Source of the DNA: an uncultured virus (IMG/VR IMGVR_UViG_3300042453_004632)
Taxonomy: Duplodnaviria > Heunggongvirae > Uroviricota > Caudoviricetes
Virus record (IMG/VR): IMGVR_UViG_3300042453_004632
Direction: 5' to 3' (one strand)
Length of the DNA stretch: 64,000 nt
Part shown: in pieces, positions 1 to 64,000 of the stretch
Layout of the letters: every line of letters starts with the position of its first letter
Numbering within the stretch: position 1 is the first letter of the stretch
Position numbers and translations under genes: made by a program
Notes under the pieces: model-generated
What the model was told of the DNA's origin: nothing
The model's input: the letters and a program-made list of their open reading frames with translations, nothing else
The model's database searches: none

Positions 1-3000
1 ACTTCGGGCAGCAGCAGCACGTCGGTCAGCAGCAGCACGTCGGTCAGCAGCAGCACGTCGGTCAGCAGCAGCACGTCGGTCAGCAGCAGCACGTCGGTCA
101 GCAGCAGCACGTCGGTCAGCAGCAGCACTTCGGTCGGCAGCAGCACATCTGGCAGCGGTGGCGGCAGCAGTACTTCGGGCAGCAGTACTTCGGGCAGCAG
201 CAGCACATCAGGATCCAGCAGCACGTCGGTCAGCAGCAGCAGCGCATCTGGAAGCAGTAGCAGCTCTAGTCTCTCTTTTGATCCCAACAAACTGGTGTTG
301 GTGTACGACACGAGCAAGGAGCCTGTCAACAATACAATTTCTTTGCCGCTCGCTGGCACTGTGAACGTGTCGGTCGATTGGGGCGACGGAGCCATAAACA
401 ATTACACGACCTCCGGATTCAAGACCCATACTTACGCGTCTCCGGGCGTGTACGTGGTTCAGGTGAGTGGGTCCATGACAAGTTTGGACCACGGCACAGG
501 CGCCAGCACAACGAGTAATAAACGCAAGCTTGTCGGTTGCTTGTCCTTGGGCGCAATAGGCATAACAAACATGCAGCGTGCGTTCAGAGGGTGCGTGAAC
601 CTCGTTCAGGCTCCTGTTCTACTTCCGAATGGTGTTACTAATTGCCAAGAGATGTTCCGCGACTGCTCTTTGTTCAATGATTCGTTGGTCGCAGGTTGGA
701 ACATGTCTGCCGTAACAGACACGAACGGCATGTTTGTCAATTGCTCTTTGTTCAATGTTAATTTGTCTGTGTGGAATACGAGTTCCATCACAAACATGAC
801 CAACATGTTCTACAATTGCCCGTTGTTCTCGTCCGATTTGGCGGCATGGAACACTGGCTCTGTGGCGAACATGAGCAACATGTTCTACAACGCCGACTCC
901 TACAGCTCCAACATGGGATCATGGAACATCGCGGCTCTGAATGCCAACAACAGGTTGGACGGATTCATGGCCAACGCGACAGGATTGTCTGTTTCAAATT
1001 ATGACTCTACGCTCATTGGCTGGAATACAAATAAGAACCTCTATAGGAATGATCTGCGACCGAACTTCGGAGGCAGCACTTACACGTGCGGCGGTGAAGC
1101 GGCCGCAGCACGTGCTGCTTTGGTTGCTTATGGTTGGACCATAACTGATGGTGGCTGCGTGATACCGAGTTCCTCGAGCAGCAGTTCCTCGAGCAGCAGT
1201 TCCTCGAGCAGCAGTTCCTCGAGCAGCAGTTCCTCGAGCAGCAGTTCCTCGAGCAGCAGTTCCTCGAGCAGCAGTTCCTCGAGCAGCAGTTCCTCGAGCA
1301 GCAGCTCCTCGAGCAGCAGCTCCTCCGTCAATTTGAACAACTTGGTTCTCGTGTATGACACGAGCAAGGAGTCTGTCAACAACACAATTTCCGTACCGCT
1401 CGCGGGTACTGTAAATGTGACGGTGAATTGGGGTGACGGATCCACGGACAGTTACGACACCACTGGATTCAAGACTCACACCTATGCAATCCCTGGCGTG
1501 TACACAGTACAAATTGGCGGAACCATGACCAGTTTGGACCATGGAGTGGGAGCGAGCACGACAAACAATAAACTTAAACTTGTGGCGTGTCTGTCTTTCG
1601 GAGGGGTCGGCATAACCAGCCTTCAGAGAGCATTCAGGGGATGTGCCAACCTCGAGCAAGTGCCAGGAGACATAATCCCGGGCGTGGTGAACTGCTCCGA
1701 AATGATGCGAGATTGCTCTTCCTTGAATGATTCTGCCATTTCTAATTGGAATGTTTCCGATGTCACAAACATGAGTGGAATGTTCTTGAATTGCACGAAT
1801 TTCAATGTAGATTTGTCTTTGTGGAATACAATATTTGCAACGAACATGGGCAACATGTTCTACAACTGCACTTCGTTTGCCTCCGATCTATCGGCTTGGA
1901 CCACCGGATTCGTGACGAACATGAGCAACATGTTCGTCAACGCAGACTCCTACAGCTCAAACATGGGGATTTGGGACCTCCAAAGCCTAGATGCCAACAA
2001 CAGACTCGACGGCTTTATGGTCAATGCCTCCGGAATGACCACTTCCGATTACGACGCCACCTTGTCAGGATGGGACTCAAACAAATTGTTGTATCGCAAT
2101 GATTTGAGGCCAAATTTTGGTGGAAGCAAATACACCTGCGGTAGTGCGGCATCGGACGCTCGGGCGGCTTTGGTTGCCTATGGTTGGACAATAACCGACG
2201 GAGGGTGCTCAAACCCAACCAGCAGTTCCTCCAGCAGTTCAACCGGCGGCGGCGGCGGCGAAACCCCAGGTGGCAGTTCGTCATCGGCCGCGTTTAGCAG
2301 CAGTTCGTCGTCGGCCGCATTTAGCAGCAGTTCGTCGTCGGCCGCGTTTAGCAGCAGTTCGTCTTTTAGTTACAATGCCAGTAACCTCACGCTTGTATAC
2401 GACACCAGCAAGGAGCCAGCAAACAACACGGTTTCTGTGCCTTTGTCCGGAGCAGTCAATGTTACTATTAATTGGGGGGACGGAACTTCAGATAGTTACA
2501 TAACATCAGGATTCAAGACTCACACCTACTCAAATCCAGGTGTGTACGTGGTTCAGGTGAGTGGCTCAATGACCGCATTAGACCATGGCACGGGAACTAA
2601 TACTTCAAACAACAAGTCAAAGTTGATTGCGTGCTTGTCTTTTGGAAACATTAGTCTGACAAACATGGATCGGGCATTCAGGAGTTGTTCTAATCTACTT
2701 CAGGTTCCTTCTGCGCTGCCTGTCGGGGTCACTAATTGTTTGGAAATGTTCCGCGATTGTTCGCTGTTTAACGATTCATCTATTGCTTCGTGGAATGTGT
2801 CAAATGTAGATGACATGAGCGGAATGTTCTTGAATTGCACTTCTTTGAATGTAAATTTGGCTGCTTGGAACACTTCTTCTGTGACGAACACGGGACTCAT
2901 GTTCTACAATTGCCCGTTTTTCTCGTCTAATTTGGCTTCTTGGAACATGTCTGCCGTTACTACCATGACGCTCATGTTCTACAACGCTGATTCGTATAGT

Positions 3001-4335
3001 TCAAATATGGCATCATGGGGTCTTCAATCTCTAAATGTCAACTCGGCGTTGGATAATTTCATGCTATTCGCGACAGGATTGTCTGTTTCAAATTATGACT
3101 CTACGCTCATTGGCTGGAATACAAATAAGAACCTCTATAGGAATGATCTGCGACCGAACTTCGGAGGCAGCACTTACACGTGCGACGGTGCGGCGGCCAC
3201 GGCCCGCGCAGCTTTGGTTGCTTATGGTTGGACCATAACTGACGGAGGCTGCGTAGCGGCCAGTTCCTCAAGTTCTTCCGTAGTGACGGTTGGCAGTTCC
3301 AGTAGCTCTATTGACGGCGGCGGTGGCGGAAGCAGCAGCAGCAGCAGTTCATCTGTTGTGTCGGGTGTTTCAAGTAGCACGATCGGCGGAGGCGGAGGCG
3401 GAAGCGGAAGCGGAAGCAGCAGCAGTTCTTTTGCTTATAATCCCAACAATCTCACTCTTGTTTATGATACAAGCAAGGAACCATCTGACAATATTATTTC
3501 ACTGCCACTTGCCGAATCCGCCAATGTCACTGTTGATTGGGGCGATGGGCTAACCAACACCTATAACACCGCAGGATTCAAGACTCACACTTACGAAAAT
3601 TCAGGCGTTTACGTGGTGCAAGTCAGCGGATCAATGACTGGTTTGGATTACGGAACGGGAGCAAGTTCAACGGACAACAAACTCAAGCTCGTCCGCTGCT
3701 TGTCGTTCGGTAATGTAGGCATAAACAGCCTCCAGAGGGCATTTAGAGGTTGTTCCAACTTTATTCAGGCTCCGTCGTCACTTCCTGTCGGCGTTTTTGG
3801 AGGAGTCGCCAACTGCTCGGAGACGTTCAGAGATTGTCCACTTTTCGTTGGGTCCGAGGTCGGTTCCTGGGACACATCCACGATCACAGACACAAATGGC
3901 ATGTTTGCGAATTGCTCCGGTTTCAATGCCGATCTTTCTTCTTGGAGCGTCGCACTTGTTACGGATATGAGGAACATGTTCTACAACTGCCCGCTTTTCA
4001 ATTCTGATCTAAAATTCTGGAGCGTGGATTCGGTGGAGGTCATGAGCAACATGTTCTTCAACGCGGATGCGTACACGACCAACATGTACGCATGGAATCT
4101 GCAGGGACTCAATGCCAACAACAGCATTGATAATTTCATGACGTCGGCGACTGGTCTTTCAAATTCTGATTACGACGCCACTCTTATAGGGTGGGAAACG
4201 AATAAGTCACTTTTCCGGAGCGACCTGCGGCCTAATCTCGGCGGCAGCAAGTACACGCCGGGTGGCGCGGCCGCGGCGGCCCGGGCTGCCTTGGTCGCAC
4301 ACGGATGGACAATAACTGACGGAGGTACGGCATGA
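1..4335 (+). CDS. Large Ser-rich surface/virion protein with 4 modules of PKD-like domain + DUF285/BspA-type repeats (5' truncated)
   Basis: Frame 1 is open from base 1 (TSGSSSTSVSSSTSV...) into ORF 295..4335; four modules LxLVYDTSKEP...VDWGDG...KTHTY followed by WN/DxSxVTxMxxMFxxC repeats, ending YGWTITDGG, separated by poly-Ser/Gly linkers. Confidence 0.85.
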   Translation, partial: TSGSSSTSVSSSTSVSSSTSVSSSTSVSSSTSVSSSTSVSSSTSVGSSTSGSGGGSSTSGSSTSGSSSTSGSSSTSVSSSSASGSSSSSSLSFDPNKLVLVYDTSKEPVNNTISLPLAGTVNVSVDWGDGAINNYTTSGFKTHTYASPGVYVVQVSGSMTSLDHGTGASTTSNKRKLVGCLSLGAIGITNMQRAFRGCVNLVQAPVLLPNGVTNCQEMFRDCSLFNDSLVAGWNMSAVTDTNGMFVNCSLFNVNLSVWNTSSITNMTNMFYNCPLFSSDLAAWNTGSVANMSNMFYNADSYSSNMGSWNIAALNANNRLDGFMANATGLSVSNYDSTLIGWNTNKNLYRNDLRPNFGGSTYTCGGEAAAARAALVAYGWTITDGGCVIPSSSSSSSSSSSSSSSSSSSSSSSSSSSSSSSSSSSSSSSSSSSSSSSSSSSSSVNLNNLVLVYDTSKESVNNTISVPLAGTVNVTVNWGDGSTDSYDTTGFKTHTYAIPGVYTVQIGGTMTSLDHGVGASTTNNKLKLVACLSFGGVGITSLQRAFRGCANLEQVPGDIIPGVVNCSEMMRDCSSLNDSAISNWNVSDVTNMSGMFLNCTNFNVDLSLWNTIFATNMGNMFYNCTSFASDLSAWTTGFVTNMSNMFVNADSYSSNMGIWDLQSLDANNRLDGFMVNASGMTTSDYDATLSGWDSNKLLYRNDLRPNFGGSKYTCGSAASDARAALVAYGWTITDGGCSNPTSSSSSSSTGGGGGETPGGSSSSAAFSSSSSSAAFSSSSSSAAFSSSSSFSYNASNLTLVYDTSKEPANNTVSVPLSGAVNVTINWGDGTSDSYITSGFKTHTYSNPGVYVVQVSGSMTALDHGTGTNTSNNKSKLIACLSFGNISLTNMDRAFRSCSNLLQVPSALPVGVTNCLEMFRDCSLFNDSSIASWNVSNVDDMSGMFLNCTSLNVNLAAWNTSSVTNTGLMFYNCPFFSSNLASWNMSAVTTMTLMFYNADSYSSNMASWGLQSLNVNSALDNFMLFATGLSVSNYDSTLIGWNTNKNLYRNDLRPNFGGSTYTCDGAAATARAALVAYGWTITDGGCVAASSSSSSVVTVGSSSSSIDGGGGGSSSSSSSSVVSGVSSSTIGGGGGGSGSGSSSSSFAYNPNNLTLVYDTSKEPSDNIISLPLAESANVTVDWGDGLTNTYNTAGFKTHTYENSGVYVVQVSGSMTGLDYGTGASSTDNKLKLVRCLSFGNVGINSLQRAFRGCSNFIQAPSSLPVGVFGGVANCSETFRDCPLFVGSEVGSWDTSTITDTNGMFANCSGFNADLSSWSVALVTDMRNMFYNCPLFNSDLKFWSVDSVEVMSNMFFNADAYTTNMYAWNLQGLNANNSIDNFMTSATGLSNSDYDATLIGWETNKSLFRSDLRPNLGGSKYTPGGAAAAARAALVAHGWTITDGGTA
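10..135 (+). repeat. 18-bp tandem repeat AGCAGCAGCACGTCGGTC (SSSTSV), about 6-7 copies
   Basis: Direct reading of the sequence. Confidence 0.95.
1168..1326 (+). repeat. 15-bp tandem repeat AGTTCCTCGAGCAGC encoding a poly-Ser linker, about 10 copies
   Basis: Direct reading of the sequence. Confidence 0.95.
2272..2362 (+). repeat. 30-bp coding repeat x3 (SSSSSAAF-type units)
   Basis: agcagttcgtcgtcggccgcgtttagc units, translation SSSSSAAF repeated. Confidence 0.85.
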
Positions 4336-4541
4336 GCGAGATAGTAAACCCATCACAGGAAACGTACTGGATCATATCCAACGGCACATCGTACGCCACC
4401 GGCATAACCGGAGTGGGGCAGACCACGACGGTGGGAGCCGGATGGGATATATGGTGGACGGGAGTGGACCGGGCCCAGTATGAGTCCAAGTGCGCCGAGG
4501 TAGGACTCACCCCGGCTAATTCAATTCCGTCTCTGGATTGA
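4332..4541 (+). CDS. Hypothetical protein coupled to the surface protein gene
   Basis: ATGA overlap with upstream stop; GGAGG RBS. Confidence 0.7.
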   Translation: MSEIVNPSQETYWIISNGTSYATGITGVGQTTTVGAGWDIWWTGVDRAQYESKCAEVGLTPANSIPSLD

Positions 4542-4542
4542 C

Positions 4543-5235
4543 CTAAAGTTCCATATCGGATTCTTCCGGCATGTCGTTTTCTAGAGTGACATCCCAATAG
4601 AACCGGTCCAGCCAGTGCTTCCAAGTGTCCAGAATTTTTACTCTGTCCTTGATTACCGAGAATTCGGGCTTCACGGGGACCTTCAACAATCTCATCGGGC
4701 TGGGACCCTTCCATTTTCTGGCCTTCTGCTTGTCGTGCGGTCTGGAGGCCTCCTCAGGCCGCCTGTCGGCCTTTTGGCTGTTGCACTGGTAGCAAGCCAG
4801 TACGCAGTTTGTCCAACTGGTGTCCCCTCCTAGGGACCTAGGAACGATATGGTCCAGTGTGCACTCGTCGCTCGGGGGTTTGGTCCCGCAGTACTGGCAG
4901 GTGTAGGCGTCCCTCTTCCATATTGCCCTGCGGCAGAAGTTTACCTTTTGGATCGGCATGCTGTCGTATCTGGTGAGGAGCACCACCTCCGGAACCCTGT
5001 AGACGCTACTGGCGGATATAAGGGTGTCTTCCCCGTTCTCTGGCCTCATCCGGGACCAATCGCTCCAATTGTAGACCTCGTACGATCCCTTGGGGGGAGG
5101 AGTTATGATTCTGGCTCTGGGTTCGCCGTCTTCGTAGTGGGAAAAAAGCAACGAGACGGCCTTGGGAAGTCCGACGACCCCCACTGCACACCAGTTCCTG
5201 TTCAAGACCAGAACTCTTTTTGACGCGACGGCCAT
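4543..5235 (-). CDS. HNH endonuclease (McrA-like)
   Basis: VLVLN N-terminus; RDxYTCQYCG...TLDHIVPRSLGG...WTNCVLACYQCNSQK. Confidence 0.9.
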   Translation of the reverse strand: MAVASKRVLVLNRNWCAVGVVGLPKAVSLLFSHYEDGEPRARIITPPPKGSYEVYNWSDWSRMRPENGEDTLISASSVYRVPEVVLLTRYDSMPIQKVNFCRRAIWKRDAYTCQYCGTKPPSDECTLDHIVPRSLGGDTSWTNCVLACYQCNSQKADRRPEEASRPHDKQKARKWKGPSPMRLLKVPVKPEFSVIKDRVKILDTWKHWLDRFYWDVTLENDMPEESDMEL

Positions 5236-5243
5236 GATGATAT

Positions 5244-6344
5244 CTAGGAACCAGCCAGTTCTTTCTCCGCCGTCTTTAGTGCCATGCTGATCGTGTCGTC
5301 CATGTCCAAGTACTTATAACTGCCCAGCCTGCCTGATATTATGACGTTTTTTTCTTGTTCGGCAAGATCGCGGTATTTCCTGTACAGGGAGGTGTTTCGC
5401 TCGTCGTTGATCGGGTAGTAGGGGTCCTTGGTCTCCCTCCAATCCACAGAGTACTCCCTGCTGATTATTGTGTTCTCAAGATCGGGGTTCTCAAAGTGCT
5501 TGTGCTCCACGATCCTTGTCCACGGGGTCTCTAGGTCGGTGTAATTAACGCACGAGTGGCCCTGGAAGTCTCCCTTCAGCTCCTCGTGTTCCCATTTCAG
5601 GCTCCTGTACTCGAGTTCCCCGAAGTTGTGGTTGAAGTACTGGTCTATGCCTCCGCAGAACACGAGTCTGTCCGCGTAGTCTTGCCACTTGCCCCTAACC
5701 TCTTCAAAATCAACTCCCAGTTCAACCTTTATCCCATCAAGCATGTTCTCAACCATCCTTGTGTAGCCACCGATGGGGATGCCTTGGTAGGTGAGGTCGT
5801 GGAAGTAATCGTCGTTGAAGGTGTATCGCACCGGCAGCCTCTTTACGATGCTGGCCGACAGTTCCCTTGGATGCTTGTTCCACTGTTTGGTTGAGTAGCC
5901 TTCGATGAACGTCTCGTAGAGCGTCTTTCCTATCACCGACAGGCACCATTCCTCCATGTTCTTCGGGTTTTCGCAAGGAACCTTTTCTTCTTCCACCCTC
6001 TTCCTTGCCTCCTCGGGCGTCCTTACTCCCCACAATTGACTCATGGTCATGAGGTTGATAGGGAAACTGTACATCTTGCCTTTGAAGTTCACAATTCCCT
6101 TGTGACGGTAGTTATTGAATGACGCGAAGCGATTGACGTAATCCCAGACGTTTTTCTTGTCAGTATGCCAGCAATGGCAACCATAGGCGTGCACAGTTAC
6201 TCCATTGACATTCTTAGTGTAGACATTCCCGGCAATATGGTCTCTACGATCAATGACCATCACGCTTTTGTCCTTCTCCTTGGCTTGTTGGGCGAATGTT
6301 GCCCCAAAAATGCCCGCACCGATAACCAGATAATCATGTTTCAT
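5244..6344 (-). CDS. glf: UDP-galactopyranose mutase
   Basis: YLVIGAGIFG FAD motif, HIAGN, YGCH, YSTKQW, YQGIP..GYT, LEYRSL, TRIVEHKHF, PYYP, GRLGSYKYLDMD; start moved to MKHDYL. Confidence 0.95.
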   Translation of the reverse strand: MKHDYLVIGAGIFGATFAQQAKEKDKSVMVIDRRDHIAGNVYTKNVNGVTVHAYGCHCWHTDKKNVWDYVNRFASFNNYRHKGIVNFKGKMYSFPINLMTMSQLWGVRTPEEARKRVEEEKVPCENPKNMEEWCLSVIGKTLYETFIEGYSTKQWNKHPRELSASIVKRLPVRYTFNDDYFHDLTYQGIPIGGYTRMVENMLDGIKVELGVDFEEVRGKWQDYADRLVFCGGIDQYFNHNFGELEYRSLKWEHEELKGDFQGHSCVNYTDLETPWTRIVEHKHFENPDLENTIISREYSVDWRETKDPYYPINDERNTSLYRKYRDLAEQEKNVIISGRLGSYKYLDMDDTISMALKTAEKELAGS

Positions 6345-6355
6345 TTTTTGATTCC

Positions 6356-6469
6356 TTATACCTCTCTTGTTCTTCCCGTCATCTCCAAAAGCCTTTTTGC
6401 CACATCTTTTATCATCATGCTTTGACACATTGTCTCAAGTAAATGCACTTCTTCTTCGGTCCATTTCAT
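6356..6469 (-). CDS. Small Myb/HTH-like peptide or remnant (37 aa, MKWTEEEVHLL...GRT)
   Basis: Manual translation; overlaps the stop of the upstream GT; WTEEE...GRT pattern. Confidence 0.4.
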   Translation of the reverse strand: MKWTEEEVHLLETMCQSMMIKDVAKRLLEMTGRTREV

Positions 6470-7308
6470 ATTTCCTCCAGATTAAGATAATCCCACTGCG
6501 ACATTTTTTCCTTGAAATTATCCAGGGAGCGATCCTCTGACTGACCAAGGAAAAGATGATTAAACGGAGTTTGTGGGTCGTATTTCATGTGGTTTTTCCT
6601 CAACCAGTGCATCTGGTACTCATTTGTGTTATAGTGGTTAAACTTTATGATATTTCTTTCGGGCTGGTCCAGCATCGCACCTCGGCATCTCAATTCATGT
6701 ATATTGACGCCCTCCATCGTGCCTTTGGTTGACAGTATGCTCTTGGGGGCCCATCCCCGGGTTTCCATCTGAAACGTGTCGGTCAATTCCCACACGCGTT
6801 TTTGGTCAGACATTTTGGCCCCGAGTATGTGGGGCATTTTCTGTTGCGACATGCGGACTCCGCAGTATCCCTTTTCTTTCACTTCAACTTCCATGAATTC
6901 TTTGATGTTCATTTCTCCGCCCACACAAACGTACTCGTCCATGTCTATGAACGCTGTGTATTCGCTGTCGTCGTTTTGACAGTGGTTTGTCACCGCCTTG
7001 ATTTGCACTTCGTTCGTGTAGAGTTCGCTGGACCATGGGACGATCTCTACGTTGAATCGGCCGCATATTTTCATCACGGCGTTCTGAAGGTCCTCGTCGG
7101 TTGATTCCTGAGAAACCATGGGAAGTCCGTATTTGGTGGACGACGATCCATATGTTTTTCTGAATGCGGACTGAGCGTCGCCCGAAGAGCCCGTATTGTC
7201 GTACAATCTAAATTTGTCAAAGCCAAGCAGAGTGTGGTAGACCAGCCATTCTTCCATGTAGAAAATTGATTCCCTGGGCAAGAAAAGAGTCTGTATGCAG
7301 AGTGTCAA
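6466..7308 (-). CDS. Glycosyltransferase (GT92/GT2-like)
   Basis: EEWLVYH..LGFDKFRLYDN, AFIDMDEY DxD motif, PKSI, FNHY; probable TTG start at 7308. Confidence 0.8.
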   Translation of the reverse strand: MTLCIQTLFLPRESIFYMEEWLVYHTLLGFDKFRLYDNTGSSGDAQSAFRKTYGSSSTKYGLPMVSQESTDEDLQNAVMKICGRFNVEIVPWSSELYTNEVQIKAVTNHCQNDDSEYTAFIDMDEYVCVGGEMNIKEFMEVEVKEKGYCGVRMSQQKMPHILGAKMSDQKRVWELTDTFQMETRGWAPKSILSTKGTMEGVNIHELRCRGAMLDQPERNIIKFNHYNTNEYQMHWLRKNHMKYDPQTPFNHLFLGQSEDRSLDNFKEKMSQWDYLNLEEI

Positions 7309-7556
7309 AACGGTCCTTTCTGCACCCTCACCACCAAGTCCGTGGTGCCTTTTATTACCCTGTGCCACTCTCCGGCTGGTATGCGTATCTCTCCTTCAAT
7401 CGGCTGGGGCAGGTTGTTGTCTCTCTGGAACATCCAGTCGTTCTGGCCGACGGGAGTGACAATGCGTTCTTCCCTGTCCCGGTGCCACTGGAGCTCCTCG
7501 GTGCCCACGTCCCTTGAGAACGTCCTTATGTCGCCTTTTTCTTCGTATGGTCCCAT
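7305..7556 (-). CDS. Small cupin-like phage protein
   Basis: WHRDRE.R and IPAGEWHRVIKG motifs. Confidence 0.7.
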   Translation of the reverse strand: MGPYEEKGDIRTFSRDVGTEELQWHRDREERIVTPVGQNDWMFQRDNNLPQPIEGEIRIPAGEWHRVIKGTTDLVVRVQKGPF

Positions 7557-7585
7557 ATATACCTTTATCTATAGGAGTCTTTTTG

Positions 7586-8176
7586 ATGAATTTCAGGGAA
7601 TATGTTGACAAAACGGAGAGGATGCACGCCATTGGCTCTCCTGTGGTCAGCGAGGCCCTGCAATACCATCTGGATAGGGGTATAGGACTTCAAGACAACG
7701 TGTTTCGCATCTATAGCGAAGCTTGGTTTGCCCTTATAGATGAGGCTAGGAGGCTCTACGAGGCCGGGGAACTTGCCTTGGACGACGAAGACGCGGAGTT
7801 GGTGGAGTCCGACATGGGCCAGACCGCCGAGTACAACGGCCGTATGGTGCACTTAGACGCCCCCTTTCCGCTCAAGAGCAGACTGGACGAGGCGGAGTAC
7901 AAGGGCAAGAAAGTGAGCGTCGGAAAGCCGTTCAGGACTCCGGGGGAAGGCAAGAAGTTCGCAGTTTATGTGAAATCCCCGACCGGCAGGATCAAGAAGG
8001 TGAGGTTCGGCGACCCCAATCTGACCGTCAAGAACAACAATCCGGCAAGGGCCAAGAGTTTCAGGGCTCGGCACAAGTGCTCAGAGAAGAAAGACAGGAT
8101 GAAGGCGGGTTACTGGGCGTGCAGGATAGGCAGGTACGCCAAGGCCGTCGGACTCAAGAGCTCAAAAAGCTGGTGA
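7586..8176 (+). CDS. Conserved phage hypothetical protein with basic C-terminal domain
   Basis: AGGAG RBS; KKFAVYVK...KKVRFGDP...KSFRARHKC...AGYWAC. Confidence 0.75.
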   Translation: MNFREYVDKTERMHAIGSPVVSEALQYHLDRGIGLQDNVFRIYSEAWFALIDEARRLYEAGELALDDEDAELVESDMGQTAEYNGRMVHLDAPFPLKSRLDEAEYKGKKVSVGKPFRTPGEGKKFAVYVKSPTGRIKKVRFGDPNLTVKNNNPARAKSFRARHKCSEKKDRMKAGYWACRIGRYAKAVGLKSSKSW

Positions 8177-8209
8177 CCGCACTCTAATGATTCCGTAGAA
8201 AGGAATTTT

Positions 8210-9394
8210 ATGAGTGTGTTTGTTCATCTGGTGGGTTACGGCAATTCTGACGTCGTGCAGACCATACGAGACTGCATAGAGAATAGCGCCGACAAGAGCA
8301 ATCTTCATTTCGGCGTCTGCCTTCAGCAGGACGAGGATATACCCTCCGAAATAGTCCACCCCAGAATAAAGGTCCACAGGGTTCCCAGGCTTGAAAGTCG
8401 CGGACCCGGATGGGCCAGAAGCGTAGCTCAGGCTTTCTACGACGGCCAAGATTATCAGATGCAGATAAATTCTTGGTCCAGATTCGCCGAGGGCTGGGAC
8501 GAAAAATTGATCTCGGCTCTGGGTCAGACGGGTTCTTCAAAGCCTTTGATCACGAATTATCCCAACAAATACAATAAAAGCACCAATGAAAAGGAACAGC
8601 CCGACACAGCCTACAGGTCACAGATATACCAGATATTTAATGACACGCCGATGGCGTGGCCCGCTCCTATGAAGGGGATCGCCACGATCGTTCCGTCCAA
8701 ATGGATCAATGAAAATTTCTTCTTCAGTCGTGGATCGCACTGTGCGGACGTAAAGGCGGATCCGGAACTGTACTATTCCGAACTGGAGTCGTCCGTCACT
8801 GTGCGAAGTTTTTGTGCCGGTTACGACATGTTCAATCATTTTGTTCCGATTGTTTGGAAGAACTACGAACAAATACAGCGCAATTGGAACGAGGACCCAG
8901 AATGGTGGTTGAAGGACAACGCCAGCAAGAAGAGAATGGGAATGATTTTAGACGGAATCGTGGGGGGTGAGTTCGGTCTTTCTTCTTTTAGGTCTCTCCG
9001 TGATTTTGAACTTTATTCCGGAGTTGATCTCAAGAACAAAAGACTGCAGAAGTCCACGGTTTCCGGAGAGAATCCCCCTTGCAAATACGAGAATGAGGAA
9101 CAGTGGGAGGGAGAGTACTTGAAGGATCATGCGCTCATGGCAACATGGAACACCGACGAGATTGAAAGGTGTGACGACTACGACTATTGGTACTTCGCCG
9201 TGGAGGACGAGGCTGGCAATGCAATCAATCGGCAGGATTTGAGACAGGATTACGATGCAGATTTACTTCAATTCAAATCCAACTTCAAGAAAATATACTT
9301 CAAAGCCCCCAGTAATGCCGTTCCGAAGAGCATAGCGATTCAGCCCGTCAGCAAGAGCAAAGGGTGGCTGAAAAAGGTAAAATTTGATCTCTGA
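8210..9394 (+). CDS. GlcNAc-transferase (GT60 / Skp1-hydroxyproline GlcNAc transferase-like)
   Basis: SRGPGWARS.AQ.FYDGQDYQMQI..SRF..GWD..LI; RSLRDFELYSGVD. Confidence 0.75.
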   Translation: MSVFVHLVGYGNSDVVQTIRDCIENSADKSNLHFGVCLQQDEDIPSEIVHPRIKVHRVPRLESRGPGWARSVAQAFYDGQDYQMQINSWSRFAEGWDEKLISALGQTGSSKPLITNYPNKYNKSTNEKEQPDTAYRSQIYQIFNDTPMAWPAPMKGIATIVPSKWINENFFFSRGSHCADVKADPELYYSELESSVTVRSFCAGYDMFNHFVPIVWKNYEQIQRNWNEDPEWWLKDNASKKRMGMILDGIVGGEFGLSSFRSLRDFELYSGVDLKNKRLQKSTVSGENPPCKYENEEQWEGEYLKDHALMATWNTDEIERCDDYDYWYFAVEDEAGNAINRQDLRQDYDADLLQFKSNFKKIYFKAPSNAVPKSIAIQPVSKSKGWLKKVKFDL

Positions 9395-9409
9395 AAGGCT
9401 AAATAAGAC

Positions 9410-9661
9410 ATGTTAGAAAACACGATTTTGATTATAGTTCTGATTTCATTTGTGTTGTATGTTTGCTATATGATGTTTTCGGTTTCCTCAAAGGAGAAAT
9501 CGCCAGAACAAGAGAAGCCAGAACAAGAGCCTGTTTCTTCCCCAGATCCTGCACCCCCTGTGACCGAGCAGAAGGTTGCGGTGGCTAAGCCCGCGAAGAA
9601 GGCGGTCAAGAAAGCGGTCAAGAAGGCGAAGAAGAAGCCAAGGAACAGAAGAGAGTTCTAA
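9410..9661 (+). CDS. Small membrane protein with histone H1-like basic tail
   Basis: N-terminal TM segment; AKKAVKKAVKKAKKK tail. Confidence 0.65.
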   Translation: MLENTILIIVLISFVLYVCYMMFSVSSKEKSPEQEKPEQEPVSSPDPAPPVTEQKVAVAKPAKKAVKKAVKKAKKKPRNRREF

Positions 9662-9894
9662 AGTTCTTTGGCTGTTCTGTAGAGTTCGACGATTTGTTCT
9701 TTTTCTTCTTCTGACATCCCGGAGTTCTTTATCTCCATGATGTCCCACATGTCCTTGACCGACATTTTCTTGGACCTAGAGACTATGTCATTCGCCATCA
9801 CGTACATTTTGGCGGCTTCATCCATGGTCATTTCCATGCCCATCTCTGCCAGTGTGTTTCTGAAAAGAACTATTTTATTCACCGTCATTTTCAT
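9658..9894 (-). CDS. Hypothetical protein
   Basis: ORF with RBS-like upstream sequence, overlapping the neighbour. Confidence 0.6.
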   Translation of the reverse strand: MKMTVNKIVLFRNTLAEMGMEMTMDEAAKMYVMANDIVSRSKKMSVKDMWDIMEIKNSGMSEEEKEQIVELYRTAKEL

Positions 9895-10150
9895 CGCCTT
9901 CCTGTCGGCTTGCCCGACGCCTGTTTAGGTTTTCGTGGACTTTTTCCACGATTTCGCTTCGCGCGAACTTTTCCTCGTAGAAGTCCTCTTTCCAAAAGGG
10001 CACTTCCACCGCCCATCTGTTCAGAAGGGTGGAAACTCGCATGCCTTTGACGTTGAGCGAGTCAAACAGTGAATGGATTTCCTTCGTCGTGGTGTCGTCA
10101 AAAAACTTGACGAATATGCTTTTGTTGTTGTCTTTGATTCTTCTGGGCAT
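9875..10150 (-). CDS. Hypothetical protein
   Basis: AGGAGG RBS before MPRRIK. Confidence 0.65.
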   Translation of the reverse strand: MPRRIKDNNKSIFVKFFDDTTTKEIHSLFDSLNVKGMRVSTLLNRWAVEVPFWKEDFYEEKFARSEIVEKVHENLNRRRASRQEGDENDGE

Positions 10151-10260
10151 TTGTTCCTCCTGTCGTTGGTGCACATCATAGCCCTCGTTCTCATTCTTGT
10201 AAATAGCAAAATCTATTATTTTCTATTGACATTGTCCGAATTGATAATTAAAATGAATTA

Positions 10261-11442
10261 ATGAGATTTATTGACTTGTTTTGTGGGATAGGCGGATTCC
10301 ACCAGGCCTTGAAAAATTTGAATTTCAATTGTGTTTTCGCGTGCGACGTTGACGAATGTTGCCGAGAAACCTACGAGAAGAATTACGGGATTAAGCCATC
10401 GGGTGACATAACGAAGATCAAACCCGAGGAAATCCCAGAATTTGATATAATCTGTGCTGGCTTCCCGTGCCAGAGTTTCTCCAAGGCGGGCTTCAGAAGG
10501 GGCTTAGACGACGACAGGGGCAACCTCTTTTTCAGAATTTGCAATATAGCCGAACTTCACAAGCCTTCGTACATGATATTAGAGAACGTGAGGAATTTGG
10601 CTTCGCATGATTCGGGCAATACATGGCGAGTCATTCGCGATTCAATAAGGAATTTGGGTTATCTCACGTACGACGACCCGGCAATATTCAATGCTTTGGA
10701 CTTCGGAATCCCACAGAACAGGGAAAGAGTCGTCATAATGTGCAAGAGGTCCGATCTCGGACCCATGCCCGATCTGCCCGCCGTCCCAAGCCCGAGAAAA
10801 CCCACAAAAATATCCGACATTTTGTGCGATCAAGATCATGAAGAGATTTCGGGAAAGATGAAGGTTGTGGAAAAAGTCTGGCACGAATTCGTCTCCATCC
10901 TCCTTGGAAACGGCATTCCCGCTCCCAAGTTCCCCATTTGGACGGACTGGTGGGACAGCGACGGGGACGGCACCGCTTCCGACACTCCCGAGAAAAAGCT
11001 TGCGTTCTACGAAAAATACAAGAATTGGATAGACAAAAATAGGGATTTTTATCTGAACAACAAAGCGGTCCTCGAGCCATGGCTCAATAGGTCAAGGAAA
11101 CAGGGACAATGGAAAGGCGCCGTCAGGAAATTTGAATGGCAAGCTGGAGACTTGCGTCCCGACGACGGAATGGATAAGGTTCTTTGGACTGCCAGAGGTT
11201 CCGGCATCCGGGTCAAGCGGCCGGACTACGCCCCGACGCTCGTGGCACTCAGCCAAGTGCCTTTTTACGGACCCGAGTCAAGAAGGCTCAACCCGAGGGA
11301 ATTGTTACGGCTCCAGTCCTTCCCGGACACGTTCCAGTACGACGAAAGGTGCGTCTACAAGCAGGTGGGCAATGCCGTTAATGTCAGGATGATTGAACGA
11401 TGTTCAAGGTTCCTTGTCCTCGGAGAGCCTTTGTTCCAATAA
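10261..11442 (+). CDS. dcm: DNA (cytosine-5) methyltransferase
   Basis: DLFCGIGG, GFPCQ catalytic motif, ENV, PQNRER, RLQSFP, QVGNAV. Confidence 0.95.
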   Translation: MRFIDLFCGIGGFHQALKNLNFNCVFACDVDECCRETYEKNYGIKPSGDITKIKPEEIPEFDIICAGFPCQSFSKAGFRRGLDDDRGNLFFRICNIAELHKPSYMILENVRNLASHDSGNTWRVIRDSIRNLGYLTYDDPAIFNALDFGIPQNRERVVIMCKRSDLGPMPDLPAVPSPRKPTKISDILCDQDHEEISGKMKVVEKVWHEFVSILLGNGIPAPKFPIWTDWWDSDGDGTASDTPEKKLAFYEKYKNWIDKNRDFYLNNKAVLEPWLNRSRKQGQWKGAVRKFEWQAGDLRPDDGMDKVLWTARGSGIRVKRPDYAPTLVALSQVPFYGPESRRLNPRELLRLQSFPDTFQYDERCVYKQVGNAVNVRMIERCSRFLVLGEPLFQ

Positions 11443-12479
11443 TGAGACTCAACGAAGAGCAGAAATTCGTGATCCGCGAGGTCATGAAACTGCGTAAGCC
11501 CGTCCAAGTAGTTTCAGGTTACGCAGGAACGGGCAAATCAACGCTTATAAGACACCTCTCCCAGTTGCTTCCCAACTTCGCGGTGTGTGCGTTTACGGGC
11601 AAGGCCGCGAACGTGTTGAGGATGAAGGGAATACCGGCCAAGACCATCCACAGCCTCATATACGACGCAAACAAGGATGGCGACGGCAAATTTTATTTCT
11701 CACTTACAGGCTCGTTGGACTTTGACGGAATCATAGTGGACGAATCGTCCATGGTGAGCGAGTATTTGTACCGCGATCTCAAGTCCTTCGGAAAGCCAAT
11801 CGTATTCGTTGGGGACCACGGACAATTGGAACCCATAGGCGACAAGTTCAATATCATGTCCGAGCCGGATTTCATTCTGGAGACCATACATCGGAACGCG
11901 GGCGAGATAGCCCATTTCGCAGAATACATAAGGAAAGGCTTCAAGCCCTCAAGTTGGGCCATAAGGAACGGCCCCGGGAAGAAGATCAAGTTCGTTCCCA
12001 AGTTCTCCTACGGACCAGTGGCCTCGTCTGTGGATCAGGTAATATGCGCCTACAACAAGACAAGGGCGGAGGTCAATCATTCTGTCCGTTCAAACCTCGG
12101 CAGGGGTTTGGGCCCGGAGGAAGGCGACAGGGTGATGTGCCTGAGGAATGACTCCGCAAAGGGTCTCTTCAACGGAATGCAGGGCGTCATAGATCATATC
12201 TATCCCAATGACTTCATGCTGTTCAGGTCTGATGAAAGCGGCTTTGAAATCTCGTTCGACAGGTCCGTGTTCAATCAAGTCAAGTATGAATTTGACGGCG
12301 ACCGCGATTCTCCCATGCCCTTTGATTACTGCTACGCGGTCACATGCCATAAATGCCAAGGGTCAGAGTATGAAAGCGTTCTGGTACTTGAGCAAAAATG
12401 CGACCTTTGGGACCACAGGAGATGGGCGTATACGGCGGCCTCGAGGGCCAGAGAAAAACTTTTCTGGTGCGAATCGTAA
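11442..12479 (+). CDS. RecD/Dda-like SF1B DNA helicase
   Basis: GYAGTGKS Walker A, AFTGKAA, TIHSLIY, VDESSM, GDHGQL, YAVTCHKCQGSEY, YTAASRA. Confidence 0.92.
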   Translation: MRLNEEQKFVIREVMKLRKPVQVVSGYAGTGKSTLIRHLSQLLPNFAVCAFTGKAANVLRMKGIPAKTIHSLIYDANKDGDGKFYFSLTGSLDFDGIIVDESSMVSEYLYRDLKSFGKPIVFVGDHGQLEPIGDKFNIMSEPDFILETIHRNAGEIAHFAEYIRKGFKPSSWAIRNGPGKKIKFVPKFSYGPVASSVDQVICAYNKTRAEVNHSVRSNLGRGLGPEEGDRVMCLRNDSAKGLFNGMQGVIDHIYPNDFMLFRSDESGFEISFDRSVFNQVKYEFDGDRDSPMPFDYCYAVTCHKCQGSEYESVLVLEQKCDLWDHRRWAYTAASRAREKLFWCES

Positions 12480-12514
12480 GAGTTATGGTAGTCCAAAGGA
12501 CTTAGATTTGGACA

Positions 12515-13381
12515 TTATTTCATAAGTACATAGTCCAAAAAACATTGCTCCATTTGAAAATTTGGAAAACCGTCCAATTTAAATAGTTTTTTTAATCTAT
12601 TTACAATGATTGGGTTGTCGCTGAAGAAGTTCTCTACACTTTGTCTTTCCACATTTTCTTCTTGAACCTTTATCAAACCCGATTCTTCTATCATCTCAGA
12701 ATAATTACCCAATGGAAACAACACTTTGTTTGTTTTTTCTTCAGGAGTGAATCCCATTTCGTCCAACTCTTTTTCAGTGAAAATTAAATGCACAAATGCC
12801 TTGTTTACTTTTCTGTAGCAGTGACCGCCGTGTCTTCCGCACCAAGGATGACATCTTAAATAAATCTTACCCCCATCACCCAGTAGGGACTTCGCATCAG
12901 TTAATGCCTTTACTGAATCTTCGGCGTGGTCTAATACGTCATAAATAAGAATTACATCGTATGGTCCTTTTTCTTTTACCTTCTGAAAATCTGTTGTGAG
13001 GAGATACTCGTTTTCCACTTCCCATTCAAAATTGCAATTTGAGGGTTTTTCAATTTCATAACCCACACTGATTGCGGTGTCTTTTGAAAGATATTTGACC
13101 ACATGACCTTCTCCACACCCAAAATCTAAAAACTTTTTGTTTGTCAATTTTTCATCAAAAACAATATCCACAATTCCTTCCGCACGATCCATTTTTTCAT
13201 CTTCTGAATTCCTATCAGCAATTTGAAAATCAAAAACAGACTCCGGCCAATCTTCTGAATTTAATAAATTTTTCAAGACACTAAGTTCGTTTGTTTCATC
13301 AAAATCAGACAGAATTTCTTTTATTTCATTTATTTTATCTGTTATTTCATTGACTATATTTATTATTTTGTTTTTGTCCAT
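12515..13381 (-). CDS. Class I SAM-dependent methyltransferase (paralog of 24052..24933)
   Basis: FLDFGCGEG, YDVILIYDVLDH, RCHPW.GRHGGH. Confidence 0.88.
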   Translation of the reverse strand: MDKNKIINIVNEITDKINEIKEILSDFDETNELSVLKNLLNSEDWPESVFDFQIADRNSEDEKMDRAEGIVDIVFDEKLTNKKFLDFGCGEGHVVKYLSKDTAISVGYEIEKPSNCNFEWEVENEYLLTTDFQKVKEKGPYDVILIYDVLDHAEDSVKALTDAKSLLGDGGKIYLRCHPWCGRHGGHCYRKVNKAFVHLIFTEKELDEMGFTPEEKTNKVLFPLGNYSEMIEESGLIKVQEENVERQSVENFFSDNPIIVNRLKKLFKLDGFPNFQMEQCFLDYVLMK

Positions 13382-13465
13382 TTCAATGCCTTTGTGACTA
13401 TTCAAGAAAGATTCTGCCTTTGATAATATAGTTCCGAGTTCTCTTCTTTGGTTAAAACCTATTGG

Positions 13466-14146
13466 TTAAAACCTATTCTTGTAGGCGTTCCAAAAGCGTG
13501 AAAACCCAGAGTTTAGACCCACAAAGTGATTGCCGAATTTTCCGATTTTAATGTCCTCCACACAAACATAGATTTGTTCTTTGTTTATTAATTCATAGCC
13601 TTGTTTGTTGAAAATATAGGCAACGATTGCTTGTTCTTCAAAATGAGAATTGTTCCAATTTATTTCAAATTTTTTAATTGCACTATTTATCTCTTTTTTA
13701 AAATCAAATCCGGGCGGTATCCCGAACATTCCAGAATTTAAAAATATAGGATCATTTATTTCGTATTGGAGTGTTCCGTAACTTTTTTCATATGCTTCCG
13801 TTATGAAAAATGATTTATTTTTAATATATTGTTCAAAATTTATTTTTTTGTGGAGAACAAGATCGTTGTCTATGAAAATTTCATAGCTATCCATTTTTAT
13901 TCTAGGAGGGTAAAGCTTCCAGCAAGGGTTGTTTGTTGGTCTTATTGTAATTTCATCAACGTATTCTTCTTGGTTTAAAAGACGAACAGGCAACTTGTTT
14001 ATCTTGTTTTTGTTTAAATTATTATAACAAACATAATAATCAAATTTTTCTTTGTAAAAATTAACTATATTTTTAACTGATTTTTTAAGACAATCTATTC
14101 CTTCCTTTGAACAATCACCTATAGTCCATCTGATTATTTTTTTCAT
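13466..14146 (-). CDS. Putative glycosyltransferase (paralog of 15970..16749)
   Basis: RWTIG, WKLYPPRI, IDND DxD, NSGMFGIPPGF, EEQ. Confidence 0.7.
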   Translation of the reverse strand: MKKIIRWTIGDCSKEGIDCLKKSVKNIVNFYKEKFDYYVCYNNLNKNKINKLPVRLLNQEEYVDEITIRPTNNPCWKLYPPRIKMDSYEIFIDNDLVLHKKINFEQYIKNKSFFITEAYEKSYGTLQYEINDPIFLNSGMFGIPPGFDFKKEINSAIKKFEINWNNSHFEEQAIVAYIFNKQGYELINKEQIYVCVEDIKIGKFGNHFVGLNSGFSRFWNAYKNRF

Positions 14147-14152
14147 ATTTTT

Positions 14153-15040
14153 CTAAATTAAATTAGATTTTTTGGCAAAATCATATAGAAAATAATTTAA
14201 TGATAATTCTTTCTTGTTCATTGACTTCAAATAGAAATGTGATTCAAGTATTAGTTTTTCATCATTCAATTTGGCCTCTGCCTCTTTCAAGTCTTCAAAG
14301 TACAAAGGGTATGTATCTCCCAAATATTCAATACAACCTGGCATTTTTTTGACAACAATCGGAACGTTGAGAGATATGCATTCGTTTATAAGATTGCAAG
14401 CGGCCACATCATATAAGTCCAAAAAAACAACCGACCTACATAGTAAATCTATGTAAAATTCTGGTTTCAAATACCCTATTTCTTCGGCAAATCCCTTTGA
14501 ATATTTTTTCATTTCTTGTAGATCAAACTCACAATGCCGAGGCTTTAGTATTATTTTTTTCTTGTTTGTGACTATTTGCAAAAAAGAATGATATTTTCTA
14601 AGTTGTTGACCTGCATGTACTACTTGCTCTCCACATTTCCATTCTTTTTTGTAATTCAAAATCGGATGATATAAGAAATTTACATTTGTTTTTAAATTTA
14701 AATCAATATATTTTTTTACATTTTTTGTGAATACAAATATTCCTTGGCAACTTTTAATTTTTTCTTTGAAGTACTTATTATCCTTTAATTTTGATATGGG
14801 TAAAATTTTATTTTTGTATTTATTAGGATATTCATTTTCGGGATAAGATATAGTGTTGTGTAAAAAACCAATCCATTTTCCTTCTATTGATTCTTCTTTT
14901 ATGGCTCTGTCCAACCATTCGTAGCAGTTTATTTTTGATCTAGAATCATGAAAAAATTTTAGTTTTTTAGAAATTTCACCCCAATTGCCTTCGGAAAGAT
15001 GATTGCTGGGTATAAAATTAATTTTCTTGGCTTTTATCAT
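14153..15040 (-). CDS. Putative GT-B-type glycosyltransferase
   Basis: WIGFLH, GQQLR, VFLDLYD.AACN.I.EC...NVPIVV, EYLG..YPLYF. Confidence 0.65.
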   Translation of the reverse strand: MIKAKKINFIPSNHLSEGNWGEISKKLKFFHDSRSKINCYEWLDRAIKEESIEGKWIGFLHNTISYPENEYPNKYKNKILPISKLKDNKYFKEKIKSCQGIFVFTKNVKKYIDLNLKTNVNFLYHPILNYKKEWKCGEQVVHAGQQLRKYHSFLQIVTNKKKIILKPRHCEFDLQEMKKYSKGFAEEIGYLKPEFYIDLLCRSVVFLDLYDVAACNLINECISLNVPIVVKKMPGCIEYLGDTYPLYFEDLKEAEAKLNDEKLILESHFYLKSMNKKELSLNYFLYDFAKKSNLI

Positions 15041-15909
15041 TTATTGTTTTTCAAGAGTTGGCTAACGGGAATCAATGGGGAGGGAAAATTTTCAATTCTT
15101 ATTATTTTTGAAGGACACATTGAGCAATGAAATATTTGTTTTTGCTCATAAAAATCTTTGATCTCCGAATAAGTTGCTCTAGGTTCTAGTGCCTGACCTT
15201 GCAGATTGCCATCTCTATACCCCAAATATGGCAACCATTTTTCGTTTAATTTGAATTTTTTGTCTTGCATTTGCAGGTAGGCAACATTTGGACACTTCCA
15301 TAATTTTCCCAAAAATATTTGACGACAAAATTTAACCGAACATTTGTTCCAACTTTCGCCGGGATTGTTGTCTTCAAAGGGCATCATTTCATTTCCAAAT
15401 CCCTTATATGTTTGTTTCCATGTATTTTTAAAACTGTTGGTCCAATTGACTTGAAGACGAGGATGGTTTTTTTGCCATTTTTTTACCAATTCTCTAACAG
15501 GATTTATTTTCTCTTCAAACTCTTTTGTATCATCATGCACCGAAAGTCTTAATTGAACATTGTGTTTTTCCATTATTCTGGGTAGATGTGGGTGATTTTT
15601 TAGAAAAAATCCATTTGTTATTATTCTTATTCTTGACCCGCCCCAGATTTTAGCAGATTTCTCGGTGATTTTTGTTAGTTCTTGATTCATGGTTGGCTCA
15701 CCACCCATTATGCTGAACCAGTTAGGTTTAATTCTTCTGCTCCAAGGTATGGTCCAATCTTCAAACTCTTGAAGACTGAGTTGCCCTTTGTGTCCATGAT
15801 TTGAATAATGGTTGCAACTCTGGCATGTCAAATTGCAAGAATGAGATACGTGAATTTCTATATTGCTTTCAAAGTCGGTTGGCACATATTTTTTATGAAG
15901 ATTTAGCAT
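15037..15909 (-). CDS. Radical SAM protein
   Basis: CNLTCQSC (CxxxCxxC), GGEP, ITNG; additional C-terminal cysteines. Confidence 0.9.
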   Translation of the reverse strand: MLNLHKKYVPTDFESNIEIHVSHSCNLTCQSCNHYSNHGHKGQLSLQEFEDWTIPWSRRIKPNWFSIMGGEPTMNQELTKITEKSAKIWGGSRIRIITNGFFLKNHPHLPRIMEKHNVQLRLSVHDDTKEFEEKINPVRELVKKWQKNHPRLQVNWTNSFKNTWKQTYKGFGNEMMPFEDNNPGESWNKCSVKFCRQIFLGKLWKCPNVAYLQMQDKKFKLNEKWLPYLGYRDGNLQGQALEPRATYSEIKDFYEQKQIFHCSMCPSKIIRIENFPSPLIPVSQLLKNNK

Positions 15910-15969
15910 ACTACATTATATAAGCCTTTGTTGGAAAACTCAATTCCTTAAGGGTATTGAATTCAAAAA

Positions 15970-16749
15970 ATGAAAAAAATCTTTAGGTGGACAATAGGTA
16001 ATTCCTCAAATTTAGGATTTGAGGTTCTTAGAAAATCCGTAAAATTTGCAAAAAAAAATTTTGAAGCACTTGGTTTTGATTTATATATTTGCTCTAATTC
16101 CAATGAAGTAAAAGTTAGTGAAATTTGCCAAGAATTTGAAATAAAACATATAGTTCAAAACAACGAAAACAATTTTTTTAAAAAATTCGGAGGATCTTTT
16201 TGGAAGCTGTGTCCTCCTAGGATTAACATAGATTCCTATGAAATTATTTGCGACAATGATGTTATTTTAAAAAAAATTCCAGAAGAAATTGAATTATTTT
16301 TAAAGTCAAATGTACCAATTATATGTGAAGAAAAAATTTTTTGTTTTGGAAAATATTCAAAATTCATAAAAAATCCATACAATAGTGGCATTTATGGATT
16401 GCCGCCTGGATTCAATTTTGAACAAAAAATAATTCAAAAATGGAAGGAAAAGGGATCTATTGAAAAGTTAAGAAGTTATAAAGATGAACAAGGATTGATT
16501 ATTCTTTGTCTTTTAGAATTTAATCCTATAAAGATTCCTTTAGACAAGGTGTGTTATTTATTTAAATTTGGATCTCCTGTAAAAGCAGATTATGAAAAGG
16601 TTTTGGAAGATAATTTTGAAAGTCAGATTTTACAAAATTTGATTTTTGAAAGGCCCAAAACTAAAAATAAAAGTATTTTTCACTTTATTGATTCAAACAA
16701 AATTGAAGATCATTTTTATTGGAATTCTTATAAAACAAAGTTTTTATAA
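15970..16749 (+). CDS. Putative glycosyltransferase (paralog of 13466..14146)
   Basis: RWTIG, WKLCPPRI, CDND, NSGIYGLPPGF, DEQG. Confidence 0.7.
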   Translation: MKKIFRWTIGNSSNLGFEVLRKSVKFAKKNFEALGFDLYICSNSNEVKVSEICQEFEIKHIVQNNENNFFKKFGGSFWKLCPPRINIDSYEIICDNDVILKKIPEEIELFLKSNVPIICEEKIFCFGKYSKFIKNPYNSGIYGLPPGFNFEQKIIQKWKEKGSIEKLRSYKDEQGLIILCLLEFNPIKIPLDKVCYLFKFGSPVKADYEKVLEDNFESQILQNLIFERPKTKNKSIFHFIDSNKIEDHFYWNSYKTKFL

Positions 16750-17573
16750 GAATTTTGAAAAGTTCTTTTACAATGTTGTCCATTTCCGTCCTTTCCGAAA
16801 AAACCTCCGAAAAAAACATTGTTTCCCAAATCTGACTTGTGTTCATAATCAAAATCTAAAAACTGATGGACTTTTTGCTTTTCTGCAAAAATTTGAACGG
16901 CCAGAGTTTGTATCATTGCATCTCCCCACCGATTAAAATAATATCCTCCGGTTAAATCAACCGCCTTCATAAAATTTTGAACATCTTTTCTCAACCAAAA
17001 TTCTGTTTTGGAAATATGAAAGTTATTGTAATATCCTACTTTGTTCCAGCAATTATTCTTGAAATTTTCAAATAAAAATTTGGGTTTTATATTTTTTTCA
17101 GACAAATATTTTAAGAAAAATTTTTCTAATTCTCTAACGCACATGTTGTGTTCAATTGTTTTTACTCTATAGGCATATTCTTTTTCGTTATCTTTCATGA
17201 AATTAAATATATCATATTCTATTTTTGATAAAATATAAGAATCATCATCTAATCTCATGTAATATTCATAATTTTTTATTAAATCAAAGATTGAATAAGA
17301 AAAAAATCTACACATGTGCCTGTAACCTATTGAATGTCCATACAAATCTACGGAGATTTTTTCTTTTTCAATAAAACTAGGAATTTTAAAATCAACTCTA
17401 TAGAATAAAATATTTTTATTTTTACAAACCTTCTTGAAATTGAAATTATTTTCATGAAATATTACAATCGGATAATTAAAATTTTTATTAAAGTTTAAAT
17501 GCAATAACTCTAAACTCTTATTTAATTTTTCTATTGTTCTATTATGAGATAGATATATAATTGCTGAATTCAT
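16728..17573 (-). CDS. GT15 (KRE2/MNT1-like) alpha-1,2-mannosyltransferase
   Basis: GYRHMCRFFS, YYMRLDDDS, YNNF, GG.Y..RWGDA. Confidence 0.88.
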   Translation of the reverse strand: MNSAIIYLSHNRTIEKLNKSLELLHLNFNKNFNYPIVIFHENNFNFKKVCKNKNILFYRVDFKIPSFIEKEKISVDLYGHSIGYRHMCRFFSYSIFDLIKNYEYYMRLDDDSYILSKIEYDIFNFMKDNEKEYAYRVKTIEHNMCVRELEKFFLKYLSEKNIKPKFLFENFKNNCWNKVGYYNNFHISKTEFWLRKDVQNFMKAVDLTGGYYFNRWGDAMIQTLAVQIFAEKQKVHQFLDFDYEHKSDLGNNVFFGGFFGKDGNGQHCKRTFQNSYKNFVL

Positions 17574-18244
17574 ATAAAGATTTTCTCAATGTATTTCAAT
17601 TTTTTTTCATAATAAGTTATTAGATTTTTATTTCTATAAATCATTTGTTTTGAAATAAAATAATTTATATTATTGCCTTCTTTTAAAATATTCTCAGGAA
17701 ATTTTTTATTTTTTATAATTAGTCCTTTTTTTTCAATTTTTACTATGGTATTTTTAAAATCTTTTACAATATCTTCATACTTAATAAAAATATAGTTTTT
17801 GACTTTGTTTGGCATATCTTCTAATAGAAATTTATTTTTAAAATGCCTCAATTCAAAAATATTTTTATATCTAAGGCCTGTGTAAATGTTTCTATCAAAT
17901 AAATTTTCTTTGCTCCAAGTTTTATATGAGTGCAAAGCATCGTTCACACTGAACCATTCGTCGTTCAAGAATTTGTTTATTTTTTCTTCTTCTGTTATAT
18001 TTTCTAAATATTTTAAGGGCAGATGGTGTTTTTTTATATAAAGTGAATTAATCCAATCAAATAAATTTCTTGTAATGCCGATAAACAAAACATCTTCGGA
18101 GTGACTTAGGTCATTAAATCCAAAGAAATGTTTCCATCCATATTTCCAAGTAATATCAACATTGAAATTAGATAAAATTAATTTTTCAATGTAATTTGTG
18201 CCAGAACATCTTTCTCCATATATAGTAAAATGATTAATCTTCAT
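17570..18244 (-). CDS. Sulfotransferase-like protein
   Basis: GERCSGTNY PAPS-binding-like loop, GWKH, R..WI.S, IKYED. Confidence 0.65.
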   Translation of the reverse strand: MKINHFTIYGERCSGTNYIEKLILSNFNVDITWKYGWKHFFGFNDLSHSEDVLFIGITRNLFDWINSLYIKKHHLPLKYLENITEEEKINKFLNDEWFSVNDALHSYKTWSKENLFDRNIYTGLRYKNIFELRHFKNKFLLEDMPNKVKNYIFIKYEDIVKDFKNTIVKIEKKGLIIKNKKFPENILKEGNNINYFISKQMIYRNKNLITYYEKKLKYIEKIFI

Positions 18245-18915
18245 ATCATTGTATTCTTCAAATGCGTTTTTAAAAAAACTATTTTCTCTTCCTTGCTCAT
18301 ACCAGGACAATGTATCAAAAAATCGCCTTTTTTATAAGTTGTTTTCACTGCGTGGAGATATTTTCTTGGCAATAACTTTATTCTTTGTCTAAAGTCTAGA
18401 TTGGTGTCATATAAATAATGAAATGCTGACTGCTCAAAAAATTTCCACTGATCAGGCGGTGCGTTAAATCCACCGTCGTCATTTATTCCACAAGATGGAT
18501 ATCCGTGATAAGGACTATCAATGAATTGTTTTTGATTAAACCAAACTTCCAAAAAATCTATTGACCATCTATCATTCTTGATTATGATTCCATTCGTTCC
18601 TATATGGCCCTCATGAGGAAGCGGCCCCGTCAGAATGTTGTAGTTCAAATTTTCTTTTATCAAATCCCTTATGTCAAAAGAATAGTTTAAGATTAGGGTG
18701 TCAGTATCAAGATATAAAATGTAGTCATACTCTGGCAGGTGTTTTTTGATTCCAAGTATTCTGCCCCAATGCTGTGTTCGGTCAGACAGATCGCTGAAGT
18801 TGTGAATAACAAAATCCATGTCATATTTTTTTGCATAATTTGATTTTGATTTTTTTGTTATTTGTAATATGTCCGAATAATTAATATTACAACAATCTAA
18901 AATTGCTATTTTCAT
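18241..18915 (-). CDS. GT34-like (galactosyl/mannosyl) transferase
   Basis: YAKKY, HWGRI, YLDTD DxD, NG.II, FEQSA; start at MKIAILD. Confidence 0.75.
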   Translation of the reverse strand: MKIAILDCCNINYSDILQITKKSKSNYAKKYDMDFVIHNFSDLSDRTQHWGRILGIKKHLPEYDYILYLDTDTLILNYSFDIRDLIKENLNYNILTGPLPHEGHIGTNGIIIKNDRWSIDFLEVWFNQKQFIDSPYHGYPSCGINDDGGFNAPPDQWKFFEQSAFHYLYDTNLDFRQRIKLLPRKYLHAVKTTYKKGDFLIHCPGMSKEEKIVFLKTHLKNTMI

Positions 18916-18988
18916 GATTTTGTTTCTAACAAGGCAACGCCTCAATTCTATCATAGATAGATAGAACAACAATACAAGGAAATTAGAA

Positions 18989-19675
18989 GTGGAGAATAAA
19001 ATAAAAAATAATTTGTTCACATGTTGGCACACCAACAATCTTCCACCTTTGATGAAAAAAAATATTGAATTAAATATTGAAAAAAACAAAGAAATTATTT
19101 TCAATATTTATGATCAAAAAAAATGTGAAGATTTCATAAGAAAAAATTTCAATAAAAAAGTATTAAAGGCCTATAGACAATTAGTGCCTTGTTCATATAA
19201 ATCTGACTTGTGGAGATTTTGCATACTTTATCTACTTGGTGGTATTTATATTGACATAAAGTACAATTGTGTAGAAGGATTCAAGTTCACAGATATTTTA
19301 AATGATGAATATTTTGTAGAAGAATCAAAATATTGGAAGGGAGTAAATGAAAGGATTTACACTGGCCTTATATGTGTATGTCCGAGAAATGAAATAATGA
19401 ATTGCTGTATAGAAAGAATAATCAGCAATGTTGAATCAAATTATTACGGAAAATGTAGCTTGGACCCAACAGGTCCTGGAGTGTTGGGGAGTTGTGTTCC
19501 AAAGAATGTAAAAAAACAATTAAATTTTGAAGATCCCAAAATATTCTATGATAAAAGATTAATTTTGAATTACTACAACGGCTATAGATTAGAACAAAAA
19601 AAATTTCAAAAACTTCCTCATTATGAAATACTATGGCAACAAAATAAAATTTATAGTAAAGTAAAATTTATATGA
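18989..19675 (+). CDS. GT32/Och1-like glycosyltransferase (DxD sugar-binding)
   Basis: YKSDLWRFCILYLLGGIYIDI, TGPGVLG. Confidence 0.88.
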   Translation: MENKIKNNLFTCWHTNNLPPLMKKNIELNIEKNKEIIFNIYDQKKCEDFIRKNFNKKVLKAYRQLVPCSYKSDLWRFCILYLLGGIYIDIKYNCVEGFKFTDILNDEYFVEESKYWKGVNERIYTGLICVCPRNEIMNCCIERIISNVESNYYGKCSLDPTGPGVLGSCVPKNVKKQLNFEDPKIFYDKRLILNYYNGYRLEQKKFQKLPHYEILWQQNKIYSKVKFI

Positions 19676-20265
19676 ATCTAATGCAAAATAGGTTTTCAAA
19701 AATAAACATTGAAACCAATCAATTGAATGGCCTTAATGATTTGATCAAAGATTTTTTGAATAAATCAAGTATTGTTTGTGAAATTGGATCTTTCAACGGA
19801 GTTTCTACTGAATTATTTGCCAATAAATGCAAAAAAGTTTTTAGTATTGATGTTAATTGCACAAAAAGATTAAAAGAAATAATTGATAAATATGATATAG
19901 ATTATTTTAGAAAAGAAAGTATAGAGGCCAGCACCATTTTTGAAGACAATTTCTTTGATTGCGTTTATCTAGACAGCAATCACACTTACGAGCATGTTTG
20001 TGAAGAAATTAGGGTGTGGTGGCCCAAAGTAAAACACAAAGGAATACTCGCGGGTCACGATTATCTGTCAGATAAAATGATAGAATATATTTCAAAATTA
20101 AAAATAGATTTATCTTATAATTGGACAACAGATCCTATTAAAAACAAAATAAAAAAAGGCCAAGGAGTAAAGCATGCAGTCAATGTTTTTTTTAAAAACA
20201 GAAAGATTTATCTTTACAAAGATTCTAGTTGGGCCAAAATAAAATATTGTAAATTAATACTATGA
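19672..20265 (+). CDS. SAM methyltransferase (Methyltransf_24-like)
   Basis: EIGSFNGVS, VYLDSNHTYE, WWPKVK.GILAGHDY. Confidence 0.88.
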   Translation: MNLMQNRFSKINIETNQLNGLNDLIKDFLNKSSIVCEIGSFNGVSTELFANKCKKVFSIDVNCTKRLKEIIDKYDIDYFRKESIEASTIFEDNFFDCVYLDSNHTYEHVCEEIRVWWPKVKHKGILAGHDYLSDKMIEYISKLKIDLSYNWTTDPIKNKIKKGQGVKHAVNVFFKNRKIYLYKDSSWAKIKYCKLIL

Positions 20266-21092
20266 AAAATTTATTGATATGCATATCTTTTTACTACAAA
20301 AAAGAAAGATATAAATATCTCAATGCCTTAATAAAAAATTTTCTTTCTTATGATGTTGATTTGGATATAATAATTGATACAAACAACAAAGATGCAATTA
20401 ATCTAATTTACGAAGAGTTTTCAAAAGAAAAAATTAAAATTTTTGTTCATGATAATTTAGAAAATAATTTTTTTCTGACTTGGAAACATAGACAACACTT
20501 CAAAAATAATATATTAAAATATAAAAATTTTTATTACACAGAAGACGATATTTATTTGTCTTTCAAAAACTATAAAAATTATATTCTTGAATTTTCAAGA
20601 CTATGGCCAAATTATATTCCTTCTTTTGTCAGAATAGAATCTTATGAAAAAGATTTATATCATACGGATTCTTATGTTAAAACTTTTATTGACAAAAATG
20701 ATATTGTGAAAATACAAGATCAAATATATGTTTCCATACATAATTCTTATCATGGATTTTGGATAATGCCACAAGAAGCACTTTTAAAATGTTTGAATGA
20801 AAAATTTTGTCAACCAATTCATTCGGAGAAAACTAGAGAAATTGCGGCATCTTTTGGTTTACAAGTAATAAACTTGAAAAGAAATAAATCCAAATTATTT
20901 GTGCACATAAATAATTTATTGAATTCAAATGACATAAAGAAGGAAGGATTGTTGAAATTAGAAAAATACAAATACGAAATATCAGACACCTCCTACAGTT
21001 TTCATTTACCAAACAATTACATACATGATAAAAAATACAATTTAGCAAAAATAAAAATACAAGATGTGGTAAAGTTTAAAAAAATATTATGA
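20262..21092 (+). CDS. Putative glycosyltransferase
   Basis: LTWKHR, YYTEDDI, P.FVR.E, HLPNNY. Confidence 0.6.
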   Translation: MKNLLICISFYYKKERYKYLNALIKNFLSYDVDLDIIIDTNNKDAINLIYEEFSKEKIKIFVHDNLENNFFLTWKHRQHFKNNILKYKNFYYTEDDIYLSFKNYKNYILEFSRLWPNYIPSFVRIESYEKDLYHTDSYVKTFIDKNDIVKIQDQIYVSIHNSYHGFWIMPQEALLKCLNEKFCQPIHSEKTREIAASFGLQVINLKRNKSKLFVHINNLLNSNDIKKEGLLKLEKYKYEISDTSYSFHLPNNYIHDKKYNLAKIKIQDVVKFKKIL

Positions 21093-21652
21093 AGTATTTA
21101 GTTTACGGATTGCAGAGTAGTGGAGCCACTCTTTTTTCTTATTTTCTATCACAAAATAGGAATACTGTAGGGATCCCCGATTTATGGGCAGATTATTGGT
21201 GCCCTGATTGCTCCCATGTAAAGACAGACGTGGTGATCAAATGTGTTGTAACCAAAGGGTGTCCTCTTGAAGGCCATGTTGAAAGATACAAACCCGATGT
21301 GAAGATTTTGTTTTTGAGGAACCTCAAGGACAATAAACAAAGGCTTCTTCAAAAAAGATGGAAAAATCACAATGGAACTGTTGATGATAAAATTAAAATA
21401 ATAGAAAAAATAGATAAGAGAATTTTTGATTTTGTAATATTGTATGAAAATTTTATATGTAAAAAAATACCAAGCGAATTCTCAAAAGATAATTATTTAT
21501 TTAATAGAGGAAAGAAAGAAATAGTTCGTTTTAATTTTGAAAATTTCAAGTGGTCTGAAGAAAATATAAATAAAAAATGGGGGTTCGGAGAAATTCATTT
21601 TTCTAAAAATGATACCATAAAGCTCGCCAGTAGAACAAAAGTTTTTTTATAG
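21089..21652 (+). CDS. Sulfotransferase-like protein
   Basis: GLQSSGAT loop, ILFLR, ILYE. Confidence 0.55.
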   Translation: MKYLVYGLQSSGATLFSYFLSQNRNTVGIPDLWADYWCPDCSHVKTDVVIKCVVTKGCPLEGHVERYKPDVKILFLRNLKDNKQRLLQKRWKNHNGTVDDKIKIIEKIDKRIFDFVILYENFICKKIPSEFSKDNYLFNRGKKEIVRFNFENFKWSEENINKKWGFGEIHFSKNDTIKLASRTKVFL

Positions 21653-21698
21653 TCAAAATAATAATAAATTAGCAACTATTTAGTTAGTTAAATAACCT

Positions 21699-22046
21699 AT
21701 GAAAAACCTGTGCCTCAAGAACGAGAAGCAGATGGGCCTCTTCAACGGGATGCAGGGGGATGTGGCCATGATGTACGACGGGGACGTGTTCGCCTTTAAG
21801 GCCGACGGGTTCGTGGAGGAGGTCCCGTTTGAGAGGAACACCTTCAACCAAGTAAAGTACGAGTTTGAGCACGACGGCCCCGTTCCCTTCGATTACGCCT
21901 ACGCCATCACCGCCCACAGGGCACAAGGGTCCGAGTACGACAGGGTCATGGTCTTGGAACAGCGTTGTGACCTGTGGGACCACAAGCGGTGGGCCTACAC
22001 CGCGCCTTCTAGAGCGAAAGAGCTACTTTATTGGTGCGAGACTTAA
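21699..22046 (+). pseudogene. C-terminal fragment of a RecD/Dda helicase (diverged second copy of about 12130..12479)
   Basis: CLKN...GLFNGMQG, FNQVKYEF, PFDYAYAITAHRAQGSEY, DLWDHKRWAYTA; no Walker A. Confidence 0.88.
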
Positions 22047-22048
22047 TC

Positions 22049-23380
22049 ATGAATATACTTTTAATCATAGCGGACGATCTTGGCTGGTCAGATGTGGGAT
22101 TCCATAATGGAGACATTCACACTCCAAATTTAGACAAGATTGCCGAAGAAAACATTCAATTTGACCAGTTCTATACACAGCCCGTCTGCACTGCTACTAG
22201 GGTTTCCATATACACGGGAGACTACCCTTTCAGGCACGGATTTGATGGGGTTATATGGCCATGGTCTGATTTTGGCATGTATAAGAAAGACAATCTTCCT
22301 AGAACCCTTGCAAATAATGGTTATGACACATACCTTGTGGGAAAGTGGAATGTAGGTCACTCTAGAAAAAAATACCTACCTAATTCAATTGGATTTGGAT
22401 ATCACTACGGCGGCCACACCGGCGCCATGGATCACTGGGAACACACTCAGTTTGGCGTGCACGATTTTCACGAGAACGGCAAGCCGATTTATCCCCAGGG
22501 TCACTCCACGGATTTGTACGCAGACAAGGTTTCGGAAATACTACGAGGAAGAAGCAAGGACAAACCATTTTTTATGTGCTTAGCGTTGAACGCTCCGCAT
22601 GTCCCTCTTCAGACTCATAATGAGTTCGTCAAAAAATACAATTTTGGCAACCAGAATAGGAATATTTTTGCCGGGATGGTCACCCACATGGACAAAAAGA
22701 TAGGAGACCTAATCCAAACCCTAAAGGACTTGGGACAATACGACGACACCATCATTTGGTTCACTTCTGATAACGGCGGTTGGCTTGGCGACTTTGGAGG
22801 GACGAACTTTCCTCTCAAGGATGGGAAGATCAGTTTCTACGAAGGCGGCATACGCGTTGTGAACATCGCTAAAATGCCGATTTCCGAAAAAAGAATTAGC
22901 AAAGTATGCCACGCTTCCGACATTTTTCCAACATTGTGCGACTTGGTCGGAGTAGATCGTCCGAGTGTTGATGGAGTTTCTGTACTTTTACCTGGGAAAG
23001 ATCGAGAGTTGGCTCATCACTACAGAAGAATTTCTGAGGACAAGTTTGTGGGCTGTATCCGTTCAGGTGACTGGAAGTACATGACATATAAAAATGAAGA
23101 ATTGTATAACATAGCCGAGGATCCGGTTGAAAGTAAAAATCTCGCATCCCAAGAGACAGAAATCTTGAGAACATTGAAAGTCAGACTTAAGTCTTTTGAA
23201 TCTATCTATAAAAAAGAAAAGTTTGACTTGGCTTGGTTTCCGCCGCACGGACCGCCACCAGGATTCAAGATGCCAAAGTGTTGGTCGCCAAGCAAAAATT
23301 TAACTAGAATAAAGATGCTTCAAACGCAAGACACGCGCGAAGATCTTTCAATGAGAGAGGCTTTAGGGCTGTATTCTTGA
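22049..23380 (+). CDS. Arylsulfatase (Cys-type)
   Basis: ADDLGWSD, TPNLD, CTATR (CxAxR formylglycine motif), GKW, PHVP, SDNG, YEGGIRV. Confidence 0.92.
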   Translation: MNILLIIADDLGWSDVGFHNGDIHTPNLDKIAEENIQFDQFYTQPVCTATRVSIYTGDYPFRHGFDGVIWPWSDFGMYKKDNLPRTLANNGYDTYLVGKWNVGHSRKKYLPNSIGFGYHYGGHTGAMDHWEHTQFGVHDFHENGKPIYPQGHSTDLYADKVSEILRGRSKDKPFFMCLALNAPHVPLQTHNEFVKKYNFGNQNRNIFAGMVTHMDKKIGDLIQTLKDLGQYDDTIIWFTSDNGGWLGDFGGTNFPLKDGKISFYEGGIRVVNIAKMPISEKRISKVCHASDIFPTLCDLVGVDRPSVDGVSVLLPGKDRELAHHYRRISEDKFVGCIRSGDWKYMTYKNEELYNIAEDPVESKNLASQETEILRTLKVRLKSFESIYKKEKFDLAWFPPHGPPPGFKMPKCWSPSKNLTRIKMLQTQDTREDLSMREALGLYS

Positions 23381-23930
23381 AAATTTTGCTTGTCAATCCG
23401 CCTTTCCACAGAATACTGGGTTCCCATTATAAAGGCATGTCTTTGGGAATATCTTATATAGTATCTTATTTGAATGCAAATGGACACGATGCTTGGTATA
23501 CAATGCCGACTATATCAATTAAGACCGGTACAAGACTCTGTATCAATGCCATAAATATTTCCCATCTTATATAGACATTTTTAAAGATGAGAATCACAGC
23601 ATATGGAAGACGACAGTAGAATCCATCTTGGCTTTCTAGCCAGATTTAGTGGGCTATACCTCTTATACGGCCAATTTGTATTCAATAAACATCTTGTCCA
23701 AAAAAGTTAGACAATCTAATCCTTCCGTGAAGCAAATTGTTGGAGGAGTTCATTCTACTCTTGATAGAAACTATTAGACAGCCTTCCTTTCGTTGATTAT
23801 TCAATCATTAGAGAAGGAGAGCAGACCGAATTGAGTCTTGCAAACGGCGAGAACATTGCACAAATAAAAGGAATATCTTTTCGTTCTGCTGGCGGTATAG
23901 AACTCATCGTAATCCCGACGAAATAAAGGA
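23377..23930 (+). pseudogene. Degraded B12-binding radical SAM gene (N-terminal part)
   Basis: KILLVNPP..LGISYI; frameshift near 23497 (W-YNADY); in-frame TAA and TAG; PDLVGYTSYT, IVGGVHST; second frameshift then REGEQT. Confidence 0.82.
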
Positions 23931-24051
23931 CATCATTATGCTCTACTCTATGCTGTATGAGAATACGACTTGTCGTGGCTTAATTAAAACTTTGTCTTAG
24001 ACTTTATGATTGTTTTCTAAGAAGATAGTCTAAATTTGACTATATTAGCAA

Positions 24052-24933
24052 GTGAGAGAAAAACTTGAAAAAATAAGAGATTTAGTCAACGAATTGATTG
24101 CTTCTTTGGATGAGCATTCTTTGGTAAAAGAAGGGCCAAAATTGAAGAACCATTCGGAGTTTGGACTTCTGAAGGGCTTGCTTGAATCAAGCAAATGGCC
24201 GGAGGCTGTATTTAGTGCACAAATAGCGGACGAGAGTTCGGAATCTGACAAGATGGAACGAGCAGAAGGCATATCGGACATTCTCCTTCCTCCCTTTTTG
24301 GACAAGAAGTTCCTAGACTTCGGCTGTGGTGAAGGGCACGTAGCAAAGCACGTATCCAAAGAAGCCGCATTTTCAGTGGGCTATGACATAATTCCAAGAG
24401 GCCCATCTTGGGAGAATAAAAATGAAAAACTTTTGTTGACTACTGATTTTGAGAAAGTCAAAAACGAAGGGCCATATGACATAATCTTAATCTATGATGT
24501 TTTAGATCATTCGCAAGAAAGTCCTGAAGAATTACTTCTTAAGGCCAAATCTGTATTGTCTCAAGAGGGCAAAATTTATCTTCGTTGTCACCCCTGGACC
24601 GGGAGGCACGGGGGGCACGCCTACAAGAAGATAAACAAGGCTTTCGTTCACCTTGTTTTTGAAGAAAAGGAGTTGTCCGAGCTTGGGGTTGTCTTGGACT
24701 ATAATAAAAAAATTTTGCGTCCAATAAACACGTACAACAAGGCCATAGAGGATGCGGGTCTCAAAAGGTCCGAACCCGAGGTTGACACCCAAGAGGTTGA
24801 AGCTTTTTTTGAGGAGAACTCTCTGATCAGGAACAGGATACTCAATTCGCTCGGCCTTGCGACATGGACATCAGACACGCCCGCCTTTCAGATGTCCCAA
24901 TGTTTCTTGGATTACGTTCTTGAACAAAAATAG
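24052..24933 (+). CDS. Class I SAM-dependent methyltransferase (paralog of 12515..13381)
   Basis: FLDFGCGEG, YDIILIYDVLDH, RCHPWTGRHGGH. Confidence 0.88.
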   Translation: MREKLEKIRDLVNELIASLDEHSLVKEGPKLKNHSEFGLLKGLLESSKWPEAVFSAQIADESSESDKMERAEGISDILLPPFLDKKFLDFGCGEGHVAKHVSKEAAFSVGYDIIPRGPSWENKNEKLLLTTDFEKVKNEGPYDIILIYDVLDHSQESPEELLLKAKSVLSQEGKIYLRCHPWTGRHGGHAYKKINKAFVHLVFEEKELSELGVVLDYNKKILRPINTYNKAIEDAGLKRSEPEVDTQEVEAFFEENSLIRNRILNSLGLATWTSDTPAFQMSQCFLDYVLEQK

Positions 24934-25042
24934 TTATTAAGATCAGAGAAAAGTCTTTGGCAACGCGCCATATCAGAATGCTTTGTGTTCTGGTGTGAAT
25001 AAGTCTTGCGGTTGCTATTCGGCCGAACAAGTAAGCAAAAGG

Positions 25043-25652
25043 ATGTCTAAAGGCTGGAACAAGGTGTTCACAAAAGAATACTTGATAAAAGAACACAAGA
25101 ATAGAAGCGAATGACCCTTTCTACGCACTCGCTGGACAAAAAGTTGAGATGCTTTTCGTCAAGGACTTTGCACACATCAAAAATGGACGTTCTTACTGGA
25201 ATTGTGTGTGTGACTGTGGCAAAGAGAAGGTTGTCTGCGGACATTCAATTGTAAGAAGAAAAGTGGTTTCTTGCGGGTGTTGGAACAAAAAGAAAAATTG
25301 GCAGGGCGTGGGCGATCTCGGCAAGACTTATTGGTCTAGGATCGTAAAGCACGCTTCGGAAAGAAATCTTGAATTTTCCATTGGCATGGAATACGCCTGG
25401 AAATTATTCAAGAAACAAAAAGGAAAGTGTGCCCTTTCTGGAGTGGACATTGCCCTAAATCCCGCTTGGAGCGCAAACACAAAGATGGGCCAAAGCAAAC
25501 ACACGGCCTCCCTCGACAGAATAGACTCTTCAAAGGGCTATGTGAAGGGCAACATTCAATGGGTGCACAAGGTCATAAATAAGATGAAGTCGAGCTTTTG
25601 GAGCCCGACTTCATCAATTTGCGTTCTGAAATCTCTGAATATAGAAACTAGT
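25043..25652 (+). pseudogene. Frameshifted homing-endonuclease-like gene (HNH/EndoVII-like)
   Basis: WNCVCDCG..SCGC; GKCALSG; ASLDRIDSSKGYVKGNIQWV; ATG 25043 is out of frame with the core; C-terminus continues in another frame (LLEPDFINL). Confidence 0.72.
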
Positions 25653-25866
25653 AGAGCCTCTGGGAGCACACGGTAGCCGCCGCCACCCAAGCCCCGGACA
25701 TGCCACTGCACATCATGTTGGGCTTACGGCAGTCGGCCATGAAATACTTCCATCCGCCGCAGAGCTTGTTGATTCTGCTGTTTGGACGAGCGCAACGCTG
25801 AGTCAGCGTGGTGAGAACACCGACGGTTTCTCCGGCCGCCGGCGGTTTACGACAATAAAAAGCCAT
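25648..25866 (-). CDS. Small Cys-rich hypothetical protein
   Basis: AGGAGG RBS before MAFYCRKPP; 6 Cys in 72 aa. Confidence 0.7.
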   Translation of the reverse strand: MAFYCRKPPAAGETVGVLTTLTQRCARPNSRINKLCGGWKYFMADCRKPNMMCSGMSGAWVAAATVCSQRLY

Positions 25867-25946
25867 GGTTAAATCCTCCTTGTGGAAAAGAACATGTTCC
25901 ATCATTATGTATCGTTCTTTTCACAGCAAGGAACAAGACGACGGAA

Positions 25947-26762
25947 TCAATTTTTTCCGCCGCCGAGGCTCTTGATGTCTCTTATACAGAGTTCCCTGTT
26001 CTCTTCCATGACCTTCTTGGAGTCGGGCTCGTGCTCCCACACGTAGTTCACAGTCGCTCCTCCATGATGCTTGATCCAAGCCTTGGTTGATATTCCTTGG
26101 AGGAGTCCGTGTTTTCTCATTCTAAAAGCCAGTTCTTCGTCCTCGTACCAGGCGTAGGGATAGGACTTTATGAATCCACCGATATATTTGAACAAGTCTC
26201 TGTTGCACATCGCACAGAACAACGGCAAGGCCTCCTTGTCCAATACTATGTCCTTTTCTCCCTTGTCCAACATTGAAGCTTTCGCGGCCATGCATTCTCC
26301 CGGATTGTTGGATCGGGCCGAGACCATTTTGACCGGTGTTCCCTCCTGTTTCCATTTGAGCAGTGATTGACCCATGTGAATCATGAAATTCGCATCCTCG
26401 ACCACACAGTCGGAATGCATGAAAAGGACCCAAGGCAGGCTCGTGGATTCAAACCCGAGTTTCAAGGCTCCCCCGAAGCCCAATCGTTTCTCGGATCTGA
26501 TGTATCCCACTTGAGGCTTGAATCCGGCGGGGGTCGTTTTTTGGAATTGGCGCGTCATTTCCTCGCCGAAATTCTTATTGTCCGAGCAGTCGTCAATGAG
26601 GGTGATCTGGTAGGGATTGCTCTTCACCGACAGGAGTATTGTCCTGATTAGTTCCGACACCTTCTCGTACTGGGCGTGGAAAGGTATGAGGATGTCAACT
26701 TGGGACCTGGAGAAGGGCTTGAACTCCATCATCCTAGATTTTTGTATTCTTTCGTTCATCAT
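25947..26762 (-). CDS. GT2 family glycosyltransferase
   Basis: VDILIPF, LIDDCS, LGFGGA, FMHSD, GGF...WYEDEE. Confidence 0.85.
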   Translation of the reverse strand: MMNERIQKSRMMEFKPFSRSQVDILIPFHAQYEKVSELIRTILLSVKSNPYQITLIDDCSDNKNFGEEMTRQFQKTTPAGFKPQVGYIRSEKRLGFGGALKLGFESTSLPWVLFMHSDCVVEDANFMIHMGQSLLKWKQEGTPVKMVSARSNNPGECMAAKASMLDKGEKDIVLDKEALPLFCAMCNRDLFKYIGGFIKSYPYAWYEDEELAFRMRKHGLLQGISTKAWIKHHGGATVNYVWEHEPDSKKVMEENRELCIRDIKSLGGGKN

Positions 26763-26783
26763 GATATTAGAGTTTATTCAAAG

Positions 26784-26817
26784 AAAAAGGCCCGCTCCTT
26801 TTCAGGAGCGGGCCTTT
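26784..26817 (-). terminator. Rho-independent terminator
   Basis: AAAGGCCCGCTCCT-TTTC-AGGAGCGGGCCTTT inverted repeat with U-tract on the minus strand. Confidence 0.85.
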
Positions 26818-26844
26818 CGTCTGATTCTCTTGCCTTGGACTTGA

Positions 26845-27558
26845 TCAGGCGATCTTGCGAGCCCTGACCGCCTTCGGATTGAGCTTCCAACGCTTGCTGG
26901 ACTCGTCGTGAAGGATCACCGCCACCTTCCCGTTGTATCCCGGGTGGGACTTCTTTTGGGAAAGGGTATGGAGTGCCTGGTACACATTCTGGGCGATTCC
27001 AAGGTTGCCCTTGTTGCCCTTGTACTCGTACCCGGCCTCAATGACTCTCTCCGTCACTTCCTTCAGCTTCAATCCCTCCTTGCCGGACTTTTTCAGGATC
27101 ACGGCACAGAGGGCGGGCATCGGAAGACCTTTCATTTCTCCGACTTGGACCTTGGCACGATCCTTGGTGGTCTTTGCCTTCGCGGCCTTGGCTGGCTTCT
27201 TTCCTTCGTGCATCTTCTTGCGGATCGTAGAGACCAAGGAGGGCTCAATCTTGACCTTGTGGGTCTTCTCAAGGCTCTCTATGAGGTCCTTGTTCTTGAT
27301 CTCCATTCCATGCTTGCGGAAGTGCTCTCGGATGAGGTCCGATCTGTTGATCCCGCCCTTGCGCCGTCCGGGACGAAGCTCCTCGGACGCCTTGACCTCA
27401 ACTTTGACCTCACCGTCGGTCTCCGCCACCTCGGGCTTCGCGGCCTCAACCCCCACAACAGCCTCCTCGCCAGCCTTCTCCATGAAACCACGGATCATGC
27501 TGTTGAGTCCATCAAGCGATTCCTTGATCTTCTCAAGAGTCTTCAAAGCAGTGCTCAT
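26845..27558 (-). CDS. Basic DNA-binding protein (N-terminal NRSxxIRE domain plus winged-HTH)
   Basis: INRSDLIREHF..VSTIR; GLKLKEVTERVIEAGY wHTH-like segment. Confidence 0.7.
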   Translation of the reverse strand: MSTALKTLEKIKESLDGLNSMIRGFMEKAGEEAVVGVEAAKPEVAETDGEVKVEVKASEELRPGRRKGGINRSDLIREHFRKHGMEIKNKDLIESLEKTHKVKIEPSLVSTIRKKMHEGKKPAKAAKAKTTKDRAKVQVGEMKGLPMPALCAVILKKSGKEGLKLKEVTERVIEAGYEYKGNKGNLGIAQNVYQALHTLSQKKSHPGYNGKVAVILHDESSKRWKLNPKAVRARKIA

Positions 27559-27674
27559 TTTCAAACCCTTCTCTCTCTCCGGCCCCTTGTTTTAATTCAG
27601 GTTGCCGATCCGGGCCAGGACCGACTTCCCGTTTGCTCCGAACACTCCTTTGTTGAATCGTCCATCCACAATTC

Positions 27675-27702
27675 ACTCTACGCTCTACGGTTCGTTTGTC
27701 AA
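27675..27702 (-). promoter_or_regulatory. Sigma70-type promoter TTGACA-16-TAGAGT
   Basis: Consensus match upstream of 27558. Confidence 0.55.
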
Positions 27703-27971
27703 TTTTTTTCTTGCTACATTTAAGCACATTTTTGACGTAAGTTATTGTTTTGAAAAGACTTGTGTCTATCAAAAAAATCCTAAATTTTCCTATTGACGGC
27801 CTATTTTTTCATGGAACCGGGCAGATTTCCATCGTCTTTCTTCTTCTTTGGTCTTGCGAAAATGGAAAAAATGCATGCCAAGGGACTATATTAGGTTGCG
27901 GCTGGTCATTGGAATTGACCAGCCTTCGGATATCTGAGAAAATACGGGCAAGGAATTGAAAGGAGACTAAA

Positions 27972-28160
27972 ATGCTGGTTCTGAGTAGAAAGAAAGATGA
28001 GACCATCATCATGCGCGTTCCCGGTCACGAGGACATCAAGTTGACCGTGGTGAGGATTGACAATCTGAACAAGGTCAGGATTGGGGTAGAAGCGGACAAG
28101 GACGTGGTGATTCTTAGATCCGAACTGGATTCTAAGAAAGAAGTTCCCAGCATCAAATAA
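27972..28160 (+). CDS. csrA: Carbon storage regulator CsrA
   Basis: MLVLSRKKDETI...KVRIGVEA.KDV.ILRSEL; AGGAG RBS. Confidence 0.92.
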   Translation: MLVLSRKKDETIIMRVPGHEDIKLTVVRIDNLNKVRIGVEADKDVVILRSELDSKKEVPSIK

Positions 28161-28200
28161 TCTCACTTTACCTCGTTTGTTATCCGTCTAGAATGAGCGC

Positions 28201-28842
28201 ATGGCTCTTCTATATCCTCCACATCCCGGTTTGAAAATTCCGGAAAACAAGTTGGAGCGGTATGAACAGACCGGAAAATGGATCGCCCAGAGAAAATTCA
28301 ACGGAACCCACGTTTTGTTGTATATCTCTCCCGAAAGGCAGGTGACGATTCTCACTCGTCACGGCACTTCGCCGAAGTTGTTTTCTCTGACCGATTCACA
28401 CAAAAACCAGATTCTTTCGTTGAATCTTGAAGAGGGCAAGGATTATTGGCTTGATGGCGAGTTATTGGATCACAAGACAAAATCCGAAAAATACAAGGGC
28501 AAAATTGTTCTTTTTGATGTCCTTCATGTCGGAAAATACCTGATCAATTCCCCGGATCAGGTCGGACGTTTGAGGATGCTTTCTGAAATTTGCCGAAATC
28601 CAGTGGAATTGGAGCCGAATTTCGGAATCGCACTGTACGTGACGCCAGACATCTGGATGGCAGAAACATGGACTGATGATTTTGATCGGCATTTCAATGA
28701 ATTTCTCCATCTGGACGAGATTGAGGGACTGGTCCTCCGCAGGTCCAAGTCTGTGCTCGACAACTTCGGCCAGAAGGAATACGATGTTCCTTGGATGGTT
28801 AGGTGTCGCAAGCCCCATCCGGGAGGCACCTATAATTTTTGA
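28201..28842 (+). CDS. Ligase-family nucleotidyltransferase domain lacking an OB domain
   Basis: QRKFNG motif I, LDGEL, LFDVL, EGLVLR. Confidence 0.75.
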   Translation: MALLYPPHPGLKIPENKLERYEQTGKWIAQRKFNGTHVLLYISPERQVTILTRHGTSPKLFSLTDSHKNQILSLNLEEGKDYWLDGELLDHKTKSEKYKGKIVLFDVLHVGKYLINSPDQVGRLRMLSEICRNPVELEPNFGIALYVTPDIWMAETWTDDFDRHFNEFLHLDEIEGLVLRRSKSVLDNFGQKEYDVPWMVRCRKPHPGGTYNF

Positions 28843-28966
28843 TCGTGGGGGTTGACAGACTTCAAACCCACGATATGATTCGCACTTTATCCCCTCCAAG
28901 GACGGACGGATTCTTCTGCCCTAGAGGGATTTTTTTTGGCTTCTTTTTTTGACACGGAGGCTCATT

Positions 28967-30370
28967 ATGAAGAGCGTTGATAGGATTTCTGAAATCTTCG
29001 GTGACGATGTCCAGCATCTCCATGGCAACCTTTTCAGGGCCAAGAGATCAAAGATTCGCCTCGCCAAGCCCGGACTGAGCGTGGACGACGGCAAGTTGGT
29101 CTATGGCAACCCCAGGTGGTTTGTCAATAAGGATGGAAATCCTGAGGCCAAGGGCGTTGAGAAGGGCAAGATGGAGGAGCTGAGCAACTCCATCCAGGAC
29201 GAGGGTCTTGAGAACCCGATTCGTCTGCGGGTCAAGGAAAACGGCAAGAAGAGCCATCTAGAGGTCGTGAACGGAGAGCGGCGATTCCGCTGTCTTGATG
29301 ACCTTTGCGAAAAGAATGTTCCTTGTTTTCATCCTGAAACCGGCGAGCAGACCCCTGCCGGCGAGTTGTATGAGTGGGTTGATTGCCGCATTGAATTCAT
29401 GGATGACGAGATGGCTCTCCGTTGTGCCCTCAAGCCCAACGAGACAAGCGAAATCATCGGCGACCTGGCCAGCATCAACGTGGTCAAGACCCTCCGTCAG
29501 TCGGGTTTTGACGATCAGGAAATCTTGAAGGCAACTGGCAAGTCCATCAGTTGGCTCCGCGAGACCGAGAAGATCATCGGTCTTGACGATGTCTGCTTGG
29601 GTCACTTTGAGAACGAAAAGATCAACCGGCAGGTCGCCCTGCACTTGGCTTCCATCAAGGATGCCGAGGAGCGGATCGCTCTTTTGGAAAAGATCAACGA
29701 GTCTGCCATGGCCCGCCATGCCGAAAAGGTAGCCCAGGTTGACCGGAAGATTTCCAACTCTAGCATCGAGCAGGAATGCCAGGAAACGGCCGCCCACCTT
29801 GCTGAGAAAGAGGGCGACGACGATGCTGCCGAGGAGCACAAGGAAAAGGCCGCCAAGGCCAAGAAAAGGGCGGAAGACGGGGTCAAGGAGCGGAAGAAAC
29901 TCTCCCAAAAGGGCTCCGCCGCCACTTCCAAGGATGTTGAAAATGTAACCAAGACGGCGAAGCCGCTGAGTCACAACAAGATTCAGTCGGTCTATATGGA
30001 TCTGATTGAGCAGATCATCGCCGGGGAGGGGTTGGACGAGAACGGCGACTCGCTCGGCATAAACCTGGAGATGCTGGCGGCCGTCTCCGGAGTTTTGTCG
30101 GCCATTATGGAGGGCAACCGTGAGGCCATGGAGGTCTTGACGGAACACTGCCCGCTCGTGATGGACGACGAGGAGTTCTCCGAAATCGCAGACGAGTCGG
30201 ATGACGTTGACCCGGACGACGACTCCGACGACGACTCCGACGACGACGATGATGATGAATACGAGGGCGACGACGAATCCCGCGTTGACGATTCGTACGA
30301 GCCCTCCGAGGATGATGAAAAGGAATTCCAAGGCGTCCGCGACATAGTCGAAGAAGACTACGACGACTGA
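28967..30370 (+). CDS. ParB-like protein with coiled coil and acidic tail
   Basis: NPR, ELSNSIQDEGLENPI, VVNGERRFR; HTH ILKATGKSISW; D/E-rich C-terminus. Confidence 0.8.
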   Translation: MKSVDRISEIFGDDVQHLHGNLFRAKRSKIRLAKPGLSVDDGKLVYGNPRWFVNKDGNPEAKGVEKGKMEELSNSIQDEGLENPIRLRVKENGKKSHLEVVNGERRFRCLDDLCEKNVPCFHPETGEQTPAGELYEWVDCRIEFMDDEMALRCALKPNETSEIIGDLASINVVKTLRQSGFDDQEILKATGKSISWLRETEKIIGLDDVCLGHFENEKINRQVALHLASIKDAEERIALLEKINESAMARHAEKVAQVDRKISNSSIEQECQETAAHLAEKEGDDDAAEEHKEKAAKAKKRAEDGVKERKKLSQKGSAATSKDVENVTKTAKPLSHNKIQSVYMDLIEQIIAGEGLDENGDSLGINLEMLAAVSGVLSAIMEGNREAMEVLTEHCPLVMDDEEFSEIADESDDVDPDDDSDDDSDDDDDDEYEGDDESRVDDSYEPSEDDEKEFQGVRDIVEEDYDD

Positions 30371-30391
30371 TTTCTTTTCAATCTGGTTCAG

Positions 30392-30434
30392 AGAGGGCCA
30401 CCGGGGAAAACCTCGGTGGCCCTCTTTATTTTTC
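30392..30434 (+). terminator. Rho-independent terminator
   Basis: AGAGGGCCACCGGGG-AAAA-CCTCGGTGGCCCTCT followed by T-run. Confidence 0.85.
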
Positions 30435-30527
30435 TATGGCCCAAAAAGAGGCGTGCCGCTTTACTGAAAGTGCTTCGGGCACTATAATCACAGGTGTCGC
30501 AGGGGGCCTTTCAACAAGGAGTTCATC

Positions 30528-31763
30528 GTGGCCAAGTCAAGCCGGTCGGTTGAAAAAAAGTGTGATTTTTGTGGCGGCTCTTCCAAGCAGACCGGCCCAA
30601 TGGTGGAGGGCGGATTTCAAAAAAAGGTCTTCATCTGCGGCGAGTGCCTTAAGACCGCGAATTCAATGATGTCCAAGTCGGACTCGGTTGAATTCAAGCT
30701 CCAGAGCCCCAGAGAAATCGTCCGCAGACTTGACGAGTACATTTGCGGCCAAGAGGATGCCAAACGCCAACTCGCGGTCAGCGTCTACAACCACTATGTC
30801 CGGATTATGGACGGAGAGTGGCGCCAACAAATCAAAGACAAGGATTTGATGGAGACGGACATAGACAAGAACAACGTGCTCATGGTGGGCCCCACAGGTT
30901 CCGGAAAAACGCTGATCGCGTCCACTCTCGCCAAGATACTTGATGTCCCGTTCGCCATAGGTGACGCCACCACGGTCACCGAGGCTGGTTATGTGGGTGA
31001 GGATGTTGAAAATCTGCTTTTGAGACTCCTCCAGGCGGCCGATATGGATGTTGCCAAGGCCCAGATGGGGATTCTTTACATAGACGAAATTGACAAGATC
31101 GGGAGGTCAAACAAAAACGTCTCAATCACCCGTGACGTATCGGGCGAAGGGGTCCAGCAGGCTCTTTTGAAGATGCTTGAGGGCACCGTGGCTAATCTGC
31201 CGCCCCAAGGCGGCAGGAAGCACCCAGAGCAGCAGTACATCCAGATTGACACTTCAAACATTCTCTTCATCTGCGGGGGGACGTTTGTCGGCCTTGACCA
31301 GATCGTCCGCCGCCGCCTCGGTCAGAAAAAAATCGGATTTGGAGGAGAGAACAAAAACATTGAACTCAACAGCAACGATTTGCTCTCGAAGTTCCAGACC
31401 GAGGACCTCATTGAGTTCGGCATGATTCCCGAGTTTGTGGGAAGGCTCCCGGTACAGACGTTCGTGCGGGAACTTTCCGAGAATGAACTTTGCCACGTTC
31501 TGACCGAGCCGAAGAACGCGCTGCTCAAGCAGTACAAGAAGCAATTCTTGTATTCCGGCGTGAATCTTGAATTCACGCCCGAGGCCGTCAGAGAAATTGC
31601 ACGGATCGCCGCCAAGGAAAAAACCGGTGCCCGTGCCCTGAGGGGGGTAATTTCAAAAATCATGAACCCCATCACGTTTGATCTGGTAGATTACAAGAAT
31701 TGCAAAATTGTGATTGACGACAAGATCGTCAGAGGCGAAAAGACCGTTTCCAAGGCCGCATGA
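30528..31763 (+). CDS. clpX: ATP-dependent Clp protease ATPase subunit ClpX
   Basis: CDFCG/ICGEC zinc finger, [51 protein letters not shown] loop, GARALR. Confidence 0.97.
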
Positions 31764-31771
31764 GGTGAAAA

Positions 31772-32032
31772 ATGAAACTCCCCCTGATATCGTACGAAGC
31801 ATCCCAAGCCATAGCCAAGGCTGTCAAGGAACGCCACCCCGTTTCCAGCCTTGAAGAACTCGGAATTGGCCAGAGGATGATAAATCTATTTCAGTCAAAT
31901 GGAATCCACGACATGAACGATCTCATGCACAAAAAAAGACAGGATTTAATGGGAATGCAAAATTTCGGGGAAAAGCAACTTTTTGTTCTTTTTGAGGCGC
32001 TTTCAAAGTATCATAATCTTTGTGATCTTTGA
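31772..32032 (+). CDS. Stand-alone RNA polymerase alpha-CTD-like protein
   Basis: LEELGI..RM.N.F..NGI..MNDL...DLMGMQNFGEK. Confidence 0.8.
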   Translation: MKLPLISYEASQAIAKAVKERHPVSSLEELGIGQRMINLFQSNGIHDMNDLMHKKRQDLMGMQNFGEKQLFVLFEALSKYHNLCDL

Positions 32033-32722
32033 GTAGCCATAGCGAATTGACATTTCCTTCAATCTTTTTTTGATGTCTGGATTTGTTATTTCTGTCAATA
32101 TCCATTCGCGAGAAAGATTCGCCGCCGAATTGCATTCGTTATTGTCGTAAGCCTCTCCTCGGAATCCGAAAAAATCTTTCACTTTTTCGGGTCCGTCTTC
32201 TATTCGGTGGAACAATACCACCCTACCGCTGTTTTCTATCATCTCGTTCCACTTGATGTAAAAAAGACAAGCCCGGTCCAGTTGGGACTTTTCTTGTGAG
32301 AGTTCTGGGAGATTGTCATATATGAACTTCTCGTAGTCAAAATGGCATGGGTTGTCTCCGAAATGGGTCGGCACGTCGTTCAGAAATTGACTGAAACCAT
32401 GGCCGATCAAAGACCCAATCACCTTGATGGGATTTCTGACGACATGAATCACTTTTGCGTTCAAATCCTTGAGGAAGGGAGCCGCCATGTAGCTGGATTC
32501 GGCCTCCGTATCCATCTCGTAGTCGGACAGGTTTTCGCCCCTTGAAATTCTGCTGCTTATGGCGGGTTCTCCCCCGGCCAGAACTTTTTTGGCGTGATCC
32601 AATCCCTTGGGGGTGAAAATGGCCTCGTGCGTACACGGCGTGCCCATGCTTGTAAGAAGATTCGCCATGAACAATGTGCCGCACCTGCCCGTGCCTGTGA
32701 CTAAGTACTTTAGATTTATCAC
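32003..32722 (-). CDS. Sulfotransferase-like protein
   Basis: VTGTGRCGT, HE, IHVVRNP..VI.S, RIED. Confidence 0.7.
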   Translation of the reverse strand: MINLKYLVTGTGRCGTLFMANLLTSMGTPCTHEAIFTPKGLDHAKKVLAGGEPAISSRISRGENLSDYEMDTEAESSYMAAPFLKDLNAKVIHVVRNPIKVIGSLIGHGFSQFLNDVPTHFGDNPCHFDYEKFIYDNLPELSQEKSQLDRACLFYIKWNEMIENSGRVVLFHRIEDGPEKVKDFFGFRGEAYDNNECNSAANLSREWILTEITNPDIKKRLKEMSIRYGYSKITKIMIL

Positions 32723-32737
32723 TTACTATCATAGTGC

Positions 32738-33772
32738 ATGGAATATGACATAGAAATTCTCGTGCCTTTGTGCGGGCGGTACTTGGATCGGATTGAGGAT
32801 TTCAAGAAGTACGGACTCATAAACACATCTAAGCACAAAGTACTCGTCAGCATAGTGCTAAGCAATGAAGAAATAAAGGGGTTGGAAGAGGGGTGGCCTC
32901 CTGGTGTTGACGCCGTGGTGGTCAATAATTCATGCTCCAATCACATCCGTAATCTTTACAGATACTATGCCAATTTATCCGAGGACAAGATAAAAGCCAG
33001 ATGGCTCATGCGAGTGGACGATGATTCGTGCACGGACATAGAGGGACTTGTCCACAATTTGGACACCTTTTACGACCATGAGGACAAGTTTTATCTGGGT
33101 GATCTGACCGAGTTCTATTGGGCCTTGAGAACCGGCGAGGATGCCCCCTACTCAGAATACAAAAAATGGCTGGGGGATTACGAGCGAATAGTTGATTTAC
33201 TGAGAAGCGAGGTTGAGTGCGGCATTATCTCTAAGGGCGGCCTTATTCACATGCTTCGAAACGAACGTTGCATGGGACTTATAAAACACAGGTCCGAACT
33301 TGATGGGGGTCACGGGGACTGTGCTTTGGCTGTGGCTGCCGCAATTTCAAAGTTCTACCCCATGCAGTGTCCTTTTCTTTCAAAGGGACCTTCCGTTGAA
33401 GAATTCAGTATTTTTGGCCGCGGTGACAAAAATCACATTCATCTTATAGCAAGAAAAGAAGCGGGCGACCATTTTCCTAGAAACAGCAATCACTTCAAAA
33501 TAATTGAAAAATTTGTAGAAAACTGCCTGACCGAAAAAGAAAAAACAATCGTGGAAAAAAAATACCTCGTGGAAACTGAGGAGTTCGTCAAGTTGTACTT
33601 TTTCCAACAAAACTACACACTCAGGATTAAATTTGAGGAACGAATTTTTCACTGGATGGAGGACGAAGAAGGCTTGATATGCGTAATTGACCAAGGCAAT
33701 GTGATCAATAGGTTTAATTTGGAAGATAATGGTGATCTTGTGGATGGAGAAATGGTACTCCGACAAATCTAG
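32738..33772 (+). CDS. Putative glycosyltransferase (Fringe/GT31-like)
   Basis: RWLMRVDDDS, FYLG, GDCAL. Confidence 0.55.
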   Translation: MEYDIEILVPLCGRYLDRIEDFKKYGLINTSKHKVLVSIVLSNEEIKGLEEGWPPGVDAVVVNNSCSNHIRNLYRYYANLSEDKIKARWLMRVDDDSCTDIEGLVHNLDTFYDHEDKFYLGDLTEFYWALRTGEDAPYSEYKKWLGDYERIVDLLRSEVECGIISKGGLIHMLRNERCMGLIKHRSELDGGHGDCALAVAAAISKFYPMQCPFLSKGPSVEEFSIFGRGDKNHIHLIARKEAGDHFPRNSNHFKIIEKFVENCLTEKEKTIVEKKYLVETEEFVKLYFFQQNYTLRIKFEERIFHWMEDEEGLICVIDQGNVINRFNLEDNGDLVDGEMVLRQI

Positions 33773-33832
33773 GGTTGCACTTTATTGGCCACCTGCTATA
33801 ATGGTATTTATCCTAAATAAAGGGGGTGGCTT

Positions 33833-34042
33833 TTGTTGTATTACGTGAAGACTGGGGACATAGACACCTCATTGAGAGCCTCAAGTCATTTTCATGCGGC
33901 TAAAAAAGCCGTGTCAAACGGCGGGGATTACGGCATTTGCGTGGTTGTGAGTGAGAAGCAGATCAGCGAGGATTCTGAGGATAATGTTTATTTCTTCACC
34001 GAGAATCTGTTCCCATCGCCAGAAATGCGCGTCGTAACCTAA
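33833..34042 (+). CDS. Hypothetical protein
   Basis: Promoter TTGCAC-16-TATAAT and G-rich RBS upstream. Confidence 0.55.
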   Translation: MLYYVKTGDIDTSLRASSHFHAAKKAVSNGGDYGICVVVSEKQISEDSEDNVYFFTENLFPSPEMRVVT

Positions 34043-34736
34043 ATTTTTCTTCTACGAATTTTTCAATATTCACGACGTTCTGCATCTGTTCACCGATGTC
34101 CGTCAATTTGCCCCTGTAGGCGACCCCTGTTATGGGATACCAGAAATAATGGTGTAGCCATACTTGAAGGTTCATTTCTTTTCTGGCGTGCGAGTCGCTT
34201 TCAATCTCAACTGTGATCGCCGAACTCACGATGCTTTCTGAAATCTGCGGTTCCTTGAGGCAACTTACGAGAGATTTGGCCTTCCAAAATCTGGCTTGGA
34301 AATTAAAAATCCATTCGCTCTCGGGCTTAAACTTGAGAAGTTTTATTTCTTGGATCGTCAAATCTGTTGATTCAAGTTCGTAGTGCGGGGTGTAGGTACT
34401 GACTTGGAGGGCGTCCATTTCGTTCTTGACGAACAAATCGTACAAGGATCGGAACCGCGAGGCCGACATCGGTGCAATCGGCCAGAAGTCCTCAAGCATG
34501 TAGAACACGTGATCGTGGCCCGCTTTATCGAGGGCCGATTTCAGATTCTGGACGAACGATCCGGTCCCTGTTCTTATTTGTTTGAATCTGCGGGGCAACT
34601 CAAGTTTTTTTTCTTCGTTGCAGAAATACATTGGCATTTCTATTGATTCGTCCCAATGCTTTTCCATGAAATGGAAGAAACCGTCCCAGAATTTTTCGTA
34701 CTTGTCGCAAGTCTGAATGATTATGGCGCAATTCAT
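33996..34736 (-). CDS. Putative glycosyltransferase
   Basis: TCDKY..FWD.F, FYMLEDFW, QA.FWK. Confidence 0.6.
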   Translation of the reverse strand: MNCAIIIQTCDKYEKFWDGFFHFMEKHWDESIEMPMYFCNEEKKLELPRRFKQIRTGTGSFVQNLKSALDKAGHDHVFYMLEDFWPIAPMSASRFRSLYDLFVKNEMDALQVSTYTPHYELESTDLTIQEIKLLKFKPESEWIFNFQARFWKAKSLVSCLKEPQISESIVSSAITVEIESDSHARKEMNLQVWLHHYFWYPITGVAYRGKLTDIGEQMQNVVNIEKFVEEKFRLRRAFLAMGTDSR

Positions 34737-35428
34737 ATTCTTTTGATTTCCAAGGGCGTCAGACTCGTTGTGTCGTCAAAAAGCATGATTGCGTCTATGG
34801 CCGATATGAGTCCTTCAATTGCGATGTCTATTAGTCCTTCATCGCACCTCAATTCATGCACCATTTTCAATTGTACGGAGTCTACCATCTTGTCCGGGTA
34901 CCATTTTACGAAAAGTTGATTAAGATTGTGCCTTGACTTGCCTGCATAAAATCCTCCCGGCCCTCCTTCGTAGACCCCGAAACCCTCCGCCTGAAGGTGG
35001 TGCATGAACGCATTTTTGAATCTTGGGCGGCACGAGTAAGAAGGAGGCCTGCCGTCTCCCACTCCCATGATGAGGTCAAGGTTCTCGTCCTTTGCGGCTT
35101 CCCTGACTTGATCCCCGCAGCCGTGCAGTATCAACATGAACACCCTGTCGTCGTACTTTCTTTTGATTTTGGCCACCGACCTCAGTATCGGGTGCAAGAA
35201 TTCTTCCTTCACCACGTCGGAATGAAGATGGCGAATGTCGTTGCAATTAGCCAAATCTTTCCAGAAGTCAACCTCCGCCGACTTTTTCCACCCCCTGTTT
35301 ATCACAGCGTACGCTCCGAACTCCTTGGCGATTGTCTCTGCTATGTAGTCTGTGTTGAAATCATCGGGGCCGTGGGGGGCCACGAGCAGGACGGGCGCGG
35401 AACCTTCTATGAAGCTTGTTCTTTCCAT
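34733..35428 (-). CDS. Zn-dependent hydrolase-like protein (N-formylglutamate amidohydrolase-like fold)
   Basis: VLLVAPHG, ILHGC, SVQL motifs. Confidence 0.5.
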   Translation of the reverse strand: MERTSFIEGSAPVLLVAPHGPDDFNTDYIAETIAKEFGAYAVINRGWKKSAEVDFWKDLANCNDIRHLHSDVVKEEFLHPILRSVAKIKRKYDDRVFMLILHGCGDQVREAAKDENLDLIMGVGDGRPPSYSCRPRFKNAFMHHLQAEGFGVYEGGPGGFYAGKSRHNLNQLFVKWYPDKMVDSVQLKMVHELRCDEGLIDIAIEGLISAIDAIMLFDDTTSLTPLEIKRI

Positions 35429-35523
35429 GATTTAAGTAGAGTCGGAAAGCGTCTCACTTTACTTCGTTGAATTTCGGGCAATAATGACTGCGGGGTGTTG
35501 TGGTTTTTAAAGGAGACGAGATC

Positions 35524-36411
35524 ATGGAAGACAGACTGCGTAGGATTCGGGAGTCAATCCCCAAGAAGTTCTTTTTTGACGAGTCTTTTGAGAAAAACGG
35601 CCGAGCGGCTCACATCTTGTCGGACATCCCACTTTCCTACGAAGGGGTGGACCACGGCAACATGCTTAAATGTTCTCCGCTTCTGACCAAGGAACAGGAA
35701 CTCCGCCTGTTCGTAAAGTTGAACTATCTACGGTACAGACTCGTCAAGTTGACCGTAGGTTTTCCCAATTGCCCAAAGGGTCCCGCCCCCAAGCCTTGTA
35801 AGGGTCAAAGGCTCGAAGTTCTCAAGGAAAGCGGCGTCAGAAGGCTGGAGGACCTGATCGTCCGCATCCAAGAGACCAGAAACATAATCCTCAAGGCGAA
35901 CACCAGGCTCATCGTAAAGCAGGCGAACAAGAACGCCCAATCTGAATTCGAGTACGATGAGATGATTTCCAACGGTTGTTGCCATGTGATGAAGGCGATA
36001 GACAACTTTGATTTCAGGAGAGGATTCAAGTTCTCCACTTATTGCGTAAGAGTTCTTAAATCCAATCTCTGGCGGGACCGCACCACCGCATTCAAGATCA
36101 GGGCTCCTCTTGAGTTCTCCGAATCAATCAACACCGCCCCGTCTAGGTTTGAGGCGGACTTGTCCGAGGTGAACACCGAGTACAACAGAAGGATGATAGA
36201 AAAAATCTTCGGCCACATCCGCTCTAAAATGAAAAAGCCGGAAGACAAGGTTGAAATCCTTCGCGGCTTGTTCGGATTGGATGGAAAGCCTCTTTTTCTT
36301 CGGGAACTGGGCGACAAAATAGGCTTGACGAAGGAGAGAATCAGACAGATAAAGAAGGGGGTAATTGAAGCGGTTGGCAAATCTGACTTGGTCTACGACC
36401 CGCTTATCTGA
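35524..36411 (+). CDS. Sigma-70 family RNA polymerase sigma factor
   Basis: PLLTKEQE, ANTRLIV, KAIDNFDFRRGFKFSTY, LRELGDKIGLTKERIRQI. Confidence 0.93.
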   Translation: MEDRLRRIRESIPKKFFFDESFEKNGRAAHILSDIPLSYEGVDHGNMLKCSPLLTKEQELRLFVKLNYLRYRLVKLTVGFPNCPKGPAPKPCKGQRLEVLKESGVRRLEDLIVRIQETRNIILKANTRLIVKQANKNAQSEFEYDEMISNGCCHVMKAIDNFDFRRGFKFSTYCVRVLKSNLWRDRTTAFKIRAPLEFSESINTAPSRFEADLSEVNTEYNRRMIEKIFGHIRSKMKKPEDKVEILRGLFGLDGKPLFLRELGDKIGLTKERIRQIKKGVIEAVGKSDLVYDPLI

Positions 36412-36600
36412 GAAATTCAAGAAAAGTCGTCGCACAAAATAAGATCTTCATTCGGGCCTTTCTTGGATGTTTTCCGGCAAAAATTTGAGGCTGTGGCTTT
36501 TGTTGAGGGCGATGGACGGACACCTAACTTAGAAGACCTCGAAAAAAACACTTGTCAGAATCCTCAAAGGGTGTAAGGTTTAACCCTGAGGACTAAAGAC

Positions 36601-37551
36601 ATGTGTGCCGAAATGATCCCGTTCGTCGGGCTTTCCGAGGAAAAGAAGTTGGAACTGGAACGTTCGCTTCGCGAGCGGAACCTGATCCTCGCCCGATACC
36701 ATGGTTTTTTCACCTCCGCAGCGGGAGTTGAGGACCATAAGAGGCGCGACTTCTTCAACATGATCGTTGAATCCGGTCCCGGAGACATTGAATTGTCGGG
36801 AGTGAGGATTCCCGCCTCGGACGTGGCCAAGATCTGCGAGATCAAGGACATAGAGTGGAGACTCATCCAAGGGTTCTCCAAACTCATCTCCAAGATGGCT
36901 CGCAAATGGCATGACTCCACGAATGATCTTTCGCTTGATGTGGAGGATTTGGAGAGCGAGGCTTTCCAGGCGGCCGTGTATTCGGTCCTTCATTTCACCA
37001 AAGAAGAAAGGTACAGCACCTTTCTCTACCATTGCGTCAATCGCCACATTTCCAAAATTTGCTCTAAGTCCGGTGGTTTGTCCGGAATTTCACGGGAATG
37101 CTCGAAGAGGAGAAGGCGATGCCAGAAGTTGCTCCTTGAGGAAGGGGCCACCTTTGACAGCGTGGTGGGCGAGATGGGACTCTCCGACAGGCAAATCCGT
37201 CGCCTTCATTTTTCTCTGACGAAGGTCCGTGCCGCCTCCGACTTGTCCGACGAACAGAAGGAATTGGTGGCGGTTGACAACCACCCCGGCCCGAGCGAAA
37301 AATACGAAGTCTCCCTGTTGGAAAAGATTGTGCCGAATCTTGATCTGAACGAACTTGAGAAGGCGGTTCTGGATGGTTTTATGAACTCGCCATCGGGCAG
37401 TCTCGGCATCGGTTCCTTATCGAAGAACTTGATCAATCCTAAGACCAACAAGCCCTACACAAGAATGTCCTTCACCTACGCCTGGAAGAGAGTCAAAAAG
37501 AAGATCGCCGACGCCTGCGGACAAGGACTACTGGAAAACGCCGCCGCTTGA
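36601..37551 (+). CDS. Divergent sigma-70-like factor
   Basis: KLISKMARKW, VEDLESEA, YSTFLYHCV region-2-like segments. Confidence 0.7.
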   Translation: MCAEMIPFVGLSEEKKLELERSLRERNLILARYHGFFTSAAGVEDHKRRDFFNMIVESGPGDIELSGVRIPASDVAKICEIKDIEWRLIQGFSKLISKMARKWHDSTNDLSLDVEDLESEAFQAAVYSVLHFTKEERYSTFLYHCVNRHISKICSKSGGLSGISRECSKRRRRCQKLLLEEGATFDSVVGEMGLSDRQIRRLHFSLTKVRAASDLSDEQKELVAVDNHPGPSEKYEVSLLEKIVPNLDLNELEKAVLDGFMNSPSGSLGIGSLSKNLINPKTNKPYTRMSFTYAWKRVKKKIADACGQGLLENAAA

Positions 37552-37602
37552 GTCTCGAAAAATCGCCGGGGCGGATTCCATAGGGGTACAAGGAGAAAAG
37601 AA

Positions 37603-38727
37603 ATGGGAATGAGAGAAATCATCGTCGCTCAGAAGGAGTTGGAGTTTGACCCCATTGACGCCGAGACGCGGCGAATGCTGGTCAGCCCCGACAACCCCAA
37701 GTTCAATCTCAACAAGTTCGTCGGCAACAAGGAGGCGATCCGCTGCCTCACTCGTGCCGTGTTCTCGGCTCTCGGAAAGGACGACCGCTGCTGCTCCGAC
37801 TACTCGTTCGCTCTCTGTGGTCCTCCTTCTACGGGTAAGACTCATCTCGCCAAGTTGTTCGCGACAAGCCTGAAGATTCCGTTCGTTCAGATCGAGCCCC
37901 AGTCAATTTCCAAGACCCACGACATCTTCCTTGAGATTCAGAAGGCAGTTGCCGAGTTCAATCCCGACATCTCGCTTGTTGAGTATCCCGGCAACCGTTA
38001 CGTGCTTCCTCCGATGGTGGTGTTCATTGACGAGGTCCACAACCTCAAGAACAACGTGGTTCAAGGCCTTCTCAAGGCCACGGAGCCCAACGACCGCACG
38101 ATGGTGACAGAGGAGGGGTTTGAGATCAGCACGAAGAAGGTGTGCTGGATGATCGCCACCACCGACAGAGGCGATCTGTTTGACGCTTTTGACACCCGAT
38201 TCCAGAAGGTCGTTCTCCAACTCTATTCGCAGAAGGAGATGGCCCAGATCATCAAGTTGAACAACCCCGAGTGGGACGATGAAATCTGCCTGCTCGTTGC
38301 CAAGTACAACTCGCAGGTTCCCCGCGAGGCTCTGGCCTTCGCCCGGGACATGAGAGTTGAGTACGAGATGAACGGCAGGGCCACGTGGGAGGAGGTCGCA
38401 GCCATCGTCGCCAAGGACCACAAGATAGACGAACACGGAATGACGCTGTCGCGGGTGCAGGTCCTCAAGGCCCTCGGACAGAGTCCTGTGTCGGCCGCCC
38501 AGATGCAATTTGTGGTGGGCGTCAAGGAAGATGAACTGAGAAAGTTCATCATGCCGCCGCTCATGTCCCGCACCCCGGATCGGGAACCTTTGGTGACCGT
38601 TTCGTCGCGGGGCTATACGATCACCATGGCTGGCCTCAAGGAATTGGATAAGAGGGGATTGCCCAACAGGGGCATTGATGCCATCCCCGAGCAGATTCGG
38701 CAGATTTTTGACTTCTCAAACAACTAA
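37603..38727 (+). CDS. RuvB-like AAA+ ATPase
   Basis: GPPSTGKT, FIDEVH, IATT..G.L..AFDTRF, PREAL, IDEHGMT. Confidence 0.82.
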   Translation: MGMREIIVAQKELEFDPIDAETRRMLVSPDNPKFNLNKFVGNKEAIRCLTRAVFSALGKDDRCCSDYSFALCGPPSTGKTHLAKLFATSLKIPFVQIEPQSISKTHDIFLEIQKAVAEFNPDISLVEYPGNRYVLPPMVVFIDEVHNLKNNVVQGLLKATEPNDRTMVTEEGFEISTKKVCWMIATTDRGDLFDAFDTRFQKVVLQLYSQKEMAQIIKLNNPEWDDEICLLVAKYNSQVPREALAFARDMRVEYEMNGRATWEEVAAIVAKDHKIDEHGMTLSRVQVLKALGQSPVSAAQMQFVVGVKEDELRKFIMPPLMSRTPDREPLVTVSSRGYTITMAGLKELDKRGLPNRGIDAIPEQIRQIFDFSNN

Positions 38728-38738
38728 GGAGACCGACG

Positions 38739-38864
38739 ATGCCCGCCTTCGTGATTTGCATGATTCTTCTCTGTCTGATTTATCCCCCGTTCCTCGGTTT
38801 CGTCGGGGGCATTGCGGCTTTCTTCGCGATTTCGTGGCTTATTGCAAAGCTCCTCGGAGCCTAA
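38739..38864 (+). CDS. 41-aa membrane peptide (not in ORF track)
   Basis: AAGGAG RBS; MPAFVICMILLCLIYPPFLGFVGGIAAFFAISWLIAKLLGA. Confidence 0.6.
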   Translation: MPAFVICMILLCLIYPPFLGFVGGIAAFFAISWLIAKLLGA

Positions 38865-38928
38865 AAATTTTTGCTTTACCGTGTGTTTTTTCGTCCTAGA
38901 ATGACAGTACTAAGAAAGGAACAGTAAG

Positions 38929-39918
38929 ATGCCCAAGACCAAGACAACGACCGATAATGCCGAGACCGTCAAGCACTCCGTTCCGATGCCGATGTCCGAA
39001 GCGGCTTCCGATCAGTCCGTCCTCAACATGGACGACATCATCAATCAGTTCAGGGGTGGCGTTGCTCCTACCACCAAGAAGTCCTCTGCCAAGGACCGGC
39101 CCGTCATTGATCTTGACGACCAGACCCAGCGGGACTTCGTGGATTTCGCTGTGGCGAAGGTGGTGCTTGACGACGCCAAGGTCAACTATGAAGGCAAGTA
39201 CGATGAAGTCGTGAGTGAAATCTTTGATCGCTGGATTGACACCCTCTGGGAGACCAAGACCCAGCCGGAGAATCCGAGCATCAAGGCTCATGTCAAGGGT
39301 CGCCTTGATGCCACCGGACTCTTCACGATCTCCACGGGCAGCAGCATCAAGATTGACATGCCCGAGGTGCTTCCCGGAGAAGCCATGGAGCACGCGATGA
39401 TCAGGGGTCTCGTCGCTTCGGGAGTTTCGGAGTCTAATGCCCTTCGGCTCGTCAAGCAGGAAATGTCCTTCGTCCCGCAGTGGGAATTGAACCTCACGGA
39501 CATGATGAGGGGCGTTGTGAAGTCGGGCAAACTTACTCCCTCCACCGACGTTCAGAAGAGCGCGGCGGGAATGCTGTTCCTTTCCATCCAGGGCAAGGGT
39601 CCCGATGGAAAGCCTCTCACGCCTGCTGGCAGGCTCAAGATGCTCGAGGGAATCAATGAGGTCGGCTGGCACGCTCTCCAGTCCAATCTCGGCGACAACA
39701 CCACCTACGCTCCGGTTCTCAAGGACGGCGACACCTTCCTTGACCGCGTTTGTGGCTACGCCGACACCCGAGAGGAACTCGGCTTCATCCTCGGAAGGAT
39801 CAAGCCCGTCCGGTCCATGCGTTCGGTTGAGTTCGCCGTCTCCGACAATGCCGAGACCCGCCGTCAGCGGCTCGTCAAGGAGGCGGAGGAAATGATCGGC
39901 AGCAAGGGTAGCAAGTGA
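38929..39918 (+). CDS. Hypothetical protein
   Basis: Long ORF with promoter and RBS; strong C/G-ending codon bias. Confidence 0.8.
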   Translation: MPKTKTTTDNAETVKHSVPMPMSEAASDQSVLNMDDIINQFRGGVAPTTKKSSAKDRPVIDLDDQTQRDFVDFAVAKVVLDDAKVNYEGKYDEVVSEIFDRWIDTLWETKTQPENPSIKAHVKGRLDATGLFTISTGSSIKIDMPEVLPGEAMEHAMIRGLVASGVSESNALRLVKQEMSFVPQWELNLTDMMRGVVKSGKLTPSTDVQKSAAGMLFLSIQGKGPDGKPLTPAGRLKMLEGINEVGWHALQSNLGDNTTYAPVLKDGDTFLDRVCGYADTREELGFILGRIKPVRSMRSVEFAVSDNAETRRQRLVKEAEEMIGSKGSK

Positions 39919-39965
39919 ATTCGTTGTCGCGTTGGCAACGATAGGTTTTAGTCAAGGAGAAAGAT

Positions 39966-40283
39966 ATGAAGACCAAGTTCAGCAAGTCCGAGAAGATTCG
40001 TGAGTACATGAAGGCCAACCCCACCAAGGGTCCCAAGGAGGTCGCCGACGCCCTCAAGTCTAAGGGCATCAAGGTGACCCCCGGCCTCGTCAGCGTGGTC
40101 AAGTCCAAGATTGTCAACAAGCCCAGTGCCAAGGCAGCCGTCAAGGCCCCCAAGGCGGAGTCTCAGAACGGTCATGTCCGGCAGGACATCGTGGAGGCCA
40201 TCATGCACGCGAAGGGCCTCGTCGGCTTCGCCGGAAGCCTGGACAAGGCCAAGAACTTTCTGGACCTCGTCAGCCGCATCTGA
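39966..40283 (+). CDS. Small basic DNA-binding/nucleoid-like protein
   Basis: SKSEKIREY...PKEV..AL...G..V....VS.VK; AAGGAG RBS; strong codon bias. Confidence 0.75.
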   Translation: MKTKFSKSEKIREYMKANPTKGPKEVADALKSKGIKVTPGLVSVVKSKIVNKPSAKAAVKAPKAESQNGHVRQDIVEAIMHAKGLVGFAGSLDKAKNFLDLVSRI

Positions 40284-40310
40284 GAAGGAAGCGGAAAAAG
40301 ACAAAAGATC

Positions 40311-40344
40311 AAAGCCCCCGGTCAAACGGGGGCTTTTTTCTTTT
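40311..40344 (+). terminator. Rho-independent terminator
   Basis: AAAGCCCCCG-GTCAAA-CGGGGGCTTTTTT. Confidence 0.9.
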
Positions 40345-40397
40345 GTTCATTCGAATTTCCTTCGGTCTGGATTCCATTAGGGACAAGGAGTCGCGAA

Positions 40398-41324
40398 ATG
40401 AGACCCGGCGTGTGCTGTATTGTCCTCGGCTTGGAGGAATTGGAGAATCCCCTCAAATTCCAAACAATGACCTTTGCATCCTTCTCCAAGATGGAAAGAC
40501 CGAAGGCATTGGATATATTGGGCTCCAGGGTCTTAAACAACGCCAATACCACCCTTGCCGCCATCCGTTTCTGTGCGGACAGGAACTACTGCTACAGACT
40601 TTCCAGCGATTTGTTTCCACTTCTCACCTACGACAAGGCGGGAGTCAGATTGGAAGACCTGCCGCAGGCCGGGCTCATCCATCAAAAGATGGAAGATATA
40701 CGAGCCTTCGTCAATGAAAAGAAGGTGCGGATAAGCACACACCCCGACCAGTTCAACACCCTCGCCTCTGAAAACAATAACTCGTTGGAGAAGACGGTCA
40801 GGGAATTGAATTTTCAATCTTGGTTCATGGACCAGATCGGATGTCCCGGCGACTACCGTTCTCCGATCAACCTTCACATAAACAACAACAAGGGAGACAG
40901 AAGGGAGATCGTGGACCGCCTCTCCAAAGGTCTGGATATGCTGGACGAGAACTGCCGCAACAGGATAGTTTTTGAAAACGACGATAAGAAGGCCTGTTGG
41001 TCCGTATCCATGCTCATGGAGCATGTCCATAAAAGGATCGGGATTCCGATCACGTTTGACTATCTCCACCACGAATGCCATCCCGACGGTCTCGCCGAGG
41101 AAGAGGCCATCAAGGCGTGTTATTCCTCATGGGGATCATACACGCCCCTTTTTCACTATGCCGAGAGCCGGGACGAAAAAAATCCGAGGGCCCACGCCGA
41201 TTATCCGGATTCGCAACCCAGAACCTACGGCCTTGAATTTGACCTTGATTTTGAATTCAAAATGAAGGACAAGGCGATAGAACTCTTCGAAGAATCTAAT
41301 CGCCGGATTCCTCAACCTGCATAA
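40398..41324 (+). CDS. uvsE: UV DNA damage endonuclease
   Basis: YRLSSDLFP, RISTHPDQF, INLH, ENDDK, TFDYLHH, AHADY, EFKMKD. Confidence 0.92.
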   Translation: MRPGVCCIVLGLEELENPLKFQTMTFASFSKMERPKALDILGSRVLNNANTTLAAIRFCADRNYCYRLSSDLFPLLTYDKAGVRLEDLPQAGLIHQKMEDIRAFVNEKKVRISTHPDQFNTLASENNNSLEKTVRELNFQSWFMDQIGCPGDYRSPINLHINNNKGDRREIVDRLSKGLDMLDENCRNRIVFENDDKKACWSVSMLMEHVHKRIGIPITFDYLHHECHPDGLAEEEAIKACYSSWGSYTPLFHYAESRDEKNPRAHADYPDSQPRTYGLEFDLDFEFKMKDKAIELFEESNRRIPQPA

Positions 41325-41334
41325 GGAGACCACG

Positions 41335-42462
41335 ATGAAGTATCCCGATCTCTACACCCGCGACTCGCTCGGCAACATCCGCGTCTGGTACATGGAACAG
41401 GACGGCGACAGGTATCGCACCGTTTCTGGTCTCTTGAACGGGGAAAGGGTGACTTCCGAATGGACCCTCGCCAAGCCCAAGAACAAGGGCAAGAAGAACG
41501 AGACCACAGGCGACACTCAGGCGTCGTCCGAAATAGAGTCCAAATACAAGAAACAGAGGAAGACCGGGTACTTCGACGACATCAAGGATGTTGACAAGGC
41601 CCTCTACGTGGAGCCGATGCTTGCCAAGCTCTACAGGGACTACCACGACGAGATCAGCCTGGAAAAGGGAGAGTGGCTCCTCCAGACCAAGTACAACGGC
41701 ATGCGTTGTGTGGCGACAAAGGACGGCCTCTTCACCAGAAAGGGGGAGAAGTACGTAAGTTGTCCCCACATTGAGGAGGCCTTGAAGCCCTTTTTCGCCC
41801 TCCATCCCGAGGCCGTGCTGGACGGGGAACTTTTCAACGAGAAGTACCGTCAAAAACTCAACGAGATCAGCAAACTCGTTCGAAAGACTGTGAACATCAC
41901 GAAAGAAGATCTGGACCGCAGCCGCGAACTCGTCCATTATTACATCTACGACGGGTACGGCTTCGGATTGGATAAGGAGCATCCTTACCACGAGCGAAAG
42001 CAGTGGATTGATTGCAACGTGATCGGAAAGTACACACACGCGGCCAAGGTGGAGGACTTCCAAATCAAGTCCAAGGAGGATTTGGAGAAACAGTATCAGT
42101 CGCTCGTGGACGAGGGTCACGAGGGAGCGATACTGCGAAACAGGAGAATGAAGTACGAGCATAAGAGGAGCAAGAATCTGCTCAAGGTCAAGCCCGAGAT
42201 GGATTCCGAGGCGAAGATCGTCAAGGTGATTGAAGGTTCGGGCAACTGGGGAGGAACCGCCAAGACCGCAACGCTTGACTGGGGCGGTAAGGTTTTTGAT
42301 GCGACCTTCAAAGGAACCCAGGAACAGTTGCGGGAAGTTCTCAAGAACCAGAGCAAGTGGGTCGGCAAGACGGTGACATTCCTCTATAATGACACTACGG
42401 GCCTTGGAACTCCGAACTTCGCCAGGATAGACGTGGACAATTGCTTCAAGGAAGACCGATGA
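41335..42462 (+). CDS. ATP-dependent DNA ligase
   Basis: PMLAK, QTKYNGMRC, LDGEL, EGAILR, KRSKNLLKVK, C-terminal OB domain. Confidence 0.92.
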   Translation: MKYPDLYTRDSLGNIRVWYMEQDGDRYRTVSGLLNGERVTSEWTLAKPKNKGKKNETTGDTQASSEIESKYKKQRKTGYFDDIKDVDKALYVEPMLAKLYRDYHDEISLEKGEWLLQTKYNGMRCVATKDGLFTRKGEKYVSCPHIEEALKPFFALHPEAVLDGELFNEKYRQKLNEISKLVRKTVNITKEDLDRSRELVHYYIYDGYGFGLDKEHPYHERKQWIDCNVIGKYTHAAKVEDFQIKSKEDLEKQYQSLVDEGHEGAILRNRRMKYEHKRSKNLLKVKPEMDSEAKIVKVIEGSGNWGGTAKTATLDWGGKVFDATFKGTQEQLREVLKNQSKWVGKTVTFLYNDTTGLGTPNFARIDVDNCFKEDR

Positions 42463-43268
42463 ACCTGGCCGTCGTCCTCAATACCCATGAGAATTCCCCG
42501 GTGTTCAAGGACACGCTGGAGAGCGTCCGCCATCATTGGACGGACAATGTTCTTGTCGTTGTGGACGGCAAGAACTGGGATCAGTTCAGGGACGAAGAAA
42601 TTCCCGCCGTTAAACTCGAGGGATTCGTCCACGGAAAGGAATCAGCCCCCTACAGAAATGTGTGCCTTGGTCTCATGAAGGCTTGGGATTTTTGGGGAGA
42701 AGAGGCCGAATGGTATTCATACATGGAGTATGACTGCCTAGTCGGTTCTGCCGAGACAAAAAATCATCTGAAGATGGCCGGAGATATGGGTTATTGGATT
42801 TTGGGAAACGATCACAGGCAAGAAAACAGAAAGATGCCCTTCTTGGAAAGGCTGGAAGGATGCGAATTGAACATTCATTATCTTCTGGGGTGCTGCCTCT
42901 TTTTTAGTCGCGATTTCATGAGGACTCTGGCCGAGAGAGATTTTTTTGAAAGGTTTCTCAAATTCACCAACTTCAACGACAACGTCTCTTTGGTGGATGA
43001 AAAGGCGAGAAATCATGCGGTCTATGACCTGAGCGAGTTTCTTTATCCTACGCTGGCGGTTAGTTACGGCGGCAAAATAGGAGAATTGGCCTGTTGGATC
43101 TGGGATGGTTGGAGAGGAAAATACGATCATTATCCGATGAGATTCAGGCCGGATCTTGTGGAGAGCCCTTTTGAACAAGCCTGTGTGATGCACCCCATGA
43201 AAGAATTTGAAAACCCCGTCAGAACTCACCACAGGCATAAACGTTCCGGACTCTTGACAGGCAAGTGA
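42459..43268 (+). CDS. Putative glycosyltransferase-like protein
   Basis: VVDG, YMEYD, E...PTLA, HPMK. Confidence 0.5.
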   Translation: MNLAVVLNTHENSPVFKDTLESVRHHWTDNVLVVVDGKNWDQFRDEEIPAVKLEGFVHGKESAPYRNVCLGLMKAWDFWGEEAEWYSYMEYDCLVGSAETKNHLKMAGDMGYWILGNDHRQENRKMPFLERLEGCELNIHYLLGCCLFFSRDFMRTLAERDFFERFLKFTNFNDNVSLVDEKARNHAVYDLSEFLYPTLAVSYGGKIGELACWIWDGWRGKYDHYPMRFRPDLVESPFEQACVMHPMKEFENPVRTHHRHKRSGLLTGK

Positions 43269-43312
43269 TTTTTCCACTAGGATTCCTGATTCCAGACAGA
43301 AAGGATTTAATC

Positions 43313-43684
43313 ATGCGAGTCGTTTTGGCTTTTTTGCTCTTGGTGGCCGTCGGCATTTCCTTCTTTTTCTTTTCGCGCATCGCGACCGAATCTCAAGTTA
43401 CGACCGAGCCGCGAACCACGACTGAACAAAAACCACAATCCGAGCCCGAGTCCATAGAACTGGTAGTGAAAAATTCATACGAGGAAGGCATTGCGACGGG
43501 CTACAGGGCCGTTTTGAACCAAATGGGAGAACCCACTCCGAAAATAATCAGATACGCCTCCGAACATTACGAAGAGAACAAGGAGGATTTTGACCAGGGC
43601 TATGTGGAAGGCTACCATAAAGCCGCAGACATGTGGTCAAAAAGAATCATATCTGAGGGTGATCGCTGTCCCTGTCCATATTGA
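43313..43684 (+). CDS. Membrane-anchored hypothetical protein
   Basis: N-terminal TM segment; YEEG..TGY and QGYVEGY. Confidence 0.6.
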   Translation: MRVVLAFLLLVAVGISFFFFSRIATESQVTTEPRTTTEQKPQSEPESIELVVKNSYEEGIATGYRAVLNQMGEPTPKIIRYASEHYEENKEDFDQGYVEGYHKAADMWSKRIISEGDRCPCPY

Positions 43685-44030
43685 TTTTCTCCCTCCAAAC
43701 CCTTGCGTCCTCCACGACATCGGGATTGTGCTTTGACCAATTCCTCAGATGGCCGAAGAACAGATGGCAGTTGAATGTTTCGCCCTCGCAAAGACTTATC
43801 AGATTAGAGGGTTCCATCTCTTTGGACGGATCAACGTGGTATGGAATTATGTGATGGGGGACCACCTTTTTTGAATTTCCGCAAACGGCGCAGGTCGGAT
43901 TGTTCCTGATGTGTTCGCCCCTCAAAATCTTCCACTTTGAAGATCTCGGCGACCCGAGCGATTCAAGCCGTGAAATGATCCTAAAAAAAGAACGGGACCA
44001 CGCCTCAACGCAAGGCGAAGTCCCATTCAC
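43647..44030 (-). CDS. Small HNH endonuclease (start uncertain)
   Basis: RSSKW...CAVCG..VPHHIIP...NLISLC...CHL.FGH. Confidence 0.8.
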   Translation of the reverse strand: MNGTSPCVEAWSRSFFRIISRLESLGSPRSSKWKILRGEHIRNNPTCAVCGNSKKVVPHHIIPYHVDPSKEMEPSNLISLCEGETFNCHLFFGHLRNWSKHNPDVVEDARVWREKINMDRDSDHPQI

Positions 44031-44043
44031 GTCATGGATTTTC

Positions 44044-44244
44044 TTACTTGACCACAACAACCTTAACATTGTCGTTGCCTATGGTAAGTATTTTGAATTT
44101 CTTGAACTCGCCGCCTGAAACGAACATGGCGAGTGTGCTGTTGGTGGGCCAGGGTTTTTTTGGATTGATCCTTGACACGTAATACACCTTTTGCTTGGTG
44201 TCTGTTGTCTCGTCATCAATCTGTAGATTTGATGTGCCTTCCAC
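44044..44244 (-). CDS. Hypothetical protein
   Basis: AGGAGG RBS, GTG start. Confidence 0.6.
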   Translation of the reverse strand: MEGTSNLQIDDETTDTKQKVYYVSRINPKKPWPTNSTLAMFVSGGEFKKFKILTIGNDNVKVVVVK

Positions 44245-44366
44245 TTTTTACCTCCTTGTAAAAGTGACATCTATATCTACACCCCTGTTTTTGCAAAAGC
44301 CCTGCAAATGGAAGAGTTATGTTGCGTTTTGGAAAATTTCATGTACAATAACTTTGAAAGAAAAAT

Positions 44367-44465
44367 ATGAAAAGAAGAATTTTGATCCTAGCCTTGGCGG
44401 GTTCCTTTTTCGGAGGCTCGGCCTTGGCGGCAAGGACATACAAGTCAAGGCGGGTGGCCGCATGA
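44367..44465 (+). CDS. 32-aa signal-peptide-like ORF, possibly a truncated gene
   Basis: MKRRILILALAGSFFGGSALAARTYKSRRVAA; ATGA overlap with the next gene. Confidence 0.45.
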   Translation: MKRRILILALAGSFFGGSALAARTYKSRRVAA

Positions 44466-44800
44466 AATTAGCCGACCTCACGCTGCCGATTTCCTACGAC
44501 GACGCGAGGCAGTACGCGTTAGTATTCACGCCGGCACTGGCCGCAAGGCTGGCGGAACTGCACGCGATTCACGGCAGTCCCGTCTGTGTTCCTGTGCCGC
44601 GCATGCTGACTGATGGGCGGCTGATGCTCTGCGCCGATCTGCTCACCGAGGTGCAGCCCGGCGGCTTGCTCGCGGAGATGTGGGCGGCGGCCGATAAGGC
44701 CGTTTTGTTGACGAGCGTCGAGGTGATGCCGTGGGCCGAGGCGCTCGCGATGCTGCCGCCAGAACCGGATCCCACCGCCCTCGTCACCGGCGGTGATTGA
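44462..44800 (+). CDS. GC-rich hypothetical protein
   Basis: MKLADLTLPIS...; visibly higher GC than flanks. Confidence 0.7.
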   Translation: MKLADLTLPISYDDARQYALVFTPALAARLAELHAIHGSPVCVPVPRMLTDGRLMLCADLLTEVQPGGLLAEMWAAADKAVLLTSVEVMPWAEALAMLPPEPDPTALVTGGD

Positions 44801-44813
44801 AAAATAGATTATC

Positions 44814-45182
44814 ATGGAAGATTTTACTCTCATCACGCTCCGCGACGATTTGGAATACAAATCAAATCGTCTGTATTGGTTTGAGTCCGAAGATCAGATC
44901 ATTCTTTCTCCCGAGAAGATGTATCTCATGTCCCTGAACACCAGGGAAAAGCTTCCCGAACGCATGCACGAGGCCATGCTCTTGTGGTCTTTTGACCCAA
45001 GTGCGTCCGTCTATTGCCAACTCTACTTTGATTGGATATCGCACTGCGAGAAGATGCAGCTGTACAGGGAGAAGATGGATAAGAGATTCCGATTTCAAGA
45101 AAGATTCATTTTCGCATCAATGATCGTTTCTTATATAGCCTTGGCTTTAACCTTGGTCCTCCAGAGGTTTTCCAATGGTTGA
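44814..45182 (+). CDS. Hypothetical protein, LPxxLHxxM family, C-terminal TM
   Basis: KLPERMHEAMLL. Confidence 0.65.
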   Translation: MEDFTLITLRDDLEYKSNRLYWFESEDQIILSPEKMYLMSLNTREKLPERMHEAMLLWSFDPSASVYCQLYFDWISHCEKMQLYREKMDKRFRFQERFIFASMIVSYIALALTLVLQRFSNG

Positions 45183-45396
45183 CCTTGTGTTGAGTTTTTT
45201 GGCTTGCGCATGCCTCGCGGTTCCAATTACATTCGCGTTGGGCATATTTTATTTCTCTGTGGCGATAGGCGTCATAGACACATTTCGCCTGAATTACGGC
45301 GTCAAGCCAGTCGGATTTGCCATACTCAACTGGGCCTTTGGAATTACATTTCTTTCGTACTTCATCGTGTTCGTCGCCCTCTTCAGGAGATGTTGA
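45175..45396 (+). CDS. Small two-TM membrane protein
   Basis: Two hydrophobic segments; overlapping gene junctions. Confidence 0.55.
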   Translation: MVDLVLSFLACACLAVPITFALGIFYFSVAIGVIDTFRLNYGVKPVGFAILNWAFGITFLSYFIVFVALFRRC

Positions 45397-45674
45397 TGGA
45401 CCTTTTCAAGGTTCTCAAGGTTCTGCCGACCGACTACAAGGACTACGGTGGAGACGTGGAAAGGTGGGCCGACGAAGAATTGGCCTATCCCGACTGCTCC
45501 TGCGGGTGCAAGTTCTTCATCAAACTCTCGGAACCCTATTCACTTGACTGGGGCGTGTGTGTCAAGTCTGGAGCCCCTAGAGCCGGATTGCTCACTTGGG
45601 AACACCAAGCGGGTTTCGGTTGCTTTGAACAGGACGAGAAAGATGATCAGTCCACCAAATCGCAGGCTTTCTAA
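45396..45674 (+). CDS. Cys-rich hypothetical protein (DUF3027-like)
   Basis: DCSCGCKFF..L....DWGVC....PRAGLLTWEH..C. Confidence 0.6.
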   Translation: MDLFKVLKVLPTDYKDYGGDVERWADEELAYPDCSCGCKFFIKLSEPYSLDWGVCVKSGAPRAGLLTWEHQAGFGCFEQDEKDDQSTKSQAF

Positions 45675-46199
45675 ATGAACGGCGTAAAACTCAAACAGGC
45701 GATCGTGGTACGCACCAAATATCCCGACGACAACGGGGGCGTGAGGAAACTCCGTCGCGGCAAGGAGATAGCCCAAGCCTGCCACGCCAGCATCGCCTTC
45801 CTCACCAGAAAATTACAGAAATTCATGGGGTACGACTTTGAGGACGAGGACAATTACATAAGGAGTCAGGCGGAGGAGTGGATATCAGAAAATTCCTCTT
45901 CCGGATTAAAGGGGGCTTTTGAAGAGGGCTACCGCCGAGCAAAGAAGGACTTTGGCATTTCTCCTGTGGAACTTGGATGGATCAATGGTATATTCACCAA
46001 GATATGTCTGAAGGTTGAAACTGAGGAGCAACTTCTTGAAATCCAAAAGAGGGCCCTTGAGAATGGGCTCGCCTGTCACCTCATCACTGACAGAGGGCTG
46101 ACCGAGTTCAAGGGGGTTCCTACGAACACCTGTCTTGCAATAGGACCCGACAGGAGCGATAAGATAGACGAGATCACCAAAGATTTGGAGTTGTACTAA
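45675..46199 (+). CDS. pth2: Peptidyl-tRNA hydrolase type 2
   Basis: KQAIVVR, GKEIAQACHAS, KICLKV, ITDRGLTEF, TCLAIGP, IDEITKDL.L. Confidence 0.92.
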   Translation: MNGVKLKQAIVVRTKYPDDNGGVRKLRRGKEIAQACHASIAFLTRKLQKFMGYDFEDEDNYIRSQAEEWISENSSSGLKGAFEEGYRRAKKDFGISPVELGWINGIFTKICLKVETEEQLLEIQKRALENGLACHLITDRGLTEFKGVPTNTCLAIGPDRSDKIDEITKDLELY

Positions 46200-46200
46200 A

Positions 46201-46572
46201 ATGGTTACCATCAAGAAATTCATCAATGCAATAAGTTTCAAGATTGACGAGGGGTGCGAGTACCTCTGGGAGTGCTACGGCCCTGATTGTCGTCAATTGG
46301 GATGGATCAAACCGGATCGCTCTGCCACGGCCGGAATTGTCTACGACATCAAGTCGCATGTAGTGTATGAAATGAGCGTGTGGGACGATAAGAACAACGA
46401 GGTGTGGCGGTGGATCAAGCCCGGATTCAGGAAGGCCCATGACAGTGAGTCTTGGTCAAGGGGCTTTGACCCCAAGGTGGCAATAGACAAGACCAAGTTC
46501 CAAGATTTGAGTCCGAGGCCGATCCTTGACAGACTCAAGAAGGTGCACAGGAGGAGAAATGGAAGAACGTAA
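46201..46572 (+). CDS. Conserved phage hypothetical protein
   Basis: I.EG.EY.W.CYGP; YRWI-like WRWIKP. Confidence 0.65.
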   Translation: MVTIKKFINAISFKIDEGCEYLWECYGPDCRQLGWIKPDRSATAGIVYDIKSHVVYEMSVWDDKNNEVWRWIKPGFRKAHDSESWSRGFDPKVAIDKTKFQDLSPRPILDRLKKVHRRRNGRT

Positions 46573-46718
46573 ACTCAACGCTTTTGGCGAGTGGTACAAG
46601 CTTGTCCATACTTGCACCTGCGGCAGCGAAAAGCTCTACAAGAGATGGGTGTTGGACGAGAACGACAGGCGTCTCTTCACCGTTTGCGAGGTTTGCGAAG
46701 AGAGGAAAATAAAGGCTC

Positions 46719-47438
46719 ATGAAAATTCTCTGCGAAATAACGGGCGGGAGCCGCCTGTACGGCCTTGAGACCCCAGAGTCCGACACCGACACGAGGGGCG
46801 TGTTCATCAACACCGACCCCGGCAAGATTCTTGGCCTTAACAGGGGCGACATAATAAAGAAAGATTGCGAAGACTTCTTGATGTTTGAACTATGTCATTT
46901 TCTTCGGCATCTTTATAGGACAAACACCCAAGCAATAGAGTTGTTATACGCAGAAGGATTCTCACTCACCACGCCAGAGTTTGAGAAAATCAGACGTAAC
47001 AGAAGTCGCTTGATGAACAGCACCAAATTATTCGCCAGCCTGAACGGATACATCCAGAATGAGCGTCGGCTTGCCAATGGCGATAGAACGGGAAGCCTTG
47101 GAGGCAAACGAAGAAACCAAGTGGAAAAATACGGATTCAGTCCCAAGAACTTTTCTCACCTCCTGAGACTTGCCTATTGCGGATCTGTATTTTTTCAAAC
47201 ATCTATCTACCCTGTTCACCTTCCTTCCCATGACATTGAATTCAGAAATCTTGTTTTCTCCGTCAAAACAGAGCCGGAAAAGCACACGAAGGAAGATTTG
47301 AATGAAATCTCGGACCGGGCCGTGGAACAACTCCAAGCGGCATTTCATTCTCGAAAGGAAGATTTTCGTTTTGATATGGACTTTGCCAATGATTTGTGTT
47401 TAGAATTTTACCTTCCCTTCCTTGAGGCTTCCTCATGA
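46719..47438 (+). CDS. Pol-beta-family nucleotidyltransferase (YcgL-like)
   Basis: GSRLYGL.TPESDTD.RGVF; SHLLRL. Confidence 0.85.
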   Translation: MKILCEITGGSRLYGLETPESDTDTRGVFINTDPGKILGLNRGDIIKKDCEDFLMFELCHFLRHLYRTNTQAIELLYAEGFSLTTPEFEKIRRNRSRLMNSTKLFASLNGYIQNERRLANGDRTGSLGGKRRNQVEKYGFSPKNFSHLLRLAYCGSVFFQTSIYPVHLPSHDIEFRNLVFSVKTEPEKHTKEDLNEISDRAVEQLQAAFHSRKEDFRFDMDFANDLCLEFYLPFLEASS

Positions 47439-47644
47439 AATCACACCCGGCTTGGTACAGGATGGCGGTTCTGACTTATTATCGCTGCGAGTGGACAGAC
47501 GTGTCCCGCGACGACAATTACGGACTCAGACTCACGCCGGAATTGAAAAGACTTATAGGCCGCTGTTATGAGCAAAGAACTCCTGTTCCTAATGCGGCCA
47601 AGGAAGTGGGTATATTTCTTGAGATGACCGAGGAAAGAACATGA
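47435..47644 (+). CDS. Hypothetical protein
   Basis: ATGA-coupled ORF. Confidence 0.6.
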   Translation: MKSHPAWYRMAVLTYYRCEWTDVSRDDNYGLRLTPELKRLIGRCYEQRTPVPNAAKEVGIFLEMTEERT

Positions 47645-48156
47645 TGACTCTCAGACAATTGGAAGATGCAATTAAACGCAAGGAGAATCTGATTGAACTT
47701 CTTCAGGTTGAGATATGCGAATTAACCGCCAAATTGAAAAAGTCCAAGGATTCGGACGACGAACACCACTTCAGATTTCCAGCCCCGGGCGATTTCTGGC
47801 ACGATTGTTACTCCCCCGTTCTGATTGTCCTTGAGTCTACGGACGATGGAGTGGTGATCTGCGACGAAACCATGCCCGTTTTTGAAGAGCCCGATCAAGA
47901 AATGGTGCTCAAAAGTTATCAAAATTTTGACGATCCCGAGGTCAAAAAGTACTTTTCCAAAACGAGAAAAGAAACCGGATACACATTTGATCTTGATCGT
48001 GCAAGATGCGTATCAAAAAAGGAATTTGATAGGATGATCAAATGCTATGAAAATCCTGAACTCCAAGACAAAACCACCTATCGGTGCATTCCCGGAAAAG
48101 CCAAGGAATTTGTTGAGATTTGGACAAAAATTGGAAAATACAACTCAAGAGTTTGA
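47641..48156 (+). CDS. Hypothetical protein
   Basis: ATGA-coupled ORF with GAGG RBS. Confidence 0.65.
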   Translation: MMTLRQLEDAIKRKENLIELLQVEICELTAKLKKSKDSDDEHHFRFPAPGDFWHDCYSPVLIVLESTDDGVVICDETMPVFEEPDQEMVLKSYQNFDDPEVKKYFSKTRKETGYTFDLDRARCVSKKEFDRMIKCYENPELQDKTTYRCIPGKAKEFVEIWTKIGKYNSRV

Positions 48157-48199
48157 GATATTTTTAGATTCTGCTATAATCTTTTAGCGGAGACAAATC

Positions 48200-48391
48200 A
48201 TGGAAGACGTTTTTGAGAAATATCCCTACATTGAAATAGTGGCCGATCCCATGGCCCCGCAGTATAGAATCAGATACACGGAGTGCGTGAAGGAGCAAGG
48301 CGTCATAAGATTCAATAGACATGAGCGCCTGGTTCCAAAAAAGGACATGGAACATTTGATATTGGATATTTTAGGGAAAAACAATGAATGA
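48200..48391 (+). CDS. Hypothetical protein
   Basis: Promoter TTGAGA-16-TATAAT and GGAG RBS. Confidence 0.6.
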   Translation: MEDVFEKYPYIEIVADPMAPQYRIRYTECVKEQGVIRFNRHERLVPKKDMEHLILDILGKNNE

Positions 48392-48468
48392 TGAAGTTAC
48401 CATTTTTGACTTGATTTTTATCGGAGGAACTTTATGCTCTATGTGGCTGACCCGACAAGGATTCAGGA

Positions 48469-48693
48469 ATGAAAAAAGAAAGACGATCCAAAAAATCAGA
48501 AGTCGTGGCCGTGCAAGACGCGCAGGAAAAGCCTCCAATGATTCAGTCCGTCATTATAAAATTCAAAGACGGAACAACCGCAAATTTCACTGGACCTGCG
48601 ATAGTCTTTGAAAATAATGAAAAGGTGATTTCAGATGTTAAATTCACGACTCCAAGGCCACTTCCCCCAGAATTTTCATGGGGAAAAATCTGA
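48469..48693 (+). CDS. Hypothetical protein
   Basis: AGGA RBS; plausible composition. Confidence 0.5.
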   Translation: MKKERRSKKSEVVAVQDAQEKPPMIQSVIIKFKDGTTANFTGPAIVFENNEKVISDVKFTTPRPLPPEFSWGKI

Positions 48694-48974
48694 GGAGAAA
48701 AGGAAAACAGGCATGGATTTCTGGAAGATGGTCCTCTTCGTCTCTTGGATGGGAGGCGTGGTTGTGGCCGAAGGCGGTTATAAAATATTCGCCATTCTAA
48801 TTCCATTCTACGCTTGGTATTTGTTTATGGAAAGAATCATGAAGGCTTCAGGAATAATATGAGTCACACTATATTTGAGGTCATTTCGGCTTGGTCATTG
48901 GCCATGTCAATTGAAATAGGGATAGTGGTTTTTTTCGTCTGGGTGGCAAGAGACAAGCCACAGAGCCCGTCTTC

Positions 48975-49181
48975 ATGAAATTCAAAAAAGAAATCGTCGT
49001 GGTCGTTGAAGGCGAGATTTTTGACGATCAGATTTCAATCAATGACCTTATGAAAAGCCTCAAGTGGTCGTATAGGCACTGGTGGGAAGATAACCCTAAC
49101 TGGCCCTACGGCAGGCCTTCAGAGCCACTTCAGTCCGGAAGGATTAACAAGATTACATTTGAAGGCGTTGAACTAAAATAA
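48975..49181 (+). CDS. Hypothetical protein
   Basis: ORF within a co-directional run. Confidence 0.55.
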   Translation: MKFKKEIVVVVEGEIFDDQISINDLMKSLKWSYRHWWEDNPNWPYGRPSEPLQSGRINKITFEGVELK

Positions 49182-49187
49182 TGATAT

Positions 49188-49260
49188 GCGAGTGTAGCTC
49201 AATTGGTAGAGCGTCAGGTTTCCATCTTGAATGTTGAGGGTCCGAGTCCCTTCACTCGCT
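49188..49260 (+). tRNA. tRNA-Gly(TCC), CCA not encoded
   Basis: Acceptor GCGAGTG/CACTCGC, U73; anticodon arm TCAGG-TTTCCAT-CTTGA; T-loop TCCGAGT. Confidence 0.9.
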
Positions 49261-49327
49261 TTAGTTTAGACCAATATCCTTTTTCTCTTTTGGGAATATG
49301 AATTCCTAGAGACCTAATTCATGATGT

Positions 49328-49400
49328 TGCCCGGTAGCTTAATTGATAGAGCAAGGGATTTTGGTTCCCTAGGTTGCAGGTTTGACTCCTGCCCGGGCAT
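49328..49400 (+). tRNA. tRNA-Gln(TTG), CCA not encoded
   Basis: Acceptor TGCCCGG/CCGGGCA; anticodon arm AGGGA-TTTTGGT-TCCCT; atypical D- and T-loops. Confidence 0.82.
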
Positions 49401-49402
49401 CG

Positions 49403-49492
49403 GGAGTCTTGGCAGAGTGGTCTAATGCGCGTCTTTGCTAAAGACGTGTCCGGACAAAATCTGGACCGAAGGTTCGAATCCTTCAGACTCCG
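49403..49492 (+). tRNA. tRNA-Ser(GCT), long variable arm
   Basis: Acceptor GGAGTCT/AGACTCC, G73; CGTCT-TTGCTAA-AGACG; GGTTCGAATCC. Confidence 0.92.
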
Positions 49493-49806
49493 TTTACATT
49501 AGAAAGATATTGCGTAAAAGAACTGTCTCTGATATACTGTGGTTACGGAGGCTGACGTGCGCTACGGGTTTTTGTTGATTTTGTTTCCTGTTTTGATTTT
49601 GAACTTGCAGTTGGTCTATATTTTCAGGTCAATTGAGCATGCTTATGATTCAATGAGTTACGAAACCCCTTTGAAGGTGGATTTGAATCTGTTTCTTTTC
49701 CATCAAAAAAACTGCCCTGTTTACGGAGCAGTTTGGGAAAACATGAACAACAATCCATGCGAGGAGTAATTCAGGCTCATGGCGAGAACAATAGAAAGGC
49801 GGGCTT

Positions 49807-50010
49807 TTGATGGACAGATTTGATTTGGAAGAGGCGATCATGGCCTGTTGGTCCACGGCCGAGGACATCAGTCTCTTGGTCGAGAAATCAACCGAACTTT
49901 CGGATGACGAACTTTTGAACGGCCTAGTCGGTCTCAAGAGTCTCCATAACCTCAGGTGCGAGAAGGCTTTCAATATACTTGAGGAATTGATCGCCTACGG
50001 GGCGATTTGA
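49807..50010 (+). CDS. Conserved phage hypothetical protein
   Basis: DRFDLEEAIM.CW...DI; DELLNGL.G. Confidence 0.7.
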   Translation: MMDRFDLEEAIMACWSTAEDISLLVEKSTELSDDELLNGLVGLKSLHNLRCEKAFNILEELIAYGAI

Positions 50011-50011
50011 A

Positions 50012-50039
50012 TTTACTTCCTGTTTTTTCCGACTATAAT
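50012..50039 (+). promoter_or_regulatory. Promoter for the tmRNA, TTTACT-16-TATAAT
   Basis: Lies 10 nt upstream of the tmRNA 5' end. Confidence 0.7.
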
Positions 50040-50049
50040 GAACATACAA

Positions 50050-50404
50050 GGGCTCGTACTGGTTTCGACGTAGTGAGGAGGATCAAGACTGCACGCCGAG
50101 GTTGGTCAGCTGGCCTCGTTAAAAGCAGACCAGAGCCTTAACCGGCACTGTTTCTTACGCAATGGCTGCCTGATAAAAAGGGCAACCACGGACCTAGGGG
50201 GCGAGCGGGAAGCGCCCGAAGGTCCGTCGCCAAATCCCGCTGGTCGCTCTGTGTTCCGACCTACGGAGCGATGAGAAAATAGGTTGGAAAGTCCTTGGGA
50301 ACCCTGTCCGTTGGGGTCTCAAGGTCTGACAAAAAACGGAACAAGCGTGTAGAGGTCTTTTTTCGAATCATCCACGGACAGGGGTTCGACTCCCCTCGAG
50401 TCCA
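50050..50404 (+). ncRNA. ssrA: tmRNA; predicted tag (A)GTVSYAMAA
   Basis: 5' GGGCTCG..GGTTTCGAC; 3' GGGGTTCGACTCCCC-CGAGTCC-A; G3-U wobble in acceptor stem; tag ORF 50144..50173 after TTAACC. Confidence 0.93.
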
Positions 50405-50439
50405 CTTTGATTGATACTAGATTGAATCAGGAGGAATAT

Positions 50440-50676
50440 ATGACAGTTCAGGAGCAGGTATTTCAAAAGATATCAGAGACGTTGGGAGTTGATGCTTCAA
50501 CTCTCACGCCAGAAACCACATTTTCCCAGATCGGGGCCGACAGCCTTGATATGGTTGAATTTTCCATGGATCTTGAAGATATGTTCAAGATCACCCTCGC
50601 CCAAGAGGACATCGCCGCGATCAAGAACATCGGTCAGGCCGTTGAATTCATTGAAAAGAACAAGAAGGATTCTTGA
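50440..50676 (+). CDS. acpP: Acyl carrier protein
   Basis: GADSLDMVE phosphopantetheine-attachment motif; AGGAGG RBS. Confidence 0.93.
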   Translation: MTVQEQVFQKISETLGVDASTLTPETTFSQIGADSLDMVEFSMDLEDMFKITLAQEDIAAIKNIGQAVEFIEKNKKDS

Positions 50677-50749
50677 CAATTCGGCTGTTCTTTGTTAGAA
50701 GTTTCATGTACAGTCCGATTCAATTCACTCCATTCACGAAGGGCCATTC

Positions 50750-51121
50750 ATGGACAAGAATCTTGAAGAATCGCTCAAGCAGAAATATCCCGAGATGCTG
50801 GCCAATGCGGGCAAAATCTGGTGCGACGACGGATGGCATCCAATTATAAGTTCCGCTTTGGCCTGCATTGAAATTCATTTGAAGAGAAATCCCAAGCCAT
50901 TTCAATTCACTCAGATCAAAGAGAAGTTCTCGGGCCTGAGGATGTACAATGAAGGGGCGGATGAATACATTCAGGGCGTAATCTCTATGGCCGAAACCAT
51001 GAGTTACAAGACTTGCGAGGTGACGGGCGAACCGGGCGTCCGCTGTGTGAAAGGCGGATACATAAGGACTCTTTCTCCCGCAAAGGCCGAGGAGCTCGGT
51101 TTTTCAGTGTTTACAAAATGA
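50750..51121 (+). CDS. Conserved phage hypothetical protein
   Basis: CDDGW, QIKEKFSGLRMY, TCEVTG.PG. Confidence 0.75.
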   Translation: MDKNLEESLKQKYPEMLANAGKIWCDDGWHPIISSALACIEIHLKRNPKPFQFTQIKEKFSGLRMYNEGADEYIQGVISMAETMSYKTCEVTGEPGVRCVKGGYIRTLSPAKAEELGFSVFTK

Positions 51122-51936
51122 GAATCATAGTTCACGAAGGCCGGGCCCACGCCGATGATTTCTTGGCGGCTTGCGTATGTCACTACAAGCTCGGAGCCCC
51201 CGTAATCAGGACGGGCTTCACCGAGATCATGCTCAATGATCCTGAATTCTGGGTCTTGGATCAGGGGCGGAGGTTCGAGCCGGAACTCCATAATTTTGAT
51301 CACCATCAACTGGAGCAGGAGATATGCTCGTTCACGATGGTGTTGGATCATTTTTATGGGAGCCAGTACAGAGAGTATCTCCCCAGTCTTCGTTTCTTGG
51401 AGATATTTGATAGTTACGGTCCTTCCAAGGCGGCTGCGTTCGCAGGCACCACCCAGGAATCGCTTGATATAACAACTTCTCCCATCCACACCTTTCTTCT
51501 CAAGGCCTTTTCCCGGGAAAAGGAACTCGTAGGCGAGGCGATGATTGAGATCATGCGGGCCATGGGCAGAGAAGTGTGCCAGCAGATGGAAGATATGAAA
51601 ATTCTGTTTGACGCACTCACCGACAACTATGCAATTTTTGAACTCTCGGGATTCAAGGTGCTTGACACCACAAGGTGCGTGTTGCCCAAGGGATACAACC
51701 ACGATCAACTTCCCACCAAGATGTGGTGCAAGTCAAAGGGCGTGGACCCGACAGTCATCCTAACGAAGGACACCAGGACCGAAGGGGCGTACAGGATGGT
51801 CAGCATCAACACCGACTCGGTCCGCTTCCTTCCCAATCCCAAGTCGCACTTCACGCACGCGAGCGGCTTTCTTACGTCGTTCATGGAATACGTTGACCAC
51901 GTTGAAATACTAGAGAAGCACACTGCCAAGGGTTGA
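51118..51936 (+). CDS. MYG1-family (DHH-like) hydrolase/exonuclease
   Basis: HEGRAHADD, LDQG, FDHHQ, FTHASGF. Confidence 0.8.
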   Translation: MRIIVHEGRAHADDFLAACVCHYKLGAPVIRTGFTEIMLNDPEFWVLDQGRRFEPELHNFDHHQLEQEICSFTMVLDHFYGSQYREYLPSLRFLEIFDSYGPSKAAAFAGTTQESLDITTSPIHTFLLKAFSREKELVGEAMIEIMRAMGREVCQQMEDMKILFDALTDNYAIFELSGFKVLDTTRCVLPKGYNHDQLPTKMWCKSKGVDPTVILTKDTRTEGAYRMVSINTDSVRFLPNPKSHFTHASGFLTSFMEYVDHVEILEKHTAKG

Positions 51937-51940
51937 ACTA

Positions 51941-52321
51941 ATGGAACGGGACTTTTGGTTGGAACTGATAGAGTTCTATAACAAGAAAAGATGGGTCATC
52001 AACAGAGAATTGCGGCTGAGTAGACCCGGCTCTTCCGGCGATAGCATGCTCTTGGACTTTTGCACCGACATCAATGGGTCTCTGTCCAGGCATAACCTTT
52101 GCAGGCTCGCTCTCATATTTTCAAACGTCACCGGCGAGAGACTTCCGGACAACCTTCATGCAAGGATGGTGCTGGGGGAGGCGAACCAGCCCGTTCGCGA
52201 ATACATTGAATACCTCAAGACCATCAAACCCAAATTCATGGGCTTCAATCCAAATAAAAATAACTTCAAGACGCACACTCTTGGTGTCGCGGGCTATACA
52301 AGAAAAATGGCATTAAAATGA
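51941..52321 (+). CDS. Hypothetical protein, LPxxLHxxM family
   Basis: ERLPDNLHARMVL...EYIEYL. Confidence 0.65.
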   Translation: MERDFWLELIEFYNKKRWVINRELRLSRPGSSGDSMLLDFCTDINGSLSRHNLCRLALIFSNVTGERLPDNLHARMVLGEANQPVREYIEYLKTIKPKFMGFNPNKNNFKTHTLGVAGYTRKMALK

Positions 52322-52584
52322 AGAAAGTCAAATTCAAGCCAGGTACGGTCGTGGTCTTTGATCCGGCCCACCACAATCCCAAATTCTGGGATGGTCTCAA
52401 GGAAGAGGACCGGGTCCGTTACTACGGCGAACTCGGCTACGGTTCTGAGAGGGTCAAGTTGTTCGTCTTTCTTTGCGAGATCAATGAATCTGGTCATTGT
52501 GTACTTGTGGATATGAACAACAACAAGGTTATAACCATGCGTCACACGATTGATTTCCGCAAGGCGACCGAAGAGGAATTCTAG
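52318..52584 (+). CDS. Hypothetical protein
   Basis: ATGA-coupled ORF. Confidence 0.65.
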   Translation: MKKVKFKPGTVVVFDPAHHNPKFWDGLKEEDRVRYYGELGYGSERVKLFVFLCEINESGHCVLVDMNNNKVITMRHTIDFRKATEEEF

Positions 52585-52593
52585 AAGGGTGAA

Positions 52594-53241
52594 ATGATGA
52601 AAAGGACTTCAAAGAGATGGTCGGAATCCGAGATTGAACAAATATCCAAGAATATTCGGCCTGCCGGGAGATCAATCAGGAGTTTTTCTACAAAGAAGGT
52701 GAGGCTCGGACTTCGCGAAAAAAGGAAACATAGACCTAAATGGTCCGAAGAGAATTTGAAAACTCTTAGGTGCCTAGTGGAACAGGGATATTCTGCCAAA
52801 AAGATAAGCGAGATGGGAGTTTGGGATCAAAGCAGAAATTCAATACAGAAAATGATGTGCAGGCTCGGAATAGCCAAGAAAAACAAGGTCTTTAAATTTC
52901 CCATGGAAGTCAAGCAGAAATTCAAGAATTTCCTTCTTAAGAACTGGGAGGGGAAGACGCCGCGTGATCTGATGGAGTTATGGAACAGAGAAAACTCAAG
53001 ATTTCCTTCAAACAAGAGCAAGGTTGTTCATTATCTGACCGTCTTGGGAATCAAGATTTCTTACGGAGAAGTTCAAAAAATAAATGTGCTTCGCAAAAAA
53101 GAAGAACTGATAAGAAAAAGCGGAGCGTCCGTGGAACAGAAAATAAAGATGGAAAGAATAAAAATGATGCAGAAAAGAGTCAAGCAAAATAAGGACATCT
53201 GGACTGGTGTGAAAAATCCAGAGATGCCAGATGAGGAATAA
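52594..53241 (+). CDS. Basic HTH/Myb-like DNA-binding protein
   Basis: KRWSESE and KWSEEN repeats; GYSAKKISE. Confidence 0.6.
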   Translation: MMKRTSKRWSESEIEQISKNIRPAGRSIRSFSTKKVRLGLREKRKHRPKWSEENLKTLRCLVEQGYSAKKISEMGVWDQSRNSIQKMMCRLGIAKKNKVFKFPMEVKQKFKNFLLKNWEGKTPRDLMELWNRENSRFPSNKSKVVHYLTVLGIKISYGEVQKINVLRKKEELIRKSGASVEQKIKMERIKMMQKRVKQNKDIWTGVKNPEMPDEE

Positions 53242-53427
53242 AAAAGCCACCCCCGAAGGGGTGGCCTGTTCAGTCTCGGTCGGATTAGAACCGTCTGAAC
53301 TTCGGGTGTTTGGCTAGTGAAGCCGACTACCGCCCGATGAGTCGCCGTTTCTGCCGGACGCCTCCATGCAGACTTGGAGTGTCTTGTTTATGCGGCAGCA
53401 CAAGCACGGCAAGTTGTTGACTTGACA
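53241..53427 (-). ncRNA. Putative structured ncRNA of unknown class
   Basis: Own promoter TTTACA-16-TATAAT (53460..53433); about 6 consecutive hairpins; terminator GCCACCCC-TTCG-GGGGTGGC-TTTTT; no credible ORF. Confidence 0.6.
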
Positions 53428-53500
53428 GAGGCATTATAACCCGACCAAGGGGTCTGTAAAGTGTTTTCTCAAGGATTTCAATGTGGGGAAAATAGGAAAA

Positions 53501-53806
53501 ATGGAAAACGATCTTCGAAAAACAGTTGAGCCGGATTCCAGTAAGGCATGGGCTCCCGAAATCAATCGTAAGCCCCAGACAAATCCGATAGACAAATGCA
53601 ATCCCGAGGAATTGACAGACCCCATGAGTCTGTACATCTATGCGGCACGGGTCATCGGTCGCAAGTTGCCCGAAAAGGCACACGCCAAGATGGAGGAAAT
53701 CCAGAGGAATGACCCTGAAAATTCATTCACCAAGGCTTATTTCAATTTTTTGTCAAAGGACACCCTGTGGGGTAAAATCAAGGGATTCCTCGGAGCAAAA
53801 AGATGA
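53501..53806 (+). CDS. Hypothetical protein, LPxxLHxxM family
   Basis: RKLPEKAHAKM...KAYFNFL. Confidence 0.65.
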   Translation: MENDLRKTVEPDSSKAWAPEINRKPQTNPIDKCNPEELTDPMSLYIYAARVIGRKLPEKAHAKMEEIQRNDPENSFTKAYFNFLSKDTLWGKIKGFLGAKR

Positions 53807-54066
53807 GTGATGATTATTTTGAGTGCTCGTGCCACAGTCCCGAACACACGTTGAAATTCACCTTTGACGACGATCCCGAGTATCCCGCGATCTATGTGTG
53901 TGTGTTTCTGGCCGAAGGCAAACTCCTCACAAGGATTTGGAACGCAATAAAGTACGTCCTTGGATACAAATGCAGATATGGTCATTTTGACGAATTCATC
54001 CTCCAGAGAGAAGACTGCGACAGACTTGTTTCTGTCGTCAACAAATTTAAAAATTCGGGGACATGA
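53803..54066 (+). CDS. Hypothetical protein
   Basis: CSCHSPEH; RIWNAIKYVLGYKCRYG. Confidence 0.7.
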   Translation: MSDDYFECSCHSPEHTLKFTFDDDPEYPAIYVCVFLAEGKLLTRIWNAIKYVLGYKCRYGHFDEFILQREDCDRLVSVVNKFKNSGT

Positions 54067-54067
54067 A

Positions 54068-54358
54068 ATGAATCCAAAAAGAATGATCCGTCAGGCTCCC
54101 GAAGAGGAACTGAGGGTGTTCTTTGAGGAATTAAAGGATTTTCACCTCAAAGAAAAGCACGAATTCGTCTGGGATTGGGGGCAAATGCTCAAGAACACGA
54201 AAGAGCAAGGCGAAACAAGAGATTTCGTATATTACATAGCCTACAACCTCAGCAAGAACATACTTCACGGACCCCTTCCCTCAAGTTTGCATTCTAGGAT
54301 GGTTTTTGATACAAATGTCTGGAGCAAGAGATATTTTGATTATCTAGAAGGCAAGTGA
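54068..54358 (+). CDS. Hypothetical protein, LPxxLHxxM family
   Basis: GPLPSSLHSRMVF...KRYFDYL. Confidence 0.65.
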   Translation: MNPKRMIRQAPEEELRVFFEELKDFHLKEKHEFVWDWGQMLKNTKEQGETRDFVYYIAYNLSKNILHGPLPSSLHSRMVFDTNVWSKRYFDYLEGK

Positions 54359-54371
54359 ACAAGGAGGCCCC

Positions 54372-54758
54372 ATGGACTACAGGGAATTTCTGAACGAGTT
54401 GGAATCCGCCTGTTCTGCCGCCGGGGTTGATTTTGAATATTTCAACGGCGGATCTGCTTCTCCGATCAACAACTACATTCTCAGGGAAAAGATCAATCTG
54501 CCGAATCCTCCGACGAAGACCTACACATGGAACAGGTCCGAAGTCAATATAAAGAACGAATGGATCAAGACCGAAAATTACAACAATAAGCGTGAAAACT
54601 TCAAGGTCTTCCAATGCTTGGCTGATCTTGTGTATTTCCTTGCTCTAAGTCTCAGCAGGAAGATAGGAAGGCTCCCCGAAGCCCTCCATGCCCGAATGAT
54701 GATGAGCACCGACGACAACGCGAACCGCAAGGAATACGTGCGTAATCATGGGCGTTGA
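54372..54758 (+). CDS. Hypothetical protein, LPxxLHxxM family
   Basis: GRLPEALHARMMM...KEYV; AGGAGG RBS. Confidence 0.7.
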   Translation: MDYREFLNELESACSAAGVDFEYFNGGSASPINNYILREKINLPNPPTKTYTWNRSEVNIKNEWIKTENYNNKRENFKVFQCLADLVYFLALSLSRKIGRLPEALHARMMMSTDDNANRKEYVRNHGR

Positions 54759-55368
54759 CTTGGAGATAGTGGTCGCCCACAGAGGTAGTAGAGACTTTGA
54801 AGAGATCGTAAATCTACTGCCCGAAGCAACGCTGACGGTGTACGACAAGTCGGGGCGATACGAGGGCGGGACCAGGATTGACGATGTCGGCCGCGAGGGA
54901 TACGTCTATCTTGGCCACATGGTCAAAAAATACGAAACGCTCGCTGAAAACACTTTGTTCATACAAGACGATACGAAGAGCCACATACCAAACCAGTATG
55001 AATTTCTGAAGAAGGTACTGACGATTTCCGCGTCTGGAACGCCGTGGTTTCATCAGTTTCCATGCACTTGGCGGGCCGGTAGTCAGATTTACAAGAGAAG
55101 GGTTGAGAAAGGCATTTGTCATTTTGAGACCTTGGGCGAACCGGACAGCATCAAAAGGGCTGCCGAACGACTTGGAATTGACCTGCCCGAGGAGTACACT
55201 ACCGAAACCTGTGCCTTTTTTATCGTGAAAAATAAGGCCATATGGAGGAATTCCTTGGATTTTTACCGTGAGGCACTAAGTTGGGTGCTGGAACGGGACA
55301 CGCACGAATTCGTCCTTGAGCACATGTGGAAAATCATCTTCGAAAAATCAAACCGCCGGATTCCATAA
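54748..55368 (+). CDS. DUF3431-like protein (GT-associated)
   Basis: IVVAH, VYDK, VGREG..YL.H, FIV, LEHMWKIIF. Confidence 0.7.
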   Translation: MGVDLEIVVAHRGSRDFEEIVNLLPEATLTVYDKSGRYEGGTRIDDVGREGYVYLGHMVKKYETLAENTLFIQDDTKSHIPNQYEFLKKVLTISASGTPWFHQFPCTWRAGSQIYKRRVEKGICHFETLGEPDSIKRAAERLGIDLPEEYTTETCAFFIVKNKAIWRNSLDFYREALSWVLERDTHEFVLEHMWKIIFEKSNRRIP

Positions 55369-55385
55369 GTGGCGAGGAACCACAC

Positions 55386-56120
55386 ATGCCGGAATTCAGA
55401 GTTATCTGCGTGGACGGTCACAAGGGAAGGAACAAGCCCGAGGTGCGGCCGTTTCTCGTCTCTTCTCCCGAGGGAATAACGCCCCGGGATCAGACGATGA
55501 TCAAAAATTGGGCAATGAAGCTCCAGTGGTCCGAGGACGGAATCCGCCGCTGGAGCAACACCCAGATGTATTTCACGGAAAAGGACGCCGAGGAGCAGCC
55601 GCTCGTCGGGGCTATGTTCAATGCGTTGGATTGGAGGGGAGTTCCTCCCTTGTGGTTCAAGGAGCCTTCCTGCCCGGAAGAGGCACTTGAGTGCGCGAGA
55701 ACCGTGGGCCAGCCCATTCCCAAATACGAACACATCATTGCTCTGGACCCCGAGGCGTCGTTTTCTTACTCATGCGAGATCGGGCAGACTTTCCCGCTCG
55801 GAGAAAGACTGATGGCCGAAGACGAGAACCTTTCCATAAGGTACGCCGATGTCCACGGAGTCCGTGTGTTGGATGCCGAAGACAGAATATCAAAAGACGA
55901 CCTGCTTGCCGAGAAGTACGGCAAAGTGATGAGTTCCTTCTGTCTTTGGGGCAAGTGGAAAGATGCAGAACTCGTCCGCAGTCCCGTTTGGATTTGTATG
56001 TTCGCGACGAACAAAGGTCGCGTCTCGGAAAATCTGCATTCGGCGATGACCATGTTCAGTTTCAGGGACGCCGGAAGCAAGTGGGTCAAAAAGTATTTCA
56101 AGAAAAAGCTTCATAAATAA
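55386..56120 (+). CDS. Hypothetical protein with a C-terminal LHxxM family domain
   Basis: GRVSENLHSAMTMFSF...WVKKYF. Confidence 0.65.
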   Translation: MPEFRVICVDGHKGRNKPEVRPFLVSSPEGITPRDQTMIKNWAMKLQWSEDGIRRWSNTQMYFTEKDAEEQPLVGAMFNALDWRGVPPLWFKEPSCPEEALECARTVGQPIPKYEHIIALDPEASFSYSCEIGQTFPLGERLMAEDENLSIRYADVHGVRVLDAEDRISKDDLLAEKYGKVMSSFCLWGKWKDAELVRSPVWICMFATNKGRVSENLHSAMTMFSFRDAGSKWVKKYFKKKLHK

Positions 56121-56124
56121 ACCC

Positions 56125-56310
56125 ATGAGAACAATCATCTTTTTCATGCTTTGTCTCGTCGTAGGCTGCGGAGAAAAACCGTGCACGTGCGGCAATCCCA
56201 AATGCGGGATAGAATGCCGCAACAGGTGCGAAGGAACCAGATGCCTGATCGGCGATCCGTGCTGCGAGAAATGCTCATGCGGTTCCAAGCCGCCTTTGAA
56301 GTTGAAGTAG
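56125..56310 (+). CDS. Small Cys-rich putative lipoprotein
   Basis: Lipobox-like VVGC; about 12 Cys after the signal peptide. Confidence 0.6.
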   Translation: MRTIIFFMLCLVVGCGEKPCTCGNPKCGIECRNRCEGTRCLIGDPCCEKCSCGSKPPLKLK

Positions 56311-56347
56311 GACCTCGAAAAAACCAAGGGTCGGAAAGCATACTGGC

Positions 56348-56719
56348 ATGGGATACCTCACGACACTGACGATCTACAACGACGGCATACACATCATCAA
56401 AGACAAGGCTCAAGACTTTGCGGACAGGGTCTATGACGCCGCCGTGACACCGAGTCGTGCGACAGACATTGAACTTGGATCGTTTGGAAACCTCATCAGG
56501 GTCCAGAAGCCCCGCCACGCGGACGACCACACCGTATATGTTCACATGGGCAACGCCGTTTGCGAGATGAACGTATACAGCGACGACACGCTGAAAACCA
56601 TGGCTCAATCTCCCAAGTTCTTCAAAAAAATGCTCGCCGAGATGAAGAAACAAGTCAAAATGCTTTCCAAGCAACTCAAGGAATACGAGGACGACCATGG
56701 GTCTGACGTTGATCGGTGA
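56348..56719 (+). CDS. Hypothetical protein
   Basis: MGYLTT..IYND; HADD. Confidence 0.7.
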   Translation: MGYLTTLTIYNDGIHIIKDKAQDFADRVYDAAVTPSRATDIELGSFGNLIRVQKPRHADDHTVYVHMGNAVCEMNVYSDDTLKTMAQSPKFFKKMLAEMKKQVKMLSKQLKEYEDDHGSDVDR

Positions 56720-57287
56720 CGCACACGGCAAATACGATAGATACGTCAAAATAGCAAGAAAAAGAGACTTCACTATCCAACTCGGAGATTTAGGATTCAG
56801 ATACGCTTGTCTGAATAATCTTGATCCCGAGTGCCACAAGGTTCTCGGAGGAAATCACGACAACTACAGTGCGATAGTTGAATATCCTCATTATCTCGGA
56901 GACTACGGCAACGGATCGCTCGGCGGTGTTGATTTCTTCTTCTATCGCGGTGCGTACAGCATAGACAGGCAGTACAGGACCATCGGGATTGACTGGTGGC
57001 CCGAGGAGCAGTTGAGGATAGAGGACTTCATGAGGGCTAGGGAGTTGTACAGGGAGACGAAGCCGGATGTCGTGTTGACCCACGATTGCCCGGAGACCAT
57101 ATCCCCTATGCTTCTGCCTCCCGGGAGTCAGATGTACCAGAACACCACGGGATGGGCCTTACAAGAATTCTTGAGCATTCACAGCCCGAGATTGTGGATT
57201 TTTGGTCACTATCACCAGAGCACATCCATCCAGTCGGGCGACACCAAATTCGTTTGTCTTGACGAACTTGAGACCCTTGATCTTTGA
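56697..57287 (+). CDS. Calcineurin-like metallophosphoesterase
   Basis: GDAHG, QLGDLG, GNHD, GAYSID, THDCP, FGHYH. Confidence 0.9.
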   Translation: MGLTLIGDAHGKYDRYVKIARKRDFTIQLGDLGFRYACLNNLDPECHKVLGGNHDNYSAIVEYPHYLGDYGNGSLGGVDFFFYRGAYSIDRQYRTIGIDWWPEEQLRIEDFMRARELYRETKPDVVLTHDCPETISPMLLPPGSQMYQNTTGWALQEFLSIHSPRLWIFGHYHQSTSIQSGDTKFVCLDELETLDL

Positions 57288-57293
57288 AAGGAC

Positions 57294-57524
57294 ATGACCT
57301 TGAGCGGACTTGTTGGTGTTACTTTGGAGTTTGAGGAGGGAACCCAAGTCTCCAAGAACGTGGAAAATATTTACATGGCGGCCCCTGACATGTACAAACT
57401 TTTGAAGGACATGGCATTCCTCGCCGATGAGGGGGATTTGGACCTGCCGGCGGGTTTGCTCAGAAGGATCAAGCAGGTTCTTCCCATGAGTGAGCCTGTG
57501 ATAATTCAAGGAGTGTTCAAATGA
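57294..57524 (+). CDS. Hypothetical protein
   Basis: AAPDMYKLL motif. Confidence 0.55.
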   Translation: MTLSGLVGVTLEFEEGTQVSKNVENIYMAAPDMYKLLKDMAFLADEGDLDLPAGLLRRIKQVLPMSEPVIIQGVFK

Positions 57525-57847
57525 AATTGAATCAAGTCGGAGATCACATCGAGTCGGAATGCGTTGGTTGTGGCGAGCCTTTGCTCATCGGAAGCGGGGA
57601 TTCTCTCAATTTCAGGATGGGAATCAAGGACGGGATGCCATTCCCGGAGGGCTTCCTCTGCTCGCTTTGCAACAAGAACGAAAACAAAGAAGATCAACTC
57701 TTTGTCAAGTTGCAACGCATGTGCTGCATGGAATGCGGCATAGACTTGGACGTTACGAGTCCTTGCCGATTCGTTTTGGATGAAGATGGCGAGCCGAAGG
57801 GAATGGTTTGTGAAGATTGCGAGGAGGGAGAATCATGGAAAGTATAG
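57521..57847 (+). CDS. Zn-finger hypothetical protein
   Basis: Four CxxC motifs. Confidence 0.6.
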   Translation: MKLNQVGDHIESECVGCGEPLLIGSGDSLNFRMGIKDGMPFPEGFLCSLCNKNENKEDQLFVKLQRMCCMECGIDLDVTSPCRFVLDEDGEPKGMVCEDCEEGESWKV

Positions 57848-57917
57848 AAGAACGGCGAAATAATTCATCATTATTAAGTTGACAGCAGCGATTAATTTCA
57901 TTAGATTGAGCATCAAC

Positions 57918-58328
57918 ATGAGCAAGCCATGGATTCACGCTCGGTCCTCCGCCAAGAAGTTCGGCGGCAAGCCCGAGGACTACATAAAAATCCACAATCT
58001 CATGGACAGCAGCAAGGGCTGCATAGGTGACAATCGACATCGAGCCTTGACACACAACAGCTGGTTCATATCGGCTGGAGGGCCGCTTGAGATGATGTTC
58101 GGCGTGGTCATCATAAACAGCCTCGGCAAGGAAGTGAGCGTCAGGGACATAGGGGAACAACACATTTTGGAAGACTTCGGAATGAGATTCATACCCACTC
58201 CTCAGGACTACCTGCAGGAGATGGAGCCGAAGTCGTGGATGAACAACAGCCTTGATGACGCACCTCCGAGTTGCAGGAAGATCGGCCGAAAGAGCAGCAA
58301 ACGAAAAAGAACCATAACCCTAGATTGA
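57918..58328 (+). CDS. DUF6915-like conserved phage protein
   Basis: PWIHA.SSAKKFGG..EDY..IH..MD.SK...RHRALTH; EQHILED. Confidence 0.78.
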   Translation: MSKPWIHARSSAKKFGGKPEDYIKIHNLMDSSKGCIGDNRHRALTHNSWFISAGGPLEMMFGVVIINSLGKEVSVRDIGEQHILEDFGMRFIPTPQDYLQEMEPKSWMNNSLDDAPPSCRKIGRKSSKRKRTITLD

Positions 58329-58338
58329 GGAGATTAAA

Positions 58339-58917
58339 ATGGCAAAGAAGACCGCGAAGAAGGCTTCAAAGAAGTCCAGCCTCTCCATGCGCATAGCGGA
58401 AGCAAAGAGTAACAACGAAAACTTCAAGAACACTGTCGCCAAGCGGGGCGAAAAGTTTTTCAAGGAGGCGGTCAAGGAAATCTTCAAGAAATTCAAGGAC
58501 CTTGAATCCTTTTCTTGGTCTCAGTACACGCCCCATTTCAATGACGGAGACGAATGCCTCTTCTCTTGTCATTTTGATTCGCTTGCGATTAACGGCGAGG
58601 AAGACCCGGAATGCGTCTATCATCTTGAACACATCTGCGAACTGCTTTCCCAAAAACAAAAGGAGGAGACCAGAATAATCATGGAACTCTCCAACAAGAC
58701 GGGCAAGCAGGATTGGGATATCATCCAACTCAAGCAAGACCTTGAGATCATCAAGACCCGTGATCTTGAGGAGGTTTCAAATAAACTTGAAACCAAGAGA
58801 TACATTCTTGATTTGGTTGAAAACATTGACGAGACCGCCTACGAGAACATGTTCGGAGAGGGAACCGTGGTAGTGTCCAGAGATGGCATCACGGTGGAGG
58901 AATGCGAACATGACTGA
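58339..58917 (+). CDS. Conserved phage hypothetical protein
   Basis: SFSWSQYTPHFNDGDEC.F; C-terminal E.EHD. Confidence 0.75.
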   Translation: MAKKTAKKASKKSSLSMRIAEAKSNNENFKNTVAKRGEKFFKEAVKEIFKKFKDLESFSWSQYTPHFNDGDECLFSCHFDSLAINGEEDPECVYHLEHICELLSQKQKEETRIIMELSNKTGKQDWDIIQLKQDLEIIKTRDLEEVSNKLETKRYILDLVENIDETAYENMFGEGTVVVSRDGITVEECEHD

Positions 58918-59359
58918 ATCGCCGTCCGTGGAATATAAACTTTTTCGGAGAGCAGCCACCCCAGAAAGGTCATATTTCGTCATATCGTTCCAAAGGCCCG
59001 AGGGATATTCCATGTACGATTTCGTTAAGATTTCGTGCACGGCATTCGGCGACATCATGTCGCAGAACAAACTTGAATATTTTGCCTTGGGAGACCCTCA
59101 TCTTGAATGCAATTCAGGAAATGAATTCTCCACAGACGACTCATTCTGGAGAACGAAGTTTGACGACACGTTCGTGCCGGGAAAGACGCTCGCCGACCTT
59201 GTGATCGGCAGCATCGGAGAAGGAGAAAAGAACGAGATTTCATTCTGCTTCTACTCCCCCAGGAGCGAGACGGAGAAGTTTTTTGACCCCGAAGGCGACT
59301 ACAGCCATCCGGAACCCGATCCCGAGTGGTACTGCGAGGGAAGGTACGTGGAAGAGTGA
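58910..59359 (+). CDS. Hypothetical protein
   Basis: GGAGG RBS; overlapping gene junctions. Confidence 0.6.
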   Translation: MTESPSVEYKLFRRAATPERSYFVISFQRPEGYSMYDFVKISCTAFGDIMSQNKLEYFALGDPHLECNSGNEFSTDDSFWRTKFDDTFVPGKTLADLVIGSIGEGEKNEISFCFYSPRSETEKFFDPEGDYSHPEPDPEWYCEGRYVEE

Positions 59360-60003
59360 AAGACTTTTTCTGCAGGGCAGTCAAGATAACTGACAAGGAA
59401 GACAACATCTTCTTCTGGTCCGACATGCACCTCGGTCAGGAGTGCAAGAGCTGGGATGAACCTCTCTTTGTGAAGCGCGGCTTCGGATCGCTTGAGGAGC
59501 ACGATTCCGCCCTTGTCAAAAGATGGAATGAAAAGATTTCCCACGAGTCGGTGGTTTTCAACCTCGGCGACATGCTTTTCGGTTACGACGGCGAACGCAG
59601 GCTCATCAACTACTTTGAGATGCTAAATTTCAGGACGATGTATCTTCTCTTCGGAAACCACACCGCCGGAACCAAACAAGTCTTTGAAAAACTTGAGGGA
59701 AATGTCTACGAGGTCAACTCGGAGAAGCGGGTCGTGTTCTGCCCTAATTACATGGAAGCCCACATAAACGGCTATCTTTGTGTGTTGAGCCACTACGCAA
59801 TCGCGTCATTCAACGGTCAGGGAAAGGGAGCGTACATGATCCACGGTCACTCCCATGGAAATCTATATGGCTCCGAGATGGGGAAGGTCCTCTACAAAGC
59901 GAGAGTGATAGATGTGGGCGTGGAGAACTGTCCGGTGCCTCAATCGTTCGGGGAGATAAGAAGAAGATTCAAGGAAAACCCCGTATCATTTGATCATCAC
60001 TGA
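59356..60003 (+). CDS. Calcineurin-like metallophosphoesterase
   Basis: SDMHLG, WN, NLGD, GNH, SHY, IHGHSHG, DVGVE. Confidence 0.9.
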   Translation: MKDFFCRAVKITDKEDNIFFWSDMHLGQECKSWDEPLFVKRGFGSLEEHDSALVKRWNEKISHESVVFNLGDMLFGYDGERRLINYFEMLNFRTMYLLFGNHTAGTKQVFEKLEGNVYEVNSEKRVVFCPNYMEAHINGYLCVLSHYAIASFNGQGKGAYMIHGHSHGNLYGSEMGKVLYKARVIDVGVENCPVPQSFGEIRRRFKENPVSFDHH

Positions 60004-60200
60004 TCTTCCAAAAGATTGAATCCTGATTCCGTCGTGATCGGCTGCCCGGATTCAGTCATTATGAACCCAGAATCGGCCTCTTTTACTATTACTATGGAAG
60101 GAATTATGACCACAGAAAGACTTGATTTGGGCTTCCACAGCCTTTTGAAAAGCCCCTTGGTTATCTCATAGTGTCCGGCTCCGAGCCACTTTTTAGTCAT
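59997..60200 (-). CDS. Hypothetical protein
   Basis: ORF divergent from 60218; TESG repeats. Confidence 0.55.
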   Translation of the reverse strand: MTKKWLGAGHYEITKGLFKRLWKPKSSLSVVIIPSIVIVKEADSGFIMTESGQPITTESGFNLLEDQ

Positions 60201-60217
60201 ACCTTATATATAAAAAG

Positions 60218-60484
60218 ATGAGCAAGAAAAAAACAACAGAAGAAACGCCCAAGCAGGAACCCGCCGAGGTCCACGAAGAGGACAGGAGCACGATCAAATC
60301 CCTCCTTTTCGCCCAAGTGGAAAGACCCAGAAATCTCACGGATGTAAGGATAGTGAATGTATTTGAAGACAGATACAGAATAAATCTCTGGGTGAAGATT
60401 GAGGAAGACGGTCTAGAAAAGAAAAAGATCGCATCCAGTTATTTCGTCCGCTACGACGGAGAAAGCTTGGCAATCAGGGCGTGA
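60218..60484 (+). CDS. Hypothetical protein
   Basis: NVFEDRYRINLW...I.SSYF. Confidence 0.7.
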   Translation: MSKKKTTEETPKQEPAEVHEEDRSTIKSLLFAQVERPRNLTDVRIVNVFEDRYRINLWVKIEEDGLEKKKIASSYFVRYDGESLAIRA

Positions 60485-60549
60485 AAAATTTTCTGATGCC
60501 CCCTTTGCAGTCCTGCCGAATCGGACTACAATGAATTTGGATCAATGAA

Positions 60550-60819
60550 GGGTCATTAGCTCAATGGTAGAGCAACCGGCTTCAAATAGGAGTGCCTAAG
60601 AGGAAACTTTTAGAGTAGAACCGCTCAAATTCGGCGAACGCTTTGAAATGCCAACGCCGAGCCAAGCCCGCAAGGGAAGGTGTAGAGACTTGACGGGCGG
60701 CACCTAAAGCCGAAAGGTCATGGTGAAGGCAAAGTCCAAAGCCACAGTCGGAAGACGTAGTGAAAACTATAGTGACTTTGTTAACCGGTTGGTTGTAGGT
60801 TCGACCCCTACATGACCCA
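60550..60819 (+). tRNA. tRNA-Lys(TTT) split by a group I intron (exons 60550..60582 and 60781..60819)
   Basis: Acceptor GGGTCAT/ATGACCC, A73; spliced anticodon arm ACCGG-CTT|TTAA-CCGGT; T-arm GTAGG-TTCGACC-CCTAC. Confidence 0.9.
60583..60780 (+). mobile_element. Self-splicing group I intron (IC3, Azoarcus-like), 198 nt, no ORF
   Basis: Core segments CAAATTCGGCGAA, CAACGCCGAGCCAAGC, GAAGGTGTAGAGACT, CACCTAA, ATGGTGAAGGCA, AGTCCA; P1 CTT|C:GGAG with U-G pair; terminal G. Confidence 0.92.
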
Positions 60820-60828
60820 CTAAATATC

Positions 60829-61008
60829 ATGAGTTTCAAAAAACTTGAACAATTGGCGAGGGAAAGAGGATACACAGTCGCCCGCAAGGGACGAGTGGTG
60901 TTCTGGAAGTGCAACTCTAATCCGGGCCACAATGGAACTTGCTACTCTCTAGAAGACACCGCCAGCGAGATAAACGTCCACTATGAATACAAACTCCTCC
61001 ACGCTTGA
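60829..61008 (+). CDS. Hypothetical protein (59 aa, not in ORF track)
   Basis: Manual translation MSFKKLEQLARERGY... Confidence 0.55.
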   Translation: MSFKKLEQLARERGYTVARKGRVVFWKCNSNPGHNGTCYSLEDTASEINVHYEYKLLHA

Positions 61009-61312
61009 ACAGAAGCTATACGACATCATGAATGAAAAACTCCAAAAGATGGAGGAAGAATTCATGGTGATGGGCACGGAGAGTTCTAGGCTGAACCGAT
61101 TGAACTATAAGTGGATGAACTATAAGTGGAACGAATATCTGGAGTCCGTGCCCGGAATAAAAAGAATGAGCAAGATGATGAGCCTGATTCTGGAGAAGGG
61201 CGAGCACGAAATCCGAATCAAAGACCCGCTTGACTTCTCGGGAAATCAAGGTTCAATTTCAATGCACTTGGAGACTGCCGTGAAAATCGCAACCCTAGGA
61301 TATTTGCCATGA
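60983..61312 (+). CDS. Hypothetical protein, C-terminal KxxxLGxLP family
   Basis: IKDP...ETAVKIATLGYLP. Confidence 0.65.
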   Translation: MNTNSSTLEQKLYDIMNEKLQKMEEEFMVMGTESSRLNRLNYKWMNYKWNEYLESVPGIKRMSKMMSLILEKGEHEIRIKDPLDFSGNQGSISMHLETAVKIATLGYLP

Positions 61313-61548
61313 AGAGAATTATTTTTGCTGCCTTGTTGCTCGCCGGATGCAATTCTTCTTTTGACTCCGATGTGGACAAAATCCTCAAGGCCAAGCGGAT
61401 CGTACTTGGCGGCCTCAATCACCCCGACACCGCAGACTTCCACGACATGAGCACGGAAGTCCGAGGCAACAACGTGAAGTTGATCGTGACGGCCAAGAAC
61501 GCCTTCGGCGTTCCAAGCACCCACACCTTCAACATCAATGTCCCATGA
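61309..61548 (+). CDS. Putative lipoprotein
   Basis: LLLAGC lipobox; L..P.TA.F; AKNAFG. Confidence 0.7.
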   Translation: MKRIIFAALLLAGCNSSFDSDVDKILKAKRIVLGGLNHPDTADFHDMSTEVRGNNVKLIVTAKNAFGVPSTHTFNINVP

Positions 61549-61799
61549 ACACAGCCGAGAAGGACAGGCAGACCCAGGTTCTCGCCGTCTTCGCCCTCAT
61601 CAACGTGCTCATGGAGCCGGGATGGAAGGACATGGAACAAGTCATCCGCTCCATGAAATCCAAGGGTTTTGACAGGTGCGAGAAGACCATCAGACGCTTG
61701 ATGAAGGTGCTCAAAAAGGTCGGAGTCAATATTCTGGTGGACAGGAAGTCGTCGCCGTATACATACAGGGTGAGTAGGGCGAGACCTTTCTTGAAATGA
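61545..61799 (+). CDS. Small HTH-like protein
   Basis: CEKTIRRLMKVL..VG. Confidence 0.55.
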   Translation: MNTAEKDRQTQVLAVFALINVLMEPGWKDMEQVIRSMKSKGFDRCEKTIRRLMKVLKKVGVNILVDRKSSPYTYRVSRARPFLK

Positions 61800-62101
61800 A
61801 CAAAACGTCAAAGACCAAACTGGCCCACATATTCGGCATCAAGTATTTCAATCTCATCGGGGTTGCCACGAATTCGCCCGTCCTGTACGCCTCCATGTAC
61901 GAGGCCATTTCCGAAGCAATATCACCAAACTTTCCAAAATGGATGAAATACCTCGAGGATTTGGGATGCAGGGTGGTCCCAAAGAACACGAAGGCCAAGC
62001 GCGGCTTCGTGCTTGTGGAAGACCCCTGCCACTTCCAGAATAAGATACAGATTCCGGAGGAATTTGCCCACAAGACTCTTGTGTTGGGCGGATTGCCGTG
62101 A
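61796..62101 (+). CDS. Hypothetical protein, C-terminal KxxxLGxLP family
   Basis: VEDP...IPEEFAHKTLVLGGLP. Confidence 0.65.
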   Translation: MNKTSKTKLAHIFGIKYFNLIGVATNSPVLYASMYEAISEAISPNFPKWMKYLEDLGCRVVPKNTKAKRGFVLVEDPCHFQNKIQIPEEFAHKTLVLGGLP

Positions 62102-62394
62102 CCGAAGAATACAGAATCAAGATTTTCCTCGGCGAACTTACCCTTGGGGACCTTTGGAAGATGGGCCTCCTTGAAGGGATGATGACGATGGGTGAAGAGG
62201 AAAGAATCACTGCGGGCCAACGGGACGAAACGATAGAATTCTGCGGCCCGGATGGACTCCGGAGGCAGTTTTCCTCGTCCACTAAGGTGAAGTTGAACAC
62301 GAGCCTTCTTCCTGTTTGGGCCGTTGATTTCAATGAAAAGACTCTTGTTCTATCAAGAGGCATTGATCCTTTTTTGAAGGATGAAAAAAACTGA
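62098..62394 (+). CDS. Hypothetical protein
   Basis: GTGA-coupled ORF. Confidence 0.5.
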   Translation: MTEEYRIKIFLGELTLGDLWKMGLLEGMMTMGEEERITAGQRDETIEFCGPDGLRRQFSSSTKVKLNTSLLPVWAVDFNEKTLVLSRGIDPFLKDEKN

Positions 62395-62426
62395 ATTATA
62401 TCTCGCTCATTTGATAGATAAATCAA

Positions 62427-64000
62427 ATGGCGACGACAGTAAACAAGGGATATTGCATTTGCGGCTGTGGGTCCTGCGCGGTTCCTGGAACTTGGAGAAT
62501 CGTGGACCAAGATTCAATTATTTATGCCGAGGGACCTGTAACGGTCGTCTTGGGAGAGAATCCCTACCTGCAGTTGGTGCCGGAACCTTTCACTCCGACT
62601 TTCTATTACACCAGTGCTGGCAATAAAAATTTCAGGCTTGAGGTGGATTCTTGCGGGGGAGACTGGTCCACGCTGGAAGAGTGGTCCGGAGACATCACAC
62701 TGTGTTCCACGATATCGGATCGGTATCCTCAACACGCCTTTTCGACCCCATTTTCGCCGCCAGCCGGCACTCCGTGCGAATGTTGGAATTTCGTAAAGGT
62801 TCAGGCCGGATTGGAACAGTGCGATCCTTGTTTGCCATTCCAGATAGGCTCCAACGGAACGGGTCAAGAATGGAGGGACCCTCAACCCGGCCCCGCTGTT
62901 ACATTTGGAAGTTTCGTAGATGGTGAATGGACAAACTTGGCGAACTGGGAGGATGCGGATGGAAACACACCGGCTGGCTCACTGCCCGATGCGGCAAGCG
63001 AAGTTTTTCTTGAAGCAAGTGTCACTTCGTCGTCAGTAGAAATATCAGTCAAGAAAATGACAATAGAGGCCAGCGGAGAGTTCCACGTTGCCGCAACCGT
63101 GGATAGCCTGGTCTGCCATGGGGCGGTCGGACGCAGTTCAATATGCGACGGTGTGTATGGAAGCGTTACTGTGACGGTGGATTGCGAGTTTGATGGCGGC
63201 ACGCTAGAGGGCGAAGTAACGGCAACCGGTTTGGCGGCGACGTTTATCAACGGCGGAAACGTAACAGCCGCTGGTGTTGTGAACGGAAACGCTGTGTTTG
63301 ACGGCATGCCTGGGACTGATAACTGGGGCGTCGTCACGGGCAACGGAACCTTCCTCACAGCGTCCACCAATTACGGCACCGTTGAAGGCGACGGCATATT
63401 TGGCACCGCTGGGGGCGATGATTATGCCAACAATGTCGGCACCGTGGAGGGCAACGCAATATTCCGTGGTCACGCATTCAACGTCGGCACTGTTGATGGA
63501 AATGCAGAGTTTGAAGACGACGCCACTAACAGCGATGCGACTGGCTATCCGGCCGTGGTGGGTGGCAATGCGGAGTTCAGCGACCGCGCAAAGAACCTAG
63601 GAGACGGTTCGGTCAACGGAAACGCGACTTTCAACGACGATTCCGAAAACATCGGCACCGTCAACGGCAACGCGACCTTCAATGGTCTTTCCATCAACAC
63701 CACAGATGGATTCATATCCGGCAACGCCACCTTCAACGGCACGGCCTTTGATGGAACGAGAAACGAAGGTCAGGTCGAAGGAGATGCGACTTTCAATGGC
63801 GAATCCTACAATGCTGGTGGCTATGTTGGTGGCAATGCCACCTTCAACGACACTTCGCAGAACATTTACTTCGCCGGAGGTTGGAACTCGCAAGGATACG
63901 TCGAGGGCGATGCCACCTTCAACGAATCGTCCGTTAATGACGCCACCGTTCAGGGCTTCGGAACATTCAATGGCGATTCAAGCATGTTGTCCGGAGAGGT
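62427..64000 (+). CDS. Beta-helix repeat protein (tail-fibre/adhesin-like), 3' truncated, missed by ORF track
   Basis: Manual translation MATTVNKGYCICGCGSC...; same frame at the window end; repeated GxVxGNAxFND units. Confidence 0.8.
   Translation, partial: MATTVNKGYCICGCGSCAVPGTWRIVDQDSIIYAEGPVTVVLGENPYLQLVPEPFTPTFYYTSAGNKNFRLEVDSCGGDWSTLEEWSGDITLCSTISDRYPQHAFSTPFSPPAGTPCECWNFVKVQAGLEQCDPCLPFQIGSNGTGQEWRDPQPGPAVTFGSFVDGEWTNLANWEDADGNTPAGSLPDAASEVFLEASVTSSSVEISVKKMTIEASGEFHVAATVDSLVCHGAVGRSSICDGVYGSVTVTVDCEFDGGTLEGEVTATGLAATFINGGNVTAAGVVNGNAVFDGMPGTDNWGVVTGNGTFLTASTNYGTVEGDGIFGTAGGDDYANNVGTVEGNAIFRGHAFNVGTVDGNAEFEDDATNSDATGYPAVVGGNAEFSDRAKNLGDGSVNGNATFNDDSENIGTVNGNATFNGLSINTTDGFISGNATFNGTAFDGTRNEGQVEGDATFNGESYNAGGYVGGNATFNDTSQNIYFAGGWNSQGYVEGDATFNESSVNDATVQGFGTFNGDSSMLSGE

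Follow-up and report, generated by a model that had tools for sequence, protein, structure and literature searches.

A C-terminal lysine-hydrophobic tail on unrelated glycan-tailoring enzymes of a large lake phage, a candidate docking label

Several described systems use a short terminal signal that can be carried by unrelated proteins. PDZ-binding motifs are short, are counted from the free C-terminus and have a hydrophobic last residue; encapsulin and microcompartment cargo peptides and T4 Hoc-type anchors are terminal peptides or modules that send unrelated proteins to one shell; and some bacterial glycosyltransferases have basic, hydrophobic C-terminal anchors. T4-type tails that bind the gp45 sliding clamp are hydrophobic C-terminal peptides common to unrelated phage proteins. 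Passages of three further sources bear on the locus described here: the ClpX degron of MuA, RRKKAI, is basic and then hydrophobic (PMC8138137); bacterial proteins are depleted in hydrophobic C-termini, which reduced protein levels in Mycoplasma reporters (PMC7246954); and phage glycosyltransferases are able to modify DNA, with those of mycobacteriophages linked to virion glycosylation (PMC12619734).

The locus comes from a large uncultured lake phage, represented by a contig of 75 kb; the window, meaning the whole stretch of DNA analysed, is 64,000 nucleotides long. An AT-rich block (13466-21652, 11 genes) forms an island, both borders of which are spanned, without differences, by contigs of other lake runs. 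Its genes are as follows.

13466 to 14146, minus strand: GT8-like paralogue of the 15970 protein; ends YKNRF, a half fit to the tail; 29 of 42 distinct homologue ends are two hydrophobics.
14153 to 15040, minus strand: protein without a convincing family match; tail KKSNLI; relatives end DLYKKI, PIIKL and IKTVLL.
15037 to 15909, minus strand: radical SAM protein without the tail (LKNNK); 0 of 4 homologue ends match.
15970 to 16749, plus strand: GT-A fold, GT8-like in its predicted structure; tail YKTKFL; 29 of 41 distinct homologue ends are two hydrophobics.
16728 to 17573, minus strand: GT15 (KRE2/MNT1-type) glycosyltransferase; tail YKNFVL.
17570 to 18244, minus strand: protein without a convincing family match; tail IEKIFI; ATGA overlap with the next gene.
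18241 to 18912, minus strand: GT34 glycosyltransferase; tail LKNTMI.
18989 to 19675, plus strand: GT32-type (Gly_transf_sug) glycosyltransferase; tail SKVKFI.
19672 to 20265, plus strand: Methyltransf_24 methyltransferase; tail YCKLIL.
20262 to 21092, plus strand: protein without a convincing family match; tail KFKKIL.
21089 to 21652, plus strand: protein without a convincing family match; tail RTKVFL.

We scored the tail as K.{0,3}[ILFVM][ILF]$, that is, a lysine, zero to three residues and then two hydrophobics at the C-terminus. All nine block ends quoted in the original prediction, and TKIMIL at 32003, are found at the genes to which they had been attributed. The motif ends 9/11 proteins of the block versus 3.3% of internal positions in the same proteins (P 7.8e-13), so that the check named in the original prediction, tail frequency above that at internal positions, came out in favour of a real tail; the two block proteins without the full motif are 13466 and the radical SAM protein. 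The motif was defined post hoc, but the block enrichment holds because a simpler rule, two hydrophobics last, also gives 9/11 block proteins (7.1% internally; P 1.7e-9). Elsewhere the tail is rare: it occurs in 1/76 of the remaining genes of the contig and in 1/13 glycan-type genes outside the block. Two further ends that had been counted as fitting had to be dropped. KKVKFDL (8210) does not satisfy the rule of two hydrophobics last, the ends in relatives of this protein being AKVTFDI, AKATFNI and ERMEGGL; the RIKML of the sulfatase lies 16 residues before the protein end.

One tail protein lies in normal-GC DNA outside the block.

32003 to 32722, minus strand: sulfotransferase-fold protein; tail TKIMIL.

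Its model has the structure of a P-loop sulfotransferase (pLDDT 92.6; best Foldseek E 1e-6, all listed matches being sulfotransferases), with confidence lowest in the tail (pLDDT 66 vs 92.6 overall). Of 109 homologues of this sulfotransferase, 83% have a hydrophobic residue at -2, and the linker behind a conserved Y-x-Y ranges from 3 to 11 residues while the tail's register to the C-terminus is kept. Only six tail carriers have an assigned function (GT15, GT34, GT32, Methyltransf_24, the GT8-like fold of 15970 and the sulfotransferase fold of 32003); for 14153, 17570, 20262 and 21089, family searches gave no convincing match. Profile comparison gave no confirmation of 17570 and 21089 as sulfotransferases; the N-terminus of 21089 has a weak resemblance to that family (hhalign probability 21%). 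Viral contigs scanned with 15970 and 16728 as single queries returned no matches, and PDB sequence searches with the GT8-like family returned chance matches only.

Could such an end simply follow from AT-rich DNA, from ATGA coupling or from convergent genes whose stops overlap? The block has a GC content of 0.23-0.35, five of its nine tail genes are ATGA-coupled and two have a convergent overlap, and in relatives, convergent genes have the tail a little more often (82/165) than others do (66/169). Against this, the control frequencies are far below 9/11: 3.3% at internal positions, 35/642 in off-frame peptides preceding stops in the block and 25/915 for A-ending codons. ATGA-coupled genes of relatives carry the tail no more often (11/34) than uncoupled ones (38/93), and the tail persists at GC > 0.44 (38/92). 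The last two positions are encoded by 15 and 16 different codons, with a third-position GC (0.44) no lower than the gene mean (0.38). Because the tail is seen at every GC level, with each of the three stop codons, with any gene overlap and in register with the C-terminus, it is a protein-level signal. The by-product reading, of which the part on AT-rich codons was a caveat of the original prediction, is largely refuted, and we regard it as scarcely credible.

The relatives, which include phages of 436-572 kb, show which protein classes carry the tail. Among Pfam-assigned families, an end of the form [KR].{0,3} plus two hydrophobics is found in 71/373 tailoring enzymes versus 4/110 other proteins (Fisher 2e-5), counts that overstate independence, as members of enzyme families are kin. 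A second set of loci gave two hydrophobics last in 13/33 transferases versus 2/16 other annotated proteins (internally about 8%), and in 28/82 proteins without a Pfam match. Basic residues are moderately enriched at positions -3 to -7 (19-25% vs 12%), and acidic residues are depleted (1% at -3). Replication-type proteins lack the tail altogether (ligase-like 0/8, gp32 0/6, RecA 0/5, ParB 0/9). As had been foreseen, not all glycosyltransferases carry it: about 30-45% only of the tailoring enzymes in relatives do, and several conserved tailoring families are almost always without it (the GT2 family of 25947, 1/26; the family of 42441, 1/21). Genome-wide enrichment is weak (28/447, 19/388 and 24/540 vs about 3% internally), and the signal sits mainly in islands. 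The idea of a tag confined to acceptor-modifying enzymes fitted a first set of loci, where few sugar-precursor enzymes have the tail (Glf 1/13, epimerase 0/6, DegT 0/5), and was rejected on the second, where 3/11 do. Together, these results support a real, C-terminus-anchored, protein-level tag that unrelated tailoring enzymes share and core genes seldom carry.

What might the tag do? We give about an even chance to a docking label for which a single, common, putative partner would be the reader. The original prediction, a tag that recruits enzymes to a phage scaffold, capsid or compartment, is supported in part: the tag holds, and such docking is a candidate function. A basic stretch followed by two bulky hydrophobics at the free C-terminus of unrelated sugar-tailoring enzymes would serve as the label, and the partner would gather swappable enzymes at a phage glycan-building site, likely on parts of the virion. 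Selection would then act on the tail peptide, which may be exposed on a flexible linker and gained when an enzyme enters the island. Among the points in favour is the scarcity of the tail in some sets of homologues: it is present in only 4/117 database homologues of GT15 16728, the closest one included (68%, LLKIL), and in neither of two archaeal GT8-like homologues. Searches of related phages for familiar kinds of reader gave no match. PDZ ligands share with the tail a short motif set by the free C-terminus and a hydrophobic last residue, but here hydrophobics occupy both of the last two positions and -3 varies, and a PDZ domain (PF13180) was found in 0/5 related phage records, with a control positive in 14/14. 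Hsp70 had no match in the four large relatives (G001-G004).

Instead of assembling enzymes, the tail could mark them for degradation, with phage ClpX plus ClpP, or host Lon, FtsH or Prc, keeping them short-lived; we consider this a possible but somewhat unlikely alternative. A candidate reader is encoded nearby.

30528 to 31763, plus strand: phage ClpX, above the NCBIfam cut-off; ends SKAA.

This gene lies close to the island, 240 bp from the sulfotransferase gene 32003; ClpX is present in 4/5 relatives and ClpP-family genes in 3/4 large ones, and none of the ClpP family was found in the 75-kb fragment. The order of residues in the MuA degron (PMC8138137), a ClpX C-motif 2 signal, matches as well: basic residues stand shortly before a nonpolar C-terminus, here in 9/11. 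Bacterial depletion of hydrophobic C-termini and the loss of Mycoplasma reporters, as given in part of PMC7246954, also fit a degron. However, the last two residues are both bulky here (I, L, F, M, V), unlike the Ala-Ile of MuA, and degradation is only a candidate function in this phage. Ala-Ala closes ClpX itself, both here and in the three relatives compared, and also a sigma-like protein of this phage; the ends in a putative regulator family are KVA, TAA and KIA. Small-residue ends therefore exist apart from the bulky tail. In addition, neither an S41 protease nor a PDZ protease of the phage was found in five records (S41, 0/5), and there is no clear reason for a degron to favour glycan enzymes.

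A third reading, in which a sliding clamp would hold DNA-modifying enzymes by their tails for DNA hypermodification, in the manner of T4-type clamp tails, is highly improbable. A C5 DNA methylase gene near the island speaks for it, as does DNA as a possible substrate of phage glycosyltransferases (part of PMC12619734). Yet the enzymes of the island are of GT15, GT32, GT34 and sulfotransferase types, and the tail is absent from the ligase-like, gp32, RecA and ParB proteins, where a clamp-type tail would be expected. The tail also differs from gp45-binding tails in its depletion of acidic residues. Searches for gp45 (PF09116; weak control) and beta-clamp (PF02767) gave 0/5 related phage records each, the four large relatives without a match encoding a DnaE-type polymerase and replisome; TET/JBP dioxygenase was likewise found in 0/5 records, and no control genome was positive either.

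The basic-hydrophobic end might also anchor enzymes weakly in a membrane, near host glycans that are lipid-linked or on the surface, which we judge improbable. For it, the last ten residues have a net charge of +1 to +3, and no 19-residue window exceeds a hydropathy of 1.6. Against it, the tail-less radical SAM and GT2 proteins have a similar end charge, and the tail has just two to three hydrophobic residues. Since the tail keeps strict register with the terminal carboxyl, a pocket fits better than a bilayer.

For the docking label, a lead as to the site comes from a pair of genes further along the window.

25648 to 25866, minus strand: small Cys-rich protein, ends VCSQRLY; a lineage-wide module, present in 5/5 genomes.
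25947 to 26762, minus strand: conserved GT2-like enzyme without the tail; directly upstream of the Cys-rich gene.

The module, a candidate part of the system, has [RK]-L-[FY] as its usual end and also occurs fused behind surface-type proteins (RCC1 and DUF5122 propellers): it is C-terminal in 20/21 longer homologues and N-terminal in one FN3 protein. RLF or KLF closes the module on surface-type proteins in 56/125 parsed cases; in 19/125 it runs at least three residues beyond L-F, including in G002, whose enzymes retain the tail. In being a conserved terminal unit attached to surface domains of several kinds, it resembles a Hoc-type capsid anchor. The enzyme tail differs from such anchors and from encapsulin or microcompartment cargo peptides in having just 3-6 residues, and its shell partner is hypothetical. 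The major capsid gene is present in 3/26 loci. Searches with the module gave no Pfam match, no Atlas match and chance matches only in PDB sequences; the AlphaFold model (pLDDT 47) was unusable, and a complex prediction of the G001 major capsid protein with GT2 and the Cys-rich protein scored 0.00, with the partner fold uncertain, a result that counts neither for nor against binding. By its sequence, the module hints at a virion-linked docking site.

Extending the docking label further, a megaphage might run a glycan assembly line on a bacterial scale, in which a virion or scaffold pocket would read [KR]-hydrophobic-hydrophobic-COOH both on the enzymes and on an adhesin-carrying Cys-rich anchor. 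We hold this version to be doubtful; if it were true, a transferred enzyme would join the line merely by evolving a three-residue end. The likeness to mycobacteriophages is that phage-encoded glycosyltransferases may decorate virions; the differences are that far more enzyme families are involved here and that the passage of PMC12619734 names no common tail. Our literature search, confined to the main text of freely available papers, turned up no account of such a tail.

Many glycosyltransferases are encoded by large phages, and a common label shows that such enzymes are treated together as a class. The tail lets unannotated island genes be placed in the pathway, including those among the second-set proteins without a Pfam match (28/82), and it provides a short bait peptide for finding the partner. 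If it is a degron, the phage would programme the turnover of a whole enzyme class; if it is a docking label, it would be a minimal enzyme-recruiting code, useful in glyco-engineering.

We found that most proteins of the AT-rich block (13466-21652; GC 0.23-0.35 versus about 0.50 around it) share a C-terminal tail, a basic residue followed by two bulky hydrophobic residues. In a hand-curated set of 100 genes, 9 of the block's 11 ended in K.{0,3}[ILFVM][ILF], compared with 3.3% of internal positions (P 7.8e-13), 35/642 off-frame peptides preceding stops and 1/76 genes that are neither in the block nor of glycan type, and the block remained enriched when only two final hydrophobic residues were required (P 1.7e-9). 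These counts place the excess at the C-terminus and bear out the original prediction of a shared tail, including its extension to 32003, a gene of sulfotransferase fold and the sole match among the 13 glycan-type genes outside the block. Two other proposed examples had to be dropped: the KKVKFDL end of gene 8210 does not fit the pattern, nor does the sulfatase's RIKML, which is internal. An enzyme type was assigned for 6 of the 10 tail carriers. At 16723-16750, the convergent ends of 15970 (GT8-like) and 16728 (GT15) share a 22-base overlap, a near-palindrome with 11-base arms that encodes the tail on both strands.

The window takes up the opening 64 kb of a virus record that runs to 74,963 bases, and it encodes ClpX, two sigma-like proteins, ParB, ligases, UvdE and RecD. 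Relatives retrieved via 32003 include contigs of 436-572 kb; loci of relatives encode gp23, gp32 and RecA, and the four largest related records a DnaE-type polymerase. Lake metagenomes from several studies contain near-identical DNA, and in one lake run (X4) both block borders are bridged by contigs with zero differences. Large repeat proteins at 295-4335 and 62427-64517 (the latter extending beyond the window) are likely virion surface fibres; they comprise a DUF285 plus PKD type and a Gly-Asn-Ala-Thr-Phe repeat protein whose start is Cys-rich. A gene past the window end resembles what we take to be a planctomycete DUF1559 gene. One relative encodes an Acb1-like anti-CBASS phosphodiesterase (G001 434387-434908, equivalent to L169:16387-16905; Pfam E 1e-8).

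To extend the comparison, genes of 146 loci were called with a simple ORF filter, reduced at 85% identity to 1958 sequences and grouped into families; the family count excluded 11 cellular-genome loci and kept two phage-looking MAG contigs (L137, L140). Pattern A ([KR].{0,3} plus two of ILFVM) ended 71/373 members of 29 Pfam-assigned sugar or tailoring families versus 4/110 of 22 other families, and pattern B (the two hydrophobic residues alone) 113/373 versus 11/110 (Fisher 2e-5 and 6e-6, optimistic values, as family members are related). In a second set (147 proteins from 12 of 27 loci, three contigs shared with the earlier loci), pattern B ended 13/33 transferases, 3/11 precursor enzymes, 1/5 radical SAM or sulfatase proteins, 2/16 other annotated proteins and 28/82 proteins with no Pfam match, all versus 6-9% internally. 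Across three large genomes the enrichment was mild, with tails concentrated in islands; pattern A ended 10/47 genes at 200-240 kb of G001. Five loci (L003, L072, L073, L089, L109) carry a conserved core block of strikingly alternating gene orientation, with GT2-like, sulfotransferase and GT8-like genes, as many as four SAM methyltransferase paralogues and a protein of 200 residues that is unassigned but VWA-like by eye. The GT8-like domain also occurs in longer fusions (L268:4366, plus strand, 842 aa; L250; L278:6001) that bear just one tail, at the extreme C-terminus (SPKSII, LVKKIV).

Could the tail simply reflect AT-rich DNA? Among 334 members of 18 families, picked partly for having tails, pattern B ended 24/43, 39/81, 47/117 and 38/92 from low to high GC; its persistence in the highest class speaks against AT-rich codons as the source. 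The pattern ended 11/34 ATGA-coupled versus 38/93 uncoupled same-strand genes, and 66/169 non-convergent versus 82/165 convergent genes; all three stops followed it (59, 56, 33), and its codons were many. In 109 sulfotransferase homologues, a linker of 3-11 residues follows a conserved Y-x-Y, and positions -2 and -1 are hydrophobic in 83% and 60%, indicating that the motif tracks the C-terminus rather than the domain. The last nine residues of the 32003 model have the lowest confidence (66 versus 92.6 for the whole model). We regard a DNA artefact as scarcely credible.

In several groups of homologues the tail is sparse. Pattern A ended only 4/117 GT15 homologues, several named as eukaryotic; the closest (68%) is among the four, with a different end sequence. 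Pattern B ended 1/5 sulfotransferase homologues in cellular-genome loci, and the tail was absent from two archaeal GT8-like homologues and from each of the 13 genes in the two loci that contain them. In the closest relative (L222), a partly different island adjoins the same methyltransferase and RecD genes, and pattern B ends 5/8 larger genes. Such a distribution would arise if enzymes acquired the tail when they entered the island, a step we infer. Flanking the island (11400-13405, 21699-22046, 24052-24933) are an additional, partial RecD gene and another copy of the SAM methyltransferase. The methyltransferase-13466-14153-15970 segment is inverted relative to RecD compared with L222, which suggests rearrangement at the island site.

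The tail could instead be a ClpX degradation signal. ClpX is present in 4/5 relatives and ClpP-family genes in 3/4; PMC8138137 describes MuA RRKKAI as a ClpX degron, PMC7246954 reports hydrophobic ends as depleted in bacteria and lowering reporter levels, and PMC12723719 gives five degron classes. However, classical-looking ClpX degrons (Ala-Ala, KIA, KVA or TAA ends) occur separately from the bulky tail, on:
30528-31763, ClpX (Ala-Ala)
36601-37551, sigma-like protein (Ala-Ala)
26845-27564, putative DNA-binding/regulator family (KIA, KVA or TAA)
The Ala-Ala end of ClpX recurs in 5/5 family members and in three large relatives. The separate small-residue ends lower the degron reading without removing it, and we consider it rather unlikely. 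Clamp docking for DNA modification is very improbable, and gp45 and beta-clamp gave zero matches in G000-G004. S41 protease and Hsp70 also gave zero matches there, and a search of five related records for a PDZ domain was negative. A membrane anchor is quite improbable.

The likeliest reading, at about even odds, is that the tail docks exchangeable enzymes, via one putative common partner, at a glycan-building site. The last two side chains and the carboxyl would enter a pocket of this partner, which would collect the enzymes, probably at virion parts. Such working would be comparable to that of other C-terminal address peptides; phage-encoded readers of PDZ or clamp type did not turn up in the records searched, and the likeness to ClpX C-motif 2 is at the sequence level only. 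Our literature search, with subscription papers and supplements outside its scope, found no description of the tail; the text covered of PMC12619734, on a different large-phage lineage with glycosyltransferases, lacks the term 'C-terminal'. The C-terminal tag on megaphage tailoring enzymes is real, appears to be under selection and is apparently undescribed.

A Cys-rich gene has an end resembling the enzyme tail:
25648-25866, minus strand, 72 residues, in 5/5 records searched
It shares a locus with the conserved tail-less GT2 (25947) in 16/26 loci, some redundant; 3/26 loci contain the major capsid gene. It belongs to an uncatalogued module some 45-75 residues long, with 200 representatives at E<=0.001, which is either standalone beside a conserved GT2 or fused after RCC1, DUF5122 or other surface-type domains. 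Further sites are:
L225:8597-10114
L236:7934-10123
L242:7235-10639
The module ends in ...VCxQ[RK]L[FY]. Among 150 representatives, 85 stop exactly there, 21 run on by 1-2 residues and 19 by at least 3 (25 unparsed); RLF or KLF ends 56/125 parsed representatives. Three points weigh against a link with the tail: this end could be just the module's core, G002 has an extended version although its enzymes keep tails, and one FN3 protein has the module at its N-terminus. In longer homologues the module is C-terminal in 20/21, after RCC1 or DUF5122 propellers among others. We infer from this anatomy, which is that of a virion anchor, that the module is possibly a virion anchor or glycan carrier, and it provides one concrete new lead.

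Follow-up and report, generated by a model that had tools for sequence, protein, structure and literature searches.

A gene for a small structured RNA lies on the minus strand of DNA from an uncultured tailed virus. It is a conserved, stand-alone unit, and covariation among 13 family members supports five helices, arranged as two irregular arms, a 3' hairpin and a terminator. We examined it in a 64,000-nt stretch of this DNA (IMG/VR record IMGVR_UViG_3300042453_004632; hereafter the window), following up a reading made from the letters alone (the sequence-only reading), which had proposed a free-standing structured non-coding RNA outside the catalogued families. That proposal stands, with no Rfam match and clear covariation. 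By sequence comparison the RNA is a new, uncatalogued family of narrow distribution within one clade of huge phages, and it takes a place among the known orphan phage RNA genes.

The window looks like a portion of a huge phage genome. Among sequencing runs, the five that best contain its DNA are lake metagenomes, and two of them are possible sources; contigs from four DNA sets covered the window patchily and left the RNA uncovered. Its genes are dense and short and family matches are scarce; it also encodes tRNAs, a tmRNA, a group I intron, PTH2, an RlaP-like nucleotidyltransferase, an RNA ligase, ClpX, a sigma factor and an acyl carrier protein. A low-GC island (24-37% against ~49%) at 12001-22000 carries glycosyltransferase, methyltransferase and radical SAM genes. 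At 56125-56310 (+) lies the gene for a small, Cys-rich protein whose N-terminus is hydrophobic; by eye, it seemingly recurs in a related phage (L021, ~5650-5830, -).

The RNA gene sits between genes for a 215-aa protein (52594-53241, +) and a 107-aa protein (53483-53806, +). Both are on the plus strand, which confirms that the RNA unit runs opposite to its neighbours. The 215-aa protein has repeated W-x-x-x-E units and a weak match to a D5-like transcription regulator; its 47 homologs, some annotated as GcrA (PF07750), occur on contigs of up to 490 kb. The promoter and the UUCG terminator (stem 53267-53244, a UUCG-containing loop and a U run) are located where the sequence-only reading had placed them, and all of its stem strings and pseudoknot coordinates are literally present in the sequence (Table 1). 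The promoter ranks first among 6 sites in 51-56 kb and is one of 4 sites in the window that match the sigma-70 consensus at 11/12 positions, with 24 sites matching at least 10/12. The window's tmRNA promoter (50012, TTTACT-16-TATAAT) is of the same type and has the same 16-bp spacer. Model R2 scores 140.6 bits on 53240-53426, the window sequence being itself part of the R2 training set.

Table 1. Predicted features of the RNA locus (window coordinates; features ordered 5' to 3' in the RNA sense)
Feature	Position	Strand	Remarks
Sigma-70-type promoter TTTACA-16-TATAAT	53433..53460	-	11/12 match
Predicted transcript, ~187 nt	53240..53426	-	5' end predicted 7 nt past the -10 box
Variable 5' leader	53415..53426	-	nearly missing in L173 if the L173 promoter call is correct
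Invariant ACU directly 5' of P1	53412..53414	-	outside the patterns used in the collection scans
Arm 1	53344..53410	-	P1, internal loop and P2
P1	53410-53406 with 53348-53344	-	100% paired; 2/5 pairs changed on both sides
Arm-1 7x2 internal loop	53405-53399 opposite AA 53350-53349	-	
P2	53398-53394 with 53355-53351	-	100% paired; 2/5 pairs changed on both sides
Optional insertion hairpin P2a	53357..53383; 53383-53375 with 53366-53357	-	
Candidate pseudoknot helix GACU/AGUC	53343-53340 with 53328-53325 (region 53325..53343)	-	extendable to 5 bp
Arm 2	53302..53337	-	P3, internal loop and P4
P3	53337-53333 with 53306-53302	-	covarying
Possible 2-bp GU/AC extension of P3	53330-53329 with 53309-53308	-	
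P4 hairpin	53324-53321 with 53315-53312	-	covarying
P5 hairpin	53268..53300; 53300-53295 with 53273-53268	-	sequence varies, structure kept
Terminator hairpin and U run	53240..53267	-	abuts the stop codon of the convergent 215-aa gene

The family as aligned here comprises 13 distinct members, the window and 12 from viral or metagenome contigs with phage-like genes. We first collected 37 relative loci by way of the DUF6915 protein. BLAST of the RNA against 28 DUF6915-derived records gave one clear match (E 6.5e-8), in the 381-kb record G012, where the RNA has its own promoter and terminator and is oriented the same way as its neighbours. The ligase, ClpX and sigma factor of G012 are 67%, 56% and 45% identical to those of the window, which identifies G012 as a true relative. 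Core-pattern scans gave 5/5 true matches in viral contigs (3 distinct) and 12/17 in metagenomes; duplicates (L171, L180, L174 and repeated viral copies) were removed before alignment. The 13 members were ascertained by exact patterns, G012 alone having been found pattern-free, and invariance at the 19 positions fixed by the metagenome pattern (AGAAAC, GACUCA, GGUAGUC) is therefore built in.

Mean pairwise identity in the alignment is 0.63 (range 0.50-0.94), and the member loci span 33-56% GC. Invariant columns make up 43 of the 70 in the core; 19 positions are pattern-fixed and the remainder free. A scan that fixed the 5' arm only returned 33 loci, with the same 5 viral members and no variant 3' arm, which is a weak control (3 distinct sequences). 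A further pattern scan returned 48 loci, its members being the 5 already known.

Searches elsewhere were negative. Against cultured phages, blastn gave short matches only, whether the query was the window RNA or L060, and plasmids gave no match to the RNA. GTDB genomes yielded 0 matches to a strict pattern and 11 to a relaxed one, none of which scored with model R2. The RNA was found in 0/151 sampled genomes from the phylum of a Planctomycetota MAG, a scan with no positive control. With the flanking 215-aa protein as bait we recovered 0 loci, then 3 with its alignment, and the RNA was in none. The complete genomes G017 and G009 also lack the RNA; both are without close orthologs of the window ligase, ClpX and sigma factor, so this absence is uninformative on whether the RNA is dispensable. 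As a test of host lineage, ClpX gave identities of 50-57% in 9 unrelated genomes; matches of the acyl carrier protein were uninformative.

RNAalifold gave the same helices from 4 members as from all 13. From 5' to 3', the order is leader, ACU, arm 1 (P1, the 7x2 loop, P2 and the optional P2a), GACUCA, arm 2, P5 and terminator. Over the five helices (33 pairs, n=13), 97.9% of cells are paired, and 16 pairs (45 cells) have changed on both sides. Covariation among homologs, a check that the sequence-only reading had proposed, is clear in the 13 members: the score is 0.371 against 0.207 in shuffles, 0/500 shuffles reach it, and slid controls do not exceed 0.084. Because the shuffle test ignores relatedness, joint changes were also counted on the tree. 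Columns 103/155 (a P3 pair) and 165/203 changed jointly 3 times each, columns 114/147 (a P4 pair), 115/146, 162/206 and 163/205 twice each, and P1 and P2 show one joint change each. P5 is 95.4% paired, with 6/7 pairs changed on both sides, and P2a, present in 5/13 members, is 88.6% paired, with 4/9 pairs so changed. The 299 stem cells include 27 G-U or U-G pairs versus 2 mismatches, which favours an RNA read from the minus strand.

This fold retains the 3' part of the one read from the single sequence and replaces its 5' half. UCGGG/CCCGA, GGCU/AGCC and GUUCAG/CUGAAC are supported by covariation in the 13 members. CUCCA/UGGAG lies inside the covarying hairpin P2a and is real to that extent, but as part of an optional insertion it is limited to 5/13 members. 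CAAGU/ACUUG is not conserved (36.9% paired, with 455/500 shuffles as high). For the stem GUGCUUGU/ACAAGACAC, the partner strand is missing in 8/13 members, the other 5 are 90% pairable with zero two-sided changes, and its 3' strand covaries within P2a instead. In place of these, the alignment gives RCCGU/ACGRY and CUGYY/RRCAG, each with compensatory changes.

The 8-bp loop pseudoknot of the sequence-only reading is not supported as part of the main fold by the alignment. Of its cells 89.4% are paired, a level that shuffles match (305/500), and its two outermost pairs are broken in 8/13 and 3/13 members; a scan built on it gave 19 matches, none homologous by nhmmer, and missed the true relatives. 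Its inner 6 bp (GCUGCY/GGUAGU) can form in 13/13 members, against 0.04 expected after column shuffling, but without compensatory change. This helix and P2 are mutually exclusive, and its energy as an isolated duplex is equal or nearly equal to that of P2 in 12/13 members, as would be expected of a two-state switch in which the 6 bp alternate with P2 and GACU/AGUC. We consider such a switch, which would be compatible with the other readings discussed below, doubtful: 46% of the helix cells are G-U, there are zero two-sided changes, the 3' strand is pattern-fixed, and in L181 a compensatory change in P2 leaves P2 at -3.1 kcal/mol while the 6-bp helix falls to +0.3 kcal/mol.

A different crossing helix, GACU/AGUC, is a possible pseudoknot in the RNA fold, to judge from the alignment. 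It crosses P3, leaves a 2-nt CA loop and is compatible with all covarying helices, an arrangement that has the geometry of an H-type knot. It pairs in 13/13 members and never varies, its bases being fixed by the search pattern, and with a chance expectation of ~0.4 helices of at least 5 bp it is within chance for its length.

Chance intergenic hairpins, or a piece of a protein-coding frame, would be the simplest account of the locus. Two results point that way. Without its terminator the window sequence folds unremarkably (z -1.31, 20/200 shuffles as good; z -3.14 with the terminator), and a minus-strand 118-aa ORF (53327-53683) overlaps the RNA. The ORF has no Pfam or PHROG match, and the spacings between conserved blocks fall in every residue class mod 3 across the 13 members, so no reading frame is kept. 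Chance is also hard to reconcile with a covariation score that none of the 500 shuffles reaches and that far exceeds the slid controls, with joint changes that recur on the tree, and with persistence in differing gene contexts; we regard this account as largely refuted and extremely improbable. The RNA combines the marks of a stand-alone phage non-coding RNA: an intergenic position, a promoter and terminator, covarying structure and no conserved frame.

Since the single sequence without its terminator is not unusually stable, homologs were required to define the fold. Folded singly, several members (L170, L175, L177, L178) fail to recover much of the consensus, which suggests that the consensus fold needs tertiary contacts or a partner. 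At the 3' ends of L170, L175 and L177, an extended terminator hairpin repeats GUGCUG, the conserved word of arm 1; this second copy may compete for P2 and so account for the weak single-sequence folds of these three members.

A hairpin and U run, read by eye, terminate all 13 members, and a promoter site matching at least 9/12 positions lies 7-18 nt 5' of the conserved ACU in 8/13, each of these sites being reached by no more than 4% of 200 random windows. The other 5/13 have no such promoter; among them is L167, in which the RNA follows a tmRNA and an acyl carrier gene on the same strand. A promoter in 8/13 members and a terminator in 13/13 rule out a cis-acting leader, and a cis-acting riboswitch or leader was likewise rejected on the grounds that there is no consistent downstream gene. 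In the window, L166, L179 and L181 the gene downstream of the RNA is convergent; elsewhere it differs. Flanking genes vary by member (helicase and ATPase, an HD protein, a MYG1-like protein, an acyl carrier protein, unknowns), so no dedicated phage partner travels with the RNA. In G012 a 303-aa ORF lies directly downstream of the RNA (L071, 2873-3781, +); it has no Pfam match and is not found beside other members, and from its sequence we presume a resemblance to IS110-type recombinases.

The RNA is associated with tRNA and tmRNA genes loosely, at the scale of the genome. A tmRNA lies within ~3 kb in 4/13 members, tRNAs are near in 3/13 and group I introns in 1/13, and 5/13 have neither tRNA nor tmRNA in the flanks examined. 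In G012 the tmRNA is 146 kb from the RNA, and G033 has zero tRNA matches over 144 kb. Several stable-RNA genes in these genomes merit description in their own right. The window tmRNA (50050-50407, +; 136.7 bits) was not called by ARAGORN and has the acyl carrier protein gene directly 3', a gene order common to the window and L167. At 60543-60823 (+) the window has a tRNA gene split by a group I intron (Rfam 60573-60760), also missed by ARAGORN; by eye, its joined exons could form an anticodon loop of the Lys(UUU) type. In L175, two group I introns that resemble each other, probably in tRNA genes, lie directly downstream of the RNA (1290-1478 and 1570-1761, -); their Rfam alignments end in A, not G, and the true 3' ends may lie beyond. 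A 134-nt tRNA match in L026 (5606-5739, -) is unusually long and could be a tRNA with an insertion.

Comparison with Rfam 15 (tRNA, tmRNA, 6S, SRP, RNase P, riboswitches, ribozymes, GOLLD, ROOL and manA included) matched no family to the window RNA; the best scores, 13-19 bits, were all terminator-like or spurious. The 12 homolog loci gave two terminator-end matches that overlap the RNA, far below the gathering score, and the Rfam check thus came out negative for the window and all 12. We found no description of the RNA in the literature, which does not prove it unpublished. In the searched part of the alignments of 10,006 candidate viral structured RNAs (PMC10690425), 3 core words and 3 contig identifiers had no match. 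The main text of a second report (10.64898/2026.10.21.760802) has no word beginning with 'phage'; its database could contain the RNA. E. coli rRNA, tmRNA and three group I introns showed no resemblance that survived 70 shuffled tests, and there is thus no evidence of sequence mimicry. A suspected likeness to a segment of 16S rRNA was not found against the E. coli rrnH operon, and likenesses to the kink-turn, RNase P P4, SRP Alu and GEMM were rejected when the alignment was inspected.

Several known phage RNAs are nonetheless comparable in kind. GOLLD and ROOL are described as stand-alone structured RNAs of phages and prophages, often near tRNA islands and of unknown function (10.1101/2024.12.08.627333). 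The present RNA is likewise stand-alone, phage-borne, structured and similarly placed near stable-RNA genes, but at ~187 nt with a 70-nt core it differs from these nanocages of ~660 to >800 nt. The manA and wcaG motifs are structured RNAs of aquatic phages and probable 5' UTR regulators, manA with a tentative pseudoknot (PMC2864571). The RNA shares the structured, aquatic-phage character of cyanophage manA and wcaG but ends in its own terminator, is without a fixed downstream gene and has no Rfam match. HDV-like theta ribozymes are small RNAs of phage tRNA regions that adjoin tRNAs and have a nested double pseudoknot (PMC10879173); our RNA is also a small structured phage RNA, but its helices stand in series, it carries a terminator of its own and it often lies far from tRNAs.

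The identity of GACU/AGUC to the P7 strands of the introns in the window phage and L175 raised the possibility that the RNA is what remains of a group I intron core, circularly permuted and without exons. As in that core, the candidate GACU/AGUC helix crosses an adjacent helix and is followed directly by a hairpin, and the cyclic succession of a helix, a P7-like strand, a crossing helix, a second P7-like strand and a hairpin resembles P6-P7-P3-P7-P9 (by eye and post hoc). The P7-type strings are present in 13/13 members, pattern-fixed and without covariation. P8, J6/7 and a bulged guanosine-site base, which characterize group I introns (also in the Rfam alignments), are absent; only 4 nt separate the P3 strand from AGUC, and P1 runs directly into GACU. 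Unlike group I introns, the RNA is intergenic, with its own promoter and terminator and without exons or splice sites. Profile blocks bearing GACU and AGUC, compared with three introns, gave nothing beyond shuffles, and model R1 did not match the window intron at E<=5. We regard a group I remnant as very unlikely.

A new class of ribozyme, with its own variable 5' leader (close to the invariant ACU) or a second RNA in trans as substrate, would explain the dense invariance around the two internal loops and the invariant ACU at the 5' edge of the fold. Like the hairpin ribozyme, the RNA has two arms with an internal loop in each, and its invariant AAAC and AGUC strands echo A22-C25 and G+1 of that ribozyme (PMC8216279). 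AAAC, the counterpart of A22-A23-A24-C25, occupies columns 86-89 in 13/13 members, where it is pattern-fixed and partly paired in P1. G8 is reported as perfectly conserved in 941 hairpin ribozymes (PMC8216279); in the 13-member alignment the strand that faces AGUC reads AAAC or AUAC and lacks a G, and no invariant A lies opposite AAAC (columns 20-28) as a counterpart of A38. The RNA thus has no counterpart of the general acid and base (A38, G8) described there. Unlike the hairpin ribozyme it belongs to a DNA phage, not to circular RNAs, and the loop sizes and connectivity differ. No ribozyme model of Rfam matched the window or the 12 homolog loci, and a promoter and terminator of its own leave little to process, unlike the situation of theta ribozymes beside tRNAs (PMC10879173). 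We give a ribozyme a low probability.

The same invariant, purine-rich internal loops could instead form ligand pockets. Short helices with such loops and a pseudoknot are typical of aptamers, and here they are joined by a possible pseudoknot, by two similarly built arms that could provide two pockets, and by the lack of a downstream gene to regulate. The RNA might then be a small-molecule sponge, soaking up a host signalling nucleotide or metabolite. Against this, no riboswitch family matched at E<=10 in the window or at E<=1 in the 12 homolog loci, and we know of no natural precedent for a stand-alone aptamer sponge RNA; we think this unlikely. Taken as one broader proposal, the RNA could represent a new functional class, a compact, doubly knotted molecule that is itself active, either as a new-class ribozyme or as a protein-free nucleotide sponge; in the latter form it would bind a host immune or stress nucleotide, be made early from its stable-RNA-type promoter and disarm the host. 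We attach to this proposal as a whole an appreciable but minor probability.

The size, promoter and terminator of the RNA are those typical of bacterial small RNAs, and it might act by base pairing with host or phage mRNAs. Its conserved unpaired stretches are only 2-7 nt long, however, and its long loops are its variable parts, which makes base pairing quite unlikely as its mode of action.

Tentatively, we favour a stand-alone, trans-acting RNA that is transcribed by the host polymerase and uses its conserved loops to bind a host factor that evolves slowly. Short loops that are strongly conserved across 33-56% GC, together with the lack of a co-travelling gene, fit a slow-changing partner encoded elsewhere, which would most simply be a host protein or ribonucleoprotein. 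The conserved loops are equally compatible with a ligand pocket or an active site, which counts against this host-factor reading. If it is right, a gene belonging to a clade of huge, mostly lake-derived phages would be transcribed by host RNA polymerase, its strong sigma-70 promoter resembling the one that precedes the phage tmRNA. The arms would pack compactly, probably through the GACU/AGUC pseudoknot and A-rich loop strands, and the conserved loop bases would form the surface that binds the host protein or ribonucleoprotein. The target would most likely lie in translation, RNA turnover or anti-phage defence, and during host takeover the RNA may serve as a decoy or a modulator.

Huge phages are known for their tRNAs and tmRNA, and few other RNA genes have been defined in them. 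The RNA described here is small and compact, with a supported fold and 13 natural variants, and lends itself to cheap, direct tests by probing, pull-down and assays of cleavage and ligand binding. Catalysis or a sponge-like action on a ligand would make it a new class; if it binds a host factor, it would point to an RNA-based route to host takeover.

Follow-up and report, generated by a model that had tools for sequence, protein, structure and literature searches.

We wondered how a phage tRNA gene comes to be split within its own anticodon, and whether the intron that splits it serves the phage or merely resides there. The original prediction, made from the letters alone, saw in positions 60550 to 60819 of this 64,000-nucleotide stretch of viral DNA (the whole of which we call the window) a minimal Azoarcus-type group I intron inside a phage tRNA-Lys(UUU), at a site held to be unusual for such introns, and speculated that the unspliced precursor might form a nuclease-resistant reserve. 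We consider it very likely that the tRNA-Lys(UUU) gene is genuine, that it belongs to a probable huge lake phage, and that its ORF-less, IC3-like group I intron is a neutral or selfish passenger drawn from a mobile pool.

The Rfam model RF00028 matches positions 60573-60760 with 58.0 bits against a gathering score of 50 (E-value 4.2e-12 over the full 64 kb and 2.9e-14 over a local 451-nt region). The prediction of a small group I intron of the bacterial-tRNA type, 198 nt long, was therefore sound, and its coordinates were exact. The exons of 33 bases (5') and 39 bases (3') do not encode the CCA end. As had been anticipated, standard annotation overlooks the gene: default ARAGORN reported only the Gly, Gln and Ser tRNAs at 49.2-49.5 kb of the window and not the split tRNA-Lys, and the Rfam tRNA model gave no match at the locus. 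ARAGORN in intron mode, one of the checks proposed at the outset, recovered both the cloverleaf (60550-60820) and the intron length of 198 nt, yet labelled the tRNA 'SeC(tca)'. This is a mislabel because the program puts the intron at its default position. To place the junction we used the limits of group I introns, namely a U immediately upstream of the 5' splice site and a G that closes the intron. When the 198 nt were shifted cyclically, a single placement, which joins 60582 to 60781, had both U(-1) and the terminal G. Splicing in silico at this junction gave a tRNA-Lys(ttt) in ARAGORN, with a canonical cloverleaf and a 7-nt anticodon loop that reads C-U-U-U-U-A-A, the intron interrupting it between U34 and U35 as foreseen. 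A junction that yields GTT (Asn), the danger named in the original prediction, is ruled against, since the intron would then end in U. The split tRNA combines the anticodon UUU with discriminator A. We take U35 and A73 to be determinants of lysine identity and G to be the discriminator of tRNA-Asn; by its anticodon and A73 the spliced tRNA would thus have lysine identity and would probably be charged with lysine. Across 50 relatives, covariation is seen in the acceptor stem, the D stem and the anticodon stem, and in the T stem 5/5 pairs are compensatory.

The intron-bearing locus is not a one-off assembly artefact, because identical DNA was assembled in other lake-water metagenome runs. One of these (X3) covers 60300-60681 and 60661-61054 and another (X5) covers 60661-61100, all with 0 differences from the window, and the window-identical contigs stem from lake-water DNA runs of 2020 and 2024. 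A 36-nt stretch spanning the 3' splice site had zero exact matches in metagenome_contigs and viral_contigs. The gene is presumably expressed. A sigma-70-like promoter candidate precedes it (Table 1), and promoter-like matches in the region numbered 2 against 0.9 +/- 1.0 in shuffles, which is not above chance. A minus-strand protein was considered and rejected: the 116-aa ORF at 60582-60932 (-) had zero Pfam matches at E up to 1. An intron-less allele was likewise set aside. Contigs of 4 lake-water DNA runs show, at 85% likeness, joints that skip 198 or 207 nt; the sides of these joints are merely 24 letters long and most such contigs have other letters between them, and we read the joints as tRNA genes of other organisms rather than as an intron-less allele of this locus.

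Table 1. Position of the split tRNA gene, its intron and the predicted intron helices in the window. Pair counts refer to the aligned relatives.
Feature	Position	Strand	Details
Promoter candidate, sigma-70-like	60504..60532	+	TTTGCA, 17 nt, TACAAT; ends 18 nt before the tRNA
tRNA-Lys(UUU), 5' exon	60550..60582	+	acceptor 5' strand, D arm, anticodon-stem 5' strand, C32 U33 U34
Group I intron	60583..60780	+	198 nt, without ORF; last base is the terminal G (omega-G), G60780
tRNA-Lys(UUU), 3' exon	60781..60819	+	U35 U36 A37 A38, anticodon-stem 3' strand, 5-nt variable loop
tRNA-Lys(UUU), 3' exon, remainder		+	T arm, acceptor 3' strand, discriminator A at 60819
P1	60579..60593	+	exon G-C-U-U 60579-60582 with intron G-A-G-U 60590-60593; L1 is 60583-60589
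P10 guide U-A-G	60587..60589	+	pairs with 3'-exon U-U-A 60781-60783
P2	60596..60613	+	7 bp, GAAA tetraloop 60603-60606; 7/7 pairs changed on both sides
P3	60621-60626 / 60695-60700	+	5/6 pairs compensatory
P4	60631-60636 / 60655-60660	+	nearly invariant
P5	60640-60641 / 60650-60651	+	2/2 pairs compensatory
P6	60661-60663 / 60679-60681	+	nearly invariant
P6a	60667-60669 / 60674-60676	+	GCAA loop; 3/3 pairs compensatory
P7 (pseudoknot)	60685 + 60687-60691 / 60732-60737	+	expected guanosine-binding helix; 100% paired
P8	60701-60704 / 60722-60725	+	tip hairpin with GAAA loop at 60710-60717; 3/4 pairs compensatory
P9/P9.0	60738-60745 / 60772-60779	+	8 positions, C-A mismatch 60742/60775; reaches the terminal G
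P9a	60747-60749 / 60754-60756	+	GGAA loop
P9b	60757-60761 / 60766-60770	+	GAAA loop 60762-65

The helices of Table 1 were judged by their conservation. From 90 split pre-tRNAs (70 Lys, 19 Arg-UCU and the window) we discarded those with an intron above 240 nt and thinned the rest at 93% identity, which left 50 sequences. Standard pairs occupied 98.4% of the 3484 cells (n=50), compared with 80.3% in shuffles and 34.5-45.9% in slid controls whose partners were shifted by 1-3 columns. Changes on both sides were seen in 48 of the 71 pairs, and the covariation score was 0.489 against no more than 0.09 in the slid controls. RNAalifold, run without an input structure, recovered the four tRNA stems together with P1-P6, P8 and P9 (65 pairs, 50 of them compensatory). 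The single variable pair of P7 takes three pair types (G-C 22, U-A 19, A-U 9). The intron of the window has a minimum free energy (MFE) of -61.3 kcal/mol (z = -2.94) in a fold that shows P2, P4/P5, P8 and a P9 domain in which P9, P9a and P9b form a three-way arrangement; among relatives, covariation is seen in P9 and in P9b. A receptor-like CCUAAA...UCAUGG is present in P8, and GAAA loops cap P2 and P9b; contacts L2-P8 and L9-P5 are, we assume, the tetraloop-receptor contacts of subgroup IC3.

P1 is short, with three Watson-Crick or wobble pairs and one G-U, and U60582-G60590 is the splice-site wobble pair within the CUU/GAG helix. RNAalifold gave the same CUU/GAG pairing in 50/50 relatives. 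The invariance of P1 and P10 in the 50-row alignment is no test, because the search pattern that collected the sequences (C-U-U, up to 12 nt, AUAGGAG, 55-85 nt, conserved P4/P6 motif) fixed both. A motif scan of IMG/VR with the core only, which yielded at least 120 loci, is independent of this alignment. Here ARAGORN in intron mode detected split tRNAs in 86 of the 124 sequences, namely in 85 of 123 loci plus the window (among the matches listed), and the best-scoring P1 had 3/3 pairs in 83 of the 85 tRNA introns (again among the matches listed, the script taking the best-pairing G).

From this fold a splicing route can be proposed whose steps follow the established group I pathway. The precursor would fold such that exon C-U-U pairs with intron G-A-G in P1, with the U-G wobble at the splice site, and a free guanosine bound in P7 would attack after U60582. 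The 3'-exon U-U-A would then pair with the neighbouring guide U-A-G to form P10, the terminal G60780 would occupy the guanosine site and the exons would be joined to restore the 7-nt loop.

Could the intron nevertheless be a decayed relic that no longer splices, leaving the tRNA-Lys as a pseudogene kept by chance? The P9 stem contains a C-A mismatch, the intron ends in CUUUG where all 49 aligned relatives have (A/G)AG, and none of the 12 runs containing the stretch was found to be an RNA run. The last 4 nt preceding the terminal G are indeed unlike those of all 49 relatives. This odd tail is offset, however, by a matching change in J7/9. Relatives have AGA before P9 and (A/G)AG after it; the window has AAAG and CUUU, which are mutually complementary and extend P9 to the terminal G in a manner specific to the window. 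We infer that AAAG/CUUU is a compensated, lineage-specific change and not decay. Moreover, every family-invariant column, including all those of the core, is kept in the window intron, the exons form a perfect cloverleaf and the RF00028 score exceeds the gathering score.

A further point that might favour a relic comes from the neighbouring phosphoesterase gene, whose relatives are encoded at 17 viral loci. At 12 of these (47-91% amino-acid identity) no tRNA or RF00028 match was found within 3 kb. The flanks of the 12 loci share no DNA with the window and only one weak protein match. The loci are thus non-syntenic and therefore uninformative on the presence or loss of the split tRNA. Taken together, a relic is unlikely, and the intron of the window is predicted to be active in splicing.

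We then asked to which known introns the element is closest. The best match among 50,697 phage records was an intron of LR756501, a 735-kb uncultured phage, with 75.2% identity over 149 nt; it interrupts a tRNA-Leu(UAA) at the identical 34/35 position. A megablast of 24 kb against the same records gave no close relative of the phage as a whole. Introns of tRNA-Leu(UAA) share with that of the window the 34/35 site after C32-U33-U34, the CUU/GAG P1, a P10 guide that lies immediately upstream of the P1 guide, and the core. Their viral copies are mostly 196-213 nt long (among the matches listed), and the window intron is 198 nt. The two differ in the 3' exon (UUA in the window, AAA in the tRNA-Leu type, as given by the core scan) and in the guide that reads it. 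In side-by-side notation the window was set against the Leu type as 3' exon UUA vs AAA and P10 guide UAG vs UUU. By its site, its P1 and its best match among the phage records, the element is best described as a tRNA-Leu(UAA)-type 34/35 intron residing in a tRNA-Lys(UUU) gene.

Introns of bacterial tRNA-Lys(UUU) genes have the same tRNA, the same site and the same AUAG-GAG guide as the window. They are longer, at 204-248 nt (among the matches listed), and form a supported clade of their own; after the guide the window has GAGU where they have GAGC, and the AAAG/CUUU extension of P9 is unique to the window.

The comparison with Azoarcus, by which the original prediction had named the intron, would hold at the level of the subgroup and fails below it. 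The intron of the Azoarcus sp. BH72 pre-tRNA-Ile(CAU) and that of the window are both small group I introns of the bacterial-tRNA type of about 200 nt. We assume for Azoarcus a P1 exon CAU, a P9 of a single hairpin and tetraloops that resemble the GAAA loops of P2 and P9 in the window. The P9 of the window is instead a three-way domain with an extra hairpin, its P1 is CUU/GAG and its best match among the phage records is a tRNA-Leu(UAA) intron. In the available text of a cryo-EM study, the Azoarcus intron has the canonical set P2-P9 and P9.0 (PMC13168695). In the numbering of Williams 2020 (bioRxiv 10.1101/2020.01.27.920355), the Azoarcus class 'Ile2.5Ug' denotes loop position 5, behind the third anticodon base, and the intron of the window lies at position 3, outside that class, though it is predicted to work in the manner of the Azoarcus intron; in the same nomenclature its site is '3Ug', which places it in the class for 34/35. 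In that study the 4 classes of split tRNA recognised in bacteria grew to 21, the four classical ones (Leu.3Ug, Arg.5Ug, fMet.2Ug and Ile2.5Ug) all being IC3, and its running text, class table and Figure 3 aside, does not contain the word "Lys".

Phage tRNA introns are barely covered in print. According to the available text of Hausner et al. 2014 (PMC3984707), every phage intron known at that time lay in a protein-coding gene. Excerpts of Devoto et al. 2019 (PMC6784885) describe Lak megaphage tRNAs with conserved "enigmatic introns", stated to be the first in phage tRNAs. As in the window, tRNA genes of a very large phage are interrupted there and are missed by bacterial tRNA finders. The Lak introns reside in Tyr(GTA) and Thr(TGT) and not in Lys, and their group I class is not assigned in these excerpts. 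A report that cyanobacterial genes for tRNA-Lys, Arg and Gly contain "group I introns" with lengths of 22-49 nt (PMC5733544, partial text) was set aside because such lengths are far too short for group I ribozymes. Our literature search found no paper on a group I intron in a phage tRNA-Lys. Published large-phage tRNA inventories probably undercount, because default ARAGORN and the Rfam tRNA model miss the present gene and the huge-phage survey, as far as its available text goes, counted tRNAs with the bacterial tRNAscan-SE model.

The thin literature does not mean that such introns are rare. The guide-pattern scan of IMG/VR returned 41 loci, of which 21 are tRNA-Lys(UUU) at 34/35, 16 are tRNA-Arg(UCU) and 3 lie in a protein-coding context as judged by eye. 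In bacterial genomes (one per species) the same scan gave at least 49 tRNA-Lys(UUU) and at least 3 Arg(UCU) loci, with 120 matches listed and 80 of these having full flanks. Locus types were assigned by a rule-based caller and examples were inspected by eye. Among the matches listed, the bacterial hosts of Lys introns are mostly Actinomycetota, with many Microbacterium as well as Nesterenkonia, Frankiaceae, Tsukamurella, Actinomyces, Prauserella and Nocardioidaceae; Gemmatimonadaceae and an alphaproteobacterial MAG likewise carry it. The core scan contains at least 5 viral Lys(UUU) loci recognised by eye (L010, L037, L042, L091 and L120), ARAGORN-based typing mis-resolving several loci such as L010 and L037. 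Hence the Lys(UUU) 34/35 site, which the original prediction had thought unusual, is common in bacteria and phages, and small ORF-less group I introns are common in viral tRNA genes. Considered alone, the intron of the window is an ordinary member of a widespread, thinly published family.

Trees were built from intron bodies with the guide region removed (about 205 columns). In these the bacterial Lys introns formed one supported clade (33 genome rows and one viral row, among the matches listed), and the viral Lys, Arg(UCU) and Leu(UAA) introns interleaved. The intron of the window grouped with viral and not with bacterial Lys introns, inside no strongly supported clade. Its nearest neighbour is a Lys intron on a 122-kb viral contig (L125; 82% over 174 columns), followed by a Lys intron on a 381-kb contig (L138) and an Arg intron on a 251-kb contig (L127). 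In AU tests monophyly was rejected for the Lys introns as a whole (p 0.008), for viral Lys introns (p 1e-4) and for Arg introns (p 9e-4); the tested groups had been named once a first tree was available, and several branches are long.

These kinship data bear on the nature of the window itself, as the same gene could be an ordinary bacterial split tRNA-Lys if the DNA were a bacterial chromosome, a plasmid or another large element. No capsid, portal or terminase gene was found in the 64 kb, and the genes of the window include those for a tmRNA (136.7 bits), for glycosyltransferases, for a sulfatase and for a C5 methylase. In addition, excerpts of the huge-phage paper mention some large putative plasmids with similar suites of translation genes. 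However, the window contains many short co-directional ORFs with PHROG-only matches, and 16 of 26 large ORFs and 7 of 28 small ORFs around the tRNA matched PHROGs. Its clamp-loader-like ATPase had as best tblastn match a 595-kb uncultured phage (48% identity, 96% cover), and the intron sides with the viral Lys introns. The same excerpts report tmRNAs in huge-phage genomes, and here the tmRNA and a tRNA cluster are located in the vicinity of the split gene. The window also holds three further tRNAs and genes for a ClpX-like ATPase, a sigma factor, PTH2, DNA ligase, UvdE and an RlaP-family nucleotidyltransferase. Judged by this gene content, the source is probably a huge phage from lake water, in agreement with the predicted phage setting, and a non-phage origin is decidedly unlikely.

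In the core scan the P10 guide fits the 3' exon in each tRNA type and covaries with it (among the matches listed). For Leu(UAA) the 3' exon AAA meets the guide UUU, with 3/3 pairs in 46 of 61 introns (among the matches listed). The guide UAG serves Lys(UUU) with the 3' exon UUA as well as Arg(UCU) split at 34/35 with CUA; a common guide is feasible for the two, as G60589 accepts a U as well as a C in the opening position of the 3' exon. Thr(UGU) combines GUA with the guide UAC, and Arg(UCU) split at 33/34 combines UCU with AGG.

The simplest reading of trees and guides would be that one phage-borne lineage changed its host tRNA several times. The host tRNAs of the lineage all have C32-U33-U34, bases that P1 needs. 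A phage-borne pool may thus fill the 34/35 site in C32-U33-U34 tRNAs (Leu-UAA, Lys-UUU, Arg-UCU and Thr-UGU), its introns switching host several times with a 3-nt P10 guide that would come to fit each new 3' exon. As the intron has no ORF, a cis-encoded homing endonuclease cannot explain this movement; reverse splicing or recombination, the usual alternatives, may account for it. With a history that runs through Leu(UAA), Lys(UUU) and Arg(UCU) genes, the lineage would offer a natural series for the study of how a ribozyme changes its splice-site specificity. The intron of the window would then most likely be a neutral or selfish passenger.

Could the passenger have been put to use? The intron-bearing viral tRNAs of the core scan are mostly U34 species (among the matches listed). 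The wobble uridine of Lys-UUU, Leu-UAA, Arg-UCU and Thr-UGU is heavily modified and these tRNAs are targets of anticodon nucleases. One may imagine that phage introns beside U34 in these four tRNAs time or protect the tRNA supply through GTP-dependent splicing, with the 3-nt guide as the means of retargeting; if so, a giant phage might time or protect its tRNA supply during infection. We regard this as very unlikely. The U34 bias has a simpler explanation, because P1 needs the C-U-U 5' exon that these tRNAs share.

The specific form of this idea in the original prediction fared no better. PrrC cleaves tRNA-Lys(UUU) beside the wobble base, and the unspliced precursor was proposed to shield its anticodon loop from PrrC-type nucleases and so to provide a protected tRNA-Lys reserve. 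That the intron adjoins U34 and shares in the U34 bias would agree with such a role, as would the RlaP-family nucleotidyltransferase, PTH2 and tmRNA of the window, which are associated with RNA repair or translation rescue. The intron class is not specific to phages, however. It occurs in the bacterial tRNA-Lys(UUU) loci counted above, and there a device to escape host nucleases would be pointless. The need of P1 for C-U-U accounts for the bias here too, the roughly 10 kb around the tRNA contain no gene recognisable as that of an anticodon nuclease or an antidote, and the window has no recognised link to defence. A self-splicing precursor would, besides, not be expected to accumulate. A full-text literature search for anticodon nuclease, group I intron and phage found no paper that makes the link. 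A PrrC-resistant reserve is therefore highly improbable, and we keep to the neutral or selfish passenger.

That the spliced product is no tRNA-Lys at all, but a tRNA-Asn (GUU) made by another junction or the UCA tRNA called by ARAGORN, is extremely improbable: the SeC(tca) label and the Asn(gtt) that results from a junction one base to the left speak for it, but either alternative would require the intron to end in a base other than G, the placement by ARAGORN has A and not U before the 5' splice site, the guide UAG pairs with UUA and not with the alternative exons, the discriminator is the A that we presume for Lys and not the G of Asn, and the arrangement CUU/...G/UUAA is identical in 70 related loci (the bacterial part among the matches listed).

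The lysine codons in 33 ORFs of the window are AAA in 35% of cases (240 AAA, 450 AAG); codon usage makes no particular case either way as to whether tRNA-Lys(UUU) is needed.

The 34/35 position at which the window tRNA-Lys(UUU) is interrupted recurs in the 735-kb uncultured phage LR756501.1, a record without annotation, where a tRNA-Leu(UAA) gene is split by a 205-nt group I intron. Among the matches listed, viral loci also carry the same kind of intron at other positions of the anticodon loop. Four of them (L055, L064, L072 and L073) have it between positions 33 and 34 of tRNA-Arg(UCU) (CCU/UCUAA, guide AGG), and there are therefore two different Arg(UCU) split sites across phages. In a further viral locus, L022, the intron lies between positions 35 and 36 of tRNA-Lys(CUU) (UCU/UAA, guide UUA).

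Related introns may also reside in protein genes. The guide-plus-core pattern of the Lys/Arg type was present on three viral contigs (L129, L142 and L159) whose flanks contained no tRNA halves and were protein-coding in appearance, which is why we consider these loci possible protein-gene introns. In two phage records, KT997847.1 and MH598807.1, each group I intron is flanked by two CDSs, both annotated 'capsid protein'. The capsid gene of these pelagiphages appears to be interrupted by the intron, its two parts having been recorded as separate genes.

The split tRNA-Lys is directly preceded by a phosphoesterase gene, homologues of which (73-91% amino acid identity) were found on nine other IMG/VR contigs, the largest of 459 kb. 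Comparison of the contig flanks of these homologues with the window revealed nothing in common and, because the flanks differ wholly, the gene is by its sequence context a mosaic, mobile-looking one. Two remoter homologues (47%) share huge contigs with the related tRNA-Arg(UCU) introns L127 and L146.

Elsewhere in the window, three tRNAs followed by a tmRNA form a translation-rescue cluster. The region 12000-24000 is a low-GC island (26-36% GC vs ~50% in the rest) encoding glycosyltransferase families of eukaryote style as well as a sulfatase. A 1346-aa ORF matches large PHROG proteins to which no function is assigned; its product could be a surface protein or one that resembles a tail fibre.

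Features in the window and in phage records
Feature	Location	Remark
1346-aa ORF	295-4335	four DUF285 repeats (347 bits), PKD domains
UDP-galactopyranose mutase	5244-6428	outside island
GT92-like glycan gene	6466-7368	outside island
Glyco_transf_15 mannosyltransferase	16728-17573	inside island
Sulfatase	22031-23380	inside island
Fringe-like glycan gene	32738-33772	outside island
PTH2 peptidyl-tRNA hydrolase	45675-46199	upstream of tRNA/tmRNA cluster
RlaP-family 'RNA repair pathway' nucleotidyltransferase	46719-47438	upstream of tRNA/tmRNA cluster
tRNA-Gly(UCC), tRNA-Gln(UUG), tRNA-Ser(GCU)	within 49188-50407	in this order
tmRNA, full-length	within 49188-50407	after the tRNAs; 136.7 bits
DUF3431 glycan gene	54748-55368	outside island
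Phosphoesterase	59326-60003	
Locus with group I intron (L001)	LR756501.1 189935-190887	reverse strand; 56.6 bits
Locus with group I intron (L002)	KT997847.1 21630-22703	78 bits
Locus with group I intron (L003)	MH598807.1 19153-20230	Pelagibacter phage HTVC120P; 48.6 bits
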